From assembly GCA_026770705.1 (NCBI GenBank), contig JANJGN010000034.1:15686001-15750000 (forward strand): a stretch of DNA of 64,000 bases, given 5' to 3'. The notes below the pieces were generated by a model. That model saw nothing but the letters and a program-made list of their open reading frames with translations, ran no database searches and was not told the DNA's origin. This document shows, piece after piece, positions 1-64,000 of the stretch. The number at the start of each line of letters is the position of its first letter. Within the stretch, counting starts at the first letter, position 1. Origin of the DNA: Isurus oxyrinchus. Taxonomy: Eukaryota. Made by a program: the position numbers and the translations under genes.

Positions 1-1327
1 GCAGTGATAGAAGCAGATCATCAAAAGATGTCAACAACAATAGTACAAAAGAACACATAGGTGTTAAAGTTAAAGTTGGTGATATTATCTAAACGAATGT
101 GCTAATTAAGAATGGATGGTAGAGCACTCAAGGTATAGCTCTAGTGGGGGTGGGGGAGAGCATAAAAGATGTTTTTTTTTATAATGGAATTGGGTGGGAA
201 AAGGAAAATCTATATAATTTATTGGAAAATAAGAAAAGGAAGGGGGTAACAGAAAGGGGGTGGGGATGGGGGAGGAAGATCACGACCTAAAGTTGTTGAA
301 TTCAATATTCAGTCCGGAAGGCTGTAAAGTGCCTAGTCGGAAGATGAGGTGTTGTTCCTCCAGTTTGCGTTGGGCTTCACTGGAACAATGCAGCAAGCCA
401 AGGACAGACATGTGGGCAAGAGAGCAGGGTAGAGTGTTAAAATGGCAAGCGACAGGGAGGTTTGGGTCATTCTTGCGGACAGACTGCAGGTGTTCTGCAA
501 AGCGGTGGCCCAGTTTACGTTTGGTCTCTCCAATGTAGAGGAGACCACATTGGGAGCAACGAATGCAGTAGACCATGTTGGGGGAAATGCAAGTGAAATG
601 CTGCTTCACTTGAAAGGAGTGTTTGTGTCCTTGGACAGTGAGGAGAGAGGAAGTGAAGGGGCAGGTGTTGCATCTTTTGCGTGGGCATGGGGTGGTGCCA
701 TAGGAGGGGGTTGAGGAGTAGGGGGTGATGGAGGAGTGGACCAGGGTGTCCCGGAGGGAGCGATCCCTACGGAATGCCGATAGGGGGGGTGAAGGGAAGA
801 TGTGTTTGGTGGTGGCTTCATGCTGGAGTTGGCAGAAATGGCGGAGGATGATCCTTTGAATGCGGAGGCTGGTGGGGTGATAAGCGAGGACAAGGGGGAC
901 CCTATCATGTTTCTGGGAGGGAGGAGAAGGCGTGAGGGCAGATGCGCGGGAGATGGTCCGGACACGGTTGAGGGCCCTGTCAACGACCGTGGGTGGAAAA
1001 CCTCGGTTAAGGAAGAAGGAGGACATGTCAGAGGAACTGTTTTTGAAGGTAGCATCATCGGAACAGATGCGACGGAGGCGAAGGAACTGGGAGAATGGGA
1101 TGGAGTCCTTACAGGAAGCGGGGTGTGAGGAGCTGTAGTCGAGATAGCTGTGGGAGTCGGTGGGTTTGTAATGGATATTGGTGGACAGTCTATCACCAGA
1201 GATTGAGACAGAGAGGTCAAGGAAGGGAAGGGAAGTGTCAGAGATGGACCACGTGAAAATGATGGAGGGGTGGAGATTGGAAGCAAAATTAATAAATTTT
1301 TTCAAGTCCCGACGAGAGCATGAAGCA
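1..1327 (-). mobile_element. Penelope-like element, 5'-truncated (RT C-terminus, GIY-YIG endonuclease, 3' repeat)
   Basis: ORF 280-1371 has NIHYKPTDSHSYLDY (RT thumb) and VYCIRCSQCGLLYIGET...RFAEH...E...GLN (GIY-YIG). Near-identical to the copies at 15.7-17.5 kb and 42.7-45.8 kb. Confidence 0.9.
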
Positions 1328-2403
1328 ACATTTGTGCCAGACAAATGCCAGGCAATGACCATCTCCAGCAAGATGGAATGTAACCATCACCCATTGACAT
1401 TCAATGGCATTACCATCACTGAATTCCCCACTATCAACATCCTGGGGGGTCACCATTGACCAGGAACTGAACTGGACTAGCCATATAAACACTGTGGCTG
1501 CAAAAGGCCTATTCCTGTTCTTATTTCCTATGTTCCTACTGACCCTTCTGCCACTGGAAACATTTTCTCCTTTACTCTATCAAAACAACTTGTGATATTG
1601 AACGCCTCGATTAAATCTCCCCTTTAACCTTCTCTGCTCTAAGGAGAACAATCCCAGCTTCTCCATTCTCTCCACATTAACTGAATTCCCTTCTCCCTGG
1701 AACCATTCCAGTAAATCTCCTCCTCATGCTCTAGGCCTTGACATCATTCCTAAAGCGTGTGGTGACCAGCATTGCTCACAATACTCCAGCTGAGGCCTAC
1801 CCGGTGATTTATAAAGATTTACTATAAATCTTTTGTCATCTATGCCTCCATTGATAAAACCAAGAAACCCATATGCCTTTTTAGCAGCCTTCTCAATTTG
1901 TCAAGCAACCTTCAAAGATTGGCTCGCTTGGATCGCTCTGTTCCTGCATCCTCTGTAAAATTGTACCTATAACCCATATTGCCTCTCCCCATTCTTCTGA
2001 CTAAAATCTGACTAATGTTTCACACTTCTCCTTTCACAATCAGAAGTAACTCCAAGGCACGTCTCAGCCAAGTAAGTGTTGTACTTGTTGAAGTGAAGTT
2101 ACAGTGGTAATTGTGGGTAAGACAAAGGGACCATCAATATAAGATAATCACTAATAAATCTAATTGGGAATTCGGCAGAAACTTCTTTACCCAGAGAGTG
2201 GTGAGAATGTCGAACTCACTACCTCAGGGAGTGGTTAAGGTGAATAGTATCAATAAATTTAAGGGGGAAGATGGAAAAACACATGAGGGAGGGAGGAATG
2301 GAAGGATATGGTGATGGGGTAAGATAAAGAGGGTGAAGGAGGAGGCTAATTTAGCATCAACATCAGCCTGTCCAGTAGGGCATGTTTCAGTGCTGGAGAT
2401 GCT
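1328..2403 (+). repeat. Local duplication, copy 1 (LINE fragments plus flank)
   Basis: Near-identical to 4813-5883 by direct reading. Confidence 0.85.
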
Positions 2404-3479
2404 TTGTAATTGTACCTATATTTAAGGGTTGCAATATCACTTATGACATTCTAGAAGTACGCCTCACTCAGTCCAGATGCTGGAATCATACAGTGCTAAA
2501 TTTAACAAGAAGCAACTGTTTTAAAATTTTGGAGGCTTGAAACATATTAGAGATCATTCTTTCATGGTATTGCTTGTAAATTGATTCCAAATTAACTTAT
2601 TTTAAAAAAATTAACAGTTTAAAATTTGCAGGAATGTGGTGAAAAGGCTGGGGATTTGACACTAGGTGAGTTGCTCTTACAGAGAGATAGCTGGACACGA
2701 TGGGCTGAATGTCCTTCTTTTGTGCCGTAATTGTTCAATGATTCTATATGATTCCAATTCCAAGGTCAGCGGTTGTTTGTATTTCTCTGGCGCTGTTGAT
2801 CACATGAAATAGGCACTGCTGGAATTTATTGCCACGACCTTTGAGGCTTTGCTTCCTAATGGTGTGTTTGTTTGTTGCTTGTTGATTGGTGCATCATTTT
2901 TTTTTTTGTCTTTTCAATATCTGATTCTGTAGTGATATATAGAGTCAAGATAGCTGGAAACCCAGAGCTTAGGCTGTGGAATCGTGCCCATACGACTGGG
3001 TGAGAGCTGGGTTACTTTGATTCTTAGAACTTGGGCAAGGCTTGCATTTATGCCCATCCTTAGTTGGCACATGTTTTAACACATGCTGAATTTGCAGAGA
3101 TTAACATCTTCACAAAGGTTACCTAATATATTATCCCTTTACGTTCAGTGTAATGGAGCTATTTCTCCGAGAGCAAGATAAATTTCAAAGAACAAGCAAA
3201 ATCATCTTAAACGCATGCATCAATGCCAGATATGCATACAATTGTAATGCGACCGCTAGGCTAAAGTAACACAACCCAGAGCGCAATAATATAGAGGGCT
3301 GAAGAGCATTAAGGAGTGAAGGTGTGAGTAAAAAAAAGGCATCATTAACCATACAAATCAAGGAAATGCATAGACAGCTACTTGGATTTTGATTGTACTT
3401 GTACTGAATGCGAAGGAATAACCATAACCACAGTGTGTAATGTGTGCACAAGTTCAGTCCAACGACTCTTTGAAATCTG

Positions 3480-4510
3480 TCGAATTACAAGGACATTAGA
3501 TTACCGAGCATGAAACGTACAAGGACAGGCAGTGTTTGTTTTCCAAGCAAAAGGAACTGCTCAGTATGAAAGCAGAAATGAAACTCACAACCAACTGCTG
3601 ATTAAAAAGCTTGGAGTCATATCCTACATAGTGGGTAGAAAATTGCTGAAACGAAAAAAAATCACATCCGACGCCCAAAGATTTAATAACCATGTACCAT
3701 TGAAATTGTGAGTGAAACGTTTGGAGAGATGAAGGCTGGATTTGTTTTTTAAATTCATTCATGGGGGCATAGCTGGCTCAGCCAGCCTTTATTGCCCATC
3801 CCGAATTACCCTTGCTCAGAGAGCATTTAAGAATCAGCTGCAAGTGACATGTAGGCCAGACCAGGTAAGGACAGCAGATTTCCTTCCTGAATAGGCATTA
3901 GTGAACCAGGTGGGTTGTTATGACAATCGGCAAAGGTTTCATGAACATCATCAGACTGTCAAATCCAGATTTTTATTGAACTCAAATTTCACTATCTGCT
4001 GTGGTGGGATTCAAACCCAGGTACCCAGAGCATTATCCTGGGTCCCCAGAATACTAGGCAGCAACAACACCACGATGCCACTGCCTCCCCATCATGTCAA
4101 ATGTTACTGTCAAATGATGAAAGGAGTAAATGTCAGAAGAGAGGGTTTTGTAGGGCATTGATCAGCTGCATAAAAAGGACTTGCCAAGCGACTGGATGAA
4201 TCCACAAGGACTTTGGAAATGTCCCATATGATCACCTGTATTCGGTATGTCTAACAAAAACTGCCAAGAAAACCAGCTCAGGATGAAGCTTCAGCAGGCA
4301 ATGAGCCAAAGGCCTCGTTTCAGACAGAACATTCATGGAATTTGGTATGTGTGGAATAAGGAAGTAAAAGACAATTTTTTTTGTCTTGCGAAGATCTCAA
4401 GACAACAACAGCAATGTCAGATGCTAATTTTTGAAATATCAAATTATTTTATGACTTCAGTAGAAGTCAGCTGGATGAATTGCACCAACAGGTCTGCAGC
4501 AATGACCTGA
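3480..4510 (+). mobile_element. Decayed hAT (Charlie/Buster-type) transposase relic, interrupted by a SINE
   Basis: Fragments PCTIEIVSETFGE (about 3690-3730), RLDEST (about 4187-4206) and WYVWNKEVKDNFFC...VSWMNC...AAMT (4340-4510) lie in the order expected for ZBED5/Charlie-type transposases. Confidence 0.55.
3752..4090 (-). mobile_element. tRNA-headed SINE sharing both ends with the LINE at 20640-23725
   Basis: Minus strand has A-box TGGCATCGTGG, B-box GGTTTGAATCC and a 3' tail ending ATGAATGAAT. Confidence 0.75.
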
Positions 4511-4534
4511 AAACATTTTAATTTTTCTGATTGG

Positions 4535-6745
4535 TGTCTGGTTGGAATCATATCTAGCACAAAGGAAGATGATTTTGGTTGTTGGAGGTCAATCATCTTA
4601 GCCCCCAGACATCACTGCAGAGTTCCTCAGCCCACCAACTTCAGCTGCTTCATCAATGACCTTCCTTCCATCATAAGATCAGAAGTGGGGATGTTCGCTG
4701 ATAATTGCACAATGTTCAGCACTATTTGTGACTCCTCAGATACTGAAGCAGTCCATGTCTAAATGCAGCAAAATCTGGACAACATCCAGGCTTGAGCTGA
4801 CAAGTGGCAAGTAACATTTGTGCCAGACAAATGCCAGGCAATGACCATCTCCAACAAGATGGAATGTAACCATCACCCATTGACATTCAATAACATTACT
4901 ATCGCTGAATCACCCACTATCAACATCCTGGGGGGTCACCATTGACCAGGAACTGAACTGGACTAGCCATATAAACACTGTGGCTGCAAAAGGCCTATTC
5001 CTGTTCCTATTTCCTATGTTCCTACTGACCCTTCTGCCACTGGAAACATTTTCTCCTTTACTCTATCAAAACAACTTGTGATATTGACCGCCTCGATTAA
5101 ATCTCCCCTTTAACCTTCTCTGCTCTAAGGAGAACAATCCCAGCTTCTCCATTCTCTCCACATTAACTGAATTCCCTTCTCCCTGGAACCATTCCAGTAA
5201 ATCTCCTCCTCATGCTCTAGGCCTTGACATCATTCCTAAAGCGTGTGGTGACCAGCATTGCTCACAATACTCCAGCTGAGGCCTAACCAGTGATTTATAA
5301 AGATTTACTATAAATCTTTTGTCATCTATGCCTCCATTGATAAAACCAAGAAACCCATATGCCTTTTTAGCAGCCTTCTCAATTTGTCAAGCAACAAAGA
5401 TTGGCTCGCTTGGATCGCTCTGTTCCTGCATCCTCTGTAAAATTGTACCTATAACCCATATTGCCTCTCCCCATTCTTCTGACTAAAATCTGACTAATGT
5501 TTCACACTTCTCCTTTCACAATCAGAAGTAACTCCAAGGCACGTCTCAGCCAAGTAAGTGTTGTACTTGTTGAAGTGAAGTTAGTTGTAATTGTGGGTAA
5601 GACAAAGGGACCATCAATATAAGATAATCACTAATAAATCTAATTGGGAGTTCGGCAGAAACTTCCTTACCCAGAGAGTGGTGAGAATGTCGAACTCACT
5701 ACCTCAGGGAGTGGTTAAGGTGAATAGTATCAATAAATTTAAGGGGGAAGATGGATAAACACATGAGGGAGGGAGGAATGGAAGGATATGGTGATGGGGT
5801 AAGATAAAGAGGGTGAAGGAGGAGGCTAATTTAGCATAAACATCAGTCTGTCCAGTTGGGCATGTTTCTGTGCTGGAGATGCTAATTTTTGAATTATCAA
5901 ATTATTTTATGGCTTCAGTAGAAGTCAGCTGGATGAATTGCACCGACAGGTCTGCAGCAATGACCTGAAAATATTTTAATTTTTCTGATTGGAGTCTGGC
6001 TGGAATCATATCTAGCACAAAGGAAGATGATTTTGGTTGTTGGGAAGTCAATCATCTTAGCCCCCAGACATCACTGCAGAGTTCCTCAGGGTAGTGTCCT
6101 CGGCCCAACCAGCTTCAGCTGCTTCATCAATGACCTTCTTTCCATCATAAGGTCAGAGGTGGGGATGTTCGCTGATGATTGCACAATGTTCAGCACCATT
6201 CACAACTTCTCAGATTCAGATGTACTCCATGTCCACATGTCACAAGACCTGGACAATATCCAAAGCTTGAGCTCATAAATAGCAAGTAACACTCACTCCA
6301 GACAAGTGCCAGGCAATGATCATCTCCAGCAACAGAAAATCTAACCATCTCCCCTTGACATTCAATGGCATTACCATCGCTGAATACCTCACTCAACATC
6401 CTGGGGGGTTACCATTGACCAGAAAATGAACTGGGCTAACCATACTGTGGCCACAAAAGCAGGTCAGAGGCTAGGAATTCTGAGGAGATGAACTCACTTT
6501 CTGACTGCCCAAAATGTACAAAACACAAGTCAGGAGTGGATGGAATACCCTCCACTTGCCTGGATGAGTGCAGCTCCAACAACACTCAAGAAGCGTGACA
6601 TCATCCAGGATAAAGCAGCCTGCTTGACTGGCACCCCATCCACCACGTTAAACATTTGCTCACTCCACCAGCAACACACAATGGCAGCAGTCTACAAGAT
6701 GTACTGCAGCAATTCACCAAGGCTCCTTCGACAGTATCTTCCAAA
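4535..6745 (+). mobile_element. CR1-group LINE RT fragments and local duplication copy 2 (4813-5883)
   Basis: VPQGSVLGP...FINDL...MFADDC in ORF 6027-6278; same family as 20640-23725. Confidence 0.75.
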
Positions 6746-9700
6746 CCATAAGACCATAAGACATAGGAGCAGAATTTAGGCTATTCGGCCCATCGAGTCT
6801 GCTCCGCCATTCAATCATGGCTGATAAGTTTCTCAACCCCATTCTCCCACCTTTGCCCCGTAACCTTTGATCCCCCTTACCAATCAAGAACCTATCTATC
6901 TCAGTCTTAAATACACTCAGTGACCTGGCCTCCACAGCCTTCTGTGGCAATGAATTCCATAGATTCACCACTCTCTGGCTAAAGAAGTTTCTCCTCATCT
7001 CTGTTCTAAAAGGTCTTCCCTTTACTCTGAGGCTGTACCCTCGGGTCCTAGTCTCTCCTACTAATGGAAACATCTTCCTCACATCCACTCTATCCAGGCC
7101 TTTCAGTATTCTGTTAGTTTCAATCAGATCCCCGCTCATCCTTCTAAACTCCATCGAGTGTAGACCCAGAGTCCTCAAATGTTCCTCGTATGTTAAGCCT
7201 TTCATTCCTGGGTCGTTCTTGTGAACCTCCTCTGGACCCTCTCCAGGGCCAGCACATCCTTCCTGAGATACGGGGTCCAAAATTGCTCACAATATTCTAA
7301 ATGTGGTCTAACCAGAGCCTTAAAAACCCTCAGCAGCACATCCCTGCTTTTATATTCTAGTCCTCTCAAAATAAATGCCAACATTGCATTTGCCTTCCTA
7401 ACTACCGACTCAACCTGCAAGTTAATCTTAAGAGAATCCTGGACTAGGACTCCCAAGTCCCTTTGCACTCCAGATTTCTGAATTCCCTCCCCATTTAGAA
7501 AATAGTCTATGTCTCTATTCTTCCTACCAAAGTGCATGACCTCACACTTCCCCATGTTGTATTCCATCTGCCAGCTTCTGCAGCCTCCCTGCCTCCTCAA
7601 TACTACCTGTCCCTCCACCTATCTTTGTATCATCTGCAAACTTAGCCAGGATGCCCTCGGTTCCTTCATCTAGATCATTAATGTATAAAGTGAAAAGTTG
7701 TGGTCCCAACACTGACCCCTGCGGAACTCCACTAGTCACCAACTGCCATCCTGAGAAGGACCCCCTTATCCCCACTCTCTGCCTCCTGCCAGACAGCCTA
7801 TCTTCTATCCATGCTAGTACCTTGCCTCTAACACCTGGGCTCTTATCTTACTGAGCAACCTCCTGTGTGGCACCTTGTCAAAGGCCGTCTGGAAGTCCAA
7901 GTAGACAACATCCATTGGCTCTCCTTTGTCTAACCTACTCGTTACCTCCTCGAAGAATTCTAACACATTTGTCAGGCATGACTTCCCCTTGATGAAACCA
8001 TGCTGATTTTGCCCGATTTTACCATGCACTTCCAAATATTCTGAAATCTCATCCTTAATGGACTCTAAGATCTTACCAACGACCGAGGTCAGGCTAAACG
8101 GCCTGTAATTTCCCGTCTTTTGCCTCACTCCCTTATTAAACAGGGGGGTTACATTAACGATTTTCCAGTCCTCTGGGACCCTCCCTGATTCCAGTGATTC
8201 CTGAAAGATCACCACTAACACCTCCACTATCTCTTCAGCTATCTCCCTCAGAACTCTGGGGTGTAATCCATCTGGTCCAGGTGATTTATCCACCTTCAGA
8301 CCTTTCAGTTTTCCTAGCACCTTCTCCTTGGTAATGGCTACCATATTCACCTCTGTCCCCCGACTCTCTTGAACTTTGGGGATGTTACTCATGTCTTCCA
8401 CCGTGAAGACTGACGTAAAGTACCTATTCAGTTCCTCCGCCATTTCTTTGTTCCCCACTAATATTTCTCCAGCGTCATTTTCCAGCAGCCCAATGTCCAC
8501 TTTTGCCTCTCTCTTACCCTTTATATATCTAAAAATTCTCTTGCAATCTTCTTTTATATTACTGGCAAGTTTACCCTCATATTTAATCTTCTCCCTCCTT
8601 ATTTCTTTTTTAGTTGTCCTCTGTGGTCTTTGTAGGCTTCCCAATTCCCTAGTTTCCCACTGCTCTTCACCGCATTGTATGCTTTCTCTTTAGCTTTTAT
8701 GCTGTCCCTGACTTCCCTTGTCAGCCATGGTTGCCTTGTCCTCCTTTTACTATGCTTCTTCTTCCTAGGGATGAATTTTTGCTGTGTCTCCCAGAAACTC
8801 CTGCCATTGCTGTTCCACTGTCTTTCCTGCTAGGCTCATCTCCCAGTCAATTCTGGCCAGCTCCTCCCTCATGCCTCTGTAGTTGCCTTTATTCAACTGT
8901 AATACCGTTACATCTGATTCCAGCTTTTTCCTCTCAAATTGCAGGGTAAATTCTATCATATTATGGTCACTTCCTCCTAAGGGCTCCTTCACCTTAAGCT
9001 CCCATATCAAATCTGTCTCATTACACATCACGAAATCTAGAATTGCCTATTCCCTAGTGGGCTCCACCATAAGCTGCTCCAAAAAGCCATCTCATAGACA
9101 TTCCACAAATTCCTTTTCTTACCAACCTGATTTTTCCAGTCTACCTGCATAGTGAGATCTCCCATGATCACTGTAACCTTGCCTTTCTTACACACCTTTT
9201 CTATCTCCTGGTGTTTCTTGTACCCCACATCCTCACTACTGTTCGGAGGCCTGTACATAACTCCCATTATGGTTTTTTACCTTTGCGGTTCCTTAATTCT
9301 ACCCACACAGATTCTACATCATCTGACCCTACGTCATTTCTTGCTATCGATTCAATTTAATTTTACTAACAAAGCAACCCCACCACCCCCTCTGCCAACC
9401 TGTCTATCTTTTCAATAGGATGCATATCCTTGGATATTTAGCTCCCAGTCCTGATCCGCTTGCAGCCATGTCCCCGTGATGCCCACCCCATCATACCTGC
9501 CAATTTCAATCTGCGCCACAAGCTCATTTACCTTATTTTGTATAATGCGTACATTCAGATACAACACCTTCAGTCCTGCATTTCCCGTCCCCTTTCTCAT
9601 TGTCGTCCCTTTATTTGATGTGCTTGAAGTTAGATTCCTAGCCCTTTCCAAACACTCTGTCCTATATTGTGTTCTGGAGACTTTAATAGCCTCTCCTGGG

Positions 9701-10110
9701 CTCTCCTTTCTTTTCAGTTTTTTCATAATTTTCCATGAAGTGGAATCGACCACCCCCCACCCACACACGCTAACCTGCTGCTTTGTTTCCCATTAGTCAT
9801 ACTTCCTGGAGTTTTACCCTTCCCTCCCCCCACCCCTCACTTTCTAGTTTAAAGTCCTGTTGACCACCCTATTTACCCTTTTCGCTAGGACATTGGTCCC
9901 AGATCAGTTCAGGTGGAGACCGTCCCAATGGTATAGATCCCTTCAGTTCCAATACTGATGCCAGTGCCCCACGAAATGGAACCCCTCTTTCCCGCACCAC
10001 TCCTTTAGCCACATGTTTACTTCCCTTATTCTAATGTCCCTATGCCAATTTGCATGTGGCTCGGGTAGTAATCCGGAGATTATAACCCTTGAGGACCTGT
10101 TCTTTAACAC
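6746..10110 (-). mobile_element. CR1 LINE, degenerate (ORF1 esterase remnant, APE endonuclease, RT, microsatellite tail)
   Basis: RVIISGLLP...WLKEWC (ORF1), YRPP, SDHN, KSPGPDG, YLDFQTAFD, GVPQGSVLGP, FADD, LVRPHLEYC; CCATAAGA repeats at the 3' end. Confidence 0.9.
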
Positions 10111-11566
10111 TCCCTGGCACTCAGTGCTCACACAGAACATCCAGATACTGCACCTCACCCTCACACACCTACCAATGCTGTCAATCGCTCAACAATCTCT
10201 TGTTGTCTCCACATACCTCCAGCTATTCGGCTATGTCAGGCACATTACCCAAACACAGGGCTACACAATCACTGATATTCCCCCCTCTCTCCCGTGACCC
10301 ATAATGGCTAGCCTCATTTTTTTTCTTTTATGGCCAGCACAGACACAATGGGCTTGTTAGGGGAAAATTAAAAATGCTAAAAGACAACACTAAGAATTTA
10401 CTGAAGAACATTTGAAATCTCCAGGCAGACATGGCTGCTAAGCATATTAAGAATTGACGATTACCAGATGAACATTGCACAGCCTTGAGAGTCAGGCTGA
10501 AAACACAGGCAGGACATATAAAATAGATTAAGTGCATTCCCATCTCACATAGGGAAGGGGCAGATGGTTTTAGCTTAGATATGGGAAAACATACAATGGA
10601 CAAAGAGGGGACTTTGATGAAACACGAACAGTCTTGAGCTATGAGAGTCAAGGTCTTTGCGTATGTGTTTTAATTTTGATTGGATAATATAATTATATAT
10701 ACATCCTTTAGAATAATTGGTTAGCAAAATCATATGTTTATGTACTCAACAGGATAGTGTTAGCATGGGACCGGCGTGTCGGTTACTGATTGGATGTATT
10801 CAAATGTACTCAAATGTATTATGATAAGAAAAAGTACAAAAGTAATGAAATGTAATCAATTTGGGAGCTGGGTCTTCATTCTTAGGAATGATTGCAACTC
10901 CCTTGCATGTGCTTGAATAAAACTGATTAAAGGAAGCCTGAGACTCTGTGGTTGCTGTGTGATCGGGGATTGTAACTTCTCCTCTTCAACTGGCCTATGC
11001 GGTAGTTGCTGGATTGGAGGGGGTACTTTCTTCAGGCTGAATGCCCTCTTTCTGCGCTGTAACATTGCTATGGTTTTATAACATCAAGGAGCAGAGCTGA
11101 CCCTGGGGGTGGGTGAGGGGTGCACAAGGCCGTCTGCATCTCCTGAGCCCTTTGGAATTCAGCTCCTTCTGGCACAGGCCACTTTGACCACTCTTCTCAA
11201 CATGACATGCAGTGGCCACATGCTGGAAATGGCTGGAGAGCACGCCCTAAGGAGAGTGTTCAACTTCTGTACAGTCAACAACAACAATGCCAGGCATCTG
11301 ATTCTCACACCCATAGAGTACACTGCTGGGTTACTACTGGGTTTGTCTCAGTATTGAAGACACTGTGAACTTCCTCAAACCTGTCGTTGAGCTGATTTGG
11401 ATCACTCTAATTTGATGTTATAATTGGTCACGCCTCCCTTTTTATCTCTATGCATTACCCAGGACACATGGAACACTCCAGTCATTTTCTGTTGGCAATG
11501 TATTTTCAGTGTTGAAGACACATTGAACTTCCTCAGAGATGTGGTTGAACTGGTTTGGATACTTTA

Positions 11567-11945
11567 TAGAGTCATAGAGGTCTACAGCCCAGAAAAAGGC
11601 CCTTCAGCCCATCGAGTCTGCGCCAGTCAAACAAGTATCTCACTATTCTAATCCCATTTTCCAGCACTAGACCCCATGGCCTTGTATGCCATGGCATCGC
11701 AAGTGCACATCCAAATACTTCTTAAATGTTATGAGGGTTTCCGTCTCTACTACCCTTTCAGGCAGTGTTCCAGATTCCCACCACCCTCTGGGTGAAAAAA
11801 TTCTTCCTCACGTCCCCTCTAAACCTCCTGCCCCTTACCTTAAATCTATGTCCCTGGTAATTGATCCCTCCACCAAGGGAAAATGTTCCTTCCTGTCTAC
11901 CCTATCCATGCCCCTCTTAGTTTTATATACCTCAATCATGTCTCT
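11567..11945 (-). mobile_element. CR1 LINE 3' fragment
   Basis: Reverse-complement match to 12270-12622; typical CR1 C-terminal coding end and tail. Confidence 0.7.
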
Positions 11946-12269
11946 TTAGAATTTTAATCAGACACTCCCTTTCTCTCTCTATTACATTACTCAGGACACA
12001 TGGAGTATCCATTTGGTTGCTGTTTCGCTTGTTTTCTTCTTTCTGTAGGTTTCCTGTGCCTTTAGATGCATGAAGCAGATGAATCATGCACTTACATTTG
12101 CTTTTGTCACTCCATTTTCCTGGAACAGATCGCTTAGCTGAAGCTGGAGGCCAGAGCTTGCAGAATGCCACTCCTTATCTAGCATGGTTGACCAGGAGAC
12201 TCTCCCACTTGCAGCACCTCCCATTGGCTTATTGGAAGGATTTGCAGGTTGATAATCAACCTGTTTGGC

Positions 12270-12622
12270 CAAGGCAAGGAAGGAACTCAGTAGACAGGAA
12301 GGAACTTTTCCCCTTGGTGAAGGAATCAATAACCAGGGGGCATAGATTTAAAGTAAGGGGCAGGAGATTTAGAGGGGATGTGAGGAAGGATTTTTTTCAC
12401 CCAGAGGGTGGTGGGAATCTGAAACTCACTGCCTGAAAGGGTGGTAGTGGCAGATACCCTCATAACTTTTAAGAAGTATTTGGATGTGCACTTGCGATGC
12501 CTTGGCATATAAGGCTATGGGCCTAGTGCTGAAAATGGGATTAGAATAGTTAGGTACTTGATTGACTGGCGCAGACTTGATGGACCAAAGGGCCTTTTGC
12601 TGTGCTGTAGACCTCTTTGACT
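12270..12622 (+). mobile_element. CR1 LINE 3' fragment
   Basis: LFPLVKESITRGHRFKVRGRRFRGDVRK in ORF 12086-12436. Confidence 0.75.
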
Positions 12623-13044
12623 CTTTGTTGTGAACAATCTTCCGTGGCCATCAATTCCTGTTGTGGAACACAAACCCAGGGCTCTGGCTGAGAGACAGAG
12701 ACTCTATCAACTGCACCATAAGACCTTCTTAGGCTTGTTTTGGTATTCAAGAAAAATTGAAGCTGCTTATAGCTGTAGCTTTATCAGCAGACATCTTTTT
12801 GCCTTCATGTGTGTTACCTCTAACCCAGTGAGCAGAGGCAAGACTTAACAGTCTCAACAGGGAACTGGCAGTTGAGAGTGGAGTGTCAACACACCACCCA
12901 TTGTAAGTACTCAGACCCTCCTGATAGGGCATTGTTAGTCAGGCTAAGGATTTGCCCCTGTAAAAAGTCTTCATTATGGAACACAATTTACTGGACGTAA
13001 AAGCAGTGGAAGGAATGCGTTGTCTCATCTTTGCAATGATACAT

Positions 13045-13800
13045 TAATCCTGGAGACGTAGGTGTCACTGGCAAGGCCGATGTTTATAGTCCATCCCGAG
13101 ACGCCCCTTGAGAAGGTGATGATGAGCCGCCTTCTTCACCCGTTTCAGCCCCGTGTGGTGAAGGGGCTCCCACGAAGCCGTTAGGGAGACAGTTCCAGGA
13201 TTTTGACCCAGTGACGATGAAGGAACGGCCGGTATATCTCCAAGTCGAGGCGGTGTGTGTGTGACTGGGAGGGGAGCTCGGTGGTGATGCTGTTCCCATG
13301 CTCCTGCTGCCCTTGTCCTTTTCGGGGAGGCTGGAGGTTGTGGATTTGGGAGGTTTTATTGAAGAACGTGGGGCTGGGAACAGAAGTGAAGGACGACTTG
13401 TGCTCCTTGTCCTGTAGCCCCTCCTCTAGAAGGCACGGAGGAGACTCGACAGAAGTTTGCAAAGTCTTGAGGGGTGCGGACAGAGTAGATAGGGAGGAAC
13501 TAGACAACCAGAGGGCACAGCTTTGAAAGTGTTTTGCAAAAGAAGCAAATGCCAGGTGAAGAGGGGGGGGTGGGGGGAAACTTCTTCACACATGGAGTAG
13601 TTAGGGTTTGGAATGCACTGGCTGGAATTGAGGTGGAGGCAGGCTCGATGGAGGCATTCGAGAGGGTATTGTGTGGTTGCTTAAAAACCTGCAGGGTTAA
13701 GGGGAAAAGGGCGAGGAGATTGGCACTGAGCTAAAACGCTCAGCGAGCCAGGTGCTGACACGATGGACTGAATGGCCTCCTTCTGCACCGCGACGATTCT
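13045..13800. mobile_element. Two LINE 3' fragments (CR1-group on minus, CR1 on plus)
   Basis: GSKSWNCLP on minus matches the 23.5 kb LINE end; FFTHGVVRVWNAL on plus. Confidence 0.6.
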
Positions 13801-14029
13801 CTGAATCCCAAGGCAACGAATTCATTCCTTGAAATAAAAGAGGCTCCTTTAGAGTGAATCCAACTGCTTCTCCCATCCCAATTAAGTATCTTCCCCTCCA
13901 ACAAGTTCTTCTCTGAGCCTCCTTCATCAGACTCTTCCCTCCAATGAACTGAACGTACTCAGGTTGGCCATTCAGTTTTGGCTGTGGTTTGCTCTTCTGG
14001 CTCTGGGACCGCCAACAGAGACCATTGGA

Positions 14030-14470
14030 AGGTGGGGGGAGGGGGGAGGGGGCGGGAAAGGATGGTTCAAATTTTAACGGTGGGCCGGGAAGTGCGGGGG
14101 CCACCCTGTCAATCGGCACGGGCTCGGTGCCAAGCGACCAATCAGGTGTCGGAATAGCTGGTCAATCAGCGCTTACCCCGCCCCGTTACCATGCACCAAT
14201 GGACCAATCATTGCTGGGTCGATTTGTCTTTTCCCGCCGGGGCCAACCTGGTTCAGGGCCAAGGATTTTCTCCAGCTGTTGGAGGGAGGGGGGAAACCAT
14301 GCGGACGCTGAGAGTGGGGGAGGGGGGGGGGGGGTTGGGTAAGGGGGGGAGGGGCGGAGCGAGCACTGATTGACATGCCAGTCCTGAGCCTGATTGGTTG
14401 GCTGGCTCCGGATCCGCTCCGGGCGCAATGGACAGTCCATTGCGTGGTGGGGGGTGGAACCCAATGGTAA
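14030..14470. promoter_or_regulatory. CpG-rich promoter-like segment with clustered CCAAT and GC boxes
   Basis: GACCAATCA (about 14136 and 14202), CCAAT 14196, CTGATTGG 14390, CCCCGCCCC 14177, GGGGCGG 14352; elevated CpG. Confidence 0.5.
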
Positions 14471-14754
14471 TTTCCAGTTTCAGTTTTTTATCCTCAGTTC
14501 CAGATGGTTCCAACATTAAAGAAAGGCCAACAATTCTCCAGCGTTCCACTCCGGGAATGCTCTACCCTGAAGATAGGCCCGTGGCTCAGCATCGGATAAA
14601 GCTTCATCCTGAGCTGCCCTTGTCCCCACCCTCGGGGGGTGGAGGTGGGGGTGGGGGGGTGGGGGGGGGGGGGGGGGAGGGGGGTGTGTGTGTGTGTGTG
14701 TGTGGTGGGGGGGGGGGGGGGGGGAGCGCAAGAAGGCAGGTCCCAGCTCTTCCT

Positions 14755-15520
14755 TTACTAACATCTGGGGACTTGTGCCAAAACTGGGAGAGCTGTCTCA
14801 CAGACGAGTGAGGCAACAGCCTGACACAGTCATCCTCATGGAATCATGGCTGATGGAAAATGTCCCAGAAACCACCATCGCCGTCCCTGGGTACGTCCCG
14901 TCCCACCGGCAGGGCGTATCCAGCAGAGGTGACGGCACAGTGGTAAACAGTCGGGAGCGAGTTGCCCTGAGAGTCCTCAACGTCAGCTCTTGACCCCATG
15001 AAGACCCATGGCATCAGGTCAAACATGGCCAAGGAAACCTCCTGCTGCCGATTACCATGTACCGTGGCAAACCCCACCACCCCGCCACCCCGCCACCCTC
15101 CTGAGCTGATGAATCAGTGCCCCTCCATGTTGAACGTCACTTGGAGGAAGCACTGAGGGTGGCAAGGGCACAGAATGTACTCTGGGTGGGGAACTTCAAT
15201 GTCCATCACCAAGAGTGGCTCGGTAGCACCACCACAGGCCTAGCTGGCCGAGTCCTAAAGCTCAGAGCTGCTAGACTGGGTCTGCGGCAGGTGGCGAGGG
15301 AACCAATGAGAGGGAAAAACATGCTTGACCTGCTCCTCACCAACCTGCCTGCCGCAGATGCATCTGTCCATGGCCCTATCGGTAGGAGTGACCATCACAC
15401 AGTTGCTGTGGAGGCAAAGTCCCACCTTCACATTGAGGATACCCTCCATCGTGCTGTGTGGCACTACCACAGTGCTAAATGGGATAGATTTTGAACATAT
15501 TATAGCAACTCAAGACTGCA
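14755..15520 (+). mobile_element. APE endonuclease fragment of the tRNA-headed LINE family
   Basis: TNIWGLVPKLGELSH...PDTVILMES, GNFNVHHQEWLG, SDH motifs; homologous to 21040-21800. Confidence 0.8.
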
Positions 15521-15609
15521 GAAGGACCGTCAGCATCTAATATGTACTCAGGTGACTGGAGTGGCGTTTGAACCCACAACCTTCTCAAGCTGAGGTGAGA
15601 GTGTTACCC

Positions 15610-17470
15610 TGGCAGCATCGGCGGAGAACAAAAGAGTTGACGTTTCGAGTCCTCATGACCCTTCGACAGAACTTGATTTCGAGTCCAAGAAAGAGTTGAA
15701 ATATAAGCTGGTTTAACTCCTCTCACTTCCTCCAAATAAAAGGTGTGGCTATGGGTACCCGCATGGGCCCCAGCTATGCCTGTCTCTTTATGGGGTATGT
15801 GGAACATTCCTTGTTGCAGTCCTACTCCGGCCCCCTTCCACAACTTTTTCTCCGGTACATCGATGATTACTTCGGTGCCGCTTCATGCTCTCGTCGGGAC
15901 TTGGAAAAATTTATTAATTTTGCTTCCAGTCTCCACCCCTCCATCATTTTCACGTGGTCCATCTCTGACACTTCCCTTCCCTTCCTTGACCTCTCTGTCT
16001 CAATCTCTGGTGATAGATTGTCCACCAATATCCATTACAAACCCACCGACTCCCACAGCTACCTCGACTACAGCTCCTCACACCCCGCTTCCTGTAAGGA
16101 CTCCATCCCATTCTCCCAGTTCCTTTGCCTTCGTCGCATCTGTTCCGATGATGCTACCTTCAAAAACAGTTCCTCTGACATGTCCTCCTTCTTCCTTAAC
16201 CGAGGTTTTCCACCCACGGTCGTTGACAGGGCCCTCAACCATGTCCGGACCATCTCCCGCACATCCGCCCTCACGCCTTCTCCTCCCTCCCAGAAACATG
16301 ATAGGGTCCCCCTTGTCCTCACTTATCACCCCACCAGCCTCCGCATTCAAAGGATCATCCTCCGCCATTTCCACCAACTCCAGCATGATGCCACCACCAA
16401 ACACATCTTCCCTTCACCCCCCCCTATCGGCATTCCGTAGTGATCGCTCCCTCCGGGACACCCTGGTCCACTCCTCCATCACCCCCTACTCCTCAACCCC
16501 CTCCTATGGCACCACCCCATGCCCACGCAAAAGATGTAACACCTGCCCCTTCACTTCCTCTCTCCTCACCGTCCAAGGGCCCAAACACTCCTTTCAAGTG
16601 AAGCAGCATTTCACTTGCATTTCCCCCAACATGGTCTACTGCATTCGTTGCTCCCAATGTGGTCTCCTCTACATTGGAGAGACCAAACGTAAACTGGGCC
16701 ACCGCTTTGCAGAACACCTGCGGTCTGTCCGCAAGAATGACCCAAACCTCCCTGTCGCTTGCCATTTTAACACTCCACCCTGCTCTCTTTGCCCACATGT
16801 CTGTCCTTGGCTTACTGCATTGTTCCAGTGAAGCCCAACGCAAACTGGAGGAACAGCACCTCATCTTCCGACTAGGCACCTTACAGCCTTCCGGACTGAA
16901 TATTGAATTCAACAACTTTAGGTCGTGAGCTCCCTCCCCCATCCCCACCCCCTTTCTGTTTCCCCCTTTTTCCTTTTTTTTCCAATAAATTATATAGATT
17001 TTTCTTTTCCCACCTATTTCCATTATTTTTAAATATTTTAAAATCTTTTATGCTCCCTCCACCCCCACTAGAGCTGTACCTTGAGTGCCCTACCATCCAT
17101 TCTTAATTAGCACATTCGTTTAGATAATATCACCAACTTTAACTTTAACACCTATGTGTTCTTTTGTACCATTGTCGCTGACATCTTTTGATGATCTGCT
17201 TCTATCACTGCTTGTTTGTCCACACAACTACATACCCCCCCCCCCACAACCCCAACCTCTCTCTCTATCTCTCCGCCCCCCCACACACACCTTAAACCAG
17301 CTTATATTTCAACTCTTTCTTGGACTCGAAATCAAGTTCTGTCGAAGGGTCATGAAGACTCGAAACGTCAACTCTTTTCTTCTCCGCCGATGCTGCCAGA
17401 CCTGCTGAGTTTTTCCAGGTAATTCTGTTTTTGTTTTGGATTTCCAGCATCCGCAGTTTTTTTGTTTTTA
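15610..17470 (+). mobile_element. Penelope-like element with inverted partial repeat at its 5' end and a 14-bp TSD
   Basis: GVAMGTRMGPSYA and RYIDD (RT) plus GIY-YIG. Inverted repeat piece at 15610-15715. TSD TGAGAGTGTTACCC at 15596-15609 and 17471-17484. Confidence 0.92.
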
Positions 17471-17599
17471 TGAGAGTGTTACCCACTGAGTCATGGTTGA
17501 CATGTGGATACCTGTCGCCCTCTGTTAGCCCCGCATCAACATCCATTCTTCAGGTGTGAGTTTTGACAGTGAGGGTTCAATCCTCAATTGCCTCATTCC

Positions 17600-17668
17600 G
17601 CCAGGAGGTGGCGCCGCTCTCCAGCTCAACCGGCCAATAGAAACGGAGCAGCAGCGCCACCTAGCGAA
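17600..17668. promoter_or_regulatory. Convergent pair of CTCF-like motifs
   Basis: GCCAGGAGGTGGCGCC on plus (17600-17615) and TTCGCTAGGTGGCGCT on minus (17653-17668). Confidence 0.5.
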
Positions 17669-17746
17669 CGGAAGGCGTCATTGCAGCAACTCGTTGCAGC
17701 AACTTTTAACATAGACTTGCATTTATAAAGCGCCTTTCAGGACCAC

Positions 17747-18074
17747 CATCCATTCTTAATTAGCACATTCGTTTAGAAAATATCACCAACTTTCACTTTA
17801 ACACCTATGTGTTCTATTGTACCATTGTCGTTGACATCTTTTGATGATCTGCTTCTATCACTGCTTGTTTGTCTACACAACCACCTCTCTCTCTCCCTAT
17901 CTCTCCGCACCCCCCCCCCCCACACACACACCTTAAACCAGCTTATATTTCAACTCTTTCTTGGACTCGAACTCAAGTTCTGTCGAAGGGTCATGAGGAC
18001 TCGAAACGTCAACTCTTTTCTTCTCCGCTGATGCTGCCGGACCTGCTGAGTTTTTCCAGGTAATTCTGTTTTTG
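17747..18074 (+). mobile_element. Solo Penelope-like terminal repeat with hammerhead motif and 12-bp TSD
   Basis: TSD TTTCAGGACCAC at 17735-17746 and 18075-18086; matches 17092-17435. Confidence 0.85.
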
Positions 18075-18237
18075 TTTCAGGACCACGGACGCCTCAAAAT
18101 GCTTTATAGCCAATGAAACACTGTTTTTTGAAGTGTAGTCACAATTGTAATGCACGAAACAGGGCAATGAACTTACACACAGAAGCTCCCAGAAACGCCA
18201 TCAGAAAAAGGGGTTTGCTTTTTGTGATTTTTTAAAA

Positions 18238-18580
18238 TATTCATTCATGGGATGTGGGCATCGCTGGCTCAACCAGCATTTATTGCACATCACAATTGCC
18301 CTTGTTCAGAGGGCATTTAAGAACCAACCGCATTGCTGTGGGTCTGGAGTCACATGCAGGCCCAACCAGGTAAGGGCAGCAGCAGATTTCCTTCCCTGAA
18401 GGATGTTAGTGAAGCAGGTGGGTTTTTATGACCATAGTTTTGTGGTTATCATCAGACTTTTAATTTTAGATTTTTATAGAATTCAAATTTCACTATCAGC
18501 CAAAGCACGATGTGAACCCAGCGCCTCAGAGAATTACCCTGGGTCTCTGGAAAATTAACCCTGTGATAATACCACCACTT
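18238..18580 (-). mobile_element. tRNA-headed SINE (same family as 3752-4090)
   Basis: Same body and the tail CCCACATCCCATGAATGAAT on minus. Confidence 0.75.
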
Positions 18581-18869
18581 CCCCAACTTGGTTTTTCTAA
18601 GGCACCAGGGAAAAGCTCTCTGTTCTGGTTCGTAATAGTGGCTTTGGGAGTTTTTCATCCACCTCGGAAGGAAGACAACACTGCATTTTAATGTTTCACC
18701 CTCTATTTTGAATGATGGAACAAGCTTTGGGAGCCGAATGGCCTCCTCCTGCTCCTATTTCTGATGTTTTGAAAATGGATGTTCCAAGTGTGGGAAGGAC
18801 AGTCCCTGCCTATTCCCCCGTCCCTTACTGTGTGTAGTCAAGTATCGGTGGTGTGAGGGACTGAAGCCT

Positions 18870-19270
18870 CCACCAATATCACGGCTTCCCCATGGTTCAG
18901 TGAGTAGCTCTGAGTCTGAGTTCACACAGCCACTCCAAAGAGCTGAGCACAAAATTCACGCTGACTTTCTTGAGTACCAGCACTGAGGGAGTTCTACACT
19001 ATCAGCTGGTCAGAACTGTGGGAGAGCTGCACTGCCAGAGGGTCAGTACTGAGGGAGTGCTGCACTGTCATAGTTATCATTTGAATGAGACATTGAACTG
19101 AGGCTCAGTCTGCCCTCTCAGGTAGATAAGACAACATCACCCCTACCACTAATTGGAAGAAGGACAGGGGAAGTTCTCCCTGTTGTCCTGGAGCCAATAT
19201 TTACCCCTCAATCACTGAAAACAGATGATCTGGGTTATTATCACATTGTTGTTTGTGGGAATATGCTGAT
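18870..19270 (+). mobile_element. DeuSINE-like tRNA SINE
   Basis: CAGTACTGAGGGAGTGCTGCACTG core shared with 49200-50020; family assignment from recall. Confidence 0.55.
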
Positions 19271-19419
19271 GGAATTAACACGCTCCAGGATCTCTAAGGT
19301 GGTGACCTGATCCTACCAAGAAATGCTGAGGATATGTCTGAGGCACAGAATGTGGAAACTGTTCAGTGTTTTCTCCTACTGAGTGTATGTTGTCCAGGTC
19401 TCAGTTCTGTAGAGGAGAT

Positions 19420-19870
19420 GGCTGAAGATGCAGAAATCCTGGAACATATTAATTCCCTCAGCCTCCTGTCATTGCTAAGCCAACGATGCCTGTGCTGGCT
19501 CAGCCACATTCATTGGAGGGATAATGCCATATACCCAAAGGCCTTCTTATTGATGAAGTGGCCACTGGGTCCCGACCCCCTCAGTGTCCATATCACCACT
19601 GTAAGGGACACCTGTAAGGGAGATATGAAGATGGTAGATATTGACATTGTCAGTTTGGAGACAGCTGATGGCTGTGACCTCTAGAGGCTGAACAAGGGCA
19701 ATTAGGGAAGAAGCGAGCAGAAACAAAAACTCAGCTGGCCAAGAAGAGGGCCCAGAGAAACCAGAGGCCAGAGAATCGTGCACCTTCTCAACCCACTGTC
19801 TTCCACTGCAGCAAATGTGGCAGATACTGTCACGCCAACGTGGGGTACCACATGGCCTATGGAGACAGGG
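19420..19870 (+). mobile_element. RTE-clade LINE 3' fragment
   Basis: LSQRCLCWLSHIHW, RDTCKGDMK and a terminal FHCSKCGRYCH zinc-finger-like motif. Confidence 0.6.
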
Positions 19871-20639
19871 CTGGCAATTAAAAGGAGTTTGACTGTGTGA
19901 TTGGTCATGTTGTTCAATTGCTTTAATAATGTTTTTCTCAGGCTGTTCAATGCTTCTCCCAATCTACTGCTATGTGGCACCAGTACCCTCACAAGCTGGT
20001 GCAATATACCACTTTCTCCCAGCCCATCCCCGATTGGCTACTATCTGATACCCCCAGACTGGACAAGGGCCTATGTCCTCCCCCAGGCTTTCTCCTGACT
20101 CAGCGGCAAGCCCAGCACTTGAAGATTGGTAGATGATGCAAGTAAGAAGTTTCAAGTTTGGCCAGAGCTGTGCCCAACCCTGTGCTTGAGGCTCTGTACG
20201 AACACCCACGGGCAAGTCTGCAAGCAGGTGAGCTGTGTGTGTGTATGAGAGAGGGGGATATTGCTGTATTCAATGTTCACTACGTATGTGCATTTGTGTA
20301 TGTGTGCGTGTGTGCGTTTGTAAGGCTCACACTGCCTGTATGTTTGTAAAGTTCACCTGTGGGTGGTGTATATTTTATAATTGAGGCATTCTTTGCTTTA
20401 GAAATCTAAAAACTCAGGGATCTTAGAAAATACATGGGTGTGTCCACATTGCCTGACAAGTGATTGTTATTTATAATGTTTACAGCAGGGAGTGTGTAAT
20501 ATTAAACAAATATCCCAGAGATTCTGTTACTATACATCCATAAAATAATAATCTATCTGGTATATGTGCCTGTTTAACGTTTTGTACACTGTTCACTCCT
20601 ATTGAAATTTATGATCGTCTCTCTCAGATATGAAGCTTA

Positions 20640-23600
20640 ACGATGATGTGGTGATGTGATATTGTCACTGGACTGCTAATCCAAAGACTCAGGGTAATGC
20701 GCTGGGGACTGGGGTTTGAATCCCACCACACGAGATGGTGGAATTTGTGTTCAATAAAAATCTTGAATTACAAGTCTAATGATCGATTGTCATAAAAATC
20801 CATCTGGTTCACTAATGCCTTTTTGGGAAGGAAAGCTGCTGTCTCAGCTGGTCAGGCCTCTGTGACTCCAGATCCGCAGTAACGTGGTTGATTCTGAAAT
20901 GACCTAGTAAGCCACTCAGTTGTATCAAACCTCTAAAATGTCGATAAAAAGCAATGAAACCGGACAGACCACCCGGCATCAACCTAGCCTCCGGAAACGA
21001 CAAAGCCAAACCAAGCTCTGTCAACCCTGCAAAATCCTCCATTACCAACATCTGGGGACTTGTGCCAAAATTGGGAGAGCTGTCTCACAGACTAGTGAGG
21101 CAACAGCCTGACACAGTCATCCTCATGGAATCATATCTGACAGAAAATGTCCCAGAAACCACCATCGCCATCCCTGGGTATGTCCTGTCCCACCTGCAGG
21201 ACAGACCCAGCAGAGGTGGCAGCACAGTGGTAAACAGTCAGGAGCGAGTTGCCCTGAGAGAGTCCTCAACATCAACTCCTTACCCCATGAAGACTCATGG
21301 CATCCAGTTAAACATGGGCAAGGAAATCTCCTGCTGATTCCCATGTACCGTGGCAAACCCCACCACGCCACCACCCCCCACACCCCTGAGCTTATGAATC
21401 AGTCCTCCTCCACGTTGAACATCATTTGGAGGAAGCACTGAGGAAGGCAAGGGTGCAGAATCTACTCTGGGTGGGGAACTTCAATGTCAATCACCAGGAG
21501 TGACTTGGTAGCACCACCACAGGCCTAGCTGGCTGAGTCCTAAAGCTCAGAGCTGCTAGACTGGGTCTGCAGCAGGTGACGAGGGAACCAATGAAAGGGG
21601 ACAACATACTTGACCTCATCCTCACCAACCTGCCTGCCGCAGATTCATCTGTCCAAGACAATATCAGTAGGAGTGACCACCACACAGTCATCATGGAGGC
21701 AAAGTCCCGCCTTCACATTGAGGATACCCTCCATTGTGTTGTGTGGCACTACCACCGTGCTAAATGGGTTAATTTTGAACAGATGTAGTAACTCAAGACT
21801 GGGCATTCATGAGGCACTTTGGGCCATTAGCAGCAGCAGAATTCTACTCAACGACAATCTGTAACCTCATGGCCCAGCATGTTACCCGCTCTACCATTAA
21901 CAAGTCAGGGGATCAACCTTGGATCAATGAAAAGTGCAGGAGGGCATGCCAGGAGCAGCACCAGGCATACCTCACAATGAGGTGTCAACCTGCTGAAGCT
22001 AACCCAGGACTACTTGCCAAACAGCGTAAGCAGTCTAAGTGATAGACAGAGCTAAGCATTTCCACAAACAATGGATCAGATCTAAGCTCTGCGGTCCTGC
22101 CACAAACAGTCGTGAATGGTGGTGGACAATTAAACAATCACTGGAGGAGGTGCCACAAATATCCCCATCTCCCATGATGGAGGAGCCCAGCACATAAGTG
22201 GAGAAGATAAGGCTGAAGTATTCGCAACAATCTTCAGCCAAAAGTGCCGAATGGATGATTTGTCTCAGCCGCCTCCAGAGGTCCCCAGTGGTCTTCAGCC
22301 AATTCGATTCACTCCACGTGATATCAAGAAACGGCTGAACGCCCTGGATACTGCAAAGGCTATGGGCCCTGACAACATTCTGGTAATAGTACTGAAGATT
22401 TGTGCTCCAGAACTTGCTGTGCCCCCAGCCAAGCTGTCCCATTACAGCTACAACACTGGCATCTGCCAAGGTACGTCCTGTACACAAAAGGCAGGAGAAA
22501 TCCAACTTGGCCAATTACAGCCCCATCAGTCTACTCTCGATCATCAGTAAAGTGATGGAAAGGGTTATGAACAGTGCTGTCAAGTGGCACTTACTTAGCA
22601 TTAACCTGCTCACTGATGATCAGTTTGTGTTGCACCAGGGCCACTCAGCACCTGACCTCATAACAGCCTTGGTTTAAACATGGACAAAAGAGCTGAACTC
22701 AGGAGGTGAGGTGAGAGTAACTTGCCCTTGACATCAAGGCAGCATTTAACGGATTGAAGCATCAAGGATCCCTAGCAAAACTGGAGTCAATGGGAATCGG
22801 GGGAAAGCTCTCCACTAGTTAAAGTCATACCTAGCACAAGGAAAATGGTTGTGGTTGTTGGAGGTCAATCATCTCAGCTCCAGGACATCACTGCAGGAGT
22901 TCCTCAGGATAGTGTCCTAGGCCCAACCATCTTCAGCTGCTTCATCAATGACCTTCCTTCCATCATAAGGTCAGAAGTGGGGATGTTCACTGACGATTGC
23001 ACAATGTTGAGCACCATTCATGACTCCTCAGATACTGAAGCAGCCTATGTCCAAATGCATAAGGCTGGACAATGCCCTGGCAAATAACATTTGTGCCACA
23101 CAAGTGCCAGGCAATGACCATCTCCAATAAGAGAGAATCCAACCATCACCACATGACATTCAATTGCATTACCATTGCTTAATCCCCCACTGTCAACATC
23201 ATGGGGCGAGCAACTCTCTGGAATCCTGAGGTGCACAACTCACCTCCTGACCTCCTAAAGCTTGTCCACCCATCTACAAGGCACAAGTCAGGAATGTGAT
23301 GGGAATACTCCCCACCTACCTGGGTGGGTGCAGCTCGAAAAACGCACAAACTCGACACCATACAGGACAAAGCAGCCTGCTTGATTTGTATCACCTACAA
23401 GATGCACTGAGCAATCACCATGGCACCTTCGGCAGCACAACCGCTCCCACCTGGAAGGACAAGGGCAGCAGATGCATGGGAACACCACCACCTGGAAGTT
23501 CTCCTCCGAGTCACTCACCATCCTGATTTGCAACCACATCGCCGTTCCTTCACTGTCGCTGGGTACAAATCCTGGAACTCCCTCCCTAACAGCAGTGTGG

Positions 23601-23725
23601 GTCTTCCTACAATACATGGACTGCAGCGGTTCAAGAAGGCAGATCACCACAACCTTCTAAAGGGCAATTAGGGATGAGCAATAAATGCTGGGCCCAGCCA
23701 GCGACACCTACATCTCATGAATGAA
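20640..23725 (+). mobile_element. Near full-length ORF1-less CR1-group LINE with tRNA-like 5' head
   Basis: B-box GGTTTGAATCC at about 20713; ATG 20954 leads into APE motifs, then KAMGPDNI, NYSPISLL and GVPQDSVLGP...FTDD; tail ATGAATGAAT at about 23725. Many frameshifts. Confidence 0.85.
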
Positions 23726-26724
23726 TTTTTTGAAAAATAACAGGAGACAGTGAAAGAGTTTCCGCTCTCCAATTTGTGAATGGGAGGCTTTTTTATAAAA
23801 TTCAGTATTTATTTACTGACAGTTAAAAATTCCACAGCTGAATATCTGTGATTCAATACAAATTCAGCAAATTTATCCCAATAATAATGCATAAATCTGA
23901 AGTGTGATTAGGTGCTGCCTGAAAGGGCTTTGGAAGCAGATTCAATAGGAACTTTCAAAGGGGAACTGGACAAATACTTGAAGGGGATATAATTGCAGGG
24001 GTCTGGTGGAAAGAGCGGGGAATTAGGTCTAAATGGATATAAAGTCACTACAAGCATGATGGGCTGAATGGCCTCCCCTCTGTCATTCCATGGCTCCACC
24101 TATCCAAGGTTTGCATTAAAAACTGTGGATTAAAGCGAGAGTCAAATATACAAATGCATAATTTTTGGTAACAGGCAGTTTTAATCTGTAAACCAGTTAG
24201 AATCAAAATTCTGGATATAAAATAGGCACTGATAATAATGTAACAACAATTCCAAAAGAAAAGTACCATTTAAATATAAATATGTCAACATAATACATAT
24301 AAAATATTTAATATATCCATTGACTAATATGACCAGAATTGAAACTAAAACTTCATTGTGTTAATAACCATTCTAAAAATATAATGGAAAAGTAAGATTG
24401 AAAGAAAAGGATATATCAGCATATCTTTGGCCAGATGCAGAGGGAATTTCTGAAGCCTCTTTCCATATTTACCCCCATGGGAGCAGCATCACTACAAGGA
24501 CTGCAGTGCTTCAAGTAGAGATGGACAATAAATGGGGCCCTGGCAGCATCATCCACACTGAGAACAAGTGAATACATTCATCAGAAACTGCCTGATGTTC
24601 CCACTCACTCATCAATAAGATTTTTTTGGAAGTTACCATCTCACACGGAGTGATTAATTGGGTTACACAGCTAAAGATTGTCCTGTATGTTCCTGAGAGT
24701 TTGAAATACTTGGGACTACTTTTCCAGTAAACGGAAAATACTTCCACAATGAGTTTCCCTCCTGTTTGTACAAAGTGGGAAGTGATTGTTGGTCCCAATC
24801 CTGAGCTCAGCCTTTCCACCAGGAATCACTCGATAACCACAAGACTGGGCTGATTTTCCCCTCCCTGACCCAGGCTCAGTGCAGGGGAAGGTCAGTTAGT
24901 GCTGGGCAGTCCTGGTCCCCACAAGGTTTTGTTCTCCAGCCGCTCCATCCGATGCTCAGGTGCTGTTGTCACAAGGCCCCGTGCTTCACCTCAATAGGTC
25001 ACCTCTGTCACAGGGACATCATTAGGTCCTTCATTCTGATTGTTGGAGTGTTGATTTTGAACACAATTCCTAGGAGAGAAAAACCAGCAGAGTTCAGGTG
25101 ACATGAAAAGAATCCAATACTTTGGACAAGTGTGTAAAGGAGCCGTTCAGGAGCACAGACCCGATTAAATTACACTCAACATCCTGGGTACCAATAGCAG
25201 CTGGAAAATGGGTCACAGGAGCTGTACGGTGATGGAGCACAGAGGGCAGAGGAGGGGAGGCTTATAGGGGAGGCAATGGGCAAGAGTTGGACACTCCACA
25301 GGAGCTGTGGAAGGGCCAGAGGTTAGAGTTAGAGAACCCTACAATAGTTCCTCCTCCCACTGTGAGGGGCGTATGTGGGGACAGGCGGTGAGCACGGAGA
25401 TGCGGATATTGAGTGGAACAAGGGAATCCGAGTTGGCCTTCCCAGTGACTGAATCATCTAATATCCGGGTTAAAGGGCGGTGGTTTGAAAAGTGTAGCAT
25501 ACTGAACAACAACAACTTGCGTTTATATAGAACCTTGAACAGAACATATCCTAAGTGCTAACGAAGCAAATTTTGACATCAAGCTAAACAAGGGTTCAGG
25601 CAGTGAGGTAGGCTTTAAGGAGCAAATGGTGTTGTTGGGAGGTAAGGAAGAGAGACAGACACAGACACACACAGACAGGCAGAGGTTGAGGGAGGGAATT
25701 CCAGAGTTCAGGTCCAGGCAGCTAAAGGCTCAGCCACCAATGATGTAGCGATGGAAAATCAGGGATTCTGAAGACACCAGAATTGGAGGAGTGCAGAGAT
25801 CTGAGGGTTGTGGGGCGGAAGGAGGTTACACATGGGGAGGAGTGAGGCCACAGAATGTTTGATAAAAGGGTGAGAATGTTAAAATCTGTCGATCTCAGTC
25901 CTAAATCAATTCAAGGATGAACAGCGGCAGATTTACAATCAAACCCTTGTGACACGGGACCCCCCAAACGACAGGGGAGTGGGGGGGGGAGATACCAAAA
26001 TGAGTGAGTGAGTGCTGAACTGTTGGAAGTGCTGTCTTTCAGCTGAGATGTTAAACTGCCTGCTCAGCTGTCTAGCAGCCTCCTGTGCAGCGAAGTGTTC
26101 GGGCACAGCACGCCGAAATTATTCACCAAAAACCAGCTTCTGGTTGTCTGAGCTGTAGCTCAGCCGGCAGGGCACAGCTGCCGTTCTCTGTAGCCGGCAG
26201 AGCCCTGTAACTGGTCGCGCCTCAATCCAACCTTGTGGCCCGGTGGGTGCAGGAGGCCCGGTGTTCATCGGCAGGTTTCATCATTTTCCCGGGATCGGTT
26301 GGTGTCGGTAACCCAATATAGTACCGCTGGGGGCTCTGCTCTTTCCAACGAGCCTGACCAGGATCACACTTGTGGTTTTGGAAGAAAAGACTTCAGACCA
26401 CAGGCGTGAAAAATCCCATTGAAATCGATGGGAAATGAGCCAGCGGGACAAGGCAGGATTGTTCCCGGCAAATTGCAGCCTCATTTCCCGCGGGTTTTCG
26501 ACATTTGTTCCGATGCATTCAGACGGCTGCCGGAAGCCTCCTCTGGTTTTGTCACCATTTGACGCCGCTTGTGGCCCACCAGCAGCTTCCGATGCAGCAA
26601 AACGTCCAGACACGGGTCGCCAAAATTATTCACCGAAACCGCTTTCCGGTCTCTGGGCTCTAGCTCTGCCAGGCAACGCGCTGTGGGCAGCGCACAGCTA
26701 CCGTTTTCCAAAACCGGCCAAGCC

Positions 26725-27035
26725 GTAAGACCATAAGATGCAGGAGCAGAAATAGGCCATTCAGCCCATCGAGTCTGCTCTGCCATTCAATGAGATCATG
26801 GCTGATCTGATAATCCTGAACTCCACTTCCCTGCCTTTTCCCCATAACCCCCGATTCCCTTACTGATTAAAAATCTATCTCAGGCTTGAATATACTTAAC
26901 GACCCAGCCTCTACAGCCCTCTGCAGATTCACAACCCTCAGAGAAGAAATTCCTCATCTCTGTATTAAATGGGTGACCCCTTGCTCTGAGAGTGTACCCT
27001 CTGGTCCTAGACTCTCCCACAAGGAGAAACAACCT
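26725..27035 (-). mobile_element. CR1 3' fragment (paralogous copy at 54843-55265)
   Basis: CCATAAGA tail and a match to the 3' end of the 6746 element. Confidence 0.7.
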
Positions 27036-27900
27036 CAGAAATACCTGGAAAAACTCAACAGGTCAGGCAGCGTTGGCAGAGAAGAGCAAAGTTGACATTT
27101 CGAGTCCTCATGACCCTTCAACAGAACTAAGTAGAAATAGGAAAGGGGTGAAATGTAAACTGGTTTAAGGGGGGTGGAGGGGAACGGTCGTTGGGACAAG
27201 CAAGCAGTGATAGGAGGAGATAACCAAAAGATGTCGCAGACAAAAGAACAAAGAGGTGTTGAAGGTGGTGATATTATCTAAAAGAATGTGCTAATTAAGA
27301 GTGGAGAGCAACACAAGCAAGTTAGCTCTAGTGGGGGTGGGGTGAAATAAAGGATGGGTGGAATACATTTAAAAATAATGGAAATAGGTGGGAAAAGAAA
27401 AATCTATATAAATTATTGGAAAAAACAAAAGGAAGGGGGAAGAAACAGAAAGGGGGTGGGGATGGAGGAGGGAGTTCAAGATCTAAAGTTGTTGAACTCA
27501 ATATTCAGTCCGGAAGGCTGTAAAGTGCCAGTAAATCTGAGACTGGGACATTCCCTTTGAAATCTGAAACAAAAATTGCTGCAAAAACTCAGCAGGTCTG
27601 ACAGCAGCTGTGGAGAGGAAGACAGAGTTAATGTTTTGAGTCCGTTGGACTCTTCATCAGAACTAAAGGGGAATAGAAATGTGGTGAAATATAAGCTGTT
27701 TAAGGGGGGGTGGGACAGGTGGAGCTGGACAGAGGGCCAGTGATAAGTGGAGGCAGAGGAGAGATTGCCAAAGATGTAATAAACAAAGGGACAAAGGGGT
27801 GTTGACGGCAGTGATATTAGCTAAAGGATGTGCTAATGGTGACATTAATGGTAGAAAGCAGAATAAGCAAGTGACAGATGGCCCTTCTGGGGTGGGGTGG
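27036..27900 (-). mobile_element. Two Penelope-like 3' repeat fragments with hammerhead motifs
   Basis: Homologous to the PLE terminal repeat; the second copy has canonical CTGATGA on minus at about 27654-27660. Confidence 0.75.
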
Positions 27901-27904
27901 GGTG

Positions 27905-30900
27905 AAGGGATCCTAATATCCTCACCAGGACGTTTGGTCGTGCTGTTGGGGAAGGTTTAAACTTGATTGGCAGGGGGATGGGAACCTGGGGTGGGTAAAT
28001 TCAGAGTGCAGAGGAGAAAAACTGGCAGTGGGAAGTAGAGAAATATCAACTCATAATGAGGATATATCAGAGAGTTGCATCAAGGTAGATAGGATATCTG
28101 GAGAGTTTGCTAGAATTAGAGTTGGCAACAGTAAGACATTAGGTGGTGTCAGGATAAGGGGGAAAAGAAAAAGCCGAAATAAGGGTTAATGTGCATGTAT
28201 GTGAATGCACAGAGTGTGATTAATAAGACTGGTGAACCGCAGGCACAGGTTGACAAGTGGAATTATGATATTATCGCTATAACAGAGACCTGGCTCAAAG
28301 AAGGGCAGGACTGGGCATTAAATATTCCTGGGTACAAGGTATTTAGGAGAGACAGGAAGGAAGAAACAGGGAAGGAGTGACAATATTGGTTAACGATAGC
28401 ATTACAGTACTGGAGAGAGAGGATGTGCCAGAGGAGTCTGGGATGGAATCTCTCTGGCTAGAGGTAAGGAATGGGAAAGGTGCAATAACATTGATTGGTG
28501 TGGTATATAGAGCACCAACTAGTGGAAGGGATGTGGAGAAACAAATTTGCAAAAGAAATTATGGAGACGTGCAAGAGTTATAGAGAATCATACGGGTGTC
28601 TTCCATTCTCCAAATATAGACTGGGATAGGAATAGTACAAAAGCACAAGAGGGGCAAGAGTTCCTGGAACGTGTTCAAGATCATTTTCTACAGCAGTATG
28701 TTTCCAGTCCAACAAGAGGACCTGCACTTTTGGACCTGGTTCTGGGAAATGCATTGGCCCACGTGGATCAGATATCAGTGGGAGAGCATCTACAGGATAG
28801 TGACCATGTATCTTAAGGTTTAGGTTAATCATGGAAAAGGACAGAGAACAATCCACACCAGAAATAATTAATTGGAAGAGAGCAAACTTTAATGGGATGA
28901 GAATGCATCTGAGTTGAGTGAGTTGGAATCAAGTGTTGGCAGAAAAGACAATGGCTGAACAATGGGCTGCCTTCAAACAAAAAGTATTCCAGGCAATATC
29001 AAGATGTATTCCCTTGAAGGGGAAAGGTCGGACAAATAAATCCAGAGTGTCCTGGATGATTAGAGAGATAGCAGTAAAGATGAAAAGGAAGTAGTGCACG
29101 TACGACAGATGTCAGGTAGAAAATACAATGGAGAATCAGACTGAATATAGAGGGACTAGAAAGGATGTGAAGGACTAAAAAGTAAAGCAAGGAGAGAGCA
29201 TGAAAAGAGGCTGGCAGCAAACAAAAAAGGGAATCCTAAGGTCATCTATAAGCAGCTAAATAATAAAAGGATAGTAAAAGGAAGAGTAGGTTTGATTTGG
29301 GACAAAGAAAAGGGACCTGCATGTGGAGGATGGGGAAATAGCGCAGGTGTTGAACGAGTACTTTGCATCTGTCTTTACAAAGAAAGAACTTGTTACCCAG
29401 GCCGAGGTGAGAGAGGAGGTAACTGGAACACTAGAAGAACTTACAATCGAGAGGAAGGTGGTGTTGGAAAGGCTATCTTTACTTAAAATAGATAAGGTAC
29501 CAGGACCGGAAAAGATGCATCCAAGGATACTGAAACGAGTGAGAGTGGAAATTACAGAGGCACTAGTAATACTATTCCAGTCTTCCTTAGGCACAGGGGA
29601 GGAGAAATGCAAATGTTACACCCTTATCCAAAAGTGGGTGCAAGGATAAAGCTGACAACTACAGGCCAGTCAGTTTGACACCAATGGGAGGGAAACTTCT
29701 GGAAACTATAGTACGGGATGAAATCAATAATCACTTAGACAAGTGCAGGATAATTAGGGAAAGCCAGCATGGATTCATCAGGGGAAAATCATGTATAACT
29801 AACTTGATGGAATGTTTTGAGGAGGTAACAGAGAAGGTTGATAAGGGCAATGCTGTTGATGTGGTGTATATGGATTTTCAAAAGGCATTTAATATAGTGC
29901 CACACAACAGACTTGAGTAAAATTCTAGCTCATGGAATAAAAGGGAAAGTAGGCACTTGGATAAGAAATTGGCTGAGTGACAGGAAACAGAGAATAGTGA
30001 TAAATGGTTGTTTTTCAGATTGAGGGAAGATTTGTAGTGGAGTTCCTCAAGGTTTAGTTGGGACCCTAGCTCTTCCTGATATATATTCATGACCGAGGCT
30101 GTGGTGTGCAGGGCATGATTTCAAAATTTAAAGATGGTACAAAGATTAGAAATGTTATCAACTATGATGGGAATAATCCTGAACTTCAAAAGGACATAGG
30201 CATGTTGGAAGATTGGGCATACAAATAGCAGATGAAGTTCAATGCAGAGAAGAGTGAGGTGATTCATTTTGGCAGGAAAGATATGGTGAGAGAGTATAAA
30301 ATAAAGGGAAATCCTCTAAAGGAGGTGCAGGAACAGAGGGACCTCGGTGCATATGTACATTGGTCATTGAAGATGACTGGGCATGTGCAGACTACAGTTA
30401 ATAAAGCATGTAGTATCTTAGGGTTTATTCATAGGGGCATTGAGTACAAGAGTAAGGAGGTCATGTTAAACTTGTATACGACACTAGTTAGGCCTCATCT
30501 GGAGTACTGCGTCCAGTTCTGGGTGCCATACTTGAGGAAAGATGGGAAGGTATTCAAGAGAGTACAGAGGAGATTCACAAGGATAATTCCTGGGATGAAG
30601 AACTGGAGCTATGAGGATAGATTGGAGTGGTTGGGACTGATTTCCTTGGAGAAAAGAAGGCTGAGAGGAGACTTGACAGAGGAATTCGAGATCCTGAGGG
30701 GTAAAGACAGGGTAAATAGTGAGAAACTGATCCCACTCAGGAGATCATCAAGAACTAGAGGGCACAGATACAAAATAATTGGTAAAGGAGTAAATGTGAT
30801 GTGGGGAAAGATTTTTTCACCCAGAGGGTGGTTGGAGTCTGGAACAAACTTCCTAAAAGGGTGGTGGAGGCAGGATCGATCGAGGTATTCTAAAGGGAAT

Positions 30901-31030
30901 CAGATTGCTCCCTGAAAAGAGAGAATGTGCAAGGTTATGGGGATAAGGCAGTGGAGTGAGACTGGGCCAATTGCTCTTTCAGAGAGCCAGTGCAAACACA
31001 ATGAGCCAAATGTCCTCTTTCTGCACTGTA
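27905..31030 (+). mobile_element. CR1 LINE, degenerate ORF2 (APE plus RT)
   Basis: IAITETWL, YRAP, SDH, KVPGPEKMHP, YMDFQKAF, LVRPHLEYC. Confidence 0.9.
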
Positions 31031-31089
31031 AAGATACTGTGATATCTGTACAGGTACATTATCCTGTACTCCCCCCTCACTTATTCTGT

Positions 31090-31445
31090 AAATCAGCTGC
31101 TGCTGCTGTCAATATTAACTATCAAAAGGAAATTGGATGAATTATTAAAGGGAAGGATAATTACAGGGAGAACAAAAATTTGCAAAACTGATTTGGCCTT
31201 GCAAGAGATAAAGTCATTTCAGAAGCAGCTGGCTGCTGCAGGGAGAGATCATTTGTCTCTGGGTGAATGAAGTTAAAAAGGGACAAAGTGTCTCTTCCTC
31301 AAACCCGTTTCTCGATCTTGTGCTTAAAGTGATACAACCCCACCCTCTGCTGGCGGATGGAAGCTACTACACAAACAGAGGGGAATATTCAGGGATTCAG
31401 CAAGAGAGCAGGTCAATCAAAAATGACAGGGAAAAGTGTGGTTCA
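31090..31445 (+). repeat. About 350-bp spacer element, inverted copy of about 45850-46205, with a CTCF-like motif
   Basis: ORFs 31263(+) and 46033(-) give nearly the same peptide; CCAGCAGAGGGTGG on the opposite strand. Confidence 0.75.
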
Positions 31446-31517
31446 GTATCTTCAGAGGAAAGCTGTAACGTATATGTCGGGTGAAGTAGAAATTAAGTTC
31501 TATTTTTGATTGGAAAA

Positions 31518-31548
31518 TCAGGGGAGAGCGCCAGCGCAGTACCCCCAC
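31518..31548 (-). pseudogene. RNU1: U1 snRNA 3'-end fragment
   Basis: CAGGGGAGAGCGCCAGCGCAGTACCCCCAC resembles the reverse complement of U1 stem-loop IV. A 3'-box-like TCAAAAATAGA follows on minus. Confidence 0.55.
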
Positions 31549-32539
31549 ACCTGGAGTCACATCTCGACCAGACTGGGTAAGGTTGGCAGGTTTCCATCCC
31601 TAAAGAGACATCAATGAACCAACTGGGGTTTTACCACAATCCAACAGCTTCATGGTACTTTCATTGCAACTAACTTCAGATTTCCAGATTTTCAGACAGT
31701 GCAGTGCTCCCTCAGTACTGAGCCTCGGACAGTGCAGCACTCCCACAGTAGGGATATGGTATTTTCTGGGAACACTAGGATTTATGCACTGAGTATTTAT
31801 GGAGTGGGAATTGAGACAGTTAAACTGTGGCCTATTTACTGTGTGGATCCAGGATCACACGGATTTACAGGACCAGTTGTGAACAGCAGCAGATTGTTAG
31901 AGGGGAGTCGCACAGACTCCAGGGTCTGAATGGGTCACTCCTGTACCTGGGAACAAACTGAACACTGCAATGGGAAGGAAGGGACAGGAAGGGGCTCACT
32001 CTCACAGACTCATTCTTTGGTGAAATATCACACAGCATTTCAAACCTTCAAACCTTTCTATCCAGCATGATCAAATGTAAGAGCTGAAAACACATGTAGT
32101 AGTTTAGAAACAGATTTACCTGGTACAGGCGTGGTCGGTACAGGTGTTTGAGGTCGCTCTAAAGAAAACATCATGTGTTTAGTATTGTGTGTGAAACAAA
32201 CTGCAGAAATGTTCAAAGACTCTATTGGGCTTTAGGGAAACACATCCAGGGAGGAACGAGACTCGGATCAAACTGATTGGGAAGGATCAGGAACAGGGTC
32301 GGCAGAGGGAAAAATTCAACAGGATTGCATTAACTGTGGTGGGTAGAATGGAAGTTTTCCAGAGTTACCCTGAGCAGGATCATTCCCAGCAGCCTACATC
32401 CCCCTGTGGAGAGAATCCTCCCAGCATCCTGGGTCTACTGGGATACACTTTCAAGGTAAGCGCACTGGGTCTTGTAAAGGCTGCCTGAGAGGTGCGATGG
32501 GCCCCACCTCCTGCACCCCAACATCTGGAGACAGACAGA

Positions 32540-33450
32540 GCTCTTTGCTGGAGAGTGAGTGCAGCTTGATAGCTCCATTAACTCCTTCCATCACCCAGTT
32601 TGACAGCTCTGTCCTTCAGGGCTCCATCAGCTTGGTCAGTGATGGTATTACTGACCCACCCTTGGTGATGGACAGTCAAGTCCCCACTCAGTACATTCTG
32701 TGTCCTTGCCACTCTCACTGCTTCCTCCAAGTGGTGTTCAGCATGGAGGAGTACTGATTCATCAGCTGAGGGAGGGCAGTAGGTGATAATCAGCAGGAGG
32801 TTTCCAGGTCTGTGTTTGATCTGAAGCTGTGAGACTTCATGGGGTTCAGAGTCAATGTTGAGGATACCCCGCACCACTCCCTCCGGACTGTATACTGCAC
32901 CTCTGGTGGGACTGTCCTGCCATTGGGACAGAATATACTCAGGGATGGTGATAGAGACTGGGATTCAAGGTTAATTCTGTGAGTATGACTCTGCCAGACA
33001 GCTCTCCCAACTTGGACATCAGATGTTAGTGAGGGGACTTTCCAATGTCAACTGGCCTGGGTTTGTCTGTGTTGTTTCCTGATTCGATGCCCGGGGTGAA
33101 GCCAGTGATGATTCAGTTTTATTCTATTCTTTCTTTCCAATGGTTTGATATCAATTCATTTTTAACTGCCCTCTGACCTCCTAGGCCAGCTTAACCAACC
33201 AGTTTACGGTGGGACTGGGTAAGGACAGCAGGTTTCCTTCCCTCAAGGGACATTCATGAACCAGTTGGGGTTTTACAACAATCCAACAGCTTCAGGGTCA
33301 CTTTTATTGCAACTAACTTTATATTTCCAGATTTTTATTTAATAAACTGAATATAAATTCTGGAAGTGCCATGCTGGGATTTGAACTCTCATCCTCTGGA
33401 TTGTTAGTCCAGGCCTCTGTATTACTAGTCTAGTACCATAACCACTGAAT
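32540..33450 (-). mobile_element. 5' part of the tRNA-headed LINE (head plus APE fragment) inside the IgV-stalk intron
   Basis: ORF 32578-32877 has APE motifs; the SINE-like head lies at 33150-33450. Paralogous copy at 57080-57970. Confidence 0.7.
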
Positions 33451-33504
33451 TACCAAACCCATACAGAGATTAAATACAGAATACCTGAAGCAGAAACCTC
33501 TCAC

Positions 33505-33848
33505 CTGTCACAGAAAGATGGATGATATCAGTTTGCTCCCATTTATAACCCACAGCTATCCTTTTGTAAATGTGACATATATACTGGTTCTGGTCTGACT
33601 CCCTGAGGTCAGAGATCAGAACTGACCAGTTGCCTTGTTCCAGTTGATCTTTGAACAGGTTTGTTCTGTTTCTGAATCGTGGATCTTGTTCTGTCAAATC
33701 ATTGTTCCGAGTGATGAACTTATGCAAAATTTCAGCCTTGGCTGTCTCCCAGACTACCAGTAAATCAGAGACTGAGGCATTGCCTTCGTAGGTACAGGGC
33801 AGCACAACTGCTCCCCAAGGAACCCAGAAACTGGGACAGGCGAGTCAC
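33505..33848 (-). pseudogene. IgV exon of left paralog (B7/BTN-like V-set), frameshifted near its start
   Basis: ttttccag|GT...ACAG|gtgaga boundaries; LPC...W...QDPRFRNRT.LF...GNWS.LISDLR.SD...Y.C. Reads GAGCAGTTGTG where the right copy reads GAGCAGATTGTG. Confidence 0.8.
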
Positions 33849-34469
33849 CTGGAAAAGATTGAAAGTATTTATCCATAGATATAACCTCCCTGCTGGTACA
33901 TTATATCCCAAGTTTCACATGGTTACACTGCGATGCTCGATTGACAAGATACACTGATCAGTAACTCACTGCTTTCATTTCTGTGGGAAGGTTAAAGCTC
34001 AGGAATTAAGGGCCTTCAACTAAAACCAGCCTGTGCTGGGGATTTGTAAGCACAGAGCAGCTGGACAGCACTTTGAATCACATGTTTTTCATTTGTACAC
34101 ATGCTGGGAGAACACATCAGGGTATTGGTCACCTCCCCTTGGGACAAAATTCACAGACTGGGGGTGCACAATGTGAGGTGGAGCTCAGGAACAGAAAACT
34201 GACCCTGAAATGTAAGATTGGAATCCCCAGTCCTGATGACTCTACTCCCCATGCTCTTGGACCATTCCCAGTTCTATTTGATCCCAGGACGGTCTCAGAC
34301 TCCTGATCCCAGTGCTCATGACCCCATCCCAGTCCCACCAGATCCCAGTCACCCATCCGTGTCACCCAGTGTTGCTCAGTGTCCAAATCCCACTCTTCAC
34401 ATCACAGGGGTTAATCTGAAGACATTAACTGCCCTCCTTTCAACTCTCATGATCATTATTTTATGAATA

Positions 34470-37370
34470 AAGTATAGTTTTGGAGAAAGAAATCTGAATG
34501 AACATTCCAAATCATTTCAAAATGGTCATTACACAAAGAGCAATGAAATTCAAATTTGACATAATGTTCCACTTGAGATACCTCAATACCACCGTGATAC
34601 ATGTGACATTTAATATATCAAACCAATGTCTAGCATACAGCCCCAGGGATCTATACAATTCCCAGCCTCTCTGTGCGCTCTATCTGGAAGGTCTTAGACA
34701 GTGACCTTGCCCCATTGCATCTTTACGCCGGCTGCTCCAAGCAGTCGTGTGTGTCTCAGCACGTGGTCCTGGTTCTTGGAATGTGCCAGTCTGCAACACT
34801 CGGTCAGGGACAACTCTTTGCACTGGAAAACCAACAGGTTTCGGGTAGACCAAAGTGCGTTTTTCACTGAGTTGATGATCCTCCAGCTGCAGTTGATGTT
34901 TGTCTCGGTGTGTGTCCCTGGGAACAGCCCGTGGAGCGTACAGTCCTGTGTCACGGAACTGCTCAGGATGAACCTCGACAAAAACCACTGTGTCTTGTTC
35001 CAGACCTTCTTTGCAAAAGCACATTCTACAAGAAGTTGAACAATAGTCTCTTCCCCACCATAGCCATCTTCAGGGCAATGGGGGTGAGACTCCTGGCATG
35101 TAGGAAGGTTCTGACGGGGAGGACCTTTCTCACCACCAGACAAGCCATGTCTTGGTGCTTGTTGGAAAGTTCTGGCGACGAGGCTTTCTGCCAAATGCCT
35201 GACAGTCTACACAGGGAACCATCCAACAGGATCCATCATCTCCTTTTCCCACAGGGCCTCAAGGACATTGTATGCAGGCCACTGCCTGATGGGCTTGTGG
35301 TCAGAAGGCATTTTCTGCATAAACTTCTCCATGAGGGACAGGTGGTACGGCATGGTCCAACTATTTGGAGAGTTCCGCGGCAGCGTGGCCAGACCCATCC
35401 TTCACAACCTCAGCACAGAGTGACACTTGCTGTTTGCATACCGAGGGTCTACGCACAACTTGGTGCGACTACACAAAGATGGCCAGCAGGATGAGGGCGA
35501 TGTTGAGCACATCTGTCTCCCACCCACACCTCTCTATCCAGAGCCTCTGGCATCCCCATGGACACAATCCATCTTTGACCTCCGGATAAAAAGTTGAAGG
35601 TGGTTCGGCTGACCACTGCTGCACAAGATCAGGGTACGGGCAACACCTGCACCATGTAAAGCAATGCCCAGAGTGCCTCACACCTCATAATCAATCCTCT
35701 CATTCCCAGATCCTTCCTGATGGACTCAGCAAAGGATTCTACGCAACACACAAACAGGACAGGGGAGAGAGGGCAGCCCTGCCTGACTCCAGATTTCATT
35801 GGAAAGCTTTCTGATTCCCTCGCATTGATTGAAACTACACTAGTGATGTTTGTGTAGAGCAGTTGGATCCAATTGCAGATTACCTCCCCAAACCCCATTT
35901 TGGAGAGCACATCCACTATGTAGGTGTGCGTTATTCCGTCAAAGGCCTTCTCCTGGTCCAGGCTGATGAGGCAGGTGTCCACACCTATGTCCTGTACATA
36001 GTCTTGCACTCCTCAGGGATGAGATCTTCCCAAAGGGTACAACACAGGTCTGGTCAGGCTGGACATCAAATCCAAAGCAGAGGTGACCCGATTGGCAATG
36101 AGCTTGGACCAAATTTTATAGTCCACATTCAGCAGTGAAATAGGTCTAACATTTCTAATTTCCTCCCTTTCCCGCTTCCAACTGTAGGTGGGGGTGATGA
36201 TGCCTTTCCTCATGGATTCTGACATGCTGCCGGCCAGAAGCATACTCTCGTACACTCCCAGGGCCGGGCTGCGCTGGTTGTGTTGCTGTTCTCACAGTCC
36301 TGGAGCTGGGGAACGTTGGCAGCGATGCTGCTCCCAGTGACCCGCAGGTTTTCACTGGGCCCCTGGCCACCTCTGGTGTTTCTCAGCTGGGAACCCTTGG
36401 ACTCCATTACTGCCTTGGTGCTTTGCTGTTTTTCTGGTTGGTAGCGGTTTTCCAGCCCTTCCTCATCTGAGGAGCAGCTGCCGCTGGTGTCTGCTTGGGA
36501 TATTTGCTGCTACTTGCTGCTTGCTTGGATAGCAGCTCTTCCCTTCTGTAATCTTTTCCTCTAAGTTTCTTCTTTTCGCTGTTTGTTAGCCTCCTTGTTC
36601 TGATGGTGCCTCCTCTCCCATCGACTCTGCTTCCAATAGGGAGGCTGAGCAATGTGATCCATTTCTGGAGAGCTCACCACTTCTTGCTCACAACCCTTCC
36701 CCTCTTTCCCACTGCCTTGTGCACCGAGTGCCTTCTGGGAGGTTGGTGCATGTACCTCCCTTGAGGCAGTCCTGCTTGTTGCTCCTGATTTGATTGCCTG
36801 GGGAAGTAGCTAGCACTGCGCTTTGGGCAGGCCTTGTACAGATGGCCGACCTCCCCACCCAGGTGGCAGCATCTGCTCTCTCTACAGTCTTTGGTTAAGT
36901 GGCCTTCCTCCTTGCCGTTTCGACAGAATGTTGCGCTGGTGTTGGTGGCCACATGTCCAATGGGCTGTCCCACGTACACCAAATAGCCTCAACTTCCTCC
37001 GGTGCTGAAGCTGGAGGGAGGGTGGAGAATGATTCAGTTGGCATCTACCTTCAAGGTCACCCTGACCTGTTGTTTGATCACCCAAATGCCATATAAATCC
37101 TTGACTTCTGTGCTGCTTTCAGCCAACTCAATGTACGTGGCGAGGAACACGAGTACATCCAGCACAGCTTGAACGTGTGGATGGTGACCACTGCAATGAC
37201 AGAGGGCACAGGAGCTCAGCAGTGAGGATGGACAATGGCCCTACCTTCCTTTCTCTTTGAAAGCCTTCAGAACCTTGACACATCCTGTGGATTTCAATGT
37301 CAATTGACATTGAAATACCCGCCAGTGGGGAAATCTCGCTGGCGGAAGATATCCACGGCTTCTAACCCAC
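34470..37370 (-). mobile_element. Tx1/L1-clade LINE, heavily deleted (ORF1 zinc knuckles, RT, C-terminal zinc finger)
   Basis: CRNGKEEGHLTKDC and GHLYKACP, RPISLLNVDYKI, SLDQEKAFD, GVRQGCPLSP, EETIVQLLVEC. Confidence 0.8.
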
Positions 37371-37376
37371 AAACAC

Positions 37377-38515
37377 TTGAACAGGCCCCCAAACAGTCAG
37401 AGAGAAATAGATGAGCAGATATGTCGGCAAATTTCAGAGAAGTGTAAAAATAATAGGGTAGTAATCGTGGGGGATTTCAACTTCCCCAACATTAACTGGT
37501 TAATTAGCGTAATGGGTTTAGAGGGAGCAGCATTCTTAAAATGCATCCAGGAGAGCTTTGTAAGCCAGTATACAGAGGGTCCTACAAGAGAGGAGGCGGC
37601 CCTGGATTTAATTTTAGGGAATGAAGCCGGGCAAGTGGTAGAGGTATCGGTGGGGGAGCATTTTGCAGATAGTGATCATAACTCCATTAGATTCCAGGTT
37701 GTTACAGAAATGGACAAGGATGGGCCAGATATCTAAATTGGGGGAAGGCCAATTTTAAAAAGATCAGATATGATTTGGCCAGAGTGGACTGGGAGCAGCT
37801 ACTTTTAGGTAAATCTGCATCAGAGCAGTGGGACTCATTCAAGAAGGAAATAGGGAGAGTACAGGGGCCAACATATTCCAGTAAAGATAAAGGGTGGGAC
37901 CAACAAATCCAGGGAACCCTGGATGTCGAGGGATATTCAAGATTGGATAAAGAGAAAAAGGGAGGCTTATGGCAGATTCCATTGGCTCAAAACAGCGGAA
38001 GGCCTCGAGAAGTATAGGGAGCATGAAAAAACATTGGCAGATAAAATATAGGAAAATCCAAAGTTATTTTACAAGTACATTAAGAGTAAGAGGATAACTA
38101 GGGAAAGAGTAGGGCCCATTAAGGACCATAGTTGTAATTTGTGTGGGGAGCCAGAAGACCCAGGTAAGGTTTTAAATGAATACTGTGTGTCAGCGTTCAC
38201 AGGGGTATGACCTGGGTATGGAAATCAGGCATAAGAACTGTGGTTTAATTAAAGAAATTAGAATAGAAAGGGAGCAGGTTCTAAGTGGTCTGGCAGGCTT
38301 AAAAGTAGATAAATCTCCAGGCCCAGATGAAATGTATTCCAGGCTGTTGAGTGAGGCAAGGGAGGAGATAGCAGGGGCGCTGGCAATAATTTTCAATACC
38401 TGTCTGATCTAGTGCTGGAAAATGGGGGTAGATTAGTTAGGTACTTGTTTGACCGACACAGACTCGATGGGCCGAAGGGCCTTTTTTCTGTGCTGTAGAC
38501 CTCAATGACTCTATG
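37377..38515 (+). mobile_element. CR1 LINE fragment nested in the Tx1-like element
   Basis: VGDFNFPNINW, LDLILGN, SDHN, KSPGPD. Confidence 0.8.
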
Positions 38516-39164
38516 AGCACCCGCTTAACAAAATAATGCCGGTCCGCAGGTACCTCGGTCCAATGTCTTCCCTGTCACCTGAACAGTTATCAGCAACCTC
38601 TGGCCTAGTGCCTGGTGCTTTTCCGTTAAGCAGGTGCTGGAGTTTTTGCTGTATCGACGACATTAGGGCTAAACCAGAATTAAGCTAAGACCAGCATTAA
38701 GATCCACTAAAAGCAGCAGAGCTCAAACTTTGTCTTTGTTGCTGTTTTCTTCATCATCATCATTGTCGTCACTTTGAATTCACCATCAAAATCCACACAA
38801 AAAGTTTCAGGATCATGATGTGTGATGTGAACCTACTGTGTCCAGATCCCACTGTTCACATCACAGGGGTTAATCTGAAGACATTAACTGCCTCCCTTTC
38901 AGCTCTCAGGATCATGATGTGCAATGTGAACCTACTGTGTCCACTCCCTCAATGGCTCCACTTGCAGTACACACAGCTCCTTAAAGCAAGATGAATTCCT
39001 GATTCCCCCCTCCCTTTGATCACTGCTGAAATGTTCCAGCAGTCACAGCACTTACCTGAAACAGCAGCAACAACACTGAGCAGCAACAGGAGTAGTTTCT
39101 GTAAGTTGTGTCCCTGCAACAAGAAAACACAGTTACCCCCCTTTGCAACAGATTCACTTCTGAT

Positions 39165-39423
39165 AAAAACAAAAAAAACTGTGGATGCTGGAAATCCAGA
39201 ACAAAAACAGAATGACCTGGAAAAACTCAGCAGATCCGGCAGCATCGGCGGAGAAGAGAAGAGTTGACGTTTCGAGTCTTCATGACCCTTCAACAGAACG
39301 AGGTGAATCCAAGGAGAGGGGTGAAATATAAGCTGGTTTAAGGTGGAGGGAGAGAAGTGGGGGTGAGGGAGGGCGGTGGTGTTGTAGGGACAAACAAGCA
39401 CTGATAGGAGCAGATCATAAAAC
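39165..39423 (-). mobile_element. Solo Penelope-like repeat with 12-bp TSD
   Basis: TTCACTTCTGAT at 39153-39164 and 39424-39435; absent at the paralogous site near 62160. Confidence 0.8.
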
Positions 39424-39454
39424 TTCACTTCTGATCTGGTTGATGACTGACAGG

Positions 39455-39525
39455 AACGGGATACGCATGCGCCTCGGAGCTGGAGAAAGAGGCCGGGCCC
39501 GGGAGAGGCGCATGCGCACTGAACC
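39455..39525. promoter_or_regulatory. CpG-rich segment with two NRF1-like motifs
   Basis: ACGCATGCGC at about 39463 and GCGCATGCGCA at about 39508. Confidence 0.45.
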
Positions 39526-39579
39526 GGCGAACAATGCTTGGCATCTCCCGCTACACAAACTGAGACTCACCCGGCGTTG

Positions 39580-40427
39580 NNNNNNNNNNNNNNNNNNNNN
39601 NNNNNNNNNNNNNNNNNNNNNNNNNNNNNNNNNNNNNNNNNNNNNNNNNNNNNNNNNNNNNNNNNNNNNNNNNNNNNNNNNNNNNNNNNNNNNNNNNNNN
39701 NNNNNNNNNNNNNNNNNNNNNNNNNNNNNNNNNNNNNNNNNNNNNNNNNNNNNNNNNNNNNNNNNNNNNNNNNNNNNNNNNNNNNNNNNNNNNNNNNNNN
39801 NNNNNNNNNNNNNNNNNNNNNNNNNNNNNNNNNNNNNNNNNNNNNNNNNNNNNNNNNNNNNNNNNNNNNNNNNNNNNNNNNNNNNNNNNNNNNNNNNNNN
39901 NNNNNNNNNNNNNNNNNNNNNNNNNNNNNNNNNNNNNNNNNNNNNNNNNNNNNNNNNNNNNNNNNNNNNNNNNNNNNNNNNNNNNNNNNNNNNNNNNNNN
40001 NNNNNNNNNNCTTCCCCTCTCCCTCCCCCTCCCTCTCTCTCTCTCTCCCCCTCCCTCTCTCCCTCTCTCTCTCCCCCTCTCTCCCCCCTCCATCCCTCTC
40101 TCTTCCTTCCCCTCCCCTCTCTCTCCCTCCCTCCCCCTCACTCTCTCCCTCCCCCTCCCTCCCCCTCCCTCTATCCCTCCCCCTCCCTCTCCCTCTGTCC
40201 CTCCCTCCGTCTNNNNNNNNNNNNNNNNNNNNNNNNNNNNNNNNNNNNNNNNNNNNNNNNNNNNNNNNNNNNNNNNNNNNNNNNNNNNNNNNNNNNNNNN
40301 NNNNNNNNNNNNNNNNNNNNNNNNNNNNNNNNNNNNNNNNNNNNNNNNNNNNNNNNNNNNNNNNNNNNNNNNNNNNNNNNNNNNNNNNNNNNNNNNNNNN
40401 NNNNNNNNNNNNNNNNNNNNNNNNNNN
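39580..40427. other. Assembly gaps flanking a CT-rich low-complexity tract
   Basis: N runs at 39580-40010 and 40213-40427. Confidence 0.98.
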
Positions 40428-41611
40428 TTTCACTCCAACCTGATCCTCATCATTGCTCCGGTCACTTTCCAGCCTTTTTGGATAATCACACACTGTCTCC
40501 AGTAACAGACCCTCATTCCCAGCCCATGGTCCGGTCTGAACCCTGGGCTCTCCCTCCCTCCCTCCACCCGGGACACGGGCTCCAGTCCTCAGTCTGAGCC
40601 CAGCAGCCAGGGGTGAAAACTGTCCAATAATCCCAGTCAGAGAGGATGACGTGTCCCCGAGTCCATCCAACCAGGAGCCGGAGAATAAAGAGCTGAATCC
40701 CGGTGAAGATAAAGGAAAGTTTCCCCCCCCCCCACCCCCCACCCCGGATCCCCCTCCCTCCGCCCGGGTGTGAGACACTGACAGGACCTGCAGCTCCTTT
40801 CCATCCATTCCCCGAGAGAGGGATCCGCTCAGAGCCGGGGACAGGGGGACCACAGGAGAGGGCGAAACGGGTTAGAAACACAATCCAGAATTAAAAATAA
40901 CCGGATGGTATTGAAATCAGTAAAACATCAAAATCAACACAACATTAAATCTCAGTTACAACCGCAACATGGAACTAAATATGAAACTGACTCAACCTGA
41001 ACATAAAACTGACTCAACCTGAACATAAAACTGACTGAACTGGAAACATAAAACTCAGCAACAAAAAACAACTTCAAGGTTGAGATATCTGCAAACAGAC
41101 AACACACATGACAGGACTCTGGCTTGAGAGGGGGGGTGGGTGGGGTGGATCATTCCCGGTCTCTCCTCCCTCTCCCCCCCGGGGCTGAGGTGAACAGTTT
41201 CCCTGGAGGCAAATGTCGGATTATTAATTCACTCCAATCGCCAGAGGGGAAAAGCAACTTTTAACCCGGCTTTTCCTGACAGAGGCTGGGACATTATTCC
41301 ACACCCCACCCCCCAAGCTCACTGACAATGGGTCAGTCCGGCCCCGCCCCCAACTCACCGACAATGGGTCAGTCCGGCCCCGCCCCCAACTCACTGACAA
41401 TGGGTCAGTCCCCCACCCCACCCCCTCCACAACCCCCCTGGTAAAGATCGAATCTTGTCCCTAAAGGGTTAAAGGTCATTTCTGGGACAGAGACTGGTTA
41501 ACGCCTTCCAGGGTTAATGGGGTTTTCACCTCCAGCCCCACCATCCGGCGATGATCCTTTATTTAATAGTTTTCATTTCTTAACTTATTAACATTTTAAA
41601 TTGACTCAGTG

Positions 41612-42326
41612 ATAATAAACCCAGGGTCTGGTTCCTGTATTAAAGGGGTTCAGTCAGATAAACCCAGAGACTGGTTCCTGTATTAAAGGGGTTCAGTCAG
41701 ATAAACCCAGAGTCTGGTTCCTGTATTAAAGGGGTTCAGTCAGATAAACCCAGAGTCTGGTTCCTGTATTAAAGGGGTTCAGTCAGATAAACCCAGTGTC
41801 TGGTTCCTGTATTAAAGCGGTTCAGTCAGATAAACCCAGAGTCTGGTTCCTGTATTAAAGGGATTCAGTCAGATAAACCCACTGTCTGGTTCCTGTATTA
41901 AAGGGGTTCAGTCAGATAAACCCAGTGTCTGGTTCCTGTATTAAAGGGGTTCAGTCAGATAAACCCACTGTCTGGTTCCTGTATTAAAGGGGTTCAGTCA
42001 GATAAACCCAGAGTCTGGTTCCTGTATTAAATGGGTTCAGTCAGATAAACCCAGAGTCTGGTTCCTGTATTAAAGGGGTTCAGTCAGATAAACCCAGAGT
42101 CTGGTTCCTGTATTAAAGGGGTTCAGTCAGATAAACCCAGTGTCTGGTTCCTGTATTAAAGCGGTTCAGTCAGATAAACCCAGAGTCTGGTTCCTGTATT
42201 AAAGGGATTCAGTCAGATAAACCCACTGTCTGGTTCCTGTATTAAAGGGGTTCAGTCAGATAAACCCACTGTCTGGTTCCTGTATTAAAGGAGTTCAGTC
42301 AGATAAACCCAGAGTCTGGTTCCTGC
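41612..42326 (+). repeat. 43-bp tandem repeat, about 16 units (CAGATAAACCCAGAGTCTGGTTCCTGTATTAAAGGGGTTCAGT)
   Basis: Period of 43 read directly (41655 to 41698). Confidence 0.95.
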
Positions 42327-42664
42327 AGTGGCCGATTTAGATCTGAAGGGGTCCTGTGCGCAGCTTCATTTTCGGGTCCCCCAGTTGTTTGGTGGCTGAA
42401 TGTGCTCTTTATATTGGGGTTAAAATGCGCACATGTTCGTACAACGAACGCTCATTTAACATTAATGCTGACTTTCCCAACGGTTGGCTCCGATCTCTTG
42501 TGGTTATTGATTTTACTTTACTAACTGTATCTGTGATTTTTCTCAGATGTCACTCTGCAAAGTTTTCAATAAAACTGAACACGCTGCAAAACGAAAGATT
42601 GGACTCTTTAAATGTACCTTGCGTCAAATATATTTACTAAATAAACTCAATACAAACACAGAGA

Positions 42665-45600
42665 TAAAAACAAAAAAACTGCGGATGCTGGAAATCCAAA
42701 ACAAAAACAGAATTACCTGGAAAAACTCAGCAGGTCTGGCAGCATCGGCGGAGAAGAAAAGAGTTGATGTTTCGAGTCCTCATGACCCTTCAACAGAACT
42801 TGATTTCGAGTCCAAGAAAAAGTTGAAATATAAGCTGGTTTAAGGTGTGTGTGGGGGGGGGGGGGGGCGGAGATATAGAGAGAGAGAGGTGGGGGGGGTG
42901 TGGTTGTAGGGACAAACAAGCAGTGATAGAAGCAGATCATCAAAAGATGTCAACGGCAATGGTACAATAGAACACATAGGTGTTAAAGTTAAAGTTGGTG
43001 ATATTATCTAAACGAATGTGCTAATTAAGAATGGATGGTAGGGCACTCAAGCTATAGCTCTAGTGGGGGTGTTTTTTTATATAATGGAAATAGATGGGAA
43101 AAGGAAAATCTTTATAATTTATTGGAAAAAAAAGGAAGGGGGAAACAGAAAGGGGGTGGGGATGGGGGAGGGAACTCACGACCTAAAGTTGTTGAATTCA
43201 ATATTCAGTCCGGAAGGCTGTAAGGTGCCTAGTCGGAAGATGAGGTCTTGTTCCTCCAGTTTGCGTTGGGCTTCACTGGAACAATGCAGCAAGCCAAGGA
43301 CAGACATGTGGGCAAGAGAGCAGGGTGGAGTGTTAAAATGGCAAGCGACAGGGAGGTTTGGGTCATTCTTGCGGACAGACCGGAGCAACGAATGCAGTAG
43401 ACTAAGTTGGGGGAAATGCAAGTGAAATGCTGCTTCACTTGAAAGGAGTGTTTGGGCCCTTGGACGGTGAGGAGAGAGGAAGTGAAGGGGCAGATGTTAC
43501 ATCTTTTGCGTGGGCATGGGGTGGTGCCATAGGAGGGGGTTGAGGAGTAGGGGGTGATGGAGGAGTGGACCAGGGTGTCCCGGAGGGAGCGATCCCTATG
43601 GAATGCCGATAAGGGGGGTGAAGGGAAGATGTGTTTGGTGGTGGCATCATGCTGGAGTTGGCGGAAATGGCGGAGGATGATCCTTGAATGCGGAGGCTGG
43701 TGGGGTGATAAGTGAGGACAAGGGGGACCCTATCATGTTTCTGGGAGGGAGGAGAAGGCGTGAGGGCGGATGCGCGGGAGATGGGCCGGACACGGTTGAG
43801 GGCCCTGTCAACGACCGTCGGTGGAAAACCTCGGTTAAGGAAGAAGGAGGACATGTCAGAGGAACCGTTTTTGAAGGTAGCATCATCGGAACAGATGCGA
43901 CGAAGGCGAAGGAACTGGGAGAATGGGATGGAGTCCTTACAGGAAACGGGGTGTGAGGAGCTGTAGTCGAGGTAGCTGTGGGAGTCGGTGGGTTTGTAAT
44001 GGATATTGGTGGACAGTCTATCACCAGAGATTGAGACAGAGAGGTCAAGGAAGGGAAGGGAAGTGTCAGAGATGGACCACGTGAAAATGATGGAGGGGTG
44101 GAGATTGGAAGCAAAATTAATAAATTTTTCCAAGTCCCGACGAGAGCATGAAGCGGCACCGAAGTAATCATGGATGTACCGGAGAAAAAGTTGTGGAAGG
44201 GGGCCGGAGTAGGACTGCAACAAGGAATGTTCCACATACCCCATAAAGAGACAGGCATAGCTGGGGCCCATGCGGGTACCCATAGCCACACCTTTTATTT
44301 GGAGGAAGTGAGAGGAGTTGAAGGAGAAATTGTTCAGCGTGAGAACAAGTTCAGCCAGACGGTAGTAGTGGATGGGGATTGTTCGGGCCTCTGTTCGAGG
44401 AAGAAGCTAAGGGCCCTCAGACCATCCTGGTGGGGGATGGAGGTGTAGAGGGATTGGACGTCCATGGTGAAGAGGAAGCGGTTGGGGCCAGGGAACTGGA
44501 AATTGTTGATGTGACGTAAGGTGTCAGAGGAATCACGGATGTAGGTGGGAAGGGACTGGACAAGGGGAGAGAGAAGGGAGTCAAGATAACGAGAAATGAG
44601 TTCTGTGGGGCAGGAACAAGCTGATACGATCGGCCTACCGGGGCAGTTCTGTTTGTGGATTTTGGGTAGGAGATAGAAGCGGGCCGTCCGAGGTTGGGCG
44701 ACTATCAGGTTGGAAGTTGTGGGAGGGAGATCCCCAGAGGAGATGAGGTCAGTGACAGTCCTGGAAACAATGGCTTGATGTTCAGTGGTGGGGTCATGGT
44801 CCAGGGAGAGGTAGGAGGAAGTGTCTGCGAGTTGACGCTCAGCCTCCGCGAGGTAGAGGTCAGTGCGCCAGACAACAACAGCACCACCCTTGTCAGCGGG
44901 TTTGATGACAATGTCAGGGTTGGACCTGAGAGAATGGAGTGCAGTAAGTTCAGAGAGAGACAGGTTAGAATGGGTGAGGAGCAGAGAAATTGAGACGACT
45001 AATGTCGCGCCGACAGTTCTCAATGAAAAGATCGAGAGAAGGTAAGAATCCAGAGGGAGGGGTCCAGGTGGAGGGAGAATATTGGAGGTGGGTAAAAGGA
45101 TCCGTTGAACTGGGAGAGGACTCCTGCCCAAAGAAGTGAGCCCGGAGACGAAGACGGCGGAAGAAGAGTTCAGTATCATGCCGAGCCCGAAATTCATTGA
45201 GGTGAGGGCGTAAGGGTATGAAACTAAGTCCTTTGCTGAGCACTGAACGTTCAGCATCGGAGAGGGGAAGGTCAGGGGGTATAGTGAATACACGGCTGGG
45301 GCTGGGATTGGAAGATGGGGTGGGGACGGAGGGACAGGCTGGGGTGGAGGGTCCTAGATGGGTGTTGGTGTTGATGAGTTATTGGAGCTTGTGTTCCTTA
45401 GCACTTGAGAGAAAGAGAAAAAGTTTCTTGTTGAGGCGTCGGATGAGCCGAAGGATAAAATGAAACTGGGGGCACGCGCAGCTTTGAAAAAGGGTACGGC
45501 GGTGCTGCTGGAGGGAGAGGTCGAGTGTGTTCATATGGCAGCGCATGGCACTGAGTGTGGATTTCAGAATGTGACGGGAACAGCAGTCCGAGAAATGTTT

Positions 45601-45760
45601 TATGTCCCGGAGATACTGGTAATCCTGGGTGGGTTCGAAACATGAGGGGTGGAATTTCAGTTGAAATCCACGTGGGGTAAGTCGGAGACGGAGACAGTCA
45701 CTGAGAAAGGAGATATGGCTGTGAAAGCGGGTTTTAGTAAACACCTTGTCAAACACCAAT
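42665..45760 (-). mobile_element. Near full-length Penelope-like element with frameshifts
   Basis: N-terminal region, IKPADKGG, YLLPKIHK, RPIVS, MDVQSLYTSIP, AMGTRMGP, YIHD (mutated YIDD), partly deleted GIY-YIG and 3' repeat. Confidence 0.92.
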
Positions 45761-46204
45761 ACAAACACGTTGGTTTTAGAATACAAATTGCAGTCACATT
45801 AAAATAAATCATTTTAAGTTCCAGGAAAACAGAGGTACCCACAGCAATGTTGTATTTTGTACCATCTTTCCCTGTCGTTTTTGATTGACCTGTTCTCTGA
45901 CTGAATCCCTGATAATTGCCCCTCCGCTTGTGTAGTAGCGTCCGTCCGCCAGCAGAGGGTGGGGTTGTATCACTTTAATCACAAGATCGAGACGCAGGTT
46001 TGAGGGAGACACTTTGTCCCTTTTTAAATTCATTCACCCAGAGACAAATGATCTCTCCCTGCAGCAGCCACCTGCTTCTGAAATGACTTTATATATCGCA
46101 AAATCGAATCAGTTCCTCAAATCATTTTCCCCTGCAATTATCCTTCCCTCTTTAATAATTTATTTAAAATTTCCTTTTGAAAGTTAATCTTGACAGCAGC
46201 TGCG

Positions 46205-46495
46205 GCAGGTGAACCTCACTGGCCTCCTGCAGCCTCATAAGCGCCTTTCACTGGAAGAGCAGCTCTGTCTTGAAGTCCTGACTGATCTCTCACACCAGCC
46301 ACCGGACGGGCAGTTTGCGGGTGAGCCGCTCGGTGCGATTGTGGCAGCGGCGGCTTTCCCGCAGAGTCCCAGTGCCGGCTCTGTCACCAGGAGGTTCCTT
46401 CACTCCGGCCCTGGCTGGAGAACGCTTTGGGCGGCTGTTTGCGGGGAGCTTTCCCTCCGCTGGATTTGCGAGCTGTCTGCTTAGTTCCGCTCAGT
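46205..46495 (-). pseudogene. H3: Histone H3 pseudogene, truncated at about residue 100
   Basis: TKQTARKSSGGKAPRKQ ... RKLPVRWLV*EISQDFKTELLFQ*KALMRLQEASE, with stops and indels. Confidence 0.9.
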
Positions 46496-46814
46496 ATGTT
46501 AAACGGTCTGGAACACAAACCCTGTTAATGTAGAGGCTGCTTGGGGGCTGCCTGTTGAAAATAGTGAAGAGTCCGCCCAAGAGCTGGGACTCGATTCAGC
46601 CCCGTCCCTCAATCCACTTCGCTTTGCTCCGAGATTGCCCCAGTGCTTTAGCCCCTCTCCCTGTGCCAGACATGATGATTCCTCACTCTAATCACTGCTG
46701 AATGAGAGATGAGCTGCTTCCTGTGGCTGTTTTATACAGCCCAGCCTGAGCTGACTGAGAAAGGGACAGAGAGTAAAACTGAGTGACAGACAGACAGAGA
46801 AATGTCTTTGATCA

Positions 46815-47390
46815 CAAAACAAAAACAGAAGTACCTGTAAAATCTCAGCAGGTCTGGCAGCATCGGCGGAGAGGAACAAAGTTGACGTTTCGAGTCCTCA
46901 TGACCCTTCAACAGAACTAAGTAAAAATAGGAGAGGGGTGAAATATAAGCTGGTTTAAGGTGGGGAGAGAAGTTGGCGGGGGGTGGTTGTTGAAGATGGA
47001 AGCAGTGATAGGAGCAGATAATCAAAATATGTCACAGACAAAAGAGCAAAGAGGTGTTGAAGGTGGTGAGATTATCTAAAAGAATGTGCTAAGGAAGAAT
47101 GGATGGCGGGACACGCAAGGTACAGATAGCTCTAGTGGGTTGGGGTGAAATAAGACTAAAAGGCCATAAAATGTTTATTTAAAAATAATGGAAATAGGTG
47201 GGAAAATAAAAATCTATATAAATTAATGGAAAAAACAAAAGGAAGGGGGAAGAGACAGAAAGGGGGTGGGGGTGGGGATGGGGGAGGGAGCTCACGACCT
47301 AAAGTTGTTGAACTCAACATTCAGTCCGGAAGGCTGTAAAGTGCCTAGTCGGAAGATGAGATGCTGTTCCTCCAGTTTGTGTTGAGCTTC
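46815..47390 (-). mobile_element. Penelope-like 3' fragment with hammerhead motif
   Basis: Matches the PLE ORF end and terminal repeat. Confidence 0.85.
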
Positions 47391-48093
47391 TTTGATCATC
47401 CAGCTCCGCCTCCTGCTTGCTCCAACCCACATCTCTTAATAAAAATCTCCACTATAGAATTGAACATAGGCCTGGACACGAAACTGACAGACCGGAATTT
47501 AATATTCAGACATACTAGACAGGCGGACCTTTTAAATCCAGGCCTGTTACAAAAATGAAAAGTCAGGAATATTCCCGCCTAAATCCAGTCCTTTCTATAA
47601 CAACTCAAACCGTCTGTTTCCATTTCAATCCCAGTTTTTATTCCATTCCCACACACCTGTCCTCCCGGACAGATTGAACAGTCTATTAACACTCACTCTG
47701 TCTCCAGCTGATCGAGACTAAGTCATGTGTTAGGGTTTGAGTTGTGATGGGGAGGGGCGGGGTTTCTCTCTCAGGGTGACTGTCTCTCACACACACTCAC
47801 CCTGAATCTGTGAAATGGAAACCAGCTGAAACTGATTGAAACTGAGTGAACCCCAAGTTAGAATGGGGCATGGACATCCCCCTGTTTTATTGGAGAGACT
47901 GACGGGGGTGGCGAAGGGTCTGGGTGTACAACACATCACCGAGTGACCGGCAATCCTGCATCTACTCAAATTCATTTCTATCTGAAATCTGCTCCCAGTC
48001 CCAGGACAGGGATCATTGGATACGGGGATCAGCTCATTCATGAGAGACCTGGGTGACTCTGGGTTCAGCTCTTTACAATCTGCACGGCCTCTT

Positions 48094-48515
48094 TCACTTC
48101 CTTCCGGACACTGCTTTCTTAGTCTTTGTTCCTTTCACTTTGAGCTGGGCCTTCGATTTATTCACTTTTTTTAAAGCCTTTCCACCCGTGACCATCTTCA
48201 CAGGAGATTTTCCCCGAAGCGCTGCTTTCTTCACTGACTTGTTTGGTCTTGTTGCTTTCTGGCTGATCATTTCGTTCTATTTATTCGGTTTATTGACTGG
48301 AAATGTCTTGTCTGTCGCTTTATTGACTGGAGATTTCTTGTCTGTCGCTTTATTGACTGGAGATTTCTTGTCTGTCGCTTTATTGACTGGAGATTTCTTG
48401 TCTGTCGCTTTATTGACTGGAGATTTCTTGTCTGTCGCTTTATTGACTGGAGATTTCTTGTCTGTCGCTTTATTGACTGGAGATTTCTTGTCTACGGTGT
48501 TTTTGTTGCCACCTT
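48094..48515 (-). pseudogene. H1: Histone H1 C-terminal tail relic with a 30-bp tandem repeat
   Basis: About 7 copies of KKSPVNKATD, then KSVKKAALRGKSPVK...KKAVSGRK*; an internal stop; degraded stem-loop and HDE-like GAATGAGCTG downstream. Globular domain is absent. Confidence 0.7.
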
Positions 48516-48885
48516 GGTTGCAAAGTATTTACTTAATATCTCAATCATGGCTTCTGCATCCATGTTCATATCCACTTTCTTGTCCCTCATTGCACCGACT
48601 CCCGCTGTAACCACCTTTTTTACTGTCTATTTCCCATTGAAGACTTTGCGATTCCCTTTTACGTCAGCTGCCGGTCTCTTTTCATACTCCCTCTTTGCTT
48701 CTGTTAATTCCTCTTCCACCTCCCTGGAGACCCTGTTATACTCAGCCTGGTTCTTGATTGCATTTTCTACCCCACACCTGTCAAAAGCAAAGATTTCTCT
48801 TCTGATCTGAATTTCTATCTTTTTTCATCCAGGGAACTCTGGATTTAGTTTGCCCAATATTTCCCTTTTGAGGGAATAACATCCG
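48516..48885 (-). mobile_element. CR1 LINE ORF2 fragment
   Basis: Resembles the CR1 linker region (RLAADVKGNRKVF). Confidence 0.55.
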
Positions 48886-48888
48886 GCC

Positions 48889-48968
48889 AGATCAACCCAG
48901 AGTCTGGTTCCTGTATTAAAGGGGTTCAGTCAGATAAACCCAGAGTCTGGTTCCTGTATTAAAGGGTT
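48889..48968 (+). repeat. 43-bp satellite, about 2 units
   Basis: Same unit as 41612-42326. Confidence 0.9.
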
Positions 48969-48979
48969 TCTTTCTTTTT

Positions 48980-49143
48980 CAGGGAGAGCACGAACGGATT
49001 CCCCCACTACCACAAATTTTGCAGTCGAGTATCCCGCATTTGGGGACATCGCAGGCGTCCGCACACCCGAAGTGCAATAGGCTGGTCGCGTCCTGCCAGA
49101 AACAGCTTCATGATCATGGTCTCTCCACTGCCATGGAGTCAGT
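48980..49143 (-). ncRNA. RNU1: Full-length divergent U1 snRNA (variant or pseudogene)
   Basis: Colinear with U1: GATCATGAAG (70K loop), ATTGCAC (U1A loop), Sm site AATTTGTG, GTAGTGGGGG, end CCCTG. The 5' end no longer reads ATACTTACCTG. Confidence 0.85.
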
Positions 49144-49199
49144 CACTTGATGCCGCTGCTGAGCACCAGCGCCACCAGGTGAACAAAGGCCAGTATTGC

Positions 49200-50020
49200 A
49201 GGGAGATTATTGAGCTTTGATGACAAGACTTGCATTGATATAGCAGCTTTCATGGACACAAGATCTCCCAAAGTGATTTATAATCAACAACATACTTTAC
49301 TACTTACAATAAAATAATATACAAACTGGGAAGTGAATTCTTTTTGAACCATGGTAATGCATGAAATGCGGTAGTGAATTTGTGCACAGCAAGCTCCCAC
49401 AAATGCTGTGTCGGGACAAAAGCAGATCACCTGTTTTTAATGATGTGGGTTCAGGGATAAATATTGGGCCCAGGTCATCGGGAAAACTCCCCCCGATTAA
49501 CTTCCAAATAGTGACCATGGGATTTTTCTCATTTCTCTGAGAGAGCAGACAGGCTTCGGTTTAATGTTTCATCCGAACAACAGCATATCCAACAGTGCAG
49601 CTCTCCCGGGATGTGGACCCTCCGACAGTGCAGCACTCACTCAGTACTGACCCTGCGACAGTGCAGCGCTCCCTCGGTACTGACCCTGCGACAGTGCAGC
49701 GCTCCCTCGGTACTGACGCTCGGACAGTGCAGCACTCCCTCAGTGCTGACCATCCGACAGTGCAGCACTCCTTCAGTACTGACCCTCTGACAGTGCAGGG
49801 CTCCCTCAGTACTGACCCTCCGACAATGCAGCACTCCCTCAGTACTGACGCTTCAACAGAGCAGAACTCCCTCAGTACTGTCCCTCCGACAGTGAAGTAC
49901 TCCCTTTAGTGAAACCCCGAAAGTTCAGCACCCCCTCAGTATTGCACTGGGAATGTTAGACTGGATATGGGGCTCATGTCTCTGGAATGGGATTCAGAAG
50001 TGAAAGTGTTCCCCACTCAG
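49200..50020 (-). mobile_element. DeuSINE-like SINE with an internal 33-bp minisatellite (about 10 units, 49595-49945)
   Basis: Unit GACAGTGCAGCACTCCCTCAGTACTGACCCTCC; GGGAGCTTGCTGTGCACAAATT on minus. Confidence 0.7.
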
Positions 50021-51149
50021 TCAATGTTGGATTTTAATACAGACACTCAGCATTGAATCAATGCTGTCCTGAATTGGATCCCAGGAGATGTGAAAACCAA
50101 CCGGTATTTTCAAGGCTGAGAGATTTTGACTCGAAGGGAATTCCAGGATGTGATGATCAGGTGGAAAGTGGAGTTGATGTACAAGATCAGGCATGATCTT
50201 AATGAGGGGGGGAAAGGGTGTTGAGGGGCTGAATGGCCTCCTCCTGCTCCTATTTCTGATGTGTCTGAAATGGATGTTCCCAGTGTGGGATGCACAGCCC
50301 CGCCTTTTCCCCTGTACCATACAGTGTGTAAGGGACCCGGTGGTGTGAGAGACTGAAACCTCCCCAAACTTCCCCGCACCCCTTTGGTTCAGTGGGTAGC
50401 TCTGAGTCTGAAGGTCGTGAGTTCACAGAGCTGCTCCAGAGAGTGGAGCATGAAATTCAGGCCGACACCAGCTTCACTGCGATGCCAGATTAAACCTCCC
50501 CACATCTCTCTTCCCTTCTTTGAGAATCTGCCTAAAACTTTGAATATGTTTTTTCCCCTAATATCCCCTCACGTGGATCTGACTAAAGGACCATCTGGAC
50601 CCCAGAGGGAAAAGATGCCTCAGCCAGAGCAGCAGCTAATATTGATCTCAGTGCTCAGAGTGAGAGAGGGGAATGACTTGTTGACATTCCTGTCCTGGTC
50701 CCTGTCTGGAAACTCCTGCTGGACATCAGGATCAGGCTTCGATGCAATGTTAGATAAACTGCTGAATCTAAAGGATTTGTCTAACAAGGCTCTGCTCTCA
50801 GCAGCGAGTCTTCCTACACAGTGAATGTAGTCACAGAGAAAGGGCTACAACACAGCTGGTCAAATGTTCCAACCCTCACTTACCCTGAGTGAGGATCCAC
50901 ATTGAGGATTAAACCTTGTGAAATTAAATCCCCTCTGTCAAAACTCTGACAGATGAAGGATGGATGTTAATGTGGGGCTAACAGAGGGTGACAGGTATCC
51001 ACATGTCACCATGACTCAGTGGGTAACACACTCACTCAGAGTCTGAAGGCTGTGGGTTTAAACCCCACTCCAGACTGGTGGGGTGGAAGGTGAGGACAAG
51101 GGGACTACTGACATGGTGTTCAGTGGGCAATGGGGGTAGGGTGGGAGGG

Positions 51150-51680
51150 GTCAGAGGGGTGAGAGAATAAGTGCAGGAATTGGGATGAGGGCCTCGTTAA
51201 CCACAGTGTCAGGGAATTGGATAAGGAAAAAGATCAGTTGTACGATCAGAACAGATGTTACCAAGCAGTAGAAACTTGTGAGAAGTATCGTCGAGGTAGC
51301 TGTGGGATTGGGTGGGATTCTAGTGAATATTCTTTGACAGGCCATCCCCAGAAATGGTGACAGAGAATTTGAGGAAAGCAAGAGTTGGAAATGGACTGTG
51401 TGAAAGTGAGGAAAGGGTGGAAAATGAAAGCAGAGTTGAAGAAATTTTCCAGTTCAGGCTGAGAGTCTAAAGCAGCACCAATTCAGTCATCGTCATCAAC
51501 GCAGCAGTAAAAGAGGTGGGGGATGGGGCCCAAGGAGGACTGGACCAAGGAAAGTTCCACATATCCTACTAAAAGGCCGGCAGAGCTAGTGTCCATGTGG
51601 GTGCTCATAGCTCACACCTTTGATGTAAAGTGAGTGAGTGGAGGTAAAGGTGAGAACAAGTTCAGCCAGGTGGAGAAGGA
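51150..51680 (-). mobile_element. Old, degenerate Penelope-like RT relic
   Basis: Diverged but colinear with 43760-44360 (for example GTGAGAACAAGTTCAGCCAG). Confidence 0.6.
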
Positions 51681-52919
51681 TGGAGGCAGGAGGAGAAACT
51701 GGCAGCCAAAGAGAATTTGTGTTTGTGGGGGCTGCAATGTAACTCCATTTATATTAAAAGAGAATTTTTCCTTAAAAGGTGTCTGCAATTCAGTTGTCTG
51801 GGCCCCAAGCTCTGGAAAACTGATCTCATTTTCATCCTCTGACCTAATATCTCCAGATGTGGTTTGGTATCAAATTCTCTTTTAGCATGTTCCTGTGAAG
51901 CACCTTGGGACATTTATAAAACACCTTTAACATTATAAAATATAACTTGTTCATGACGAGGTTCAACAAGTCTGGACTCCTGTCATTATTCAGTTGCTAT
52001 TGTGATGTGTGAACACTATTTCCATGTTCCTGTATTTTCTCTCCTTGTCTGTGTAAGAGTCTCCACCCCTGAAGTTGAATTGCTCTGCTTGTTCATGCCA
52101 AAACCACTTCCACCCCAGGAAAGGTGAAGGGAAATCACACACTCCCTCCCTCCCAATCCCTCTCTCCACGCCTTCCCTTCCCCAGCACCCCAATCACCAG
52201 AAAGGCTGACTTGATGATCATTCCTGTTCTCTGGAAGTTCCCACAATCACAGATACCAGTCTTCAGCCAATCTCATTCACATCTCACATCGGGAGACTTA
52301 CTGCCTGCAGACAGCATGACCTCTGTTCAGGCAGTGACTACCAGAGTCATTAAACATCAGACTGTAGATCCACTCATTTCAGCATCGGTCTATCTTTAAT
52401 TAGACCTTGGATCAAAAATGACATGTAGAAAAGTAAAAAATATACCAGACAGAAATGTATAGACACATTCAGAAAATATTTACATTAGAAATTTTATACA
52501 TCCTTTGTAAAATATGACCACTCACTGTTTGCCACAAAAAACTATATAAAAAAGACAAAATTAAAATATACCGAACATATCTACATAATTTCTGGCAAGA
52601 AACAGTTTCAATCCGTGAACCATCTACAATCTGAATTCAGGATATAAAACAGTTGCTGATAATAACGTCGTTGCTGGTTTTTACCGAGTGGATGCTGCTG
52701 CAGAGGGAGTTTCTGAAGCCTCTTCCCATATTTACCGCTATGGGAGCACAAATCACGACAAGACTGCAGTGGTTCAAGTAGAGATGGACAATAAATAGGA
52801 CCCTGGCAGCATCATCCACACCAAGTGAATAAACACGCCAGGAACTGCCAGATGTTCCCACTCACTCATCAGTAGGAAGTTACCATCTCACACAGGGAGT
52901 GATCAATGGGTTACACAGC

Positions 52920-53132
52920 CCCACCCCCCCCTCCACTTCTCTCTCTCTCCGCCCCCCCACCCCCCCACCCCCACCCCCGACACACACCTTAAACCAGCTT
53001 ATATTTCAACTCTTTCTTGGACTCGAACTCAAAGTTCTGTCGAAGGGTCATGAGGACTCGAAACATCAACTCTTTTCTTCTCCGCCGATGCTGCCAGACC
53101 TGCTGAGTTTTTCCAGGTAATTCTGTTTTTGT
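52920..53132 (+). mobile_element. Solo Penelope-like repeat inserted at the IgV gene stop codon
   Basis: Matches the PLE terminal repeat; the paralogous site near 24671 is empty. Confidence 0.85.
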
Positions 53133-53176
53133 TAAAGATGGTCCTGTACATTCCTGAGATTGGGTTTGGACACAGT
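53132..53176 (-). CDS. Exon 7: TVSKPNLRNVQDHL*
   Basis: cctgttacag| acceptor; the stop position is conserved in the paralog (LRNIQDNL*). Confidence 0.6.
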   Translation of the reverse strand, partial: TVSKPNLRNVQDHL

Positions 53177-56100
53177 CTGTAACAGGAATGCTGAGAGATA
53201 ATGCAGAGAATGAAATACTTGGACAGTTTTCTTAGTAAAGGGATTATAGTTCCACTGGGAGTTTCCCTCCTGAGATTGTGCTGGTCAGGACGGTTTGTAC
53301 AAAGTGGGAAGTGATTGTTGATCCCAATCCTGAGCTCAGACATTCCACCAGGAATCACTAGATAACCACAATACTGGCCTGATTTCCCCCTCCCTGACAC
53401 AGGCTCAGTGCTGGGGAAACTCAGTCAGTGCTGGACAGTCCTGTTCCCCACAAGGTTTTCTTCTCCATCCTGATGCTCAGGTGCTGTTGTCACAAGGCCC
53501 CGTGCTTCACCTGGACAGCTCACCCCTGTCAAAGGGACATCATTAGGTCCTTCATTTCGACTGTTGGAGTGTCGATTTTGAACACAATACCTAGGAGAGA
53601 AAAACCATTACTGTGACAATGTAAGACGCTTCATTTTGAGTGTTCTGGTGTCTATTTTGTGTTCTGGTGTCTATTTTGTTTCCTAGGACAGAAAAACCAG
53701 CAGAGTTCAGGCGACATTAAAAGGATCCAACACTTTGGACAAGTGTGTAAAGGAGCCGTACAGGAGCACAGACCTGATTAAATTACACTCAACATCCTGG
53801 GCACCAATGGCAGCTGGAAAATGGGTCACAGGAGCCGCATGCTGATGGAGCACAGACTGTAGAGGAGAGCAGGCTCACAGGGGAGGCAATGGGCAAGAGC
53901 TGGACCCTCCACAGGAGCTGTGCTGACCGACAGAGGGAGGGCCAGAGGATAGAGTTAGAGAACTCTACAATAGTTCCTCCTCCCACTGCAAGGGGTGTAT
54001 GTGGAGACAGGTGGTGAGCACGGAGATGCGGATATTGAGTGAGCGAAGGGAATTCGAGATGGCCTTCCCAGCGACTGAATCATCTAATATCCGGGTTAAA
54101 GGGCGGTGGTTTGGAAAGTGCAGGAGGAGACTGAACAACAACAACTTGTGTTTATATAGAACCTTGAACAGAACACATCCTAAATGCTTATGAAACAAAA
54201 TTTGACACTGAGCTACACAAGGGTTCAGGCAGTGAGGTAGGCTTTAAGGAGCAAATGGTGTTGTTGGGAGGTAAGGAAGAGAGACAGACACAGACACACA
54301 CAGACAGGCAGAGGTTGAGGGAGGAAATTCCAGAGTTCGGGCCCAGGCAGCTAAAGGCTCAGCCACCAATGATGCAGCGATGGAAAATCAGGGATTCTGA
54401 AGACACCAGAATTGGAGGAGTGCAGAGATCTGAGGGTTGTGGGGCGGAAGGAGGTTACACATGGGGAGGAGTGAGGCCACAGAATGTTTGATAAAAGGGT
54501 GAGAATGTTAAAATCTGTCTATCTCAGTCCTAAATAAAGTCCAAGATGAACAGCGGCAGATTTACAATCAAACCCTTGTGGCACGGGACCCCCCAAACGA
54601 CAGGGGGGGGGGGGGAGATACCAAAATGAGTGAGTGAGTGCTGAACTGTTGGAAGTGCTGTCTTTCAGCTGAGATGTTAAACTGCCTGCTCAGCTGTCTA
54701 GCAGCCTCCTGTGCAGCGAAGTGTTCGGGCACAGCACGCCAAAATTATTCACCAAAACCACTTCCCGGTCTCTGGGCTCAAGCTCGGCCAGGCAATGCAC
54801 TGTGGGCAGCGCACAGCTACCGTTTTCCGTAGCCGGCCAAGCCATAAGACCATAAGATGCAGGAGCAGAAATAGGCCATTCAGCCCATCAAGTCTGCTCT
54901 GCCATTCAATGAGATCATGGCTGATCTGATAATCCTGAACTCCACTTCCCTGCCTTTTCCCCATAACCCCCGATTCCCTTACTGATTAAAAATCTATCTC
55001 AGGCTTGAATATACTTAACGACCCAGCCTCTACAGCCCTCTGCAGATTCACAACCCTCAGAGAAGAAATTCCTCATCTCTGTATTAAATGGGCGAACCCT
55101 TGCTCTGAGAGTATACCCTCTGGTCCTAGACTCTCCCACAAGGGGAAACAACCTCACCGCTTCTACCCTGTCAAGCCCCTTGAAGAATCTTTTATGTTCA
55201 AATAAGGCCACCTCTCATTTTTCTAAATTCCAATGAGTACAGGCCCAACCAACTCAACCTCTCCTCATAACAAAAGCCCCGCAAGCAGCTGTTGACCATG
55301 TGTCAATCCCACCGTCCATCCCGGAGTTATGGCCCAGAAAGCAGTACTCGGTCTCTGCACCATCCTGCAGCCGGGCAGAGAGCCAGCGGCAGGGCACTCG
55401 CACTGGACTGCGCAGGATGACAAGCTGGAAGTGATTGGATAATGCTGCTCAATGATAGGGTGGATTGAAGCATCCTCACAGCTCAGTAAATGGACAGGTT
55501 TAGATGTCAGCAACATTTAAGAAAACATTATAAAACAAAAACAGGATTAAAATGGAAACAATGAAACATTCTTCAACTCACCATTTTTGTTGCCTTTGGA
55601 ATACACAAACCGCAATTCCAGAAAGCAAAACTCCAGCAAAAAAACCAACAGCAACTCCAACTCCAATTCCAAATCCAAATCCAAGTCCAGGCTGTGCTCC
55701 TGTACAAAGTACAGGACCTGGAGACAGAATGAAGACATTAACAGACTGGGACACACTAATAAAATTAACAGCAGACACCTTCGGCACCTAGTGTTTCAGA
55801 ACCAACCCCACTACAAACAGATCCTTGGTTAATTCTAGACCTGGAGGGATGTGAGAGGATACCAATAATCACACACACACCAGGCCACCCCACAGCTTCC
55901 TGCACACACACACACACTGTCCCACAATGTGATAGATACATGCTTTCCAAATTGAGATAACTGGACACTGACCAGCAACAACCTCCGTCCAATTAAACCC
56001 AACAGTCCGCTGAAATAGAGTGGGAATTTTAAACTAAATTGCAGATCAGGAAAGCCACGGGATTGGGTGTAACACGGATTTACACCTGGGACAATATTAC

Positions 56101-59100
56101 TCTCCACTGACTTCAACCAGTGTTACACCCGATCCCTTCACCCAACAGGACGGTTTGGTTATAATTGTACCAAGACTTTCCACACAGAATTCCAGAATGC
56201 TAGTGGGAAGCAGGAATCCTCAGAGTTTTGTATCTGAGAGACAGGAAGGTGAGACTCAAACAGAAATAACAGTTCCAGGTAGTTTCAGGGCCAGTTACAA
56301 GTAACAGTGACCCACACCACTCACTCTCACAGAATCATTCTATGGTGAAATATCACACAGCATTTCAAACCTTCCAACTTTACTACCTGTCTCTGCAGCA
56401 TGTTCAAATGTAAGAGCTGAAAACACATGCAGTAGTTTAGAATCAGATTTACCTGGTACAGGCGTGTTCGGTACAGGTGTTTGAGGTCGCTCTAAAGAAA
56501 ACACCATGTGTTTAGTATTGCGTGTGAAACAAACTGCAAAAATGTTCAAAGACATTTTTTGGGCTTTAGGGAAACACATCCCAGGAGGAACGAGACCCGG
56601 ATCAAACTGATCGGGAAGGATCAGGAACAGGGTCGGCAGAGTGAAAAATCCAACAGGATTGCATTAACTGTGGGGGGTAGAATGGAAGTTTTCCAGAGTT
56701 ACCCTGAGCAGGATCATTCCCAGCAGCCTACATGCCCCTGTGGAGAGAATCCCCACAGGATCCTGGGTCTACTGGGATATACTTTCAAGGTAAGCGCACT
56801 GGGTCTTGTAAAGGCTGCCCGAGAGGTGCGATGGGCCCCACCTCCTGCACCCCGACATTTGGAGCCAGATGGAACAAATTTCTGGAGAGTGAGTGCTGTG
56901 GGGGGGGGAGTGATCACTGGAATCCTCCACATTGGTCTAAACCCCATGAACTCTCACAGCTTTTGGTCAACAATGGGCCTGGAAACCTCCTGCTGCTTAT
57001 TACCTACTGACCTCGCTTAGCTGATGAATCAGAACTCCTCCATGTTGAACACCACTTGGTGTGTGCGGTGAGTGCATTGGTGAGCCAGTGCAGCTTGATA
57101 GCAACGTTAACTTCTTCCATCACCCAGTTTGACAGCTCTGTCCTTCAGGGCTCAGCCAGCTCGCTCAGTGATAGTATTACTGAGCCACCCTTGGTCATGG
57201 ACAGTGAAGTCCCCACTCAGTACATTCTGTGTCCTTGCCACCCTCACTGCTTCCTCCAAGTGGTGTTCAGCATGGGGGCGTACTGATTCATCAGCTGAGG
57301 GAGGGCAGTAGCTGATAATCAGCAGGAGGTTTCCAGGTCCATGTTTGACCTGAAGCTGTGAGACTTCATGGGGCTCAGAGGCAACGTTGAGGATTCCCAG
57401 TGCCACTGACTCCGGACTGTATACCACTGTGCCCCCACCATGTGACAGGACATACCCAGGGATGGTGATAGAGGAGTTTGGGATGTGGGGTTAATTCTGT
57501 GAGTATGACTCTGCCAGACAGCTCTCCCAACTTGGACAGCAGTTCCCAGGTGTTAGTGAAGGGACTTTGCAGTGTCGACTGGGTTGGGTGTGTCTTTGTT
57601 GTATCCTGATTCAATACCTGGGTCACAGCCAGTGATCCATTCAGTTTTATCCTGTTTTGCTCTCCAGCCTTAGATACAAACCGATACAGGTCAGTTAATA
57701 AGCAACTAGGTTAACGTTGGACTGGAGTCACATAGAGAACAGACTGGGTATGGACGGCAGGTTTCCTTCCCTAAAGAGACATTAGTGAACCAGTTGGGGT
57801 TTTACAACAATCCAACAGCTTCAGGGTCACTTTTCCTGGGACCAAATTGATATTTCCAGGTTTGTACTTAAAGAACTGAATTTAAAATCTGACAGTGCCA
57901 TGGTGGGATTTCATTCTCTGGATTATTAGTCCAGGCCTCTGGATTGCTCATCTAGTAATTTAACCACCGACCCCATAAAATCAGGGATTAAATACAGAAT
58001 ACCTGAAACAAAAGCCTCTTACCCAACACAAAGAGATGGACGAGATCAGATTTCACTAAATAATGGAACTCCTCTTTCTTCTTGTAAATCTGACACTCAT
58101 ACACTTTCGTGTCAGACTTCCTGAGGTCAGAGATCAGAATTGACCAGTTGCCTTGTTCCAGTTGATCTTTGAACAGTTTTGTTCTGTTTCTGAACCGTGG
58201 GTCTTGTTCTGTCAAATCATCATTGCCATCCACAAACTTGTGTAAAATTTCAGATCTTGATATTCCCCAAATCACCTGTAAATCTGAGACTGGGACATTC
58301 CCTTTGTAGGTACAGGGCAGCACAATCTGCTCTCCAAGGAACCCGGAAACTGACCAGTCACCTGGAAAAGATTGAAAGCATTTATCCACAGAGATAACCT
58401 CCCTGCTGGTACATCACATCCCAAGCGTCACGTGGTTACACTGCAATGCTCGATTTGCAAGATGCACTGATCAGTAACTCACAGCTTTCATTCCTGTGGG
58501 AAGGTTAAAGCTCAGGCATTAAGGCCTTCAACTAAACCCAGCTTGTGCTGGATATTTGTTCACACAGAGCAGATGGACAGTATTTGAATCACGTTTTCCA
58601 TTTATACACAAGCTGGGAGAACTCATCAGTATATTGGTCACCTGTCCTTTGGAGGAATTCAGAGACCGGGGGTACACAATGTGTGGTGGAGCTCAGCAGC
58701 TGAAAAATGACCCTGAAATGTAATGATATGAACAGGTGGGGTGGGGGTTCCCAAGGATGTAGGAAGGGGTTTGGACAGCTTGGGGGTGGGAGGGAATGAC
58801 GGTCGAATACACTGGGTAGGGGTTTGAGGCAGAACCTGATTTACTTTCTTTATTCTTTCATGGGATGTGGGCATCGCTGGCAGGTCCAGAATTTGTTGTC
58901 CACCCCGAATGGTCCTTGATCTGAGTGGCTTGCTCGGCTACTTCAGAGGACAATTCAGAGTCAACCACATTGCTGTCTGGGTCTGTAGTCACAAAGTCAG
59001 GACAGCAGATTTCGCTTCATAAGAGGGCATTCATAAACCAGATGGCTTTTTACTAAAATCAGAAAGTTTCTTTCATATATTGTAGGTTCGTATTATTATA

Positions 59101-62100
59101 TATTATGATAAAATTATCATAGATTTATTAACTAGTTGCCATGGTGGGATTTGAACTCATGTCCCCAGAGCATTAGTCTGGGCCTCTGGGTTCCTAGTCC
59201 TGTGACAGTGCCACTATTACCATCTCTCCACTGGACTGAAAGGGATTGAGGCAATGTGTATTCTCACCACCCTCAAGATTACAAGGTCAGAGGATACAGG
59301 TGCAGGAGTAAGCCATTTGGCCCCTCAAGCCTGCTGTCTCATTCTGAAGGAATAACAGAAAATCCTGGAAAAACTCAGCAGGTCTGACAGCATCTGTGGA
59401 GAGAGAAATAGAGTCAAAGTTTCGAGTCTGTATGACCCTTATTCAGAGCTAAAGAGAGGTAAGAAATGTGATGAAATTTATACTGTTTTAAGGTGGTGGA
59501 AAAGGTGAAGCTGGATAGAAGGCCAGCGATAGGTGGGGATAGCAAAAGAGAAATTGACAAAGATGTCATGGACGAAAAAAACAAAGGGAGTGTTAATGGT
59601 AGTGGTAAGGACTAAAGGAGGTGCTGATAGTAGCTTAAAGGTCAGACAGCAGAACGTGTTAATAGCAGGACAAGGGTTATCACTGTGAAAAAACAACATG
59701 GAAGAAGTAACAGCTGGTCCTTTTGAGGGATGTGTGGGGGAGGGGGAAAAGGATGGAAAAGGGGATAAAATGTTATTTCAGAAGATGTGGCACCTTATTG
59801 AGTGCCTTCTAGAAATTGAAATACATGACATCAACTGGTTCCTCTTTATCCATCCAGCTTGTTATGTCCTCAAAGAATTCTACTAAATTTGTCAAACAGT
59901 TTCCCTTTTGCAAAACCATGTTTACTCCACCTGATTGTGTTATGATTTTCTAAACGTCCTTCTACTACCTCCTTAACAATGGAATCCAGGTGGTGGTGGT
60001 GGCAGAGGTTGAGGTTTTTGAATGAAATGTCGAAGGAGCCTTGGTGAGTTCCTGCAGTGCATCTTGTAGATGGTACACACTGCTGCCACTGAGTCGATAG
60101 TGGATGTTGAAGTTGGTGGATGGGGTGCCAATTAAGTAGACTGCTATGATCTGAATGGTGTCAAACTGCTTGAGTGTTGCTGGAACTGCACTCATCCAGA
60201 CAAGTGGAGATTATTCCATCGTACGCCTGACTTGTAGATGGTGGGCAGGCTTGGCAGGGGAGGGTAACGAGGTGAGTGACTCTCATCAGGATTCCCAGCC
60301 ACTGACCTGCTCTTGAAGCCATGGTATTTATGTGGCTGGTCCAGTTCAGTTTCAACTCAATGCTAACCCTCCAGGATATTGATAATGGCAATGACAGACA
60401 TTAGACTAACTGGCCTATATAGTTTCTAGTTTTTTGTCTCCTTCCTTTCTTGAACAGAAATGTAAAATTTGCGAATTTCCAATCCGGTGGGACCTTTACA
60501 GAATCTAGGAAATTTTTTGTGGATTATAATCAATGGATGCACTATCTCTGCAGCTGCTTCCTTTAACTCCCTAGGATGCAGGCCATCAGGTCCGTGGGAC
60601 TTGTCAGCCTTTTGTCCCACTGGTTTTTCTCTGGTGATCGTGATCTTTTAAGTCCCTCTCTCCCTTTTTGCTCCCTACTTTTCTATTATTCCTGGGATGC
60701 TTTGTGTGTCTTCTGCTGTGAAAATACAAAAAGCGTGTTCAATGTCTCTGTCATTTCCTTGTTTCTCATTAATTCCTCAGTCTCACTCTCTAAGGGATCA
60801 ACGCTCATCATCACTATTCTTTTTATACTTGTAGAAGCCTTGACTGTCTGTTTCTATATTTTTTGCTAGTTTCCTCTTATACTCCAATTTCTGTCTCTAT
60901 ATTATTTTTTAGTCATCCTTTGCTGGTTTCTAAAATTTTCCCAATCTTCTGCCAATTTCTAATCTTTGCAGCATTGTACATCTTTTCTTTCAAGTTGATT
61001 TCATCCTTAGTTAGCCACACATGGTGCACCCTTTCTTTCTTAATGGAATATATTTTTGTTGAGGTTTACTGAATATCTCCTTAAATTTCTGCCAATGCTT
61101 CTCTACTGTCCTTTATTTTAACCTATGCTCCCAATCCAGTTTAGCCAGCTCTGCCTTTGTACCCCTGTAACAGTCTTTATTTAACTTTAAGGCACTAGTT
61201 TCAGACCCAAAGTTCTCACCCTCAAACCGAATGTGAAATTCTATCATGATCATTCTTCCCTAGAGGATCCCTGATATGAGGTCAGTTATTAGTCCTGTCT
61301 CATTGCACAATACCAGGTCTAAAGTAGTACATTCCCTGGTTGGCTCCAGAATGTATGTTTCTAAGAAGCTGTCCCAAAGAAACTCTATGGACCCATTCTC
61401 CAGGCTAGCTTTGCCAATTTAATTTGTCCAATCTAAATGAAGATTAAAATCTCTCATAATTATTGCAGTACTTTTTTTTTTTAAACAAGTAACCTCCCCT
61501 CCCCCATTTTATTTATTTATACTCTGTCCTACAGTATAGCTACTGTCAGGGGGCCTATAAACTTGTCCCACCAGTAACTTCCTTCTTTTGCTTCTTCTCA
61601 TCTCCAGGCTGATTCTGCATTTTGATTCTCCAGACCAAGATTATTTCTGATTATTGTACTGGTTTTATCCTTGATTAACAGAGCCACCCCACCTTATTCT
61701 CCTTTCTTCCAGATCTTCAGAAATGTTCAAATACACTGCAATATTCAAGTCCTGGCATGGTCACCTTGCAACCATTTGTCTGTAACAGCAATATCAGACT
61801 GAGTCACTGGGTCCCAGTCACCCATCCCAGTGTCACCGAGTGTTGCTCAGTGTCCCACTGTTCACATCACAGGGGTTAATCTAAAGACATTAACTGCCTC
61901 CCTTTCAGTTCTCAGGATGATGATGTGTAATGTGAAGCTACTGTGTCCACTCCCTCAATGGCACCACTTGCAGTGCACAGCTCCTTAAAGCAAGATGAAT
62001 TCCTGATTCCCCCCTCCCTTTGATCACTGCTGAAATGTTCCAGCAGTCACAGCACTTACCTGAAACAGCAGCAACAACACTGAGCAGCAGCAGGAGTAGT

Positions 62101-62432
62101 TTCTGTAAGTTGTGTCCCTGCAACAAGAAACCACAGTTACCCCCTTTACAACAGATTCACTTCTGGTTGATGACTGGGCTGGGCCCAGCTAAGCGCATGT
62201 GTAGGTTTGATCCCCGCCCCTTTTTACCTGCAGCTCCTTTTCCATCCATTCCGGCCAATACAAGCTTAAAGGTAAAAGTCGATCCTTTCACCATTTCAAA
62301 AATCTACAGCGATCCGATAGAGGAAACTGGCTTTTTATTCACGAATAGAACTGCAGCATCTCAATCAACACATCCGAAAACTACCGGCCGCTCAGTCTCT
62401 CCCTTTACCTCAAAACAACTCGTTTGTCTCAT
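53132..62432 (-). CDS. Single-IgV type-I membrane protein, B7/butyrophilin/MOG-like, 7 coding exons, 235 aa
   Basis: join(62432-62409, 62117-62060, 58361-58023, 56491-56453, 55717-55582, 53590-53524, 53176-53132) = 708 nt. All introns are GT-AG, phases are 0,1,1,1,2,0, and there is no internal stop. Confidence 0.8.
53524..53590 (-). CDS. Exon 6: cytoplasmic (W)YCVQNRHSNSRNEGPNDVPLTG
   Basis: tttttctctcctag| acceptor and |gtgagc donor; 67 bp, same length as paralog exon 25003-25069. Confidence 0.7.
55582..55717 (-). CDS. Exon 5: transmembrane segment
   Basis: ctgtctccag| ...GLGFGFGIGVGVAVGFFAGVLLSGIAVCVFQRQQK |gtgagt. Confidence 0.8.
56453..56491 (-). CDS. Exon 4: Pro/Thr stalk ERPQTPVPNTPVP
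   Basis: ttttctttag| acceptor and CAG|gtaaat donor; 39 bp, conserved in the paralog. Confidence 0.75.
58023..58361 (-). CDS. Exon 3: IgV (V-set) domain
   Basis: 339-bp phase 1-1 exon with B-strand Cys, C-strand Trp and DxxxYxC; QDPRFRNRTKLF...GNWS is typical of B7/BTN V domains. Confidence 0.9.
58850..59228 (-). mobile_element. tRNA-headed SINE (same family as 3752-4090)
   Basis: B-box GAGTTCAAATCC and the shared LINE tail on minus. Confidence 0.7.
59355..61790 (-). mobile_element. Nested Penelope-like repeat, CR1-group LINE and CR1 fragments in the leader-IgV intron
   Basis: PLE repeat at 59355-59760; LNWTSHINT at 60161-60391; KSHGPDGLHPR at 60426-60620. Confidence 0.7.
62060..62117 (-). 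CDS. Exon 2: signal peptide GHNLQKLLLLLLSVVAAVS
   Basis: ttcttgttgcag| acceptor and CAG|gtaagt donor; the same peptide is encoded at 39056-39113. Confidence 0.85.
62409..62432 (-). CDS. Exon 1 coding part: MRQTSCFE
   Basis: AGAATGA start and GAG|gtaaag donor in phase 0, matching exon 2. Confidence 0.6.
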
Positions 62433-62654
62433 TCTCTCTTTCTGGGCGCACCCGCTCCACTGAATAAACCAGGAAAAACACCCTCTGCTGTGAGAAAACT
62501 GCAGCAAAGACTGAAATATCCGAGCAGCCAGAGATATGTGGCTTTCAGCTAAATTATATACCAAATAAACAATCCCACAGTGACTCCGGACTGAAAACCC
62601 GCTCGTGCAGCAGCCAAGAGCGGGTGGATAAAATACAAACAGGTAAAAACAGAG

Positions 62655-63012
62655 AGTTCAGTGAGAATAAACCCGCAGTCTGGTTCCTGTATTAAAGGGG
62701 TTCAGTCAGATAAACGCAGAGTATGGTTCCTGTATTAAAGGGGTTCAGCGAGAATAAACCCAGAGTTTGGTTCCTGTATTGAAAGGGTTCAGCGAGAATA
62801 AACCCAGAGTTTGGTTCCTGTATTAAAGGGGTCCAGTGAGAATAAACCCAGAGTCTGGTTCCTGTATTAAAGGGGTTCAGTGAGAATAAACCCAGAGTCT
62901 GGTTCCTGTATTAAAGGGTTCAGTCAGATAAACCCAATGTCTGATTCCTGTATTAAAGGGGTTCAGTGAGAATAAACCCAGAGTCCGGTTCCTGTATTAA
63001 AGGGGTCCAGTC
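62655..63012 (+). repeat. 43-bp satellite, about 8 units
   Basis: Same unit as 41612-42326, with GAGAATAAAC variants. Confidence 0.92.
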
Positions 63013-63029
63013 ACATGATGGAGCTACTG

Positions 63030-64000
63030 AGTTCAGTATTGCAGGGACATTTGAGCATTTTTGATAACAAGACTTGCATTGATATAGCACCTTTCATGGC
63101 CACAGGATGTCCCAAAGTGATTTATAATCAACAAAATACTTTACTACTTACAATAAAATAATATACTAACTGTGAAGTGAAGTCTTTTTGAACCATGGTA
63201 ATGCATGAAATGCGGCAATTAATTTGCGCACAGTTAACTCCCACAAATGCTGGCTCAGGACAAAAGCAGATCTCACCTGTTTTTAATGATGTGGGTTCAG
63301 GGATAAATATTGGGCTCAGGTCTTCGGGAAAACTCGCCCTGCTTAACTTCTAAATAGTGGCCATGGGATTTTTCTCATTTCTCTGAGAGCAGACAGGCTT
63401 CGGTTTAATGTTTCATCCAAACAACAGCATATCCAACAGTGTGGGTCTCCCAATCTGTAGACCCTCCGACAATGCAGCATTCCCTCAGTACTGACCCTCC
63501 GACAATGCAGCATTCCCTCAGTACTGACCCTCCGACAATGCAGCATTCCCTCAGTACTGACCCTCCGACAGTACAGTGTCCCCTCAATACTGATCCTCTG
63601 ACAGTGCAGTTCCCCCTCAGTACTGAAAGTCAGAAAATGCAGTACTCCCTCAGTATTGCACTGGGAATGTTAGACTGGATCTGGGGCTCATGTCTCTGGA
63701 ATGGGATTCAGAAGTGAGAGTGTTCCCCACTCAGTCATTGTCGGACTTTAATACAGACACTCAGCACTGGATCAATGCTGTCCTGAATTGTTCCCAGTAG
63801 ATGTGAAACCCAGTCTATACATTCAAGGCTGAGAGGTTTTGACTCAAAGGGATATGATGATCAGATGGAAAGTGGAGTTGATGGAGAAGATCAGGCACGA
63901 TCTTATTGAGGGGGCAAGTTTTGAGGGGATGAATGGCCTCCTCCTGCTCCTATTTCTGATGTGTTTGGAATGGATGTTCCCAGTGTGGGATGGACAATCT
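63030..64000. repeat. Duplicate of about 49190-50290 (DeuSINE-like SINE with 33-bp minisatellite)
   Basis: Colinear similarity by direct reading. Confidence 0.8.

What the first reader, a model, noticed from the sequence alone, without database searches (positions are those of the whole stretch)
33505..58361. Paralogous IgV domains diverge almost only on the GFCC' face
Seen by hand alignment: the D-E strand region is 33/36 identical, the leader peptide is identical and the stalk differs at one residue. In contrast the C-C' region is 9/20 identical and the F-G region 9/29. Known: the GFCC' sheet is the usual ligand-binding face of V-set receptors. Inference: diversifying selection or segmental gene conversion, as in pathogen-driven or allorecognition receptor families.
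Basis: partly seen in the sequence, partly recalled or inferred. Interest (0 to 1): 0.7.

Follow-up and report, generated by a model that had tools for sequence, protein, structure and literature searches.

The report
Shark receptor family with old faces
Two copies of an unstudied shark cell-surface gene family differ mostly on one side of their antibody-like domain, likely the binding side; those differences predate several shark lineages and were likely kept by selection while DNA exchange between copies evened out the rest, and one of the two copies here is broken.

Summary
In detail: 33/36, 9/20 and 9/29 reproduce. The two exons belong to a tandem family of single-IgV, B7-H4-like membrane proteins (21 V-exon matches in this genome, 8 in intact genes). 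All 60 close relatives found are from sharks. Across 38 sequences, outward GFCC' positions vary (entropy 1.84) while GFCC' core (0.44) and outward ABED positions (0.50) do not. This is not simply recent diversifying selection. Silent divergence in the pair is also high in C-C' (0.69) and F-G (0.29) against D-E (0.10). Intron divergence peaks around the V exon (4-7% away from it, 13-17% beside it; p 7e-7), and trees of non-coding segments conflict. The B-type face is shared with basking shark and catshark, the A-type F-G segment with carpet sharks. The site-model signal for positive selection (p about 1e-4) falls to p 0.06-0.23 once segment rates are allowed. Best reading: old ligand-face types kept by selection under paralog exchange, as in CEACAMs and opsins. 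Ligand unknown. New member of a known kind; interest 0.45.

The parts
62409..62432 (-). Gene B candidate first coding exon (ATG, 8 codons, GT donor, phase 0)
   Evidence: the white-shark model P0015 starts with the equivalent exon; splice to the leader not seen
62228..62245 (-). Gene B second candidate first exon; one extra A relative to gene A puts the first ATG out of frame, a second ATG 4 bases on is in frame
   Evidence: same in two other B-type copies
62060..62117 (-). Gene B leader exon (58 nt)
   Evidence: joint to the V exon in 3 of 4 runs
58023..58361 (-). Gene B IgV exon, open frame, 'B-type' face
   Evidence: Pfam V-set 1.4e-10; model pLDDT 94.3; closest fold B7-H4 4gos, TM 0.83
58219..58278 (-). 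Gene B C-C' segment (family codons 30-49), divergence peak 1
58111..58218 (-). Gene B C''-D-E segment (codons 50-85), conserved, with two N-glycosylation sequons
   Evidence: sequons in 61 and 63 of 68 V domains
58024..58110 (-). Gene B F-G segment (codons 86-114), long F-G hairpin, divergence peak 2
56453..56491 (-). Gene B stalk exon (39 nt, Pro/Thr-rich)
   Evidence: joint V-stalk in 3 of 4 runs
55582..55717 (-). Gene B transmembrane exon, Gly-rich 'type 1'
   Evidence: joint to the last exon in 3 of 4 runs
53425..53590 (-). Gene B cytoplasmic-tail exon to the stop, about 55 residues, no ITIM/ITAM
40788..40808 (-). Gene A candidate first coding exon (7 codons)
   Evidence: matches the start of white-shark P0037
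39056..39113 (-). Gene A leader exon, same peptide as gene B
33505..33848 (-). Gene A IgV exon, 'A-type' face, 344 nt against 345 in full-length paralogs
33807..33808 (-). 1-base deletion (GG to G) in codon 13; frameshift with an early stop
   Evidence: not confirmed or refuted by other runs
33701..33760 (-). Gene A C-C' segment
33506..33592 (-). Gene A F-G segment
32120..32158 (-). Gene A stalk exon, 1 residue from gene B
27038..31994 (.). Stretch where gene A lacks about 1.16 kb of gene B's intron-TM-intron DNA; repeat-derived DNA lies here; no TM exon of either type
24896..25069 (-). Gene A last exon; stop at 24993-24991 in the ancestral tail frame

Best explanation
These are two paralogs of a shark tandem family of single-IgV, B7-H4-like membrane proteins whose outward GFCC' residues, likely the binding surface, fall into old types that selection has likely kept distinct while recombination or gene conversion between copies evened out the leader, stalk, tail and most introns. 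Each intact gene encodes leader, one V domain, a short Pro/Thr stalk, a Gly-rich transmembrane helix and a tail without tyrosine motifs (shown). It would therefore act as a ligand or adhesion-type recognition molecule, each type binding its own partner (inferred). The ABED side and core are held by purifying selection, in part for two glycan sequons (conservation shown, cause inferred). Exchange tracts that cross the C-C' or F-G codons would swap specificity and be removed, so silent differences pile up there too, giving two peaks of divergence (pattern shown, mechanism inferred). Some continuing adaptive change at face sites is likely but not established. Gene A in this window is likely a pseudogene.
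For: Gene structure and splicing. Fold. Positions matching PD-L1 hot spots Y56, E58, R113, M115 (register) and Y123 (register inferred) all differ in the pair; the hot-spot list is from passages of PMC6470598. Entropy of outward GFCC' 1.84 vs GFCC' core 0.44 vs outward ABED 0.50, p 9e-5 and 1.5e-5; it holds in 2000 of 2000 one-sequence-per-species resamples, label-shuffle p 1e-5. Old types: the B face is 0.20-0.27 from basking shark and catshark copies but 0.63 from gene A; B clade support 100 with catshark; five hot-spot residues identical in B orthologues of 4 genera. Silent excess: codons with the same amino acid differ at 7/18 in the face segments vs 7/53 elsewhere, p 0.035. Intron divergence A vs B: 7/189, 46/350, 44/264, 18/329, 9/121, 9/138 along the gene, p 7e-7. 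Chimeras: copy 15872 is 0-1/230 from two B copies before the tail but 0.18 before the V exon. AU tests reject all 5 other segment trees for post-leader, pre-V and pre-tail intron data. PHI among 9 A-type copies p 2e-4. Model as stated in passages of PMC3924837 and PMC7042247.
Against: PHI over 16 copies is not significant (p 0.71, 0.32, 0.61). At protein level the back shows no concerted evolution: within/between-species ratio 0.71 for back vs 0.77 for face, so D-E conservation needs no conversion. The silent excess is significant in the 4 pairs tested that contain a B-type copy and in none of the 3 pairs without one, and the pairs are not independent. Equal dS on face and rest is not rejected (p 0.065); under it face omega is 3.9. 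The post-stalk data do not reject 2 of 5 other trees. The A-type plus carpet-shark clade has support 99 in IQ-TREE, but FastTree recovers it only on F-G. No ligand or binding was shown.
Confidence: 0.6

Rival explanations
1. Recurrent diversifying selection alone (pathogen arms race on a receptor or decoy) drives the GFCC' differences; the high silent divergence is a by-product of multi-base changes and small samples.
For: M2a over M1a p 1.3e-4 (11 open V frames), 1.4e-5 (15 copies), 3e-4 (9 A-type) and 1.5e-4 (8 intact genes; high-posterior sites mostly on face or loops: 37, 38, 88, 92, 100, 102, 103, 106, 108). Face omega 2.0. Among the 3 intact B copies, 3 of 3 replacement codons and a 4-codon deletion lie on the face or FG tip, against 1 silent codon. 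13 of the 21 V exons are in damaged genes or relics, i.e. fast birth and death.
Against: The signal falls to p 0.06-0.23 with segment rates; face omega vs 1 p 0.06. The B face is nearly fixed across four genera. Among 4 intact A copies only 4 of 10 replacement codons are on face or loops (30 of 114 codons). It does not explain the intron peak or the tree conflict.
Confidence: 0.22
2. Ordinary structural constraint plus drift: core, glycan sites and the B7-family D-E signature are fixed, the GFCC' surface is free, and many copies are decaying.
For: Overall omega about 1.05-1.2. The D-E motif and sequons are also seen in B7-H4 and B7-H3. The majority of V exons lie in damaged genes, including gene A.
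Against: Exposed ABED positions are as conserved as the core, even without the sequon positions (0.62 vs 1.84). B-type face residues are kept across orders, which drift would not give. Intron heterogeneity is unexplained.
Confidence: 0.1
3. A homophilic self-recognition or allorecognition code: each type binds its own kind in trans through GFCC', so types must stay distinct.
For: Several discrete face types on a shared backbone and a tail without tyrosine motifs; 38 distinct five-residue hot-spot strings among 68 V domains.
Against: Only 3 face types among the 8 intact genes here. Contigs from other individuals show few other letters on gene B's V exon, and the three listed match known paralogs, so no high allelic polymorphism was seen. 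The closest relatives are B7 ligands, which bind other proteins (recalled).
Confidence: 0.08

Closest known systems
B7-H4 (VTCN1), B7-H3 (CD276), PD-L1 V domains
   Same: Best sequence and fold matches (4gos E 1.7e-15, TM 0.83, 30% identity); shared D-E signature and E-strand sequon.
   Different: Single V with no IgC domain, longer F-G hairpin, multigene tandem array rather than single copy (single-copy state and V+C layout of B7 genes recalled).
CEACAM1-related paralogs
   Same: Tandem IgV genes with gene conversion and selection on the CFG face (abstract of PMC8860441). Bovine CEACAM32 is converted in leader and intron but not in the N-domain exon (passages of PMC7042247), the pattern seen here.
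   Different: Unrelated V subfamily; no ITIM/ITAM pairs here; no pathogen ligand known. Here A-B and D-E codons of the same exon are also low in silent divergence.
Red/green opsin 'peak of divergence' under gene conversion (Teshima and Innan model)
   Same: Divergence peaks at selected sites with low divergence in flanking introns (passages of PMC3924837).
   Different: Two peaks inside one exon, a family of about 20 copies, and types shared across shark orders.
Butyrophilin/MOG, chicken BG and Xenopus XMIV single-V genes
   Same: B7-like V domain (MOG and BTN hits); single V plus TM layout of MOG and BG (recalled).
   Different: No B30.2 domain or heptad tail. Not on the contig that holds the MHC class I hits: 31 of 33 on C21, 2 on C16, 0 on C34.
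Teleost NITR/LITR and other diversified Ig receptor clusters
   Same: Lineage-specific tandem V-domain clusters with high V divergence (search listing and abstract start of PMC2442602).
   Different: No cytoplasmic ITIM; B7-type V domain.

Membership tests
Ig V-set domain | V-set fold with B-strand Cys, C-strand Trp, F-strand Tyr-x-Cys | tested here: met
   Pfam PF07686 above cut-off; model and Foldseek; invariant or near-invariant columns
B7 family (canonical) | B7-type V domain closest to B7-H4/B7-H3/PD-L1 | tested here: met
B7 family (canonical) | V followed by an IgC domain (definition recalled; the review was not held) | tested here: not met
   V splices to a 13-residue stalk; only V-set found in P0015 and P0037
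B7 family (canonical) | Binds a CD28-family or related receptor | not testable with these tools
   no partner known
B7-H4 orthologue | Conserved synteny and one-to-one phylogeny with VTCN1 | not tested
   no annotation of contig C34; only two other B7-like V exons noted there
Butyrophilin / BG / MOG (MHC-linked) | B30.2 domain or heptad-repeat tail | tested here: not met
   tail about 55 residues, no such Pfam hit
Butyrophilin / BG / MOG (MHC-linked) | Linkage to the MHC | tested here: not met
   0 of 33 MHC class I matches on C34; class II not searched
Paired inhibitory/activating receptors (CEACAM1/3, NITR, SIRP) | Cytoplasmic ITIM/ITSM in some members, ITAM or charged TM in others | tested here: not met
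   33 homologues with the family tail: the 7 ITIM-like matches all lie in the TM segment; 5 have any Tyr in the last 60 residues; the two TM types have no charged residue in the helix core
Duplicates with selection against gene conversion | Peak of silent and non-coding divergence at the target with low divergence in flanks | tested here: met
Duplicates with selection against gene conversion | Flanks cluster by species while targets cluster by gene type, on DNA | not testable with these tools
   only proteins of other sharks were available; at protein level no such contrast
Positively selected receptor family | omega above 1 at surface sites, robust to rate variation and recombination | tested here: inconclusive
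   p about 1e-4 unpartitioned, 0.06-0.23 partitioned

The most novel reading that the evidence does not exclude
Sharks carry an undescribed germline recognition repertoire: a B7-derived single-V family in which several binding-face specificities have been kept across shark orders and are re-dealt by recombination onto interchangeable leader, stalk, transmembrane and tail backbones (two TM types, and even a different Ig-like ectodomain on the same backbone), serving as a self-marker or ligand code for shark immune cells.
Probability: 0.15. Interest if true: 0.75.

Novelty: new member of a known kind. Interest (0 to 1): 0.45.

Why it matters
Cartilaginous fishes are the oldest living group with adaptive immunity, and their non-rearranging Ig receptor families are poorly catalogued. 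Databases label these genes inconsistently (CD276-like, MOG-like, SCN4B-like, uncharacterised). This defines them as one family with a mapped variable face and named old types, so ligand screens and swap tests can be designed directly. It is also a clear case where codon site models report positive selection that weakens once segment-wise silent rates are allowed. The evolutionary pattern itself is known from CEACAMs and opsins.

Tried and rejected
1) Secreted, TM-less subfamily: first suspected from a stalk-to-tail joint and blastn. Rejected: those copies carry a second TM exon type; only gene A lacks one. 2) Homodimer prediction of gene B's V domain: no verdict (score 0.00, alignment not used); not used as evidence. 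3) Test of gene A's frameshift in 4 other runs at 96% likeness: no contig covered 33687-33800 or bridged the site; no verdict. 4) No holder is on record as RNA; the runs are guessed to be RNA and only exon-exon joints were used. 5) GENECONV-like run test: 3 of 114 pairs pass Bonferroni, but the runs largely mirror rate differences, so they were given no weight. 6) PHI on all 16 copies: not significant. 7) Post-V and pre-stalk distances for copy 15872 (about 0.5) and post-V for the 15766/15787/15828 copies (0.23-0.34) reflect non-homologous DNA and were set aside; those two segments were left out of the AU tests. 8) MHC linkage: not found. 9) Shuffling of C-C' and F-G modules between species (whale-shark P0021 is B-like in C-C' and A-like in F-G): not claimed, since retained ancestral states explain it equally. 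10) IQ-TREE run on the back segment timed out; FastTree was used instead and resolves it poorly. 11) No calibrated shark silent rate was found in passages of two papers, so no ages are computed. 12) Earlier findings: none by place or by sequence. 13) PMC3709836 (B7 family evolution) and PMC1175965 were not held; the first may bear on whether the family is described.
Full report
What is there. The window is G000:C34:15686001-15750000 of a 4.98-Gb genome. It holds two minus-strand paralogs. Gene B has candidate first exons at 62432 and 62245, a leader (62117-62060), a V exon (58361-58023), a 39-nt stalk (56491-56453), a Gly-rich transmembrane exon (55717-55582) and a tail exon from 53590. Contigs of 3 of 4 runs laid on it join leader to V and V to stalk with CT..AC ends on the plus strand, and 3 of 4 join TM to tail; the runs are only guessed to be RNA. 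Gene A has the same leader peptide, a V exon at 33848-33505 and a stalk one residue different. It also has a 1-base deletion in V codon 13, no TM exon of either type and a stop in the ancestral tail frame. Its closest white-shark relative, P0037, has a TM segment. Gene A is likely a pseudogene. If the deletion were an assembly error it would encode a short secreted form; could not decide.

Checking the observation. A sliding window shows two narrow peaks (up to 15 and 18 differences per 40 bases) around a valley of 1-4, with flanking intron at 2-10. An AlphaFold2 model (pLDDT 94.3) matches B7-H4 and PD-L1 best. On strand register the pair differs at 11 of 15 outward GFCC' positions, 4 of 5 CC' loop, 9 of 10 FG tip, 1 of 12 GFCC' core and 1 of 9 scorable outward ABED positions. 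That is 24 of the 40 differences, so 'almost only' is too strong. No solvent accessibility could be computed; the classes rest on alternation and on the PD-L1 register (the G-strand register is inferred). The five positions matching the PD-L1 hot spots listed in passages of PMC6470598 all differ.

The family. The genome has 21 matches to the V exon (a lower bound): 12 at 15.72-15.90 Mb, 5 at 17.50-17.57 Mb, 2 at 7.6 Mb and 2 relics on other contigs. Of 15 gene units examined, 8 look intact (3 B-type, 1 C-type, 4 A-type; for one the first exon was not matched, and for one the tail acceptor is taken). The other 6 exons are relics with stops or indels. All 51 plus 9 proteins found at E up to 1e-12 come from 12 shark species and carry inconsistent automatic names. 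Gene B's V is 96% identical to white-shark proteins, so the genome is likely a lamniform shark. A profile search of 1.84 billion representatives adds further shark members and then multi-V proteins; the 4 of these looked up are from bony fishes (10 of 150 looked up in all). Across 38 sequences, mean entropy is 1.84 at outward GFCC' positions, 0.44 in the GFCC' core and 0.50 at outward ABED positions. This holds with one sequence per species and without the sequon positions. Two glycosylation sequons in D-E are present in 61 and 63 of 68 V domains; tails have no cytoplasmic ITIM-like motif. The cluster is not on the contig with the MHC class I hits.

The faces are old. Gene B's face segments are 0.20-0.27 from basking shark and catshark proteins but 0.63 from gene A; the backs are 0.07-0.12 apart in all these comparisons. 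The B clade includes catshark with support 100 or 0.999, and its five hot-spot residues are identical in four genera. The A-type F-G segment groups with four carpet-shark proteins (0.93; 99 for the whole face, not recovered by FastTree). The split therefore predates the lamniform-carcharhiniform split, well over 100 million years by recalled dates. Back-side conservation across species is purifying selection: the within/between-species ratio is 0.71 for back and 0.77 for face.

Selection. In the pair, kappa-weighted pS/pN are 0.18/0.11 (A-B), 0.69/0.28 (C-C'), 0.10/0.04 (D-E) and 0.29/0.41 (F-G). Codons with the same amino acid differ at 7/18 in the face segments and 7/53 elsewhere (p 0.035). 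This contrast is significant in 4 of 4 between-type pairs tested with a B copy and another gene, besides the window pair, and in 0 of 3 without a B copy. My own codon models favour M2a over M1a at p 1.3e-4 (11 open frames) and 1.5e-4 (8 intact genes). Total tree length per codon is about five times higher in C-C' and F-G than in D-E, with omega 0.7-1.3 in every segment. With segment rates the test gives p 0.06-0.23 and 0.16. For 30 face and loop codons chosen on structure, omega is 2.0 (p 0.06 against 1), and dS is 0.60 against 0.26 in the rest (equal dS not rejected, p 0.065). Positive selection is suggested, not shown.

Exchange between copies. Non-coding divergence between genes A and B runs 0.04 after the leader, 0.13 before V, 0.17 after V, 0.05 before the stalk, 0.07 after it and 0.07 before the tail (chi-square p 7e-7). 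Copy 15872 is 0-1/230 from two B copies before the tail but 0.18 before V. Copy 15895 is 0.03 from gene A and 0.08 from copy 17571 before V, but 0.02 from 17571 in V. Among 13 copies, AU tests reject every other segment's tree for the post-leader, pre-V and pre-tail introns; the post-stalk data reject 3 of 5. PHI is significant among 9 A-type copies (p 2e-4) but not among all 16 (p 0.71). V type is also decoupled from TM type: A-type V exons sit on either TM exon, and basking shark's B-type protein has the TM type that B copies here lack.

How it most likely works. Shown: structure of the genes, the variable face, old types, mosaic flanks. Inferred: each type binds its own partner through GFCC'. 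Conversion or unequal crossing-over homogenises parts that do not set specificity, and tracts crossing C-C' or F-G are selected against, leaving silent and replacement peaks. This is the model described in passages of PMC3924837, and bovine CEACAM32 shows the same leader-and-intron conversion with escape of the ligand domain (passages of PMC7042247). With no tyrosine motifs, a ligand or adhesion role is more likely than direct signalling. Confidence 0.6; pure arms race 0.22; constraint plus drift 0.10; homophilic self-recognition 0.08.

Literature. Six searches of the held library aimed at a description of this family gave none. Passages were read in PMC10751288, PMC12227049, PMC8455134, PMC7677710, PMC11599192 and PMC6795676; PMC8860441 was seen as abstract and outline. 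No supplements were read. Subscription papers, including the B7-family evolution paper cited, were not available, so 'undescribed' is provisional.

Verdict. New member of a known kind; interest 0.45.

Noticed in passing
G000:C34:17542316-17548790 (L028); also C34:17010640-17010876 and 9762879-9763094: The family's leader and type-2 TM exons here flank a different ectodomain exon with no clear Pfam match (weak V-set hint, E 0.056, in relative P0190). Shark proteins P0127, P0136, P0190 and P0042 carry it on the same stalk-TM-tail backbone. The V exon at 17546 in this unit has lost its acceptor.
   Followed up: partly
G000:C34:15744000-15857000: A block of one A-type gene, a degenerate V relic and one B-type gene occurs three times: once inverted (15744-15768 kb) and twice in tandem about 41 kb apart.
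   Followed up: partly
G000:C34:15895829-17575947: Two TM exon types exist; the 15.895 Mb gene and the 17.5 Mb cluster use type 2 with a tail acceptor shifted by 12 bases.
   Followed up: yes
G000:C34:16392574-16392852 (L041) and 16502580-16502852 (L042): Two other B7-like V exons (29-33% identical to gene B) lie between the two clusters; best solved relatives are B7-H3, ICOS ligand, MOG and PD-L1.
   Followed up: partly
window 53425-53500 and homologues: The last 25 or so residues of the tail are strongly conserved across sharks and mostly end in Gln-His, with no tyrosine motif; function unknown.
   Followed up: no
window 58024-58359, ABED positions 15, 17, 65, 77: Exposed hydrophobic residues on the back sheet are conserved family-wide, which could be a dimer surface as recalled for B7-1.
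   Followed up: partly
window 53650-53690: Gene B has a duplicated acceptor upstream of the tail exon; in B copy 15811 use of it would give a short tail.
   Followed up: no
window 58057, 58090, 58231: Contigs of other individuals carry a 12-base FG-tip deletion and two base changes that match B copies 15811 and 15851.
   Followed up: partly
window 283-1386, 15700-16828, 43179-45378: Three near-identical (96-98%) retroelement copies with reverse transcriptase and a GIY-YIG-like motif (Penelope-like by recall), plus many LINE and SINE fragments, including one in gene A's leader-V intron at about 34700-36300.
   Followed up: no
window 41596-42325, 62653-63016, 49191-50296, 63034-63996: 43-base and 33-base tandem arrays recur upstream of both genes, so the duplicated unit extends well upstream of the first exon.
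   Followed up: no

Follow-up and report, generated by a model that had tools for sequence, protein, structure and literature searches.

The question raised by this locus of the shark Isurus oxyrinchus, which lies in a window of 64,000 nucleotides (contig JANJGN010000034.1, positions 15,686,001 to 15,750,000), is where in the B7 superfamily to place a gene encoding a single immunoglobulin V domain, described in an earlier note on the same DNA as a B7/BTN/MOG-like receptor gene, and what its product is likely to do. The analysis described here indicates that the gene is real and that it belongs to a tandem family of type I membrane proteins so far found in sharks alone, which on balance probably serve as variable surface ligands for immune-cell receptors.

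Exon structure and transcript evidence

The gene lies on the minus strand, as do all parts of the window described below. The seven-exon model of the earlier note can be built, with six of six introns bounded by GT-AG and a single open frame of 235 aa, and its order of leader, IgV domain, Pro/Thr-rich stalk, transmembrane segment and tail holds; its sixth intron and seventh exon do not. The leader (signal peptide) exon occupies 62060..62117 (phase 0-1) and the B7-type IgV exon, identified by Pfam V-set (1.3e-10), PDB and fold matches, 58023..58361 (phase 1-1). They are followed by a Pro/Thr-rich stalk exon of 13 codons (56453..56491, phase 1-1), a Gly-rich transmembrane exon (55582..55717), and the coding part of the last exon, the cytoplasmic tail (53425..53590), which is based on unspliced contigs and the tails of homologs. 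A second possible in-frame acceptor is present 18 nt further into the transmembrane exon. No Ig family was found in any of the gene's nine intronic open frames of at least 90 aa.

Splice joints were read from the contigs of four runs, which represent at most three samples from three studies and whose RNA status is an automatic guess, no run being recorded as RNA. The leader-V joint (a skip of 3698, CT..AC) and the V-stalk joint (a skip of 1531) are present in all four runs and the joint between the transmembrane and tail exons in three of them, so that introns 2, 3 and 5 of the six predicted are spliced; no joint for intron 1 (first exon to leader) or intron 4 (stalk to transmembrane exon) is among the 15 of 44 joints listed. 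Intron 6 is contradicted by unspliced contigs, its proposed donor being bridged by one (run X2, 53387-53577) and its proposed acceptor, at an exon 7 placed at 53132-53176, by two (X3, 53107-53416, and X6, 53106-53546). Beyond the proposed donor the frame of exon 6 continues for another 54 codons, to a stop at 53427-53425, which gives a corrected product of about 253 aa with a tail of 60 aa rather than the roughly 40 previously described, and this read-through tail is the form carried by the homologs. The former exon 7 falls within a likely 3' UTR (52400..53424, from contig cover), which also includes a short interspersed repeat at about 52915-53133, recognized by repeat matches, and an ATTAAA near 52400.

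The start of the coding region is less firmly placed. A candidate first coding exon at 62409..62432 provides an ATG, eight codons, a GT donor and a frame shared with the leader, and the RefSeq model of the white-shark ortholog begins with an identical peptide, but the donor is crossed unspliced by low-depth contigs and the assignment is unproven. The alternative, at 62228..62249, is of the MDGKELQ type usual in the family and carries one extra A, which puts the ATG at 62249 out of frame and leaves a second ATG, at 62245, in frame; the extra base is also present in the sister copies A2 and A3. Contig cover reaches no more than 0-11 over 62289-62600, a stretch that includes the candidate first exon, compared with 22-218 where the leader joins V, but this difference carries no weight in the choice of first exon.

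The letters of the contigs at diagnostic sites match A2 and A3 (98-99% identical) and differ from those of the window copy; the splicing of the gene is thus seen in contigs with sister-copy letters, and because of those letters the expression of the window copy itself is unproven. The window copy differs from A3 at 97 and from A2 at 212 of 10,234 aligned bases, it is part of an inverted, mirrored version of the A2/A3 units, the first ATG normally used in the family is out of frame in it, and sister letters occur in the contigs at 58231 in four of four runs and at 53589 in three, all of which would suit a recent duplicate that is silent, or a haplotype that was duplicated falsely, with expression coming from the sister copies alone. 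This reading is nevertheless distinctly unlikely: the frame and splice sites of the window copy are undamaged, its shifted first exon is common to sister copies whose letters are expressed, and about one third of the X1 depth at position 58090 shows the window copy's own letter. In addition, the contigs come from individuals other than that of the genome, so that the sister letters could be alleles.

Family copies and homologs

The proposed tandem expansion is borne out by a genome-wide count of at least 20 related V exons, a lower bound from the scoring of 150 of 324 candidates, of which 11 are open with both cysteines and 9 are broken. Most lie in two main tandem clusters on the XRCC1/nectin chromosome (12 at C34 15.72-15.90 Mb and 5 at 17.50-17.57 Mb), which flank three ordinary V+C B7-type genes (16.39-16.51 Mb); two others are at 7.6 Mb and one is on C31. 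Nectin-like genes are also carried by C34, while MHC class II alpha is on C21 together with V exons of the BTN type; of 490 unique open frames in the flanks, the 128 scanned against Pfam gave no clear name for the neighbours. ERCC1 was located on an unplaced contig. The window itself contains a broken minus-strand paralog (24900..40808) with a first exon (40788-40808), a leader (39056-39113), a frameshifted V exon of 344 nt (33505-33848), a stalk (32120-32158) and a tail with an in-frame stop (24900-25069), in which no transmembrane exon was found. On the same leader-stalk-transmembrane-tail chassis some members carry two V domains and others a non-canonical Ig-like domain that has no Pfam family, gave no Foldseek match at E 0.001, and gave only matches under 0.9 in an ESM Atlas search. 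Ectodomain exons appear to have been exchanged among the copies.

The gene has not escaped annotation, since its direct white-shark ortholog (V domain 96% identical, with the same architecture and read-through tail) is already predicted as Carcharodon LOC121271073 (XP_041032729.1); that entry is an automatic prediction alone, "uncharacterized" and without a family name or function. Homologs were found in 12 shark species, and all 51 of the 51 listed are from sharks and have no C1/C2-set or B30.2 Pfam domain, in agreement with the proposal of a lineage-specific and perhaps uncharacterised family of surface proteins that have V as their only Ig domain and lack signalling motifs. The representative search covered the best 150 of 4521 matches by total score, so that rays or chimaeras may have diverged members with a single V domain. 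A family profile matched 73 sequences, of which 71 are from sharks, one is unnamed and one is bird ICOSL. About ten conflicting automatic names are attached to the homologs, including MOG-like, BTN-like, SCN4B-like, JAML-like, MXRA8-like and CD276 homolog. A literature search found no published description of the shark family, which subscription papers or supplements may contain; the one supplement of PMC3964593 has no B7 terms.

Classification of the V domain

In the broad sense, a protein belongs to the B7 superfamily if its ectodomain includes one or more IgV domains of the characteristic B7 type (PMC5043582, in part), and the leading matches of the present domain, by sequence and by fold alike, are all from the B7 family. 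B7 ligands in the narrow sense have a V + C ectodomain (PMC11599192, in part), and the present ectodomain is not of this kind, as the V exon is spliced straight to the stalk in the contigs. The domain has the canonical Cys-Trp-Cys, two N-glycosylation sequons and a long F-G hairpin, and its structure was modelled with a pLDDT of 95. The top fold matches of the model, which are tied, are CD86 (Z 18.1, with 108 residues aligned at rmsd 1.4) and ICOSL (Z 17.3, with 113 at 2.0), followed by B7-H4 (Z 16.9); MOG and BG are not among the rows listed in this comparison, and their absence there excludes nothing. Foldseek places PD-L1 and B7-H4 first, and the best PDB sequence matches are B7-H4 and CD276 (E 1.7e-15 and 4e-15) rather than CD86 or ICOSL.

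Of 79 family V domains, 66 have a spacing of 20 residues between the F-strand Cys and the G-strand Leu. The spacing is shorter among shark BTN rows (15-16, 11 of 11) and HHLA2/VTCN1-like rows (15, 8 of 9), while bird ICOSL has 19 and one of the neighbouring V+C genes, that at 16.50 Mb, has 20. A long hairpin of this kind, which the family V domains show, probably marks the CD80/CD86/ICOSL subgroup. In the tree, all 18 of 18 rows with family V domains fall together in a single clade (support 99/100). It is separate from the shark BTN clade, with weak backing from the AU test (p 0.039, lost after correction for three tests), and from the named HHLA2/VTCN1-like V domains (AU p 0.027, also weak). 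In a tree without mammalian rows the family joins bird ICOSL at 93/57, between long branches; two long unnamed rows were left out of the second tree. Grouping of the family with the three neighbouring V+C genes is not rejected (AU p 0.19), which does not show a clade. A separate HHLA2/VTCN1-like V+C gene is found on C18, and the genome also holds a CD276-like V+C gene. The label "BTN-type V" given in the earlier note is accordingly unsupported, given the separate clade, the F-G length and the fold matches, and in its geometry the modelled V domain resembles CD86/ICOSL more than it does butyrophilin, MOG or BG.

Variation, transmembrane segment and tail

Across 54 non-redundant family domains the mean entropy is 2.06 bits on the front face and 0.57 on the back (p 8e-5), for a partition taken from Ig topology and chosen after the alignment had been seen. 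Shark BTN domains also vary more in front (2.05 vs 1.13), so the excess in the family is partly generic. Positive selection on the face was not detected, dN/dS being not above 1 (dN 0.33, dS 0.45); the comparison of the face against whole-exon dS gave 1.34 (interval 0.84-2.17).

The transmembrane exon of the window copy contains six GxxxG motifs and no charged residue. A few orectolobiform members have D, E or K near the start of this exon. A homodimer prediction scored 0.01 and is informative neither for nor against dimers. The tail of the window copy, encoded by one exon, is hydrophilic and ends in an acidic dileucine-like motif, which has the form ExxLL in 33 of 36 family tails and LV in place of LL in the window copy. 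An ITIM, ITSM or ITAM pattern is absent from 37 of 37 homolog tails and from the window copy. The lack of a C domain, B30.2, ITIM and ITAM described for the gene is confirmed.

Discussion

The layout is that of a surface protein, as had been proposed, but because there is neither a tyrosine motif nor a charged transmembrane residue the term "receptor" is doubtful, and by analogy with B7 ligands the family is likely to consist of diversifying ligands and not of signalling receptors. Such a family may have originated from a CD86/ICOSL-type V+C gene that lost its C exon. Binding would occur through the G-F-C-C' face, as in B7 ligands, the transmembrane glycine motifs may favour dimers, the dileucine-like motif of the tail would set trafficking instead of signalling, and copies would turn over by birth and death together with the swapping of ectodomain exons.

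CD86, CD80 and ICOSL share with the family the B7-type V domain, the long F-G hairpin and a short tail without ITIM or ITAM, and bird ICOSL is the nearest named non-shark match of the family profile, but the family differs in having no Ig-C domain, about 20 copies and 21-24% identity. VTCN1 (B7-H4), HHLA2 and CD276 are V+C proteins with a short hairpin, in contrast to the V-only family, and shark BTNs have C and B30.2 domains, a place on the MHC chromosome C21 and an F-G distance of 15-16, none of which the family shares. MOG and BTN genes are MHC-linked, and MOG, which like the family has a single V domain of the B7 superfamily, has after its transmembrane segment a second hydrophobic segment that the hydrophilic family tail does not. 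Chicken BG genes, also MHC-linked, are arranged in tandem, change in copy number and exchange variable segments, or cassettes, locally (PMC5043582, in part). The family likewise combines a single V domain and a transmembrane segment in a tandem array, but MHC linkage is absent (C34, with the MHC on C21), the CDR1 cysteine that forms the BG disulfide dimer has no counterpart (an extra Cys is absent from positions 18-27 of all 79 domains), and the 60-aa tail from one exon differs from the long heptad-repeat tail of BG.

It is unlikely that the proteins are decoys, pathogen docking sites or polymorphic surface antigens like the BG blood-group molecules of chicken, whose front face would escape or trap adhesins and whose dileucine-like tail would internalise cargo. 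Fast copy turnover (9 of 20 V exons broken), a variable face on a fixed frame, ectodomain exchange among copies, nectin-like genes on the same chromosome and the cassette exchange by which BG genes diversify (PMC5043582, in part) agree with such a role; the dN/dS that does not exceed 1 and the missing CDR1 cysteine and heptad tail of BG argue against it. A non-immune adhesion or accessory protein making homophilic contacts through a single V domain, as in MPZ, JAML or SCN4B, is very unlikely. The layout of single V, stalk and transmembrane segment, the Gly-rich membrane segment and automatic names such as SCN4B-like, JAML-like and MXRA8-like would fit, but the best matches, whether by sequence or by fold, all belong to the B7 family, and MPZ/JAML/SCN4B-like adhesion genes are generally conserved and single-copy, whereas the family is expanded and partly decayed.

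The reading as surface ligands can be extended, speculatively and with a low chance of being right, to a shark BG/Skint-like system independent of butyrophilins, in which a C-less CD86/ICOSL-type gene beside XRCC1 would have become a modular chassis with swapped ectodomain exons (V, V-V, non-canonical Ig-like, or both), yielding diversified and possibly polymorphic ligands that select or tune lymphocytes. Lineage-specific expansion within the B7 superfamily is not new as a kind of event, other examples being Xenopus B7H6 and mouse Skint. BG is a known case (PMC5043582, in part), and the V-only layout of BG and MOG would here have arisen again, from another B7 branch. The correction of about ten misleading database names is of practical value, as such names would distort ortholog counts. 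Questions on how T-cell co-stimulation originated take sharks as their reference group. Sharks possess CD28/CTLA4-related, CD28H-like, CD28X and PD-1 genes, and these CD28-family receptors were catalogued recently with no ligands assigned (PMC11599192). A C-less, B7-like shark multigene family off the MHC chromosome provides candidate ligands for them.

Gene model and transcripts

The seven exons of the earlier note can be joined on the minus strand, through GT-AG introns, into one frame of 235 aa. The core exons of this model are sound: the leader exon (62060-62117), the IgV exon (58023-58361; Pfam V-set, E 1.3e-10), the stalk exon (56453-56491), the TM exon (55582-55717) and the start of the tail exon at 53590. 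Contigs assembled from four public runs, which represent no more than three samples and three studies and of which none is recorded as RNA, were compared over 52400-62600; among the 15 of 44 joints listed, which do not include introns 1 and 4, introns 2 and 3 are skipped exactly in all four runs and intron 5 in three, showing spliced transcripts in which V is joined straight to the stalk. One contig of run X2 spans tail to stalk, and the unaligned letters between them, about 129 as estimated from its length, are too few for an Ig-C exon.

The predicted 3' end does not stand. Intron 6 and exon 7 lack support, because the proposed donor is bridged unspliced by an X2 contig and the acceptor by contigs of runs X3 and X6, because the frame of the tail exon stays open past the donor for 54 more codons to a stop at 53427-53425, and because homologs terminate in the read-through tail, with the exon-7 peptide forming the C-terminus in 0 of 30 homologs in one set and 0 of 27 in another. 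Corrected in this way, the protein has about 253 aa, of which 60 rather than about 40 make up the tail, and 53132-53176 is likely 3' UTR adjoining a short repeat. There are two candidate starts. One is an exon at 62409-62432, with which the white-shark ortholog also begins in its RefSeq model; the other, at 62228-62249, is the first exon most members of the family use, but here one additional A throws the first ATG out of frame, so that translation would begin at the second and give 251 aa.

Two plus-strand sister genes on the same contig (C34), at 15.806-15.817 and 15.848-15.858 Mb, differ from the present gene at 212 and 97 of 10,234 bases, respectively. The contigs carry the sisters' letter at 58231 in all four runs and at 53589 in three, and likewise at several diagnostic UTR sites, so that expression is established for the subfamily and not for the present copy. 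Where the TM begins (55652-55689), a 6-base repeat that codes for alternating glycines varies in copy number between the present gene and its two sisters.

Genomic organization

The family is tandemly expanded, as had been proposed: at least 20 V exons, a lower bound, occur in the genome, 12 at 15.72-15.90 Mb, five at 17.50-17.57 Mb and two at 7.6 Mb of C34 and one on contig C31, and 11 of the 20 are open with both cysteines. The copy at 7.60 Mb (L069) has a tail exon of its own. A broken paralog lies at 24900-40808 of the window, which itself spans 15,686,001-15,750,000 of C34 (genome G000). The unit of the first cluster, a two-V gene whose second V is broken plus a gene of the present type, occurs three times, once inverted; the unit is about 40 kb long and its three copies span 15.738-15.858 Mb, the window copy being the inverted one with its axis near 15.775-15.780 Mb, and the triplication could include a false duplication.

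The interval between the two clusters contains three B7-type genes with V+C ectodomains, located at 16.39, 16.46 and 16.50 Mb (loci L020/L064, L075 and L025/L067), beside XRCC1 and automatically named CD276-like in other sharks; in white shark, two of these V+C genes are likewise on one contig with members of the family. XRCC1 is at 16.65 Mb and nectin-like genes are at 13.07-13.73 Mb. In human, XRCC1 and NECTIN2 are markers of 19q13, but correspondence to that region is a lead only, because it depends on a single marker gene and a single class of genes. Contig C21 carries the butyrophilin-type V exons together with MHC class II alpha.

The window contains three reverse-transcriptase frames that are nearly identical (280-1386, 15700-16831 and 43229-45353) and have a GIY-YIG-like motif after them, an arrangement known from Penelope-like elements; CR1/L2-like fragments occur elsewhere. 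Tandem arrays of 43/44 bases (41615-42325 and 62656-63011) and of 33 bases (49588-49941 and 63460-63655) lie upstream of both family genes there. Other pieces of the assembly contain a TPR-nucleoprotein-like frame (L077:794-1102, 15.667 Mb of C34; match just under the cut-off), an adenosine-receptor-like exon (L062:6383-6712, 17.60 Mb of C34) and LTR-element remnants (L078:3324-5135).

Distribution among species

The suggestion of a lineage-specific, uncharacterised family is borne out, in that all 51 homologs retrieved are from sharks (12 species in five orders) and the family is predicted in databases under automatic and conflicting names (CD276, MOG, BTN, ICOSL, VTCN1, CD86, SCN4B, JAML, MXRA8, uncharacterized). 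Matches to the family profile are from sharks in 71 of 73 cases, the others being one unnamed sequence and one bird ICOSL; full family domains score at least 176 bits, compared to 69 for the best bony-fish domain. No ray, chimaera or hexanchiform members appeared in these homolog and profile searches, which could miss diverged members; rays and Heptranchias do occur among the butyrophilins retrieved. The predicted lack of other domains and signalling motifs also holds: C-set or B30.2 Pfam matches were found in 0/51 homologs, and ITIM, ITSM or ITAM patterns in 0/37 tails. Fusion during annotation may account for the database proteins P0261, P0268 and P0040, in which a B7-type V domain is linked to NACHT/NLR domains (horn shark, gar) or a PRDM7-like gene is attached to one of the family (basking shark).

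Origin of the V domain

The best PDB sequence matches are B7-H4 and CD276, and Foldseek matches the predicted V model (pLDDT 95) to PD-L1 and B7-H4. Full structural alignment puts CD86 (Z 18.1, rmsd 1.4, 108 aligned) and ICOSL (Z 17.3, rmsd 2.0, 113 aligned) level at the top, with B7-H4 (Z 16.9), PD-L1 and BTN (16.4) lower. Of 79 family domains, 66 have a distance of 20 from the F-strand cysteine to the G-strand leucine, whereas it is 15-16 in 11/11 shark BTN rows and 15 in 8/9 HHLA2/VTCN1-like rows. Bird ICOSL has 19, and the V+C neighbour at 16.50 Mb, whose F-G hairpin is also long, has 20.

In a tree of 66 rows and 113 columns, without mammalian rows, the family domains fall into a single clade (99/100) whose stem is long, and the tree resolves no sister group for it. 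In AU tests, run after the tree had been inspected, grouping the family with BTN is weakly rejected (p 0.039), as is grouping it with the HHLA2/VTCN1-like rows (p 0.027); a grouping with the local V+C genes is not rejected (p 0.19). A second tree, with bird ICOSL included and two long rows omitted, joins the family to bird ICOSL at 93/57. On this evidence a BTN-type V is not upheld, and the strongest lead, as yet unproven, is an origin from the CD86/ICOSL type.

Alternative ectodomains

Proteins of Hemiscyllium, Cetorhinus and Scyliorhinus have the family TM and tail but another domain of about 90 aa, and one of them also has the family leader and stalk. The corresponding exon in the Isurus assembly (L056:7310-7573 = G000:C34:17,542,310-17,542,573) is phase 1-1 and lies between the leader and V exon of the 17.54 Mb gene, and C34 has other copies of it at 17.01 and 9.76 Mb; in several sharks the domain replaces or precedes V on an otherwise shared chassis. 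This non-canonical Ig-like domain matches no Pfam family and lacks the canonical Ig cysteines and tryptophan, and its moderate model (pLDDT 70) matches Ig-fold chains only (Z 6.2-7.5, rmsd about 3), with scores too low to show kinship.

Proposed function and standing of the family

The single V domain lies close to the membrane, the TM of the present gene has no charged residue and six GxxxG motifs, and ExxLL occurs in 33 of 36 tails, with ExxLV in the present gene. The family's variation falls mainly on outward-facing residues of C, C', F and G (2.06 vs 0.57 bits), a bias that shark butyrophilins show more weakly (2.05 vs 1.13), and dN/dS is not above 1. B7 proteins bind through the C, C', F, G face. 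We infer that the family protein is likely a ligand, possibly a dimer, whose variable face would meet receptors on lymphocytes and whose tail would govern its trafficking. Rival readings are that the proteins serve as a pathogen decoy or blood-group-like antigen, that they are adhesion molecules, or that the present copy is a silent duplicate. For a lymphocyte ligand, the candidate partners are the CD28/CTLA4-related, CD28H-like, CD28X and PD-1 receptors that sharks have according to PMC11599192 or, by analogy with butyrophilins and BG (PMC5043582), T-cell receptors.

No published description of the family was found in the literature search, and the passages searched in PMC12151841 and PMC10751288 do not mention such genes. 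This is a real shark family without a name; its layout is similar to that of BG although it is not itself BG, and it belongs neither to MOG nor to the butyrophilins. We conclude that it is an apparently new variant within the B7 superfamily, BG-like in layout.
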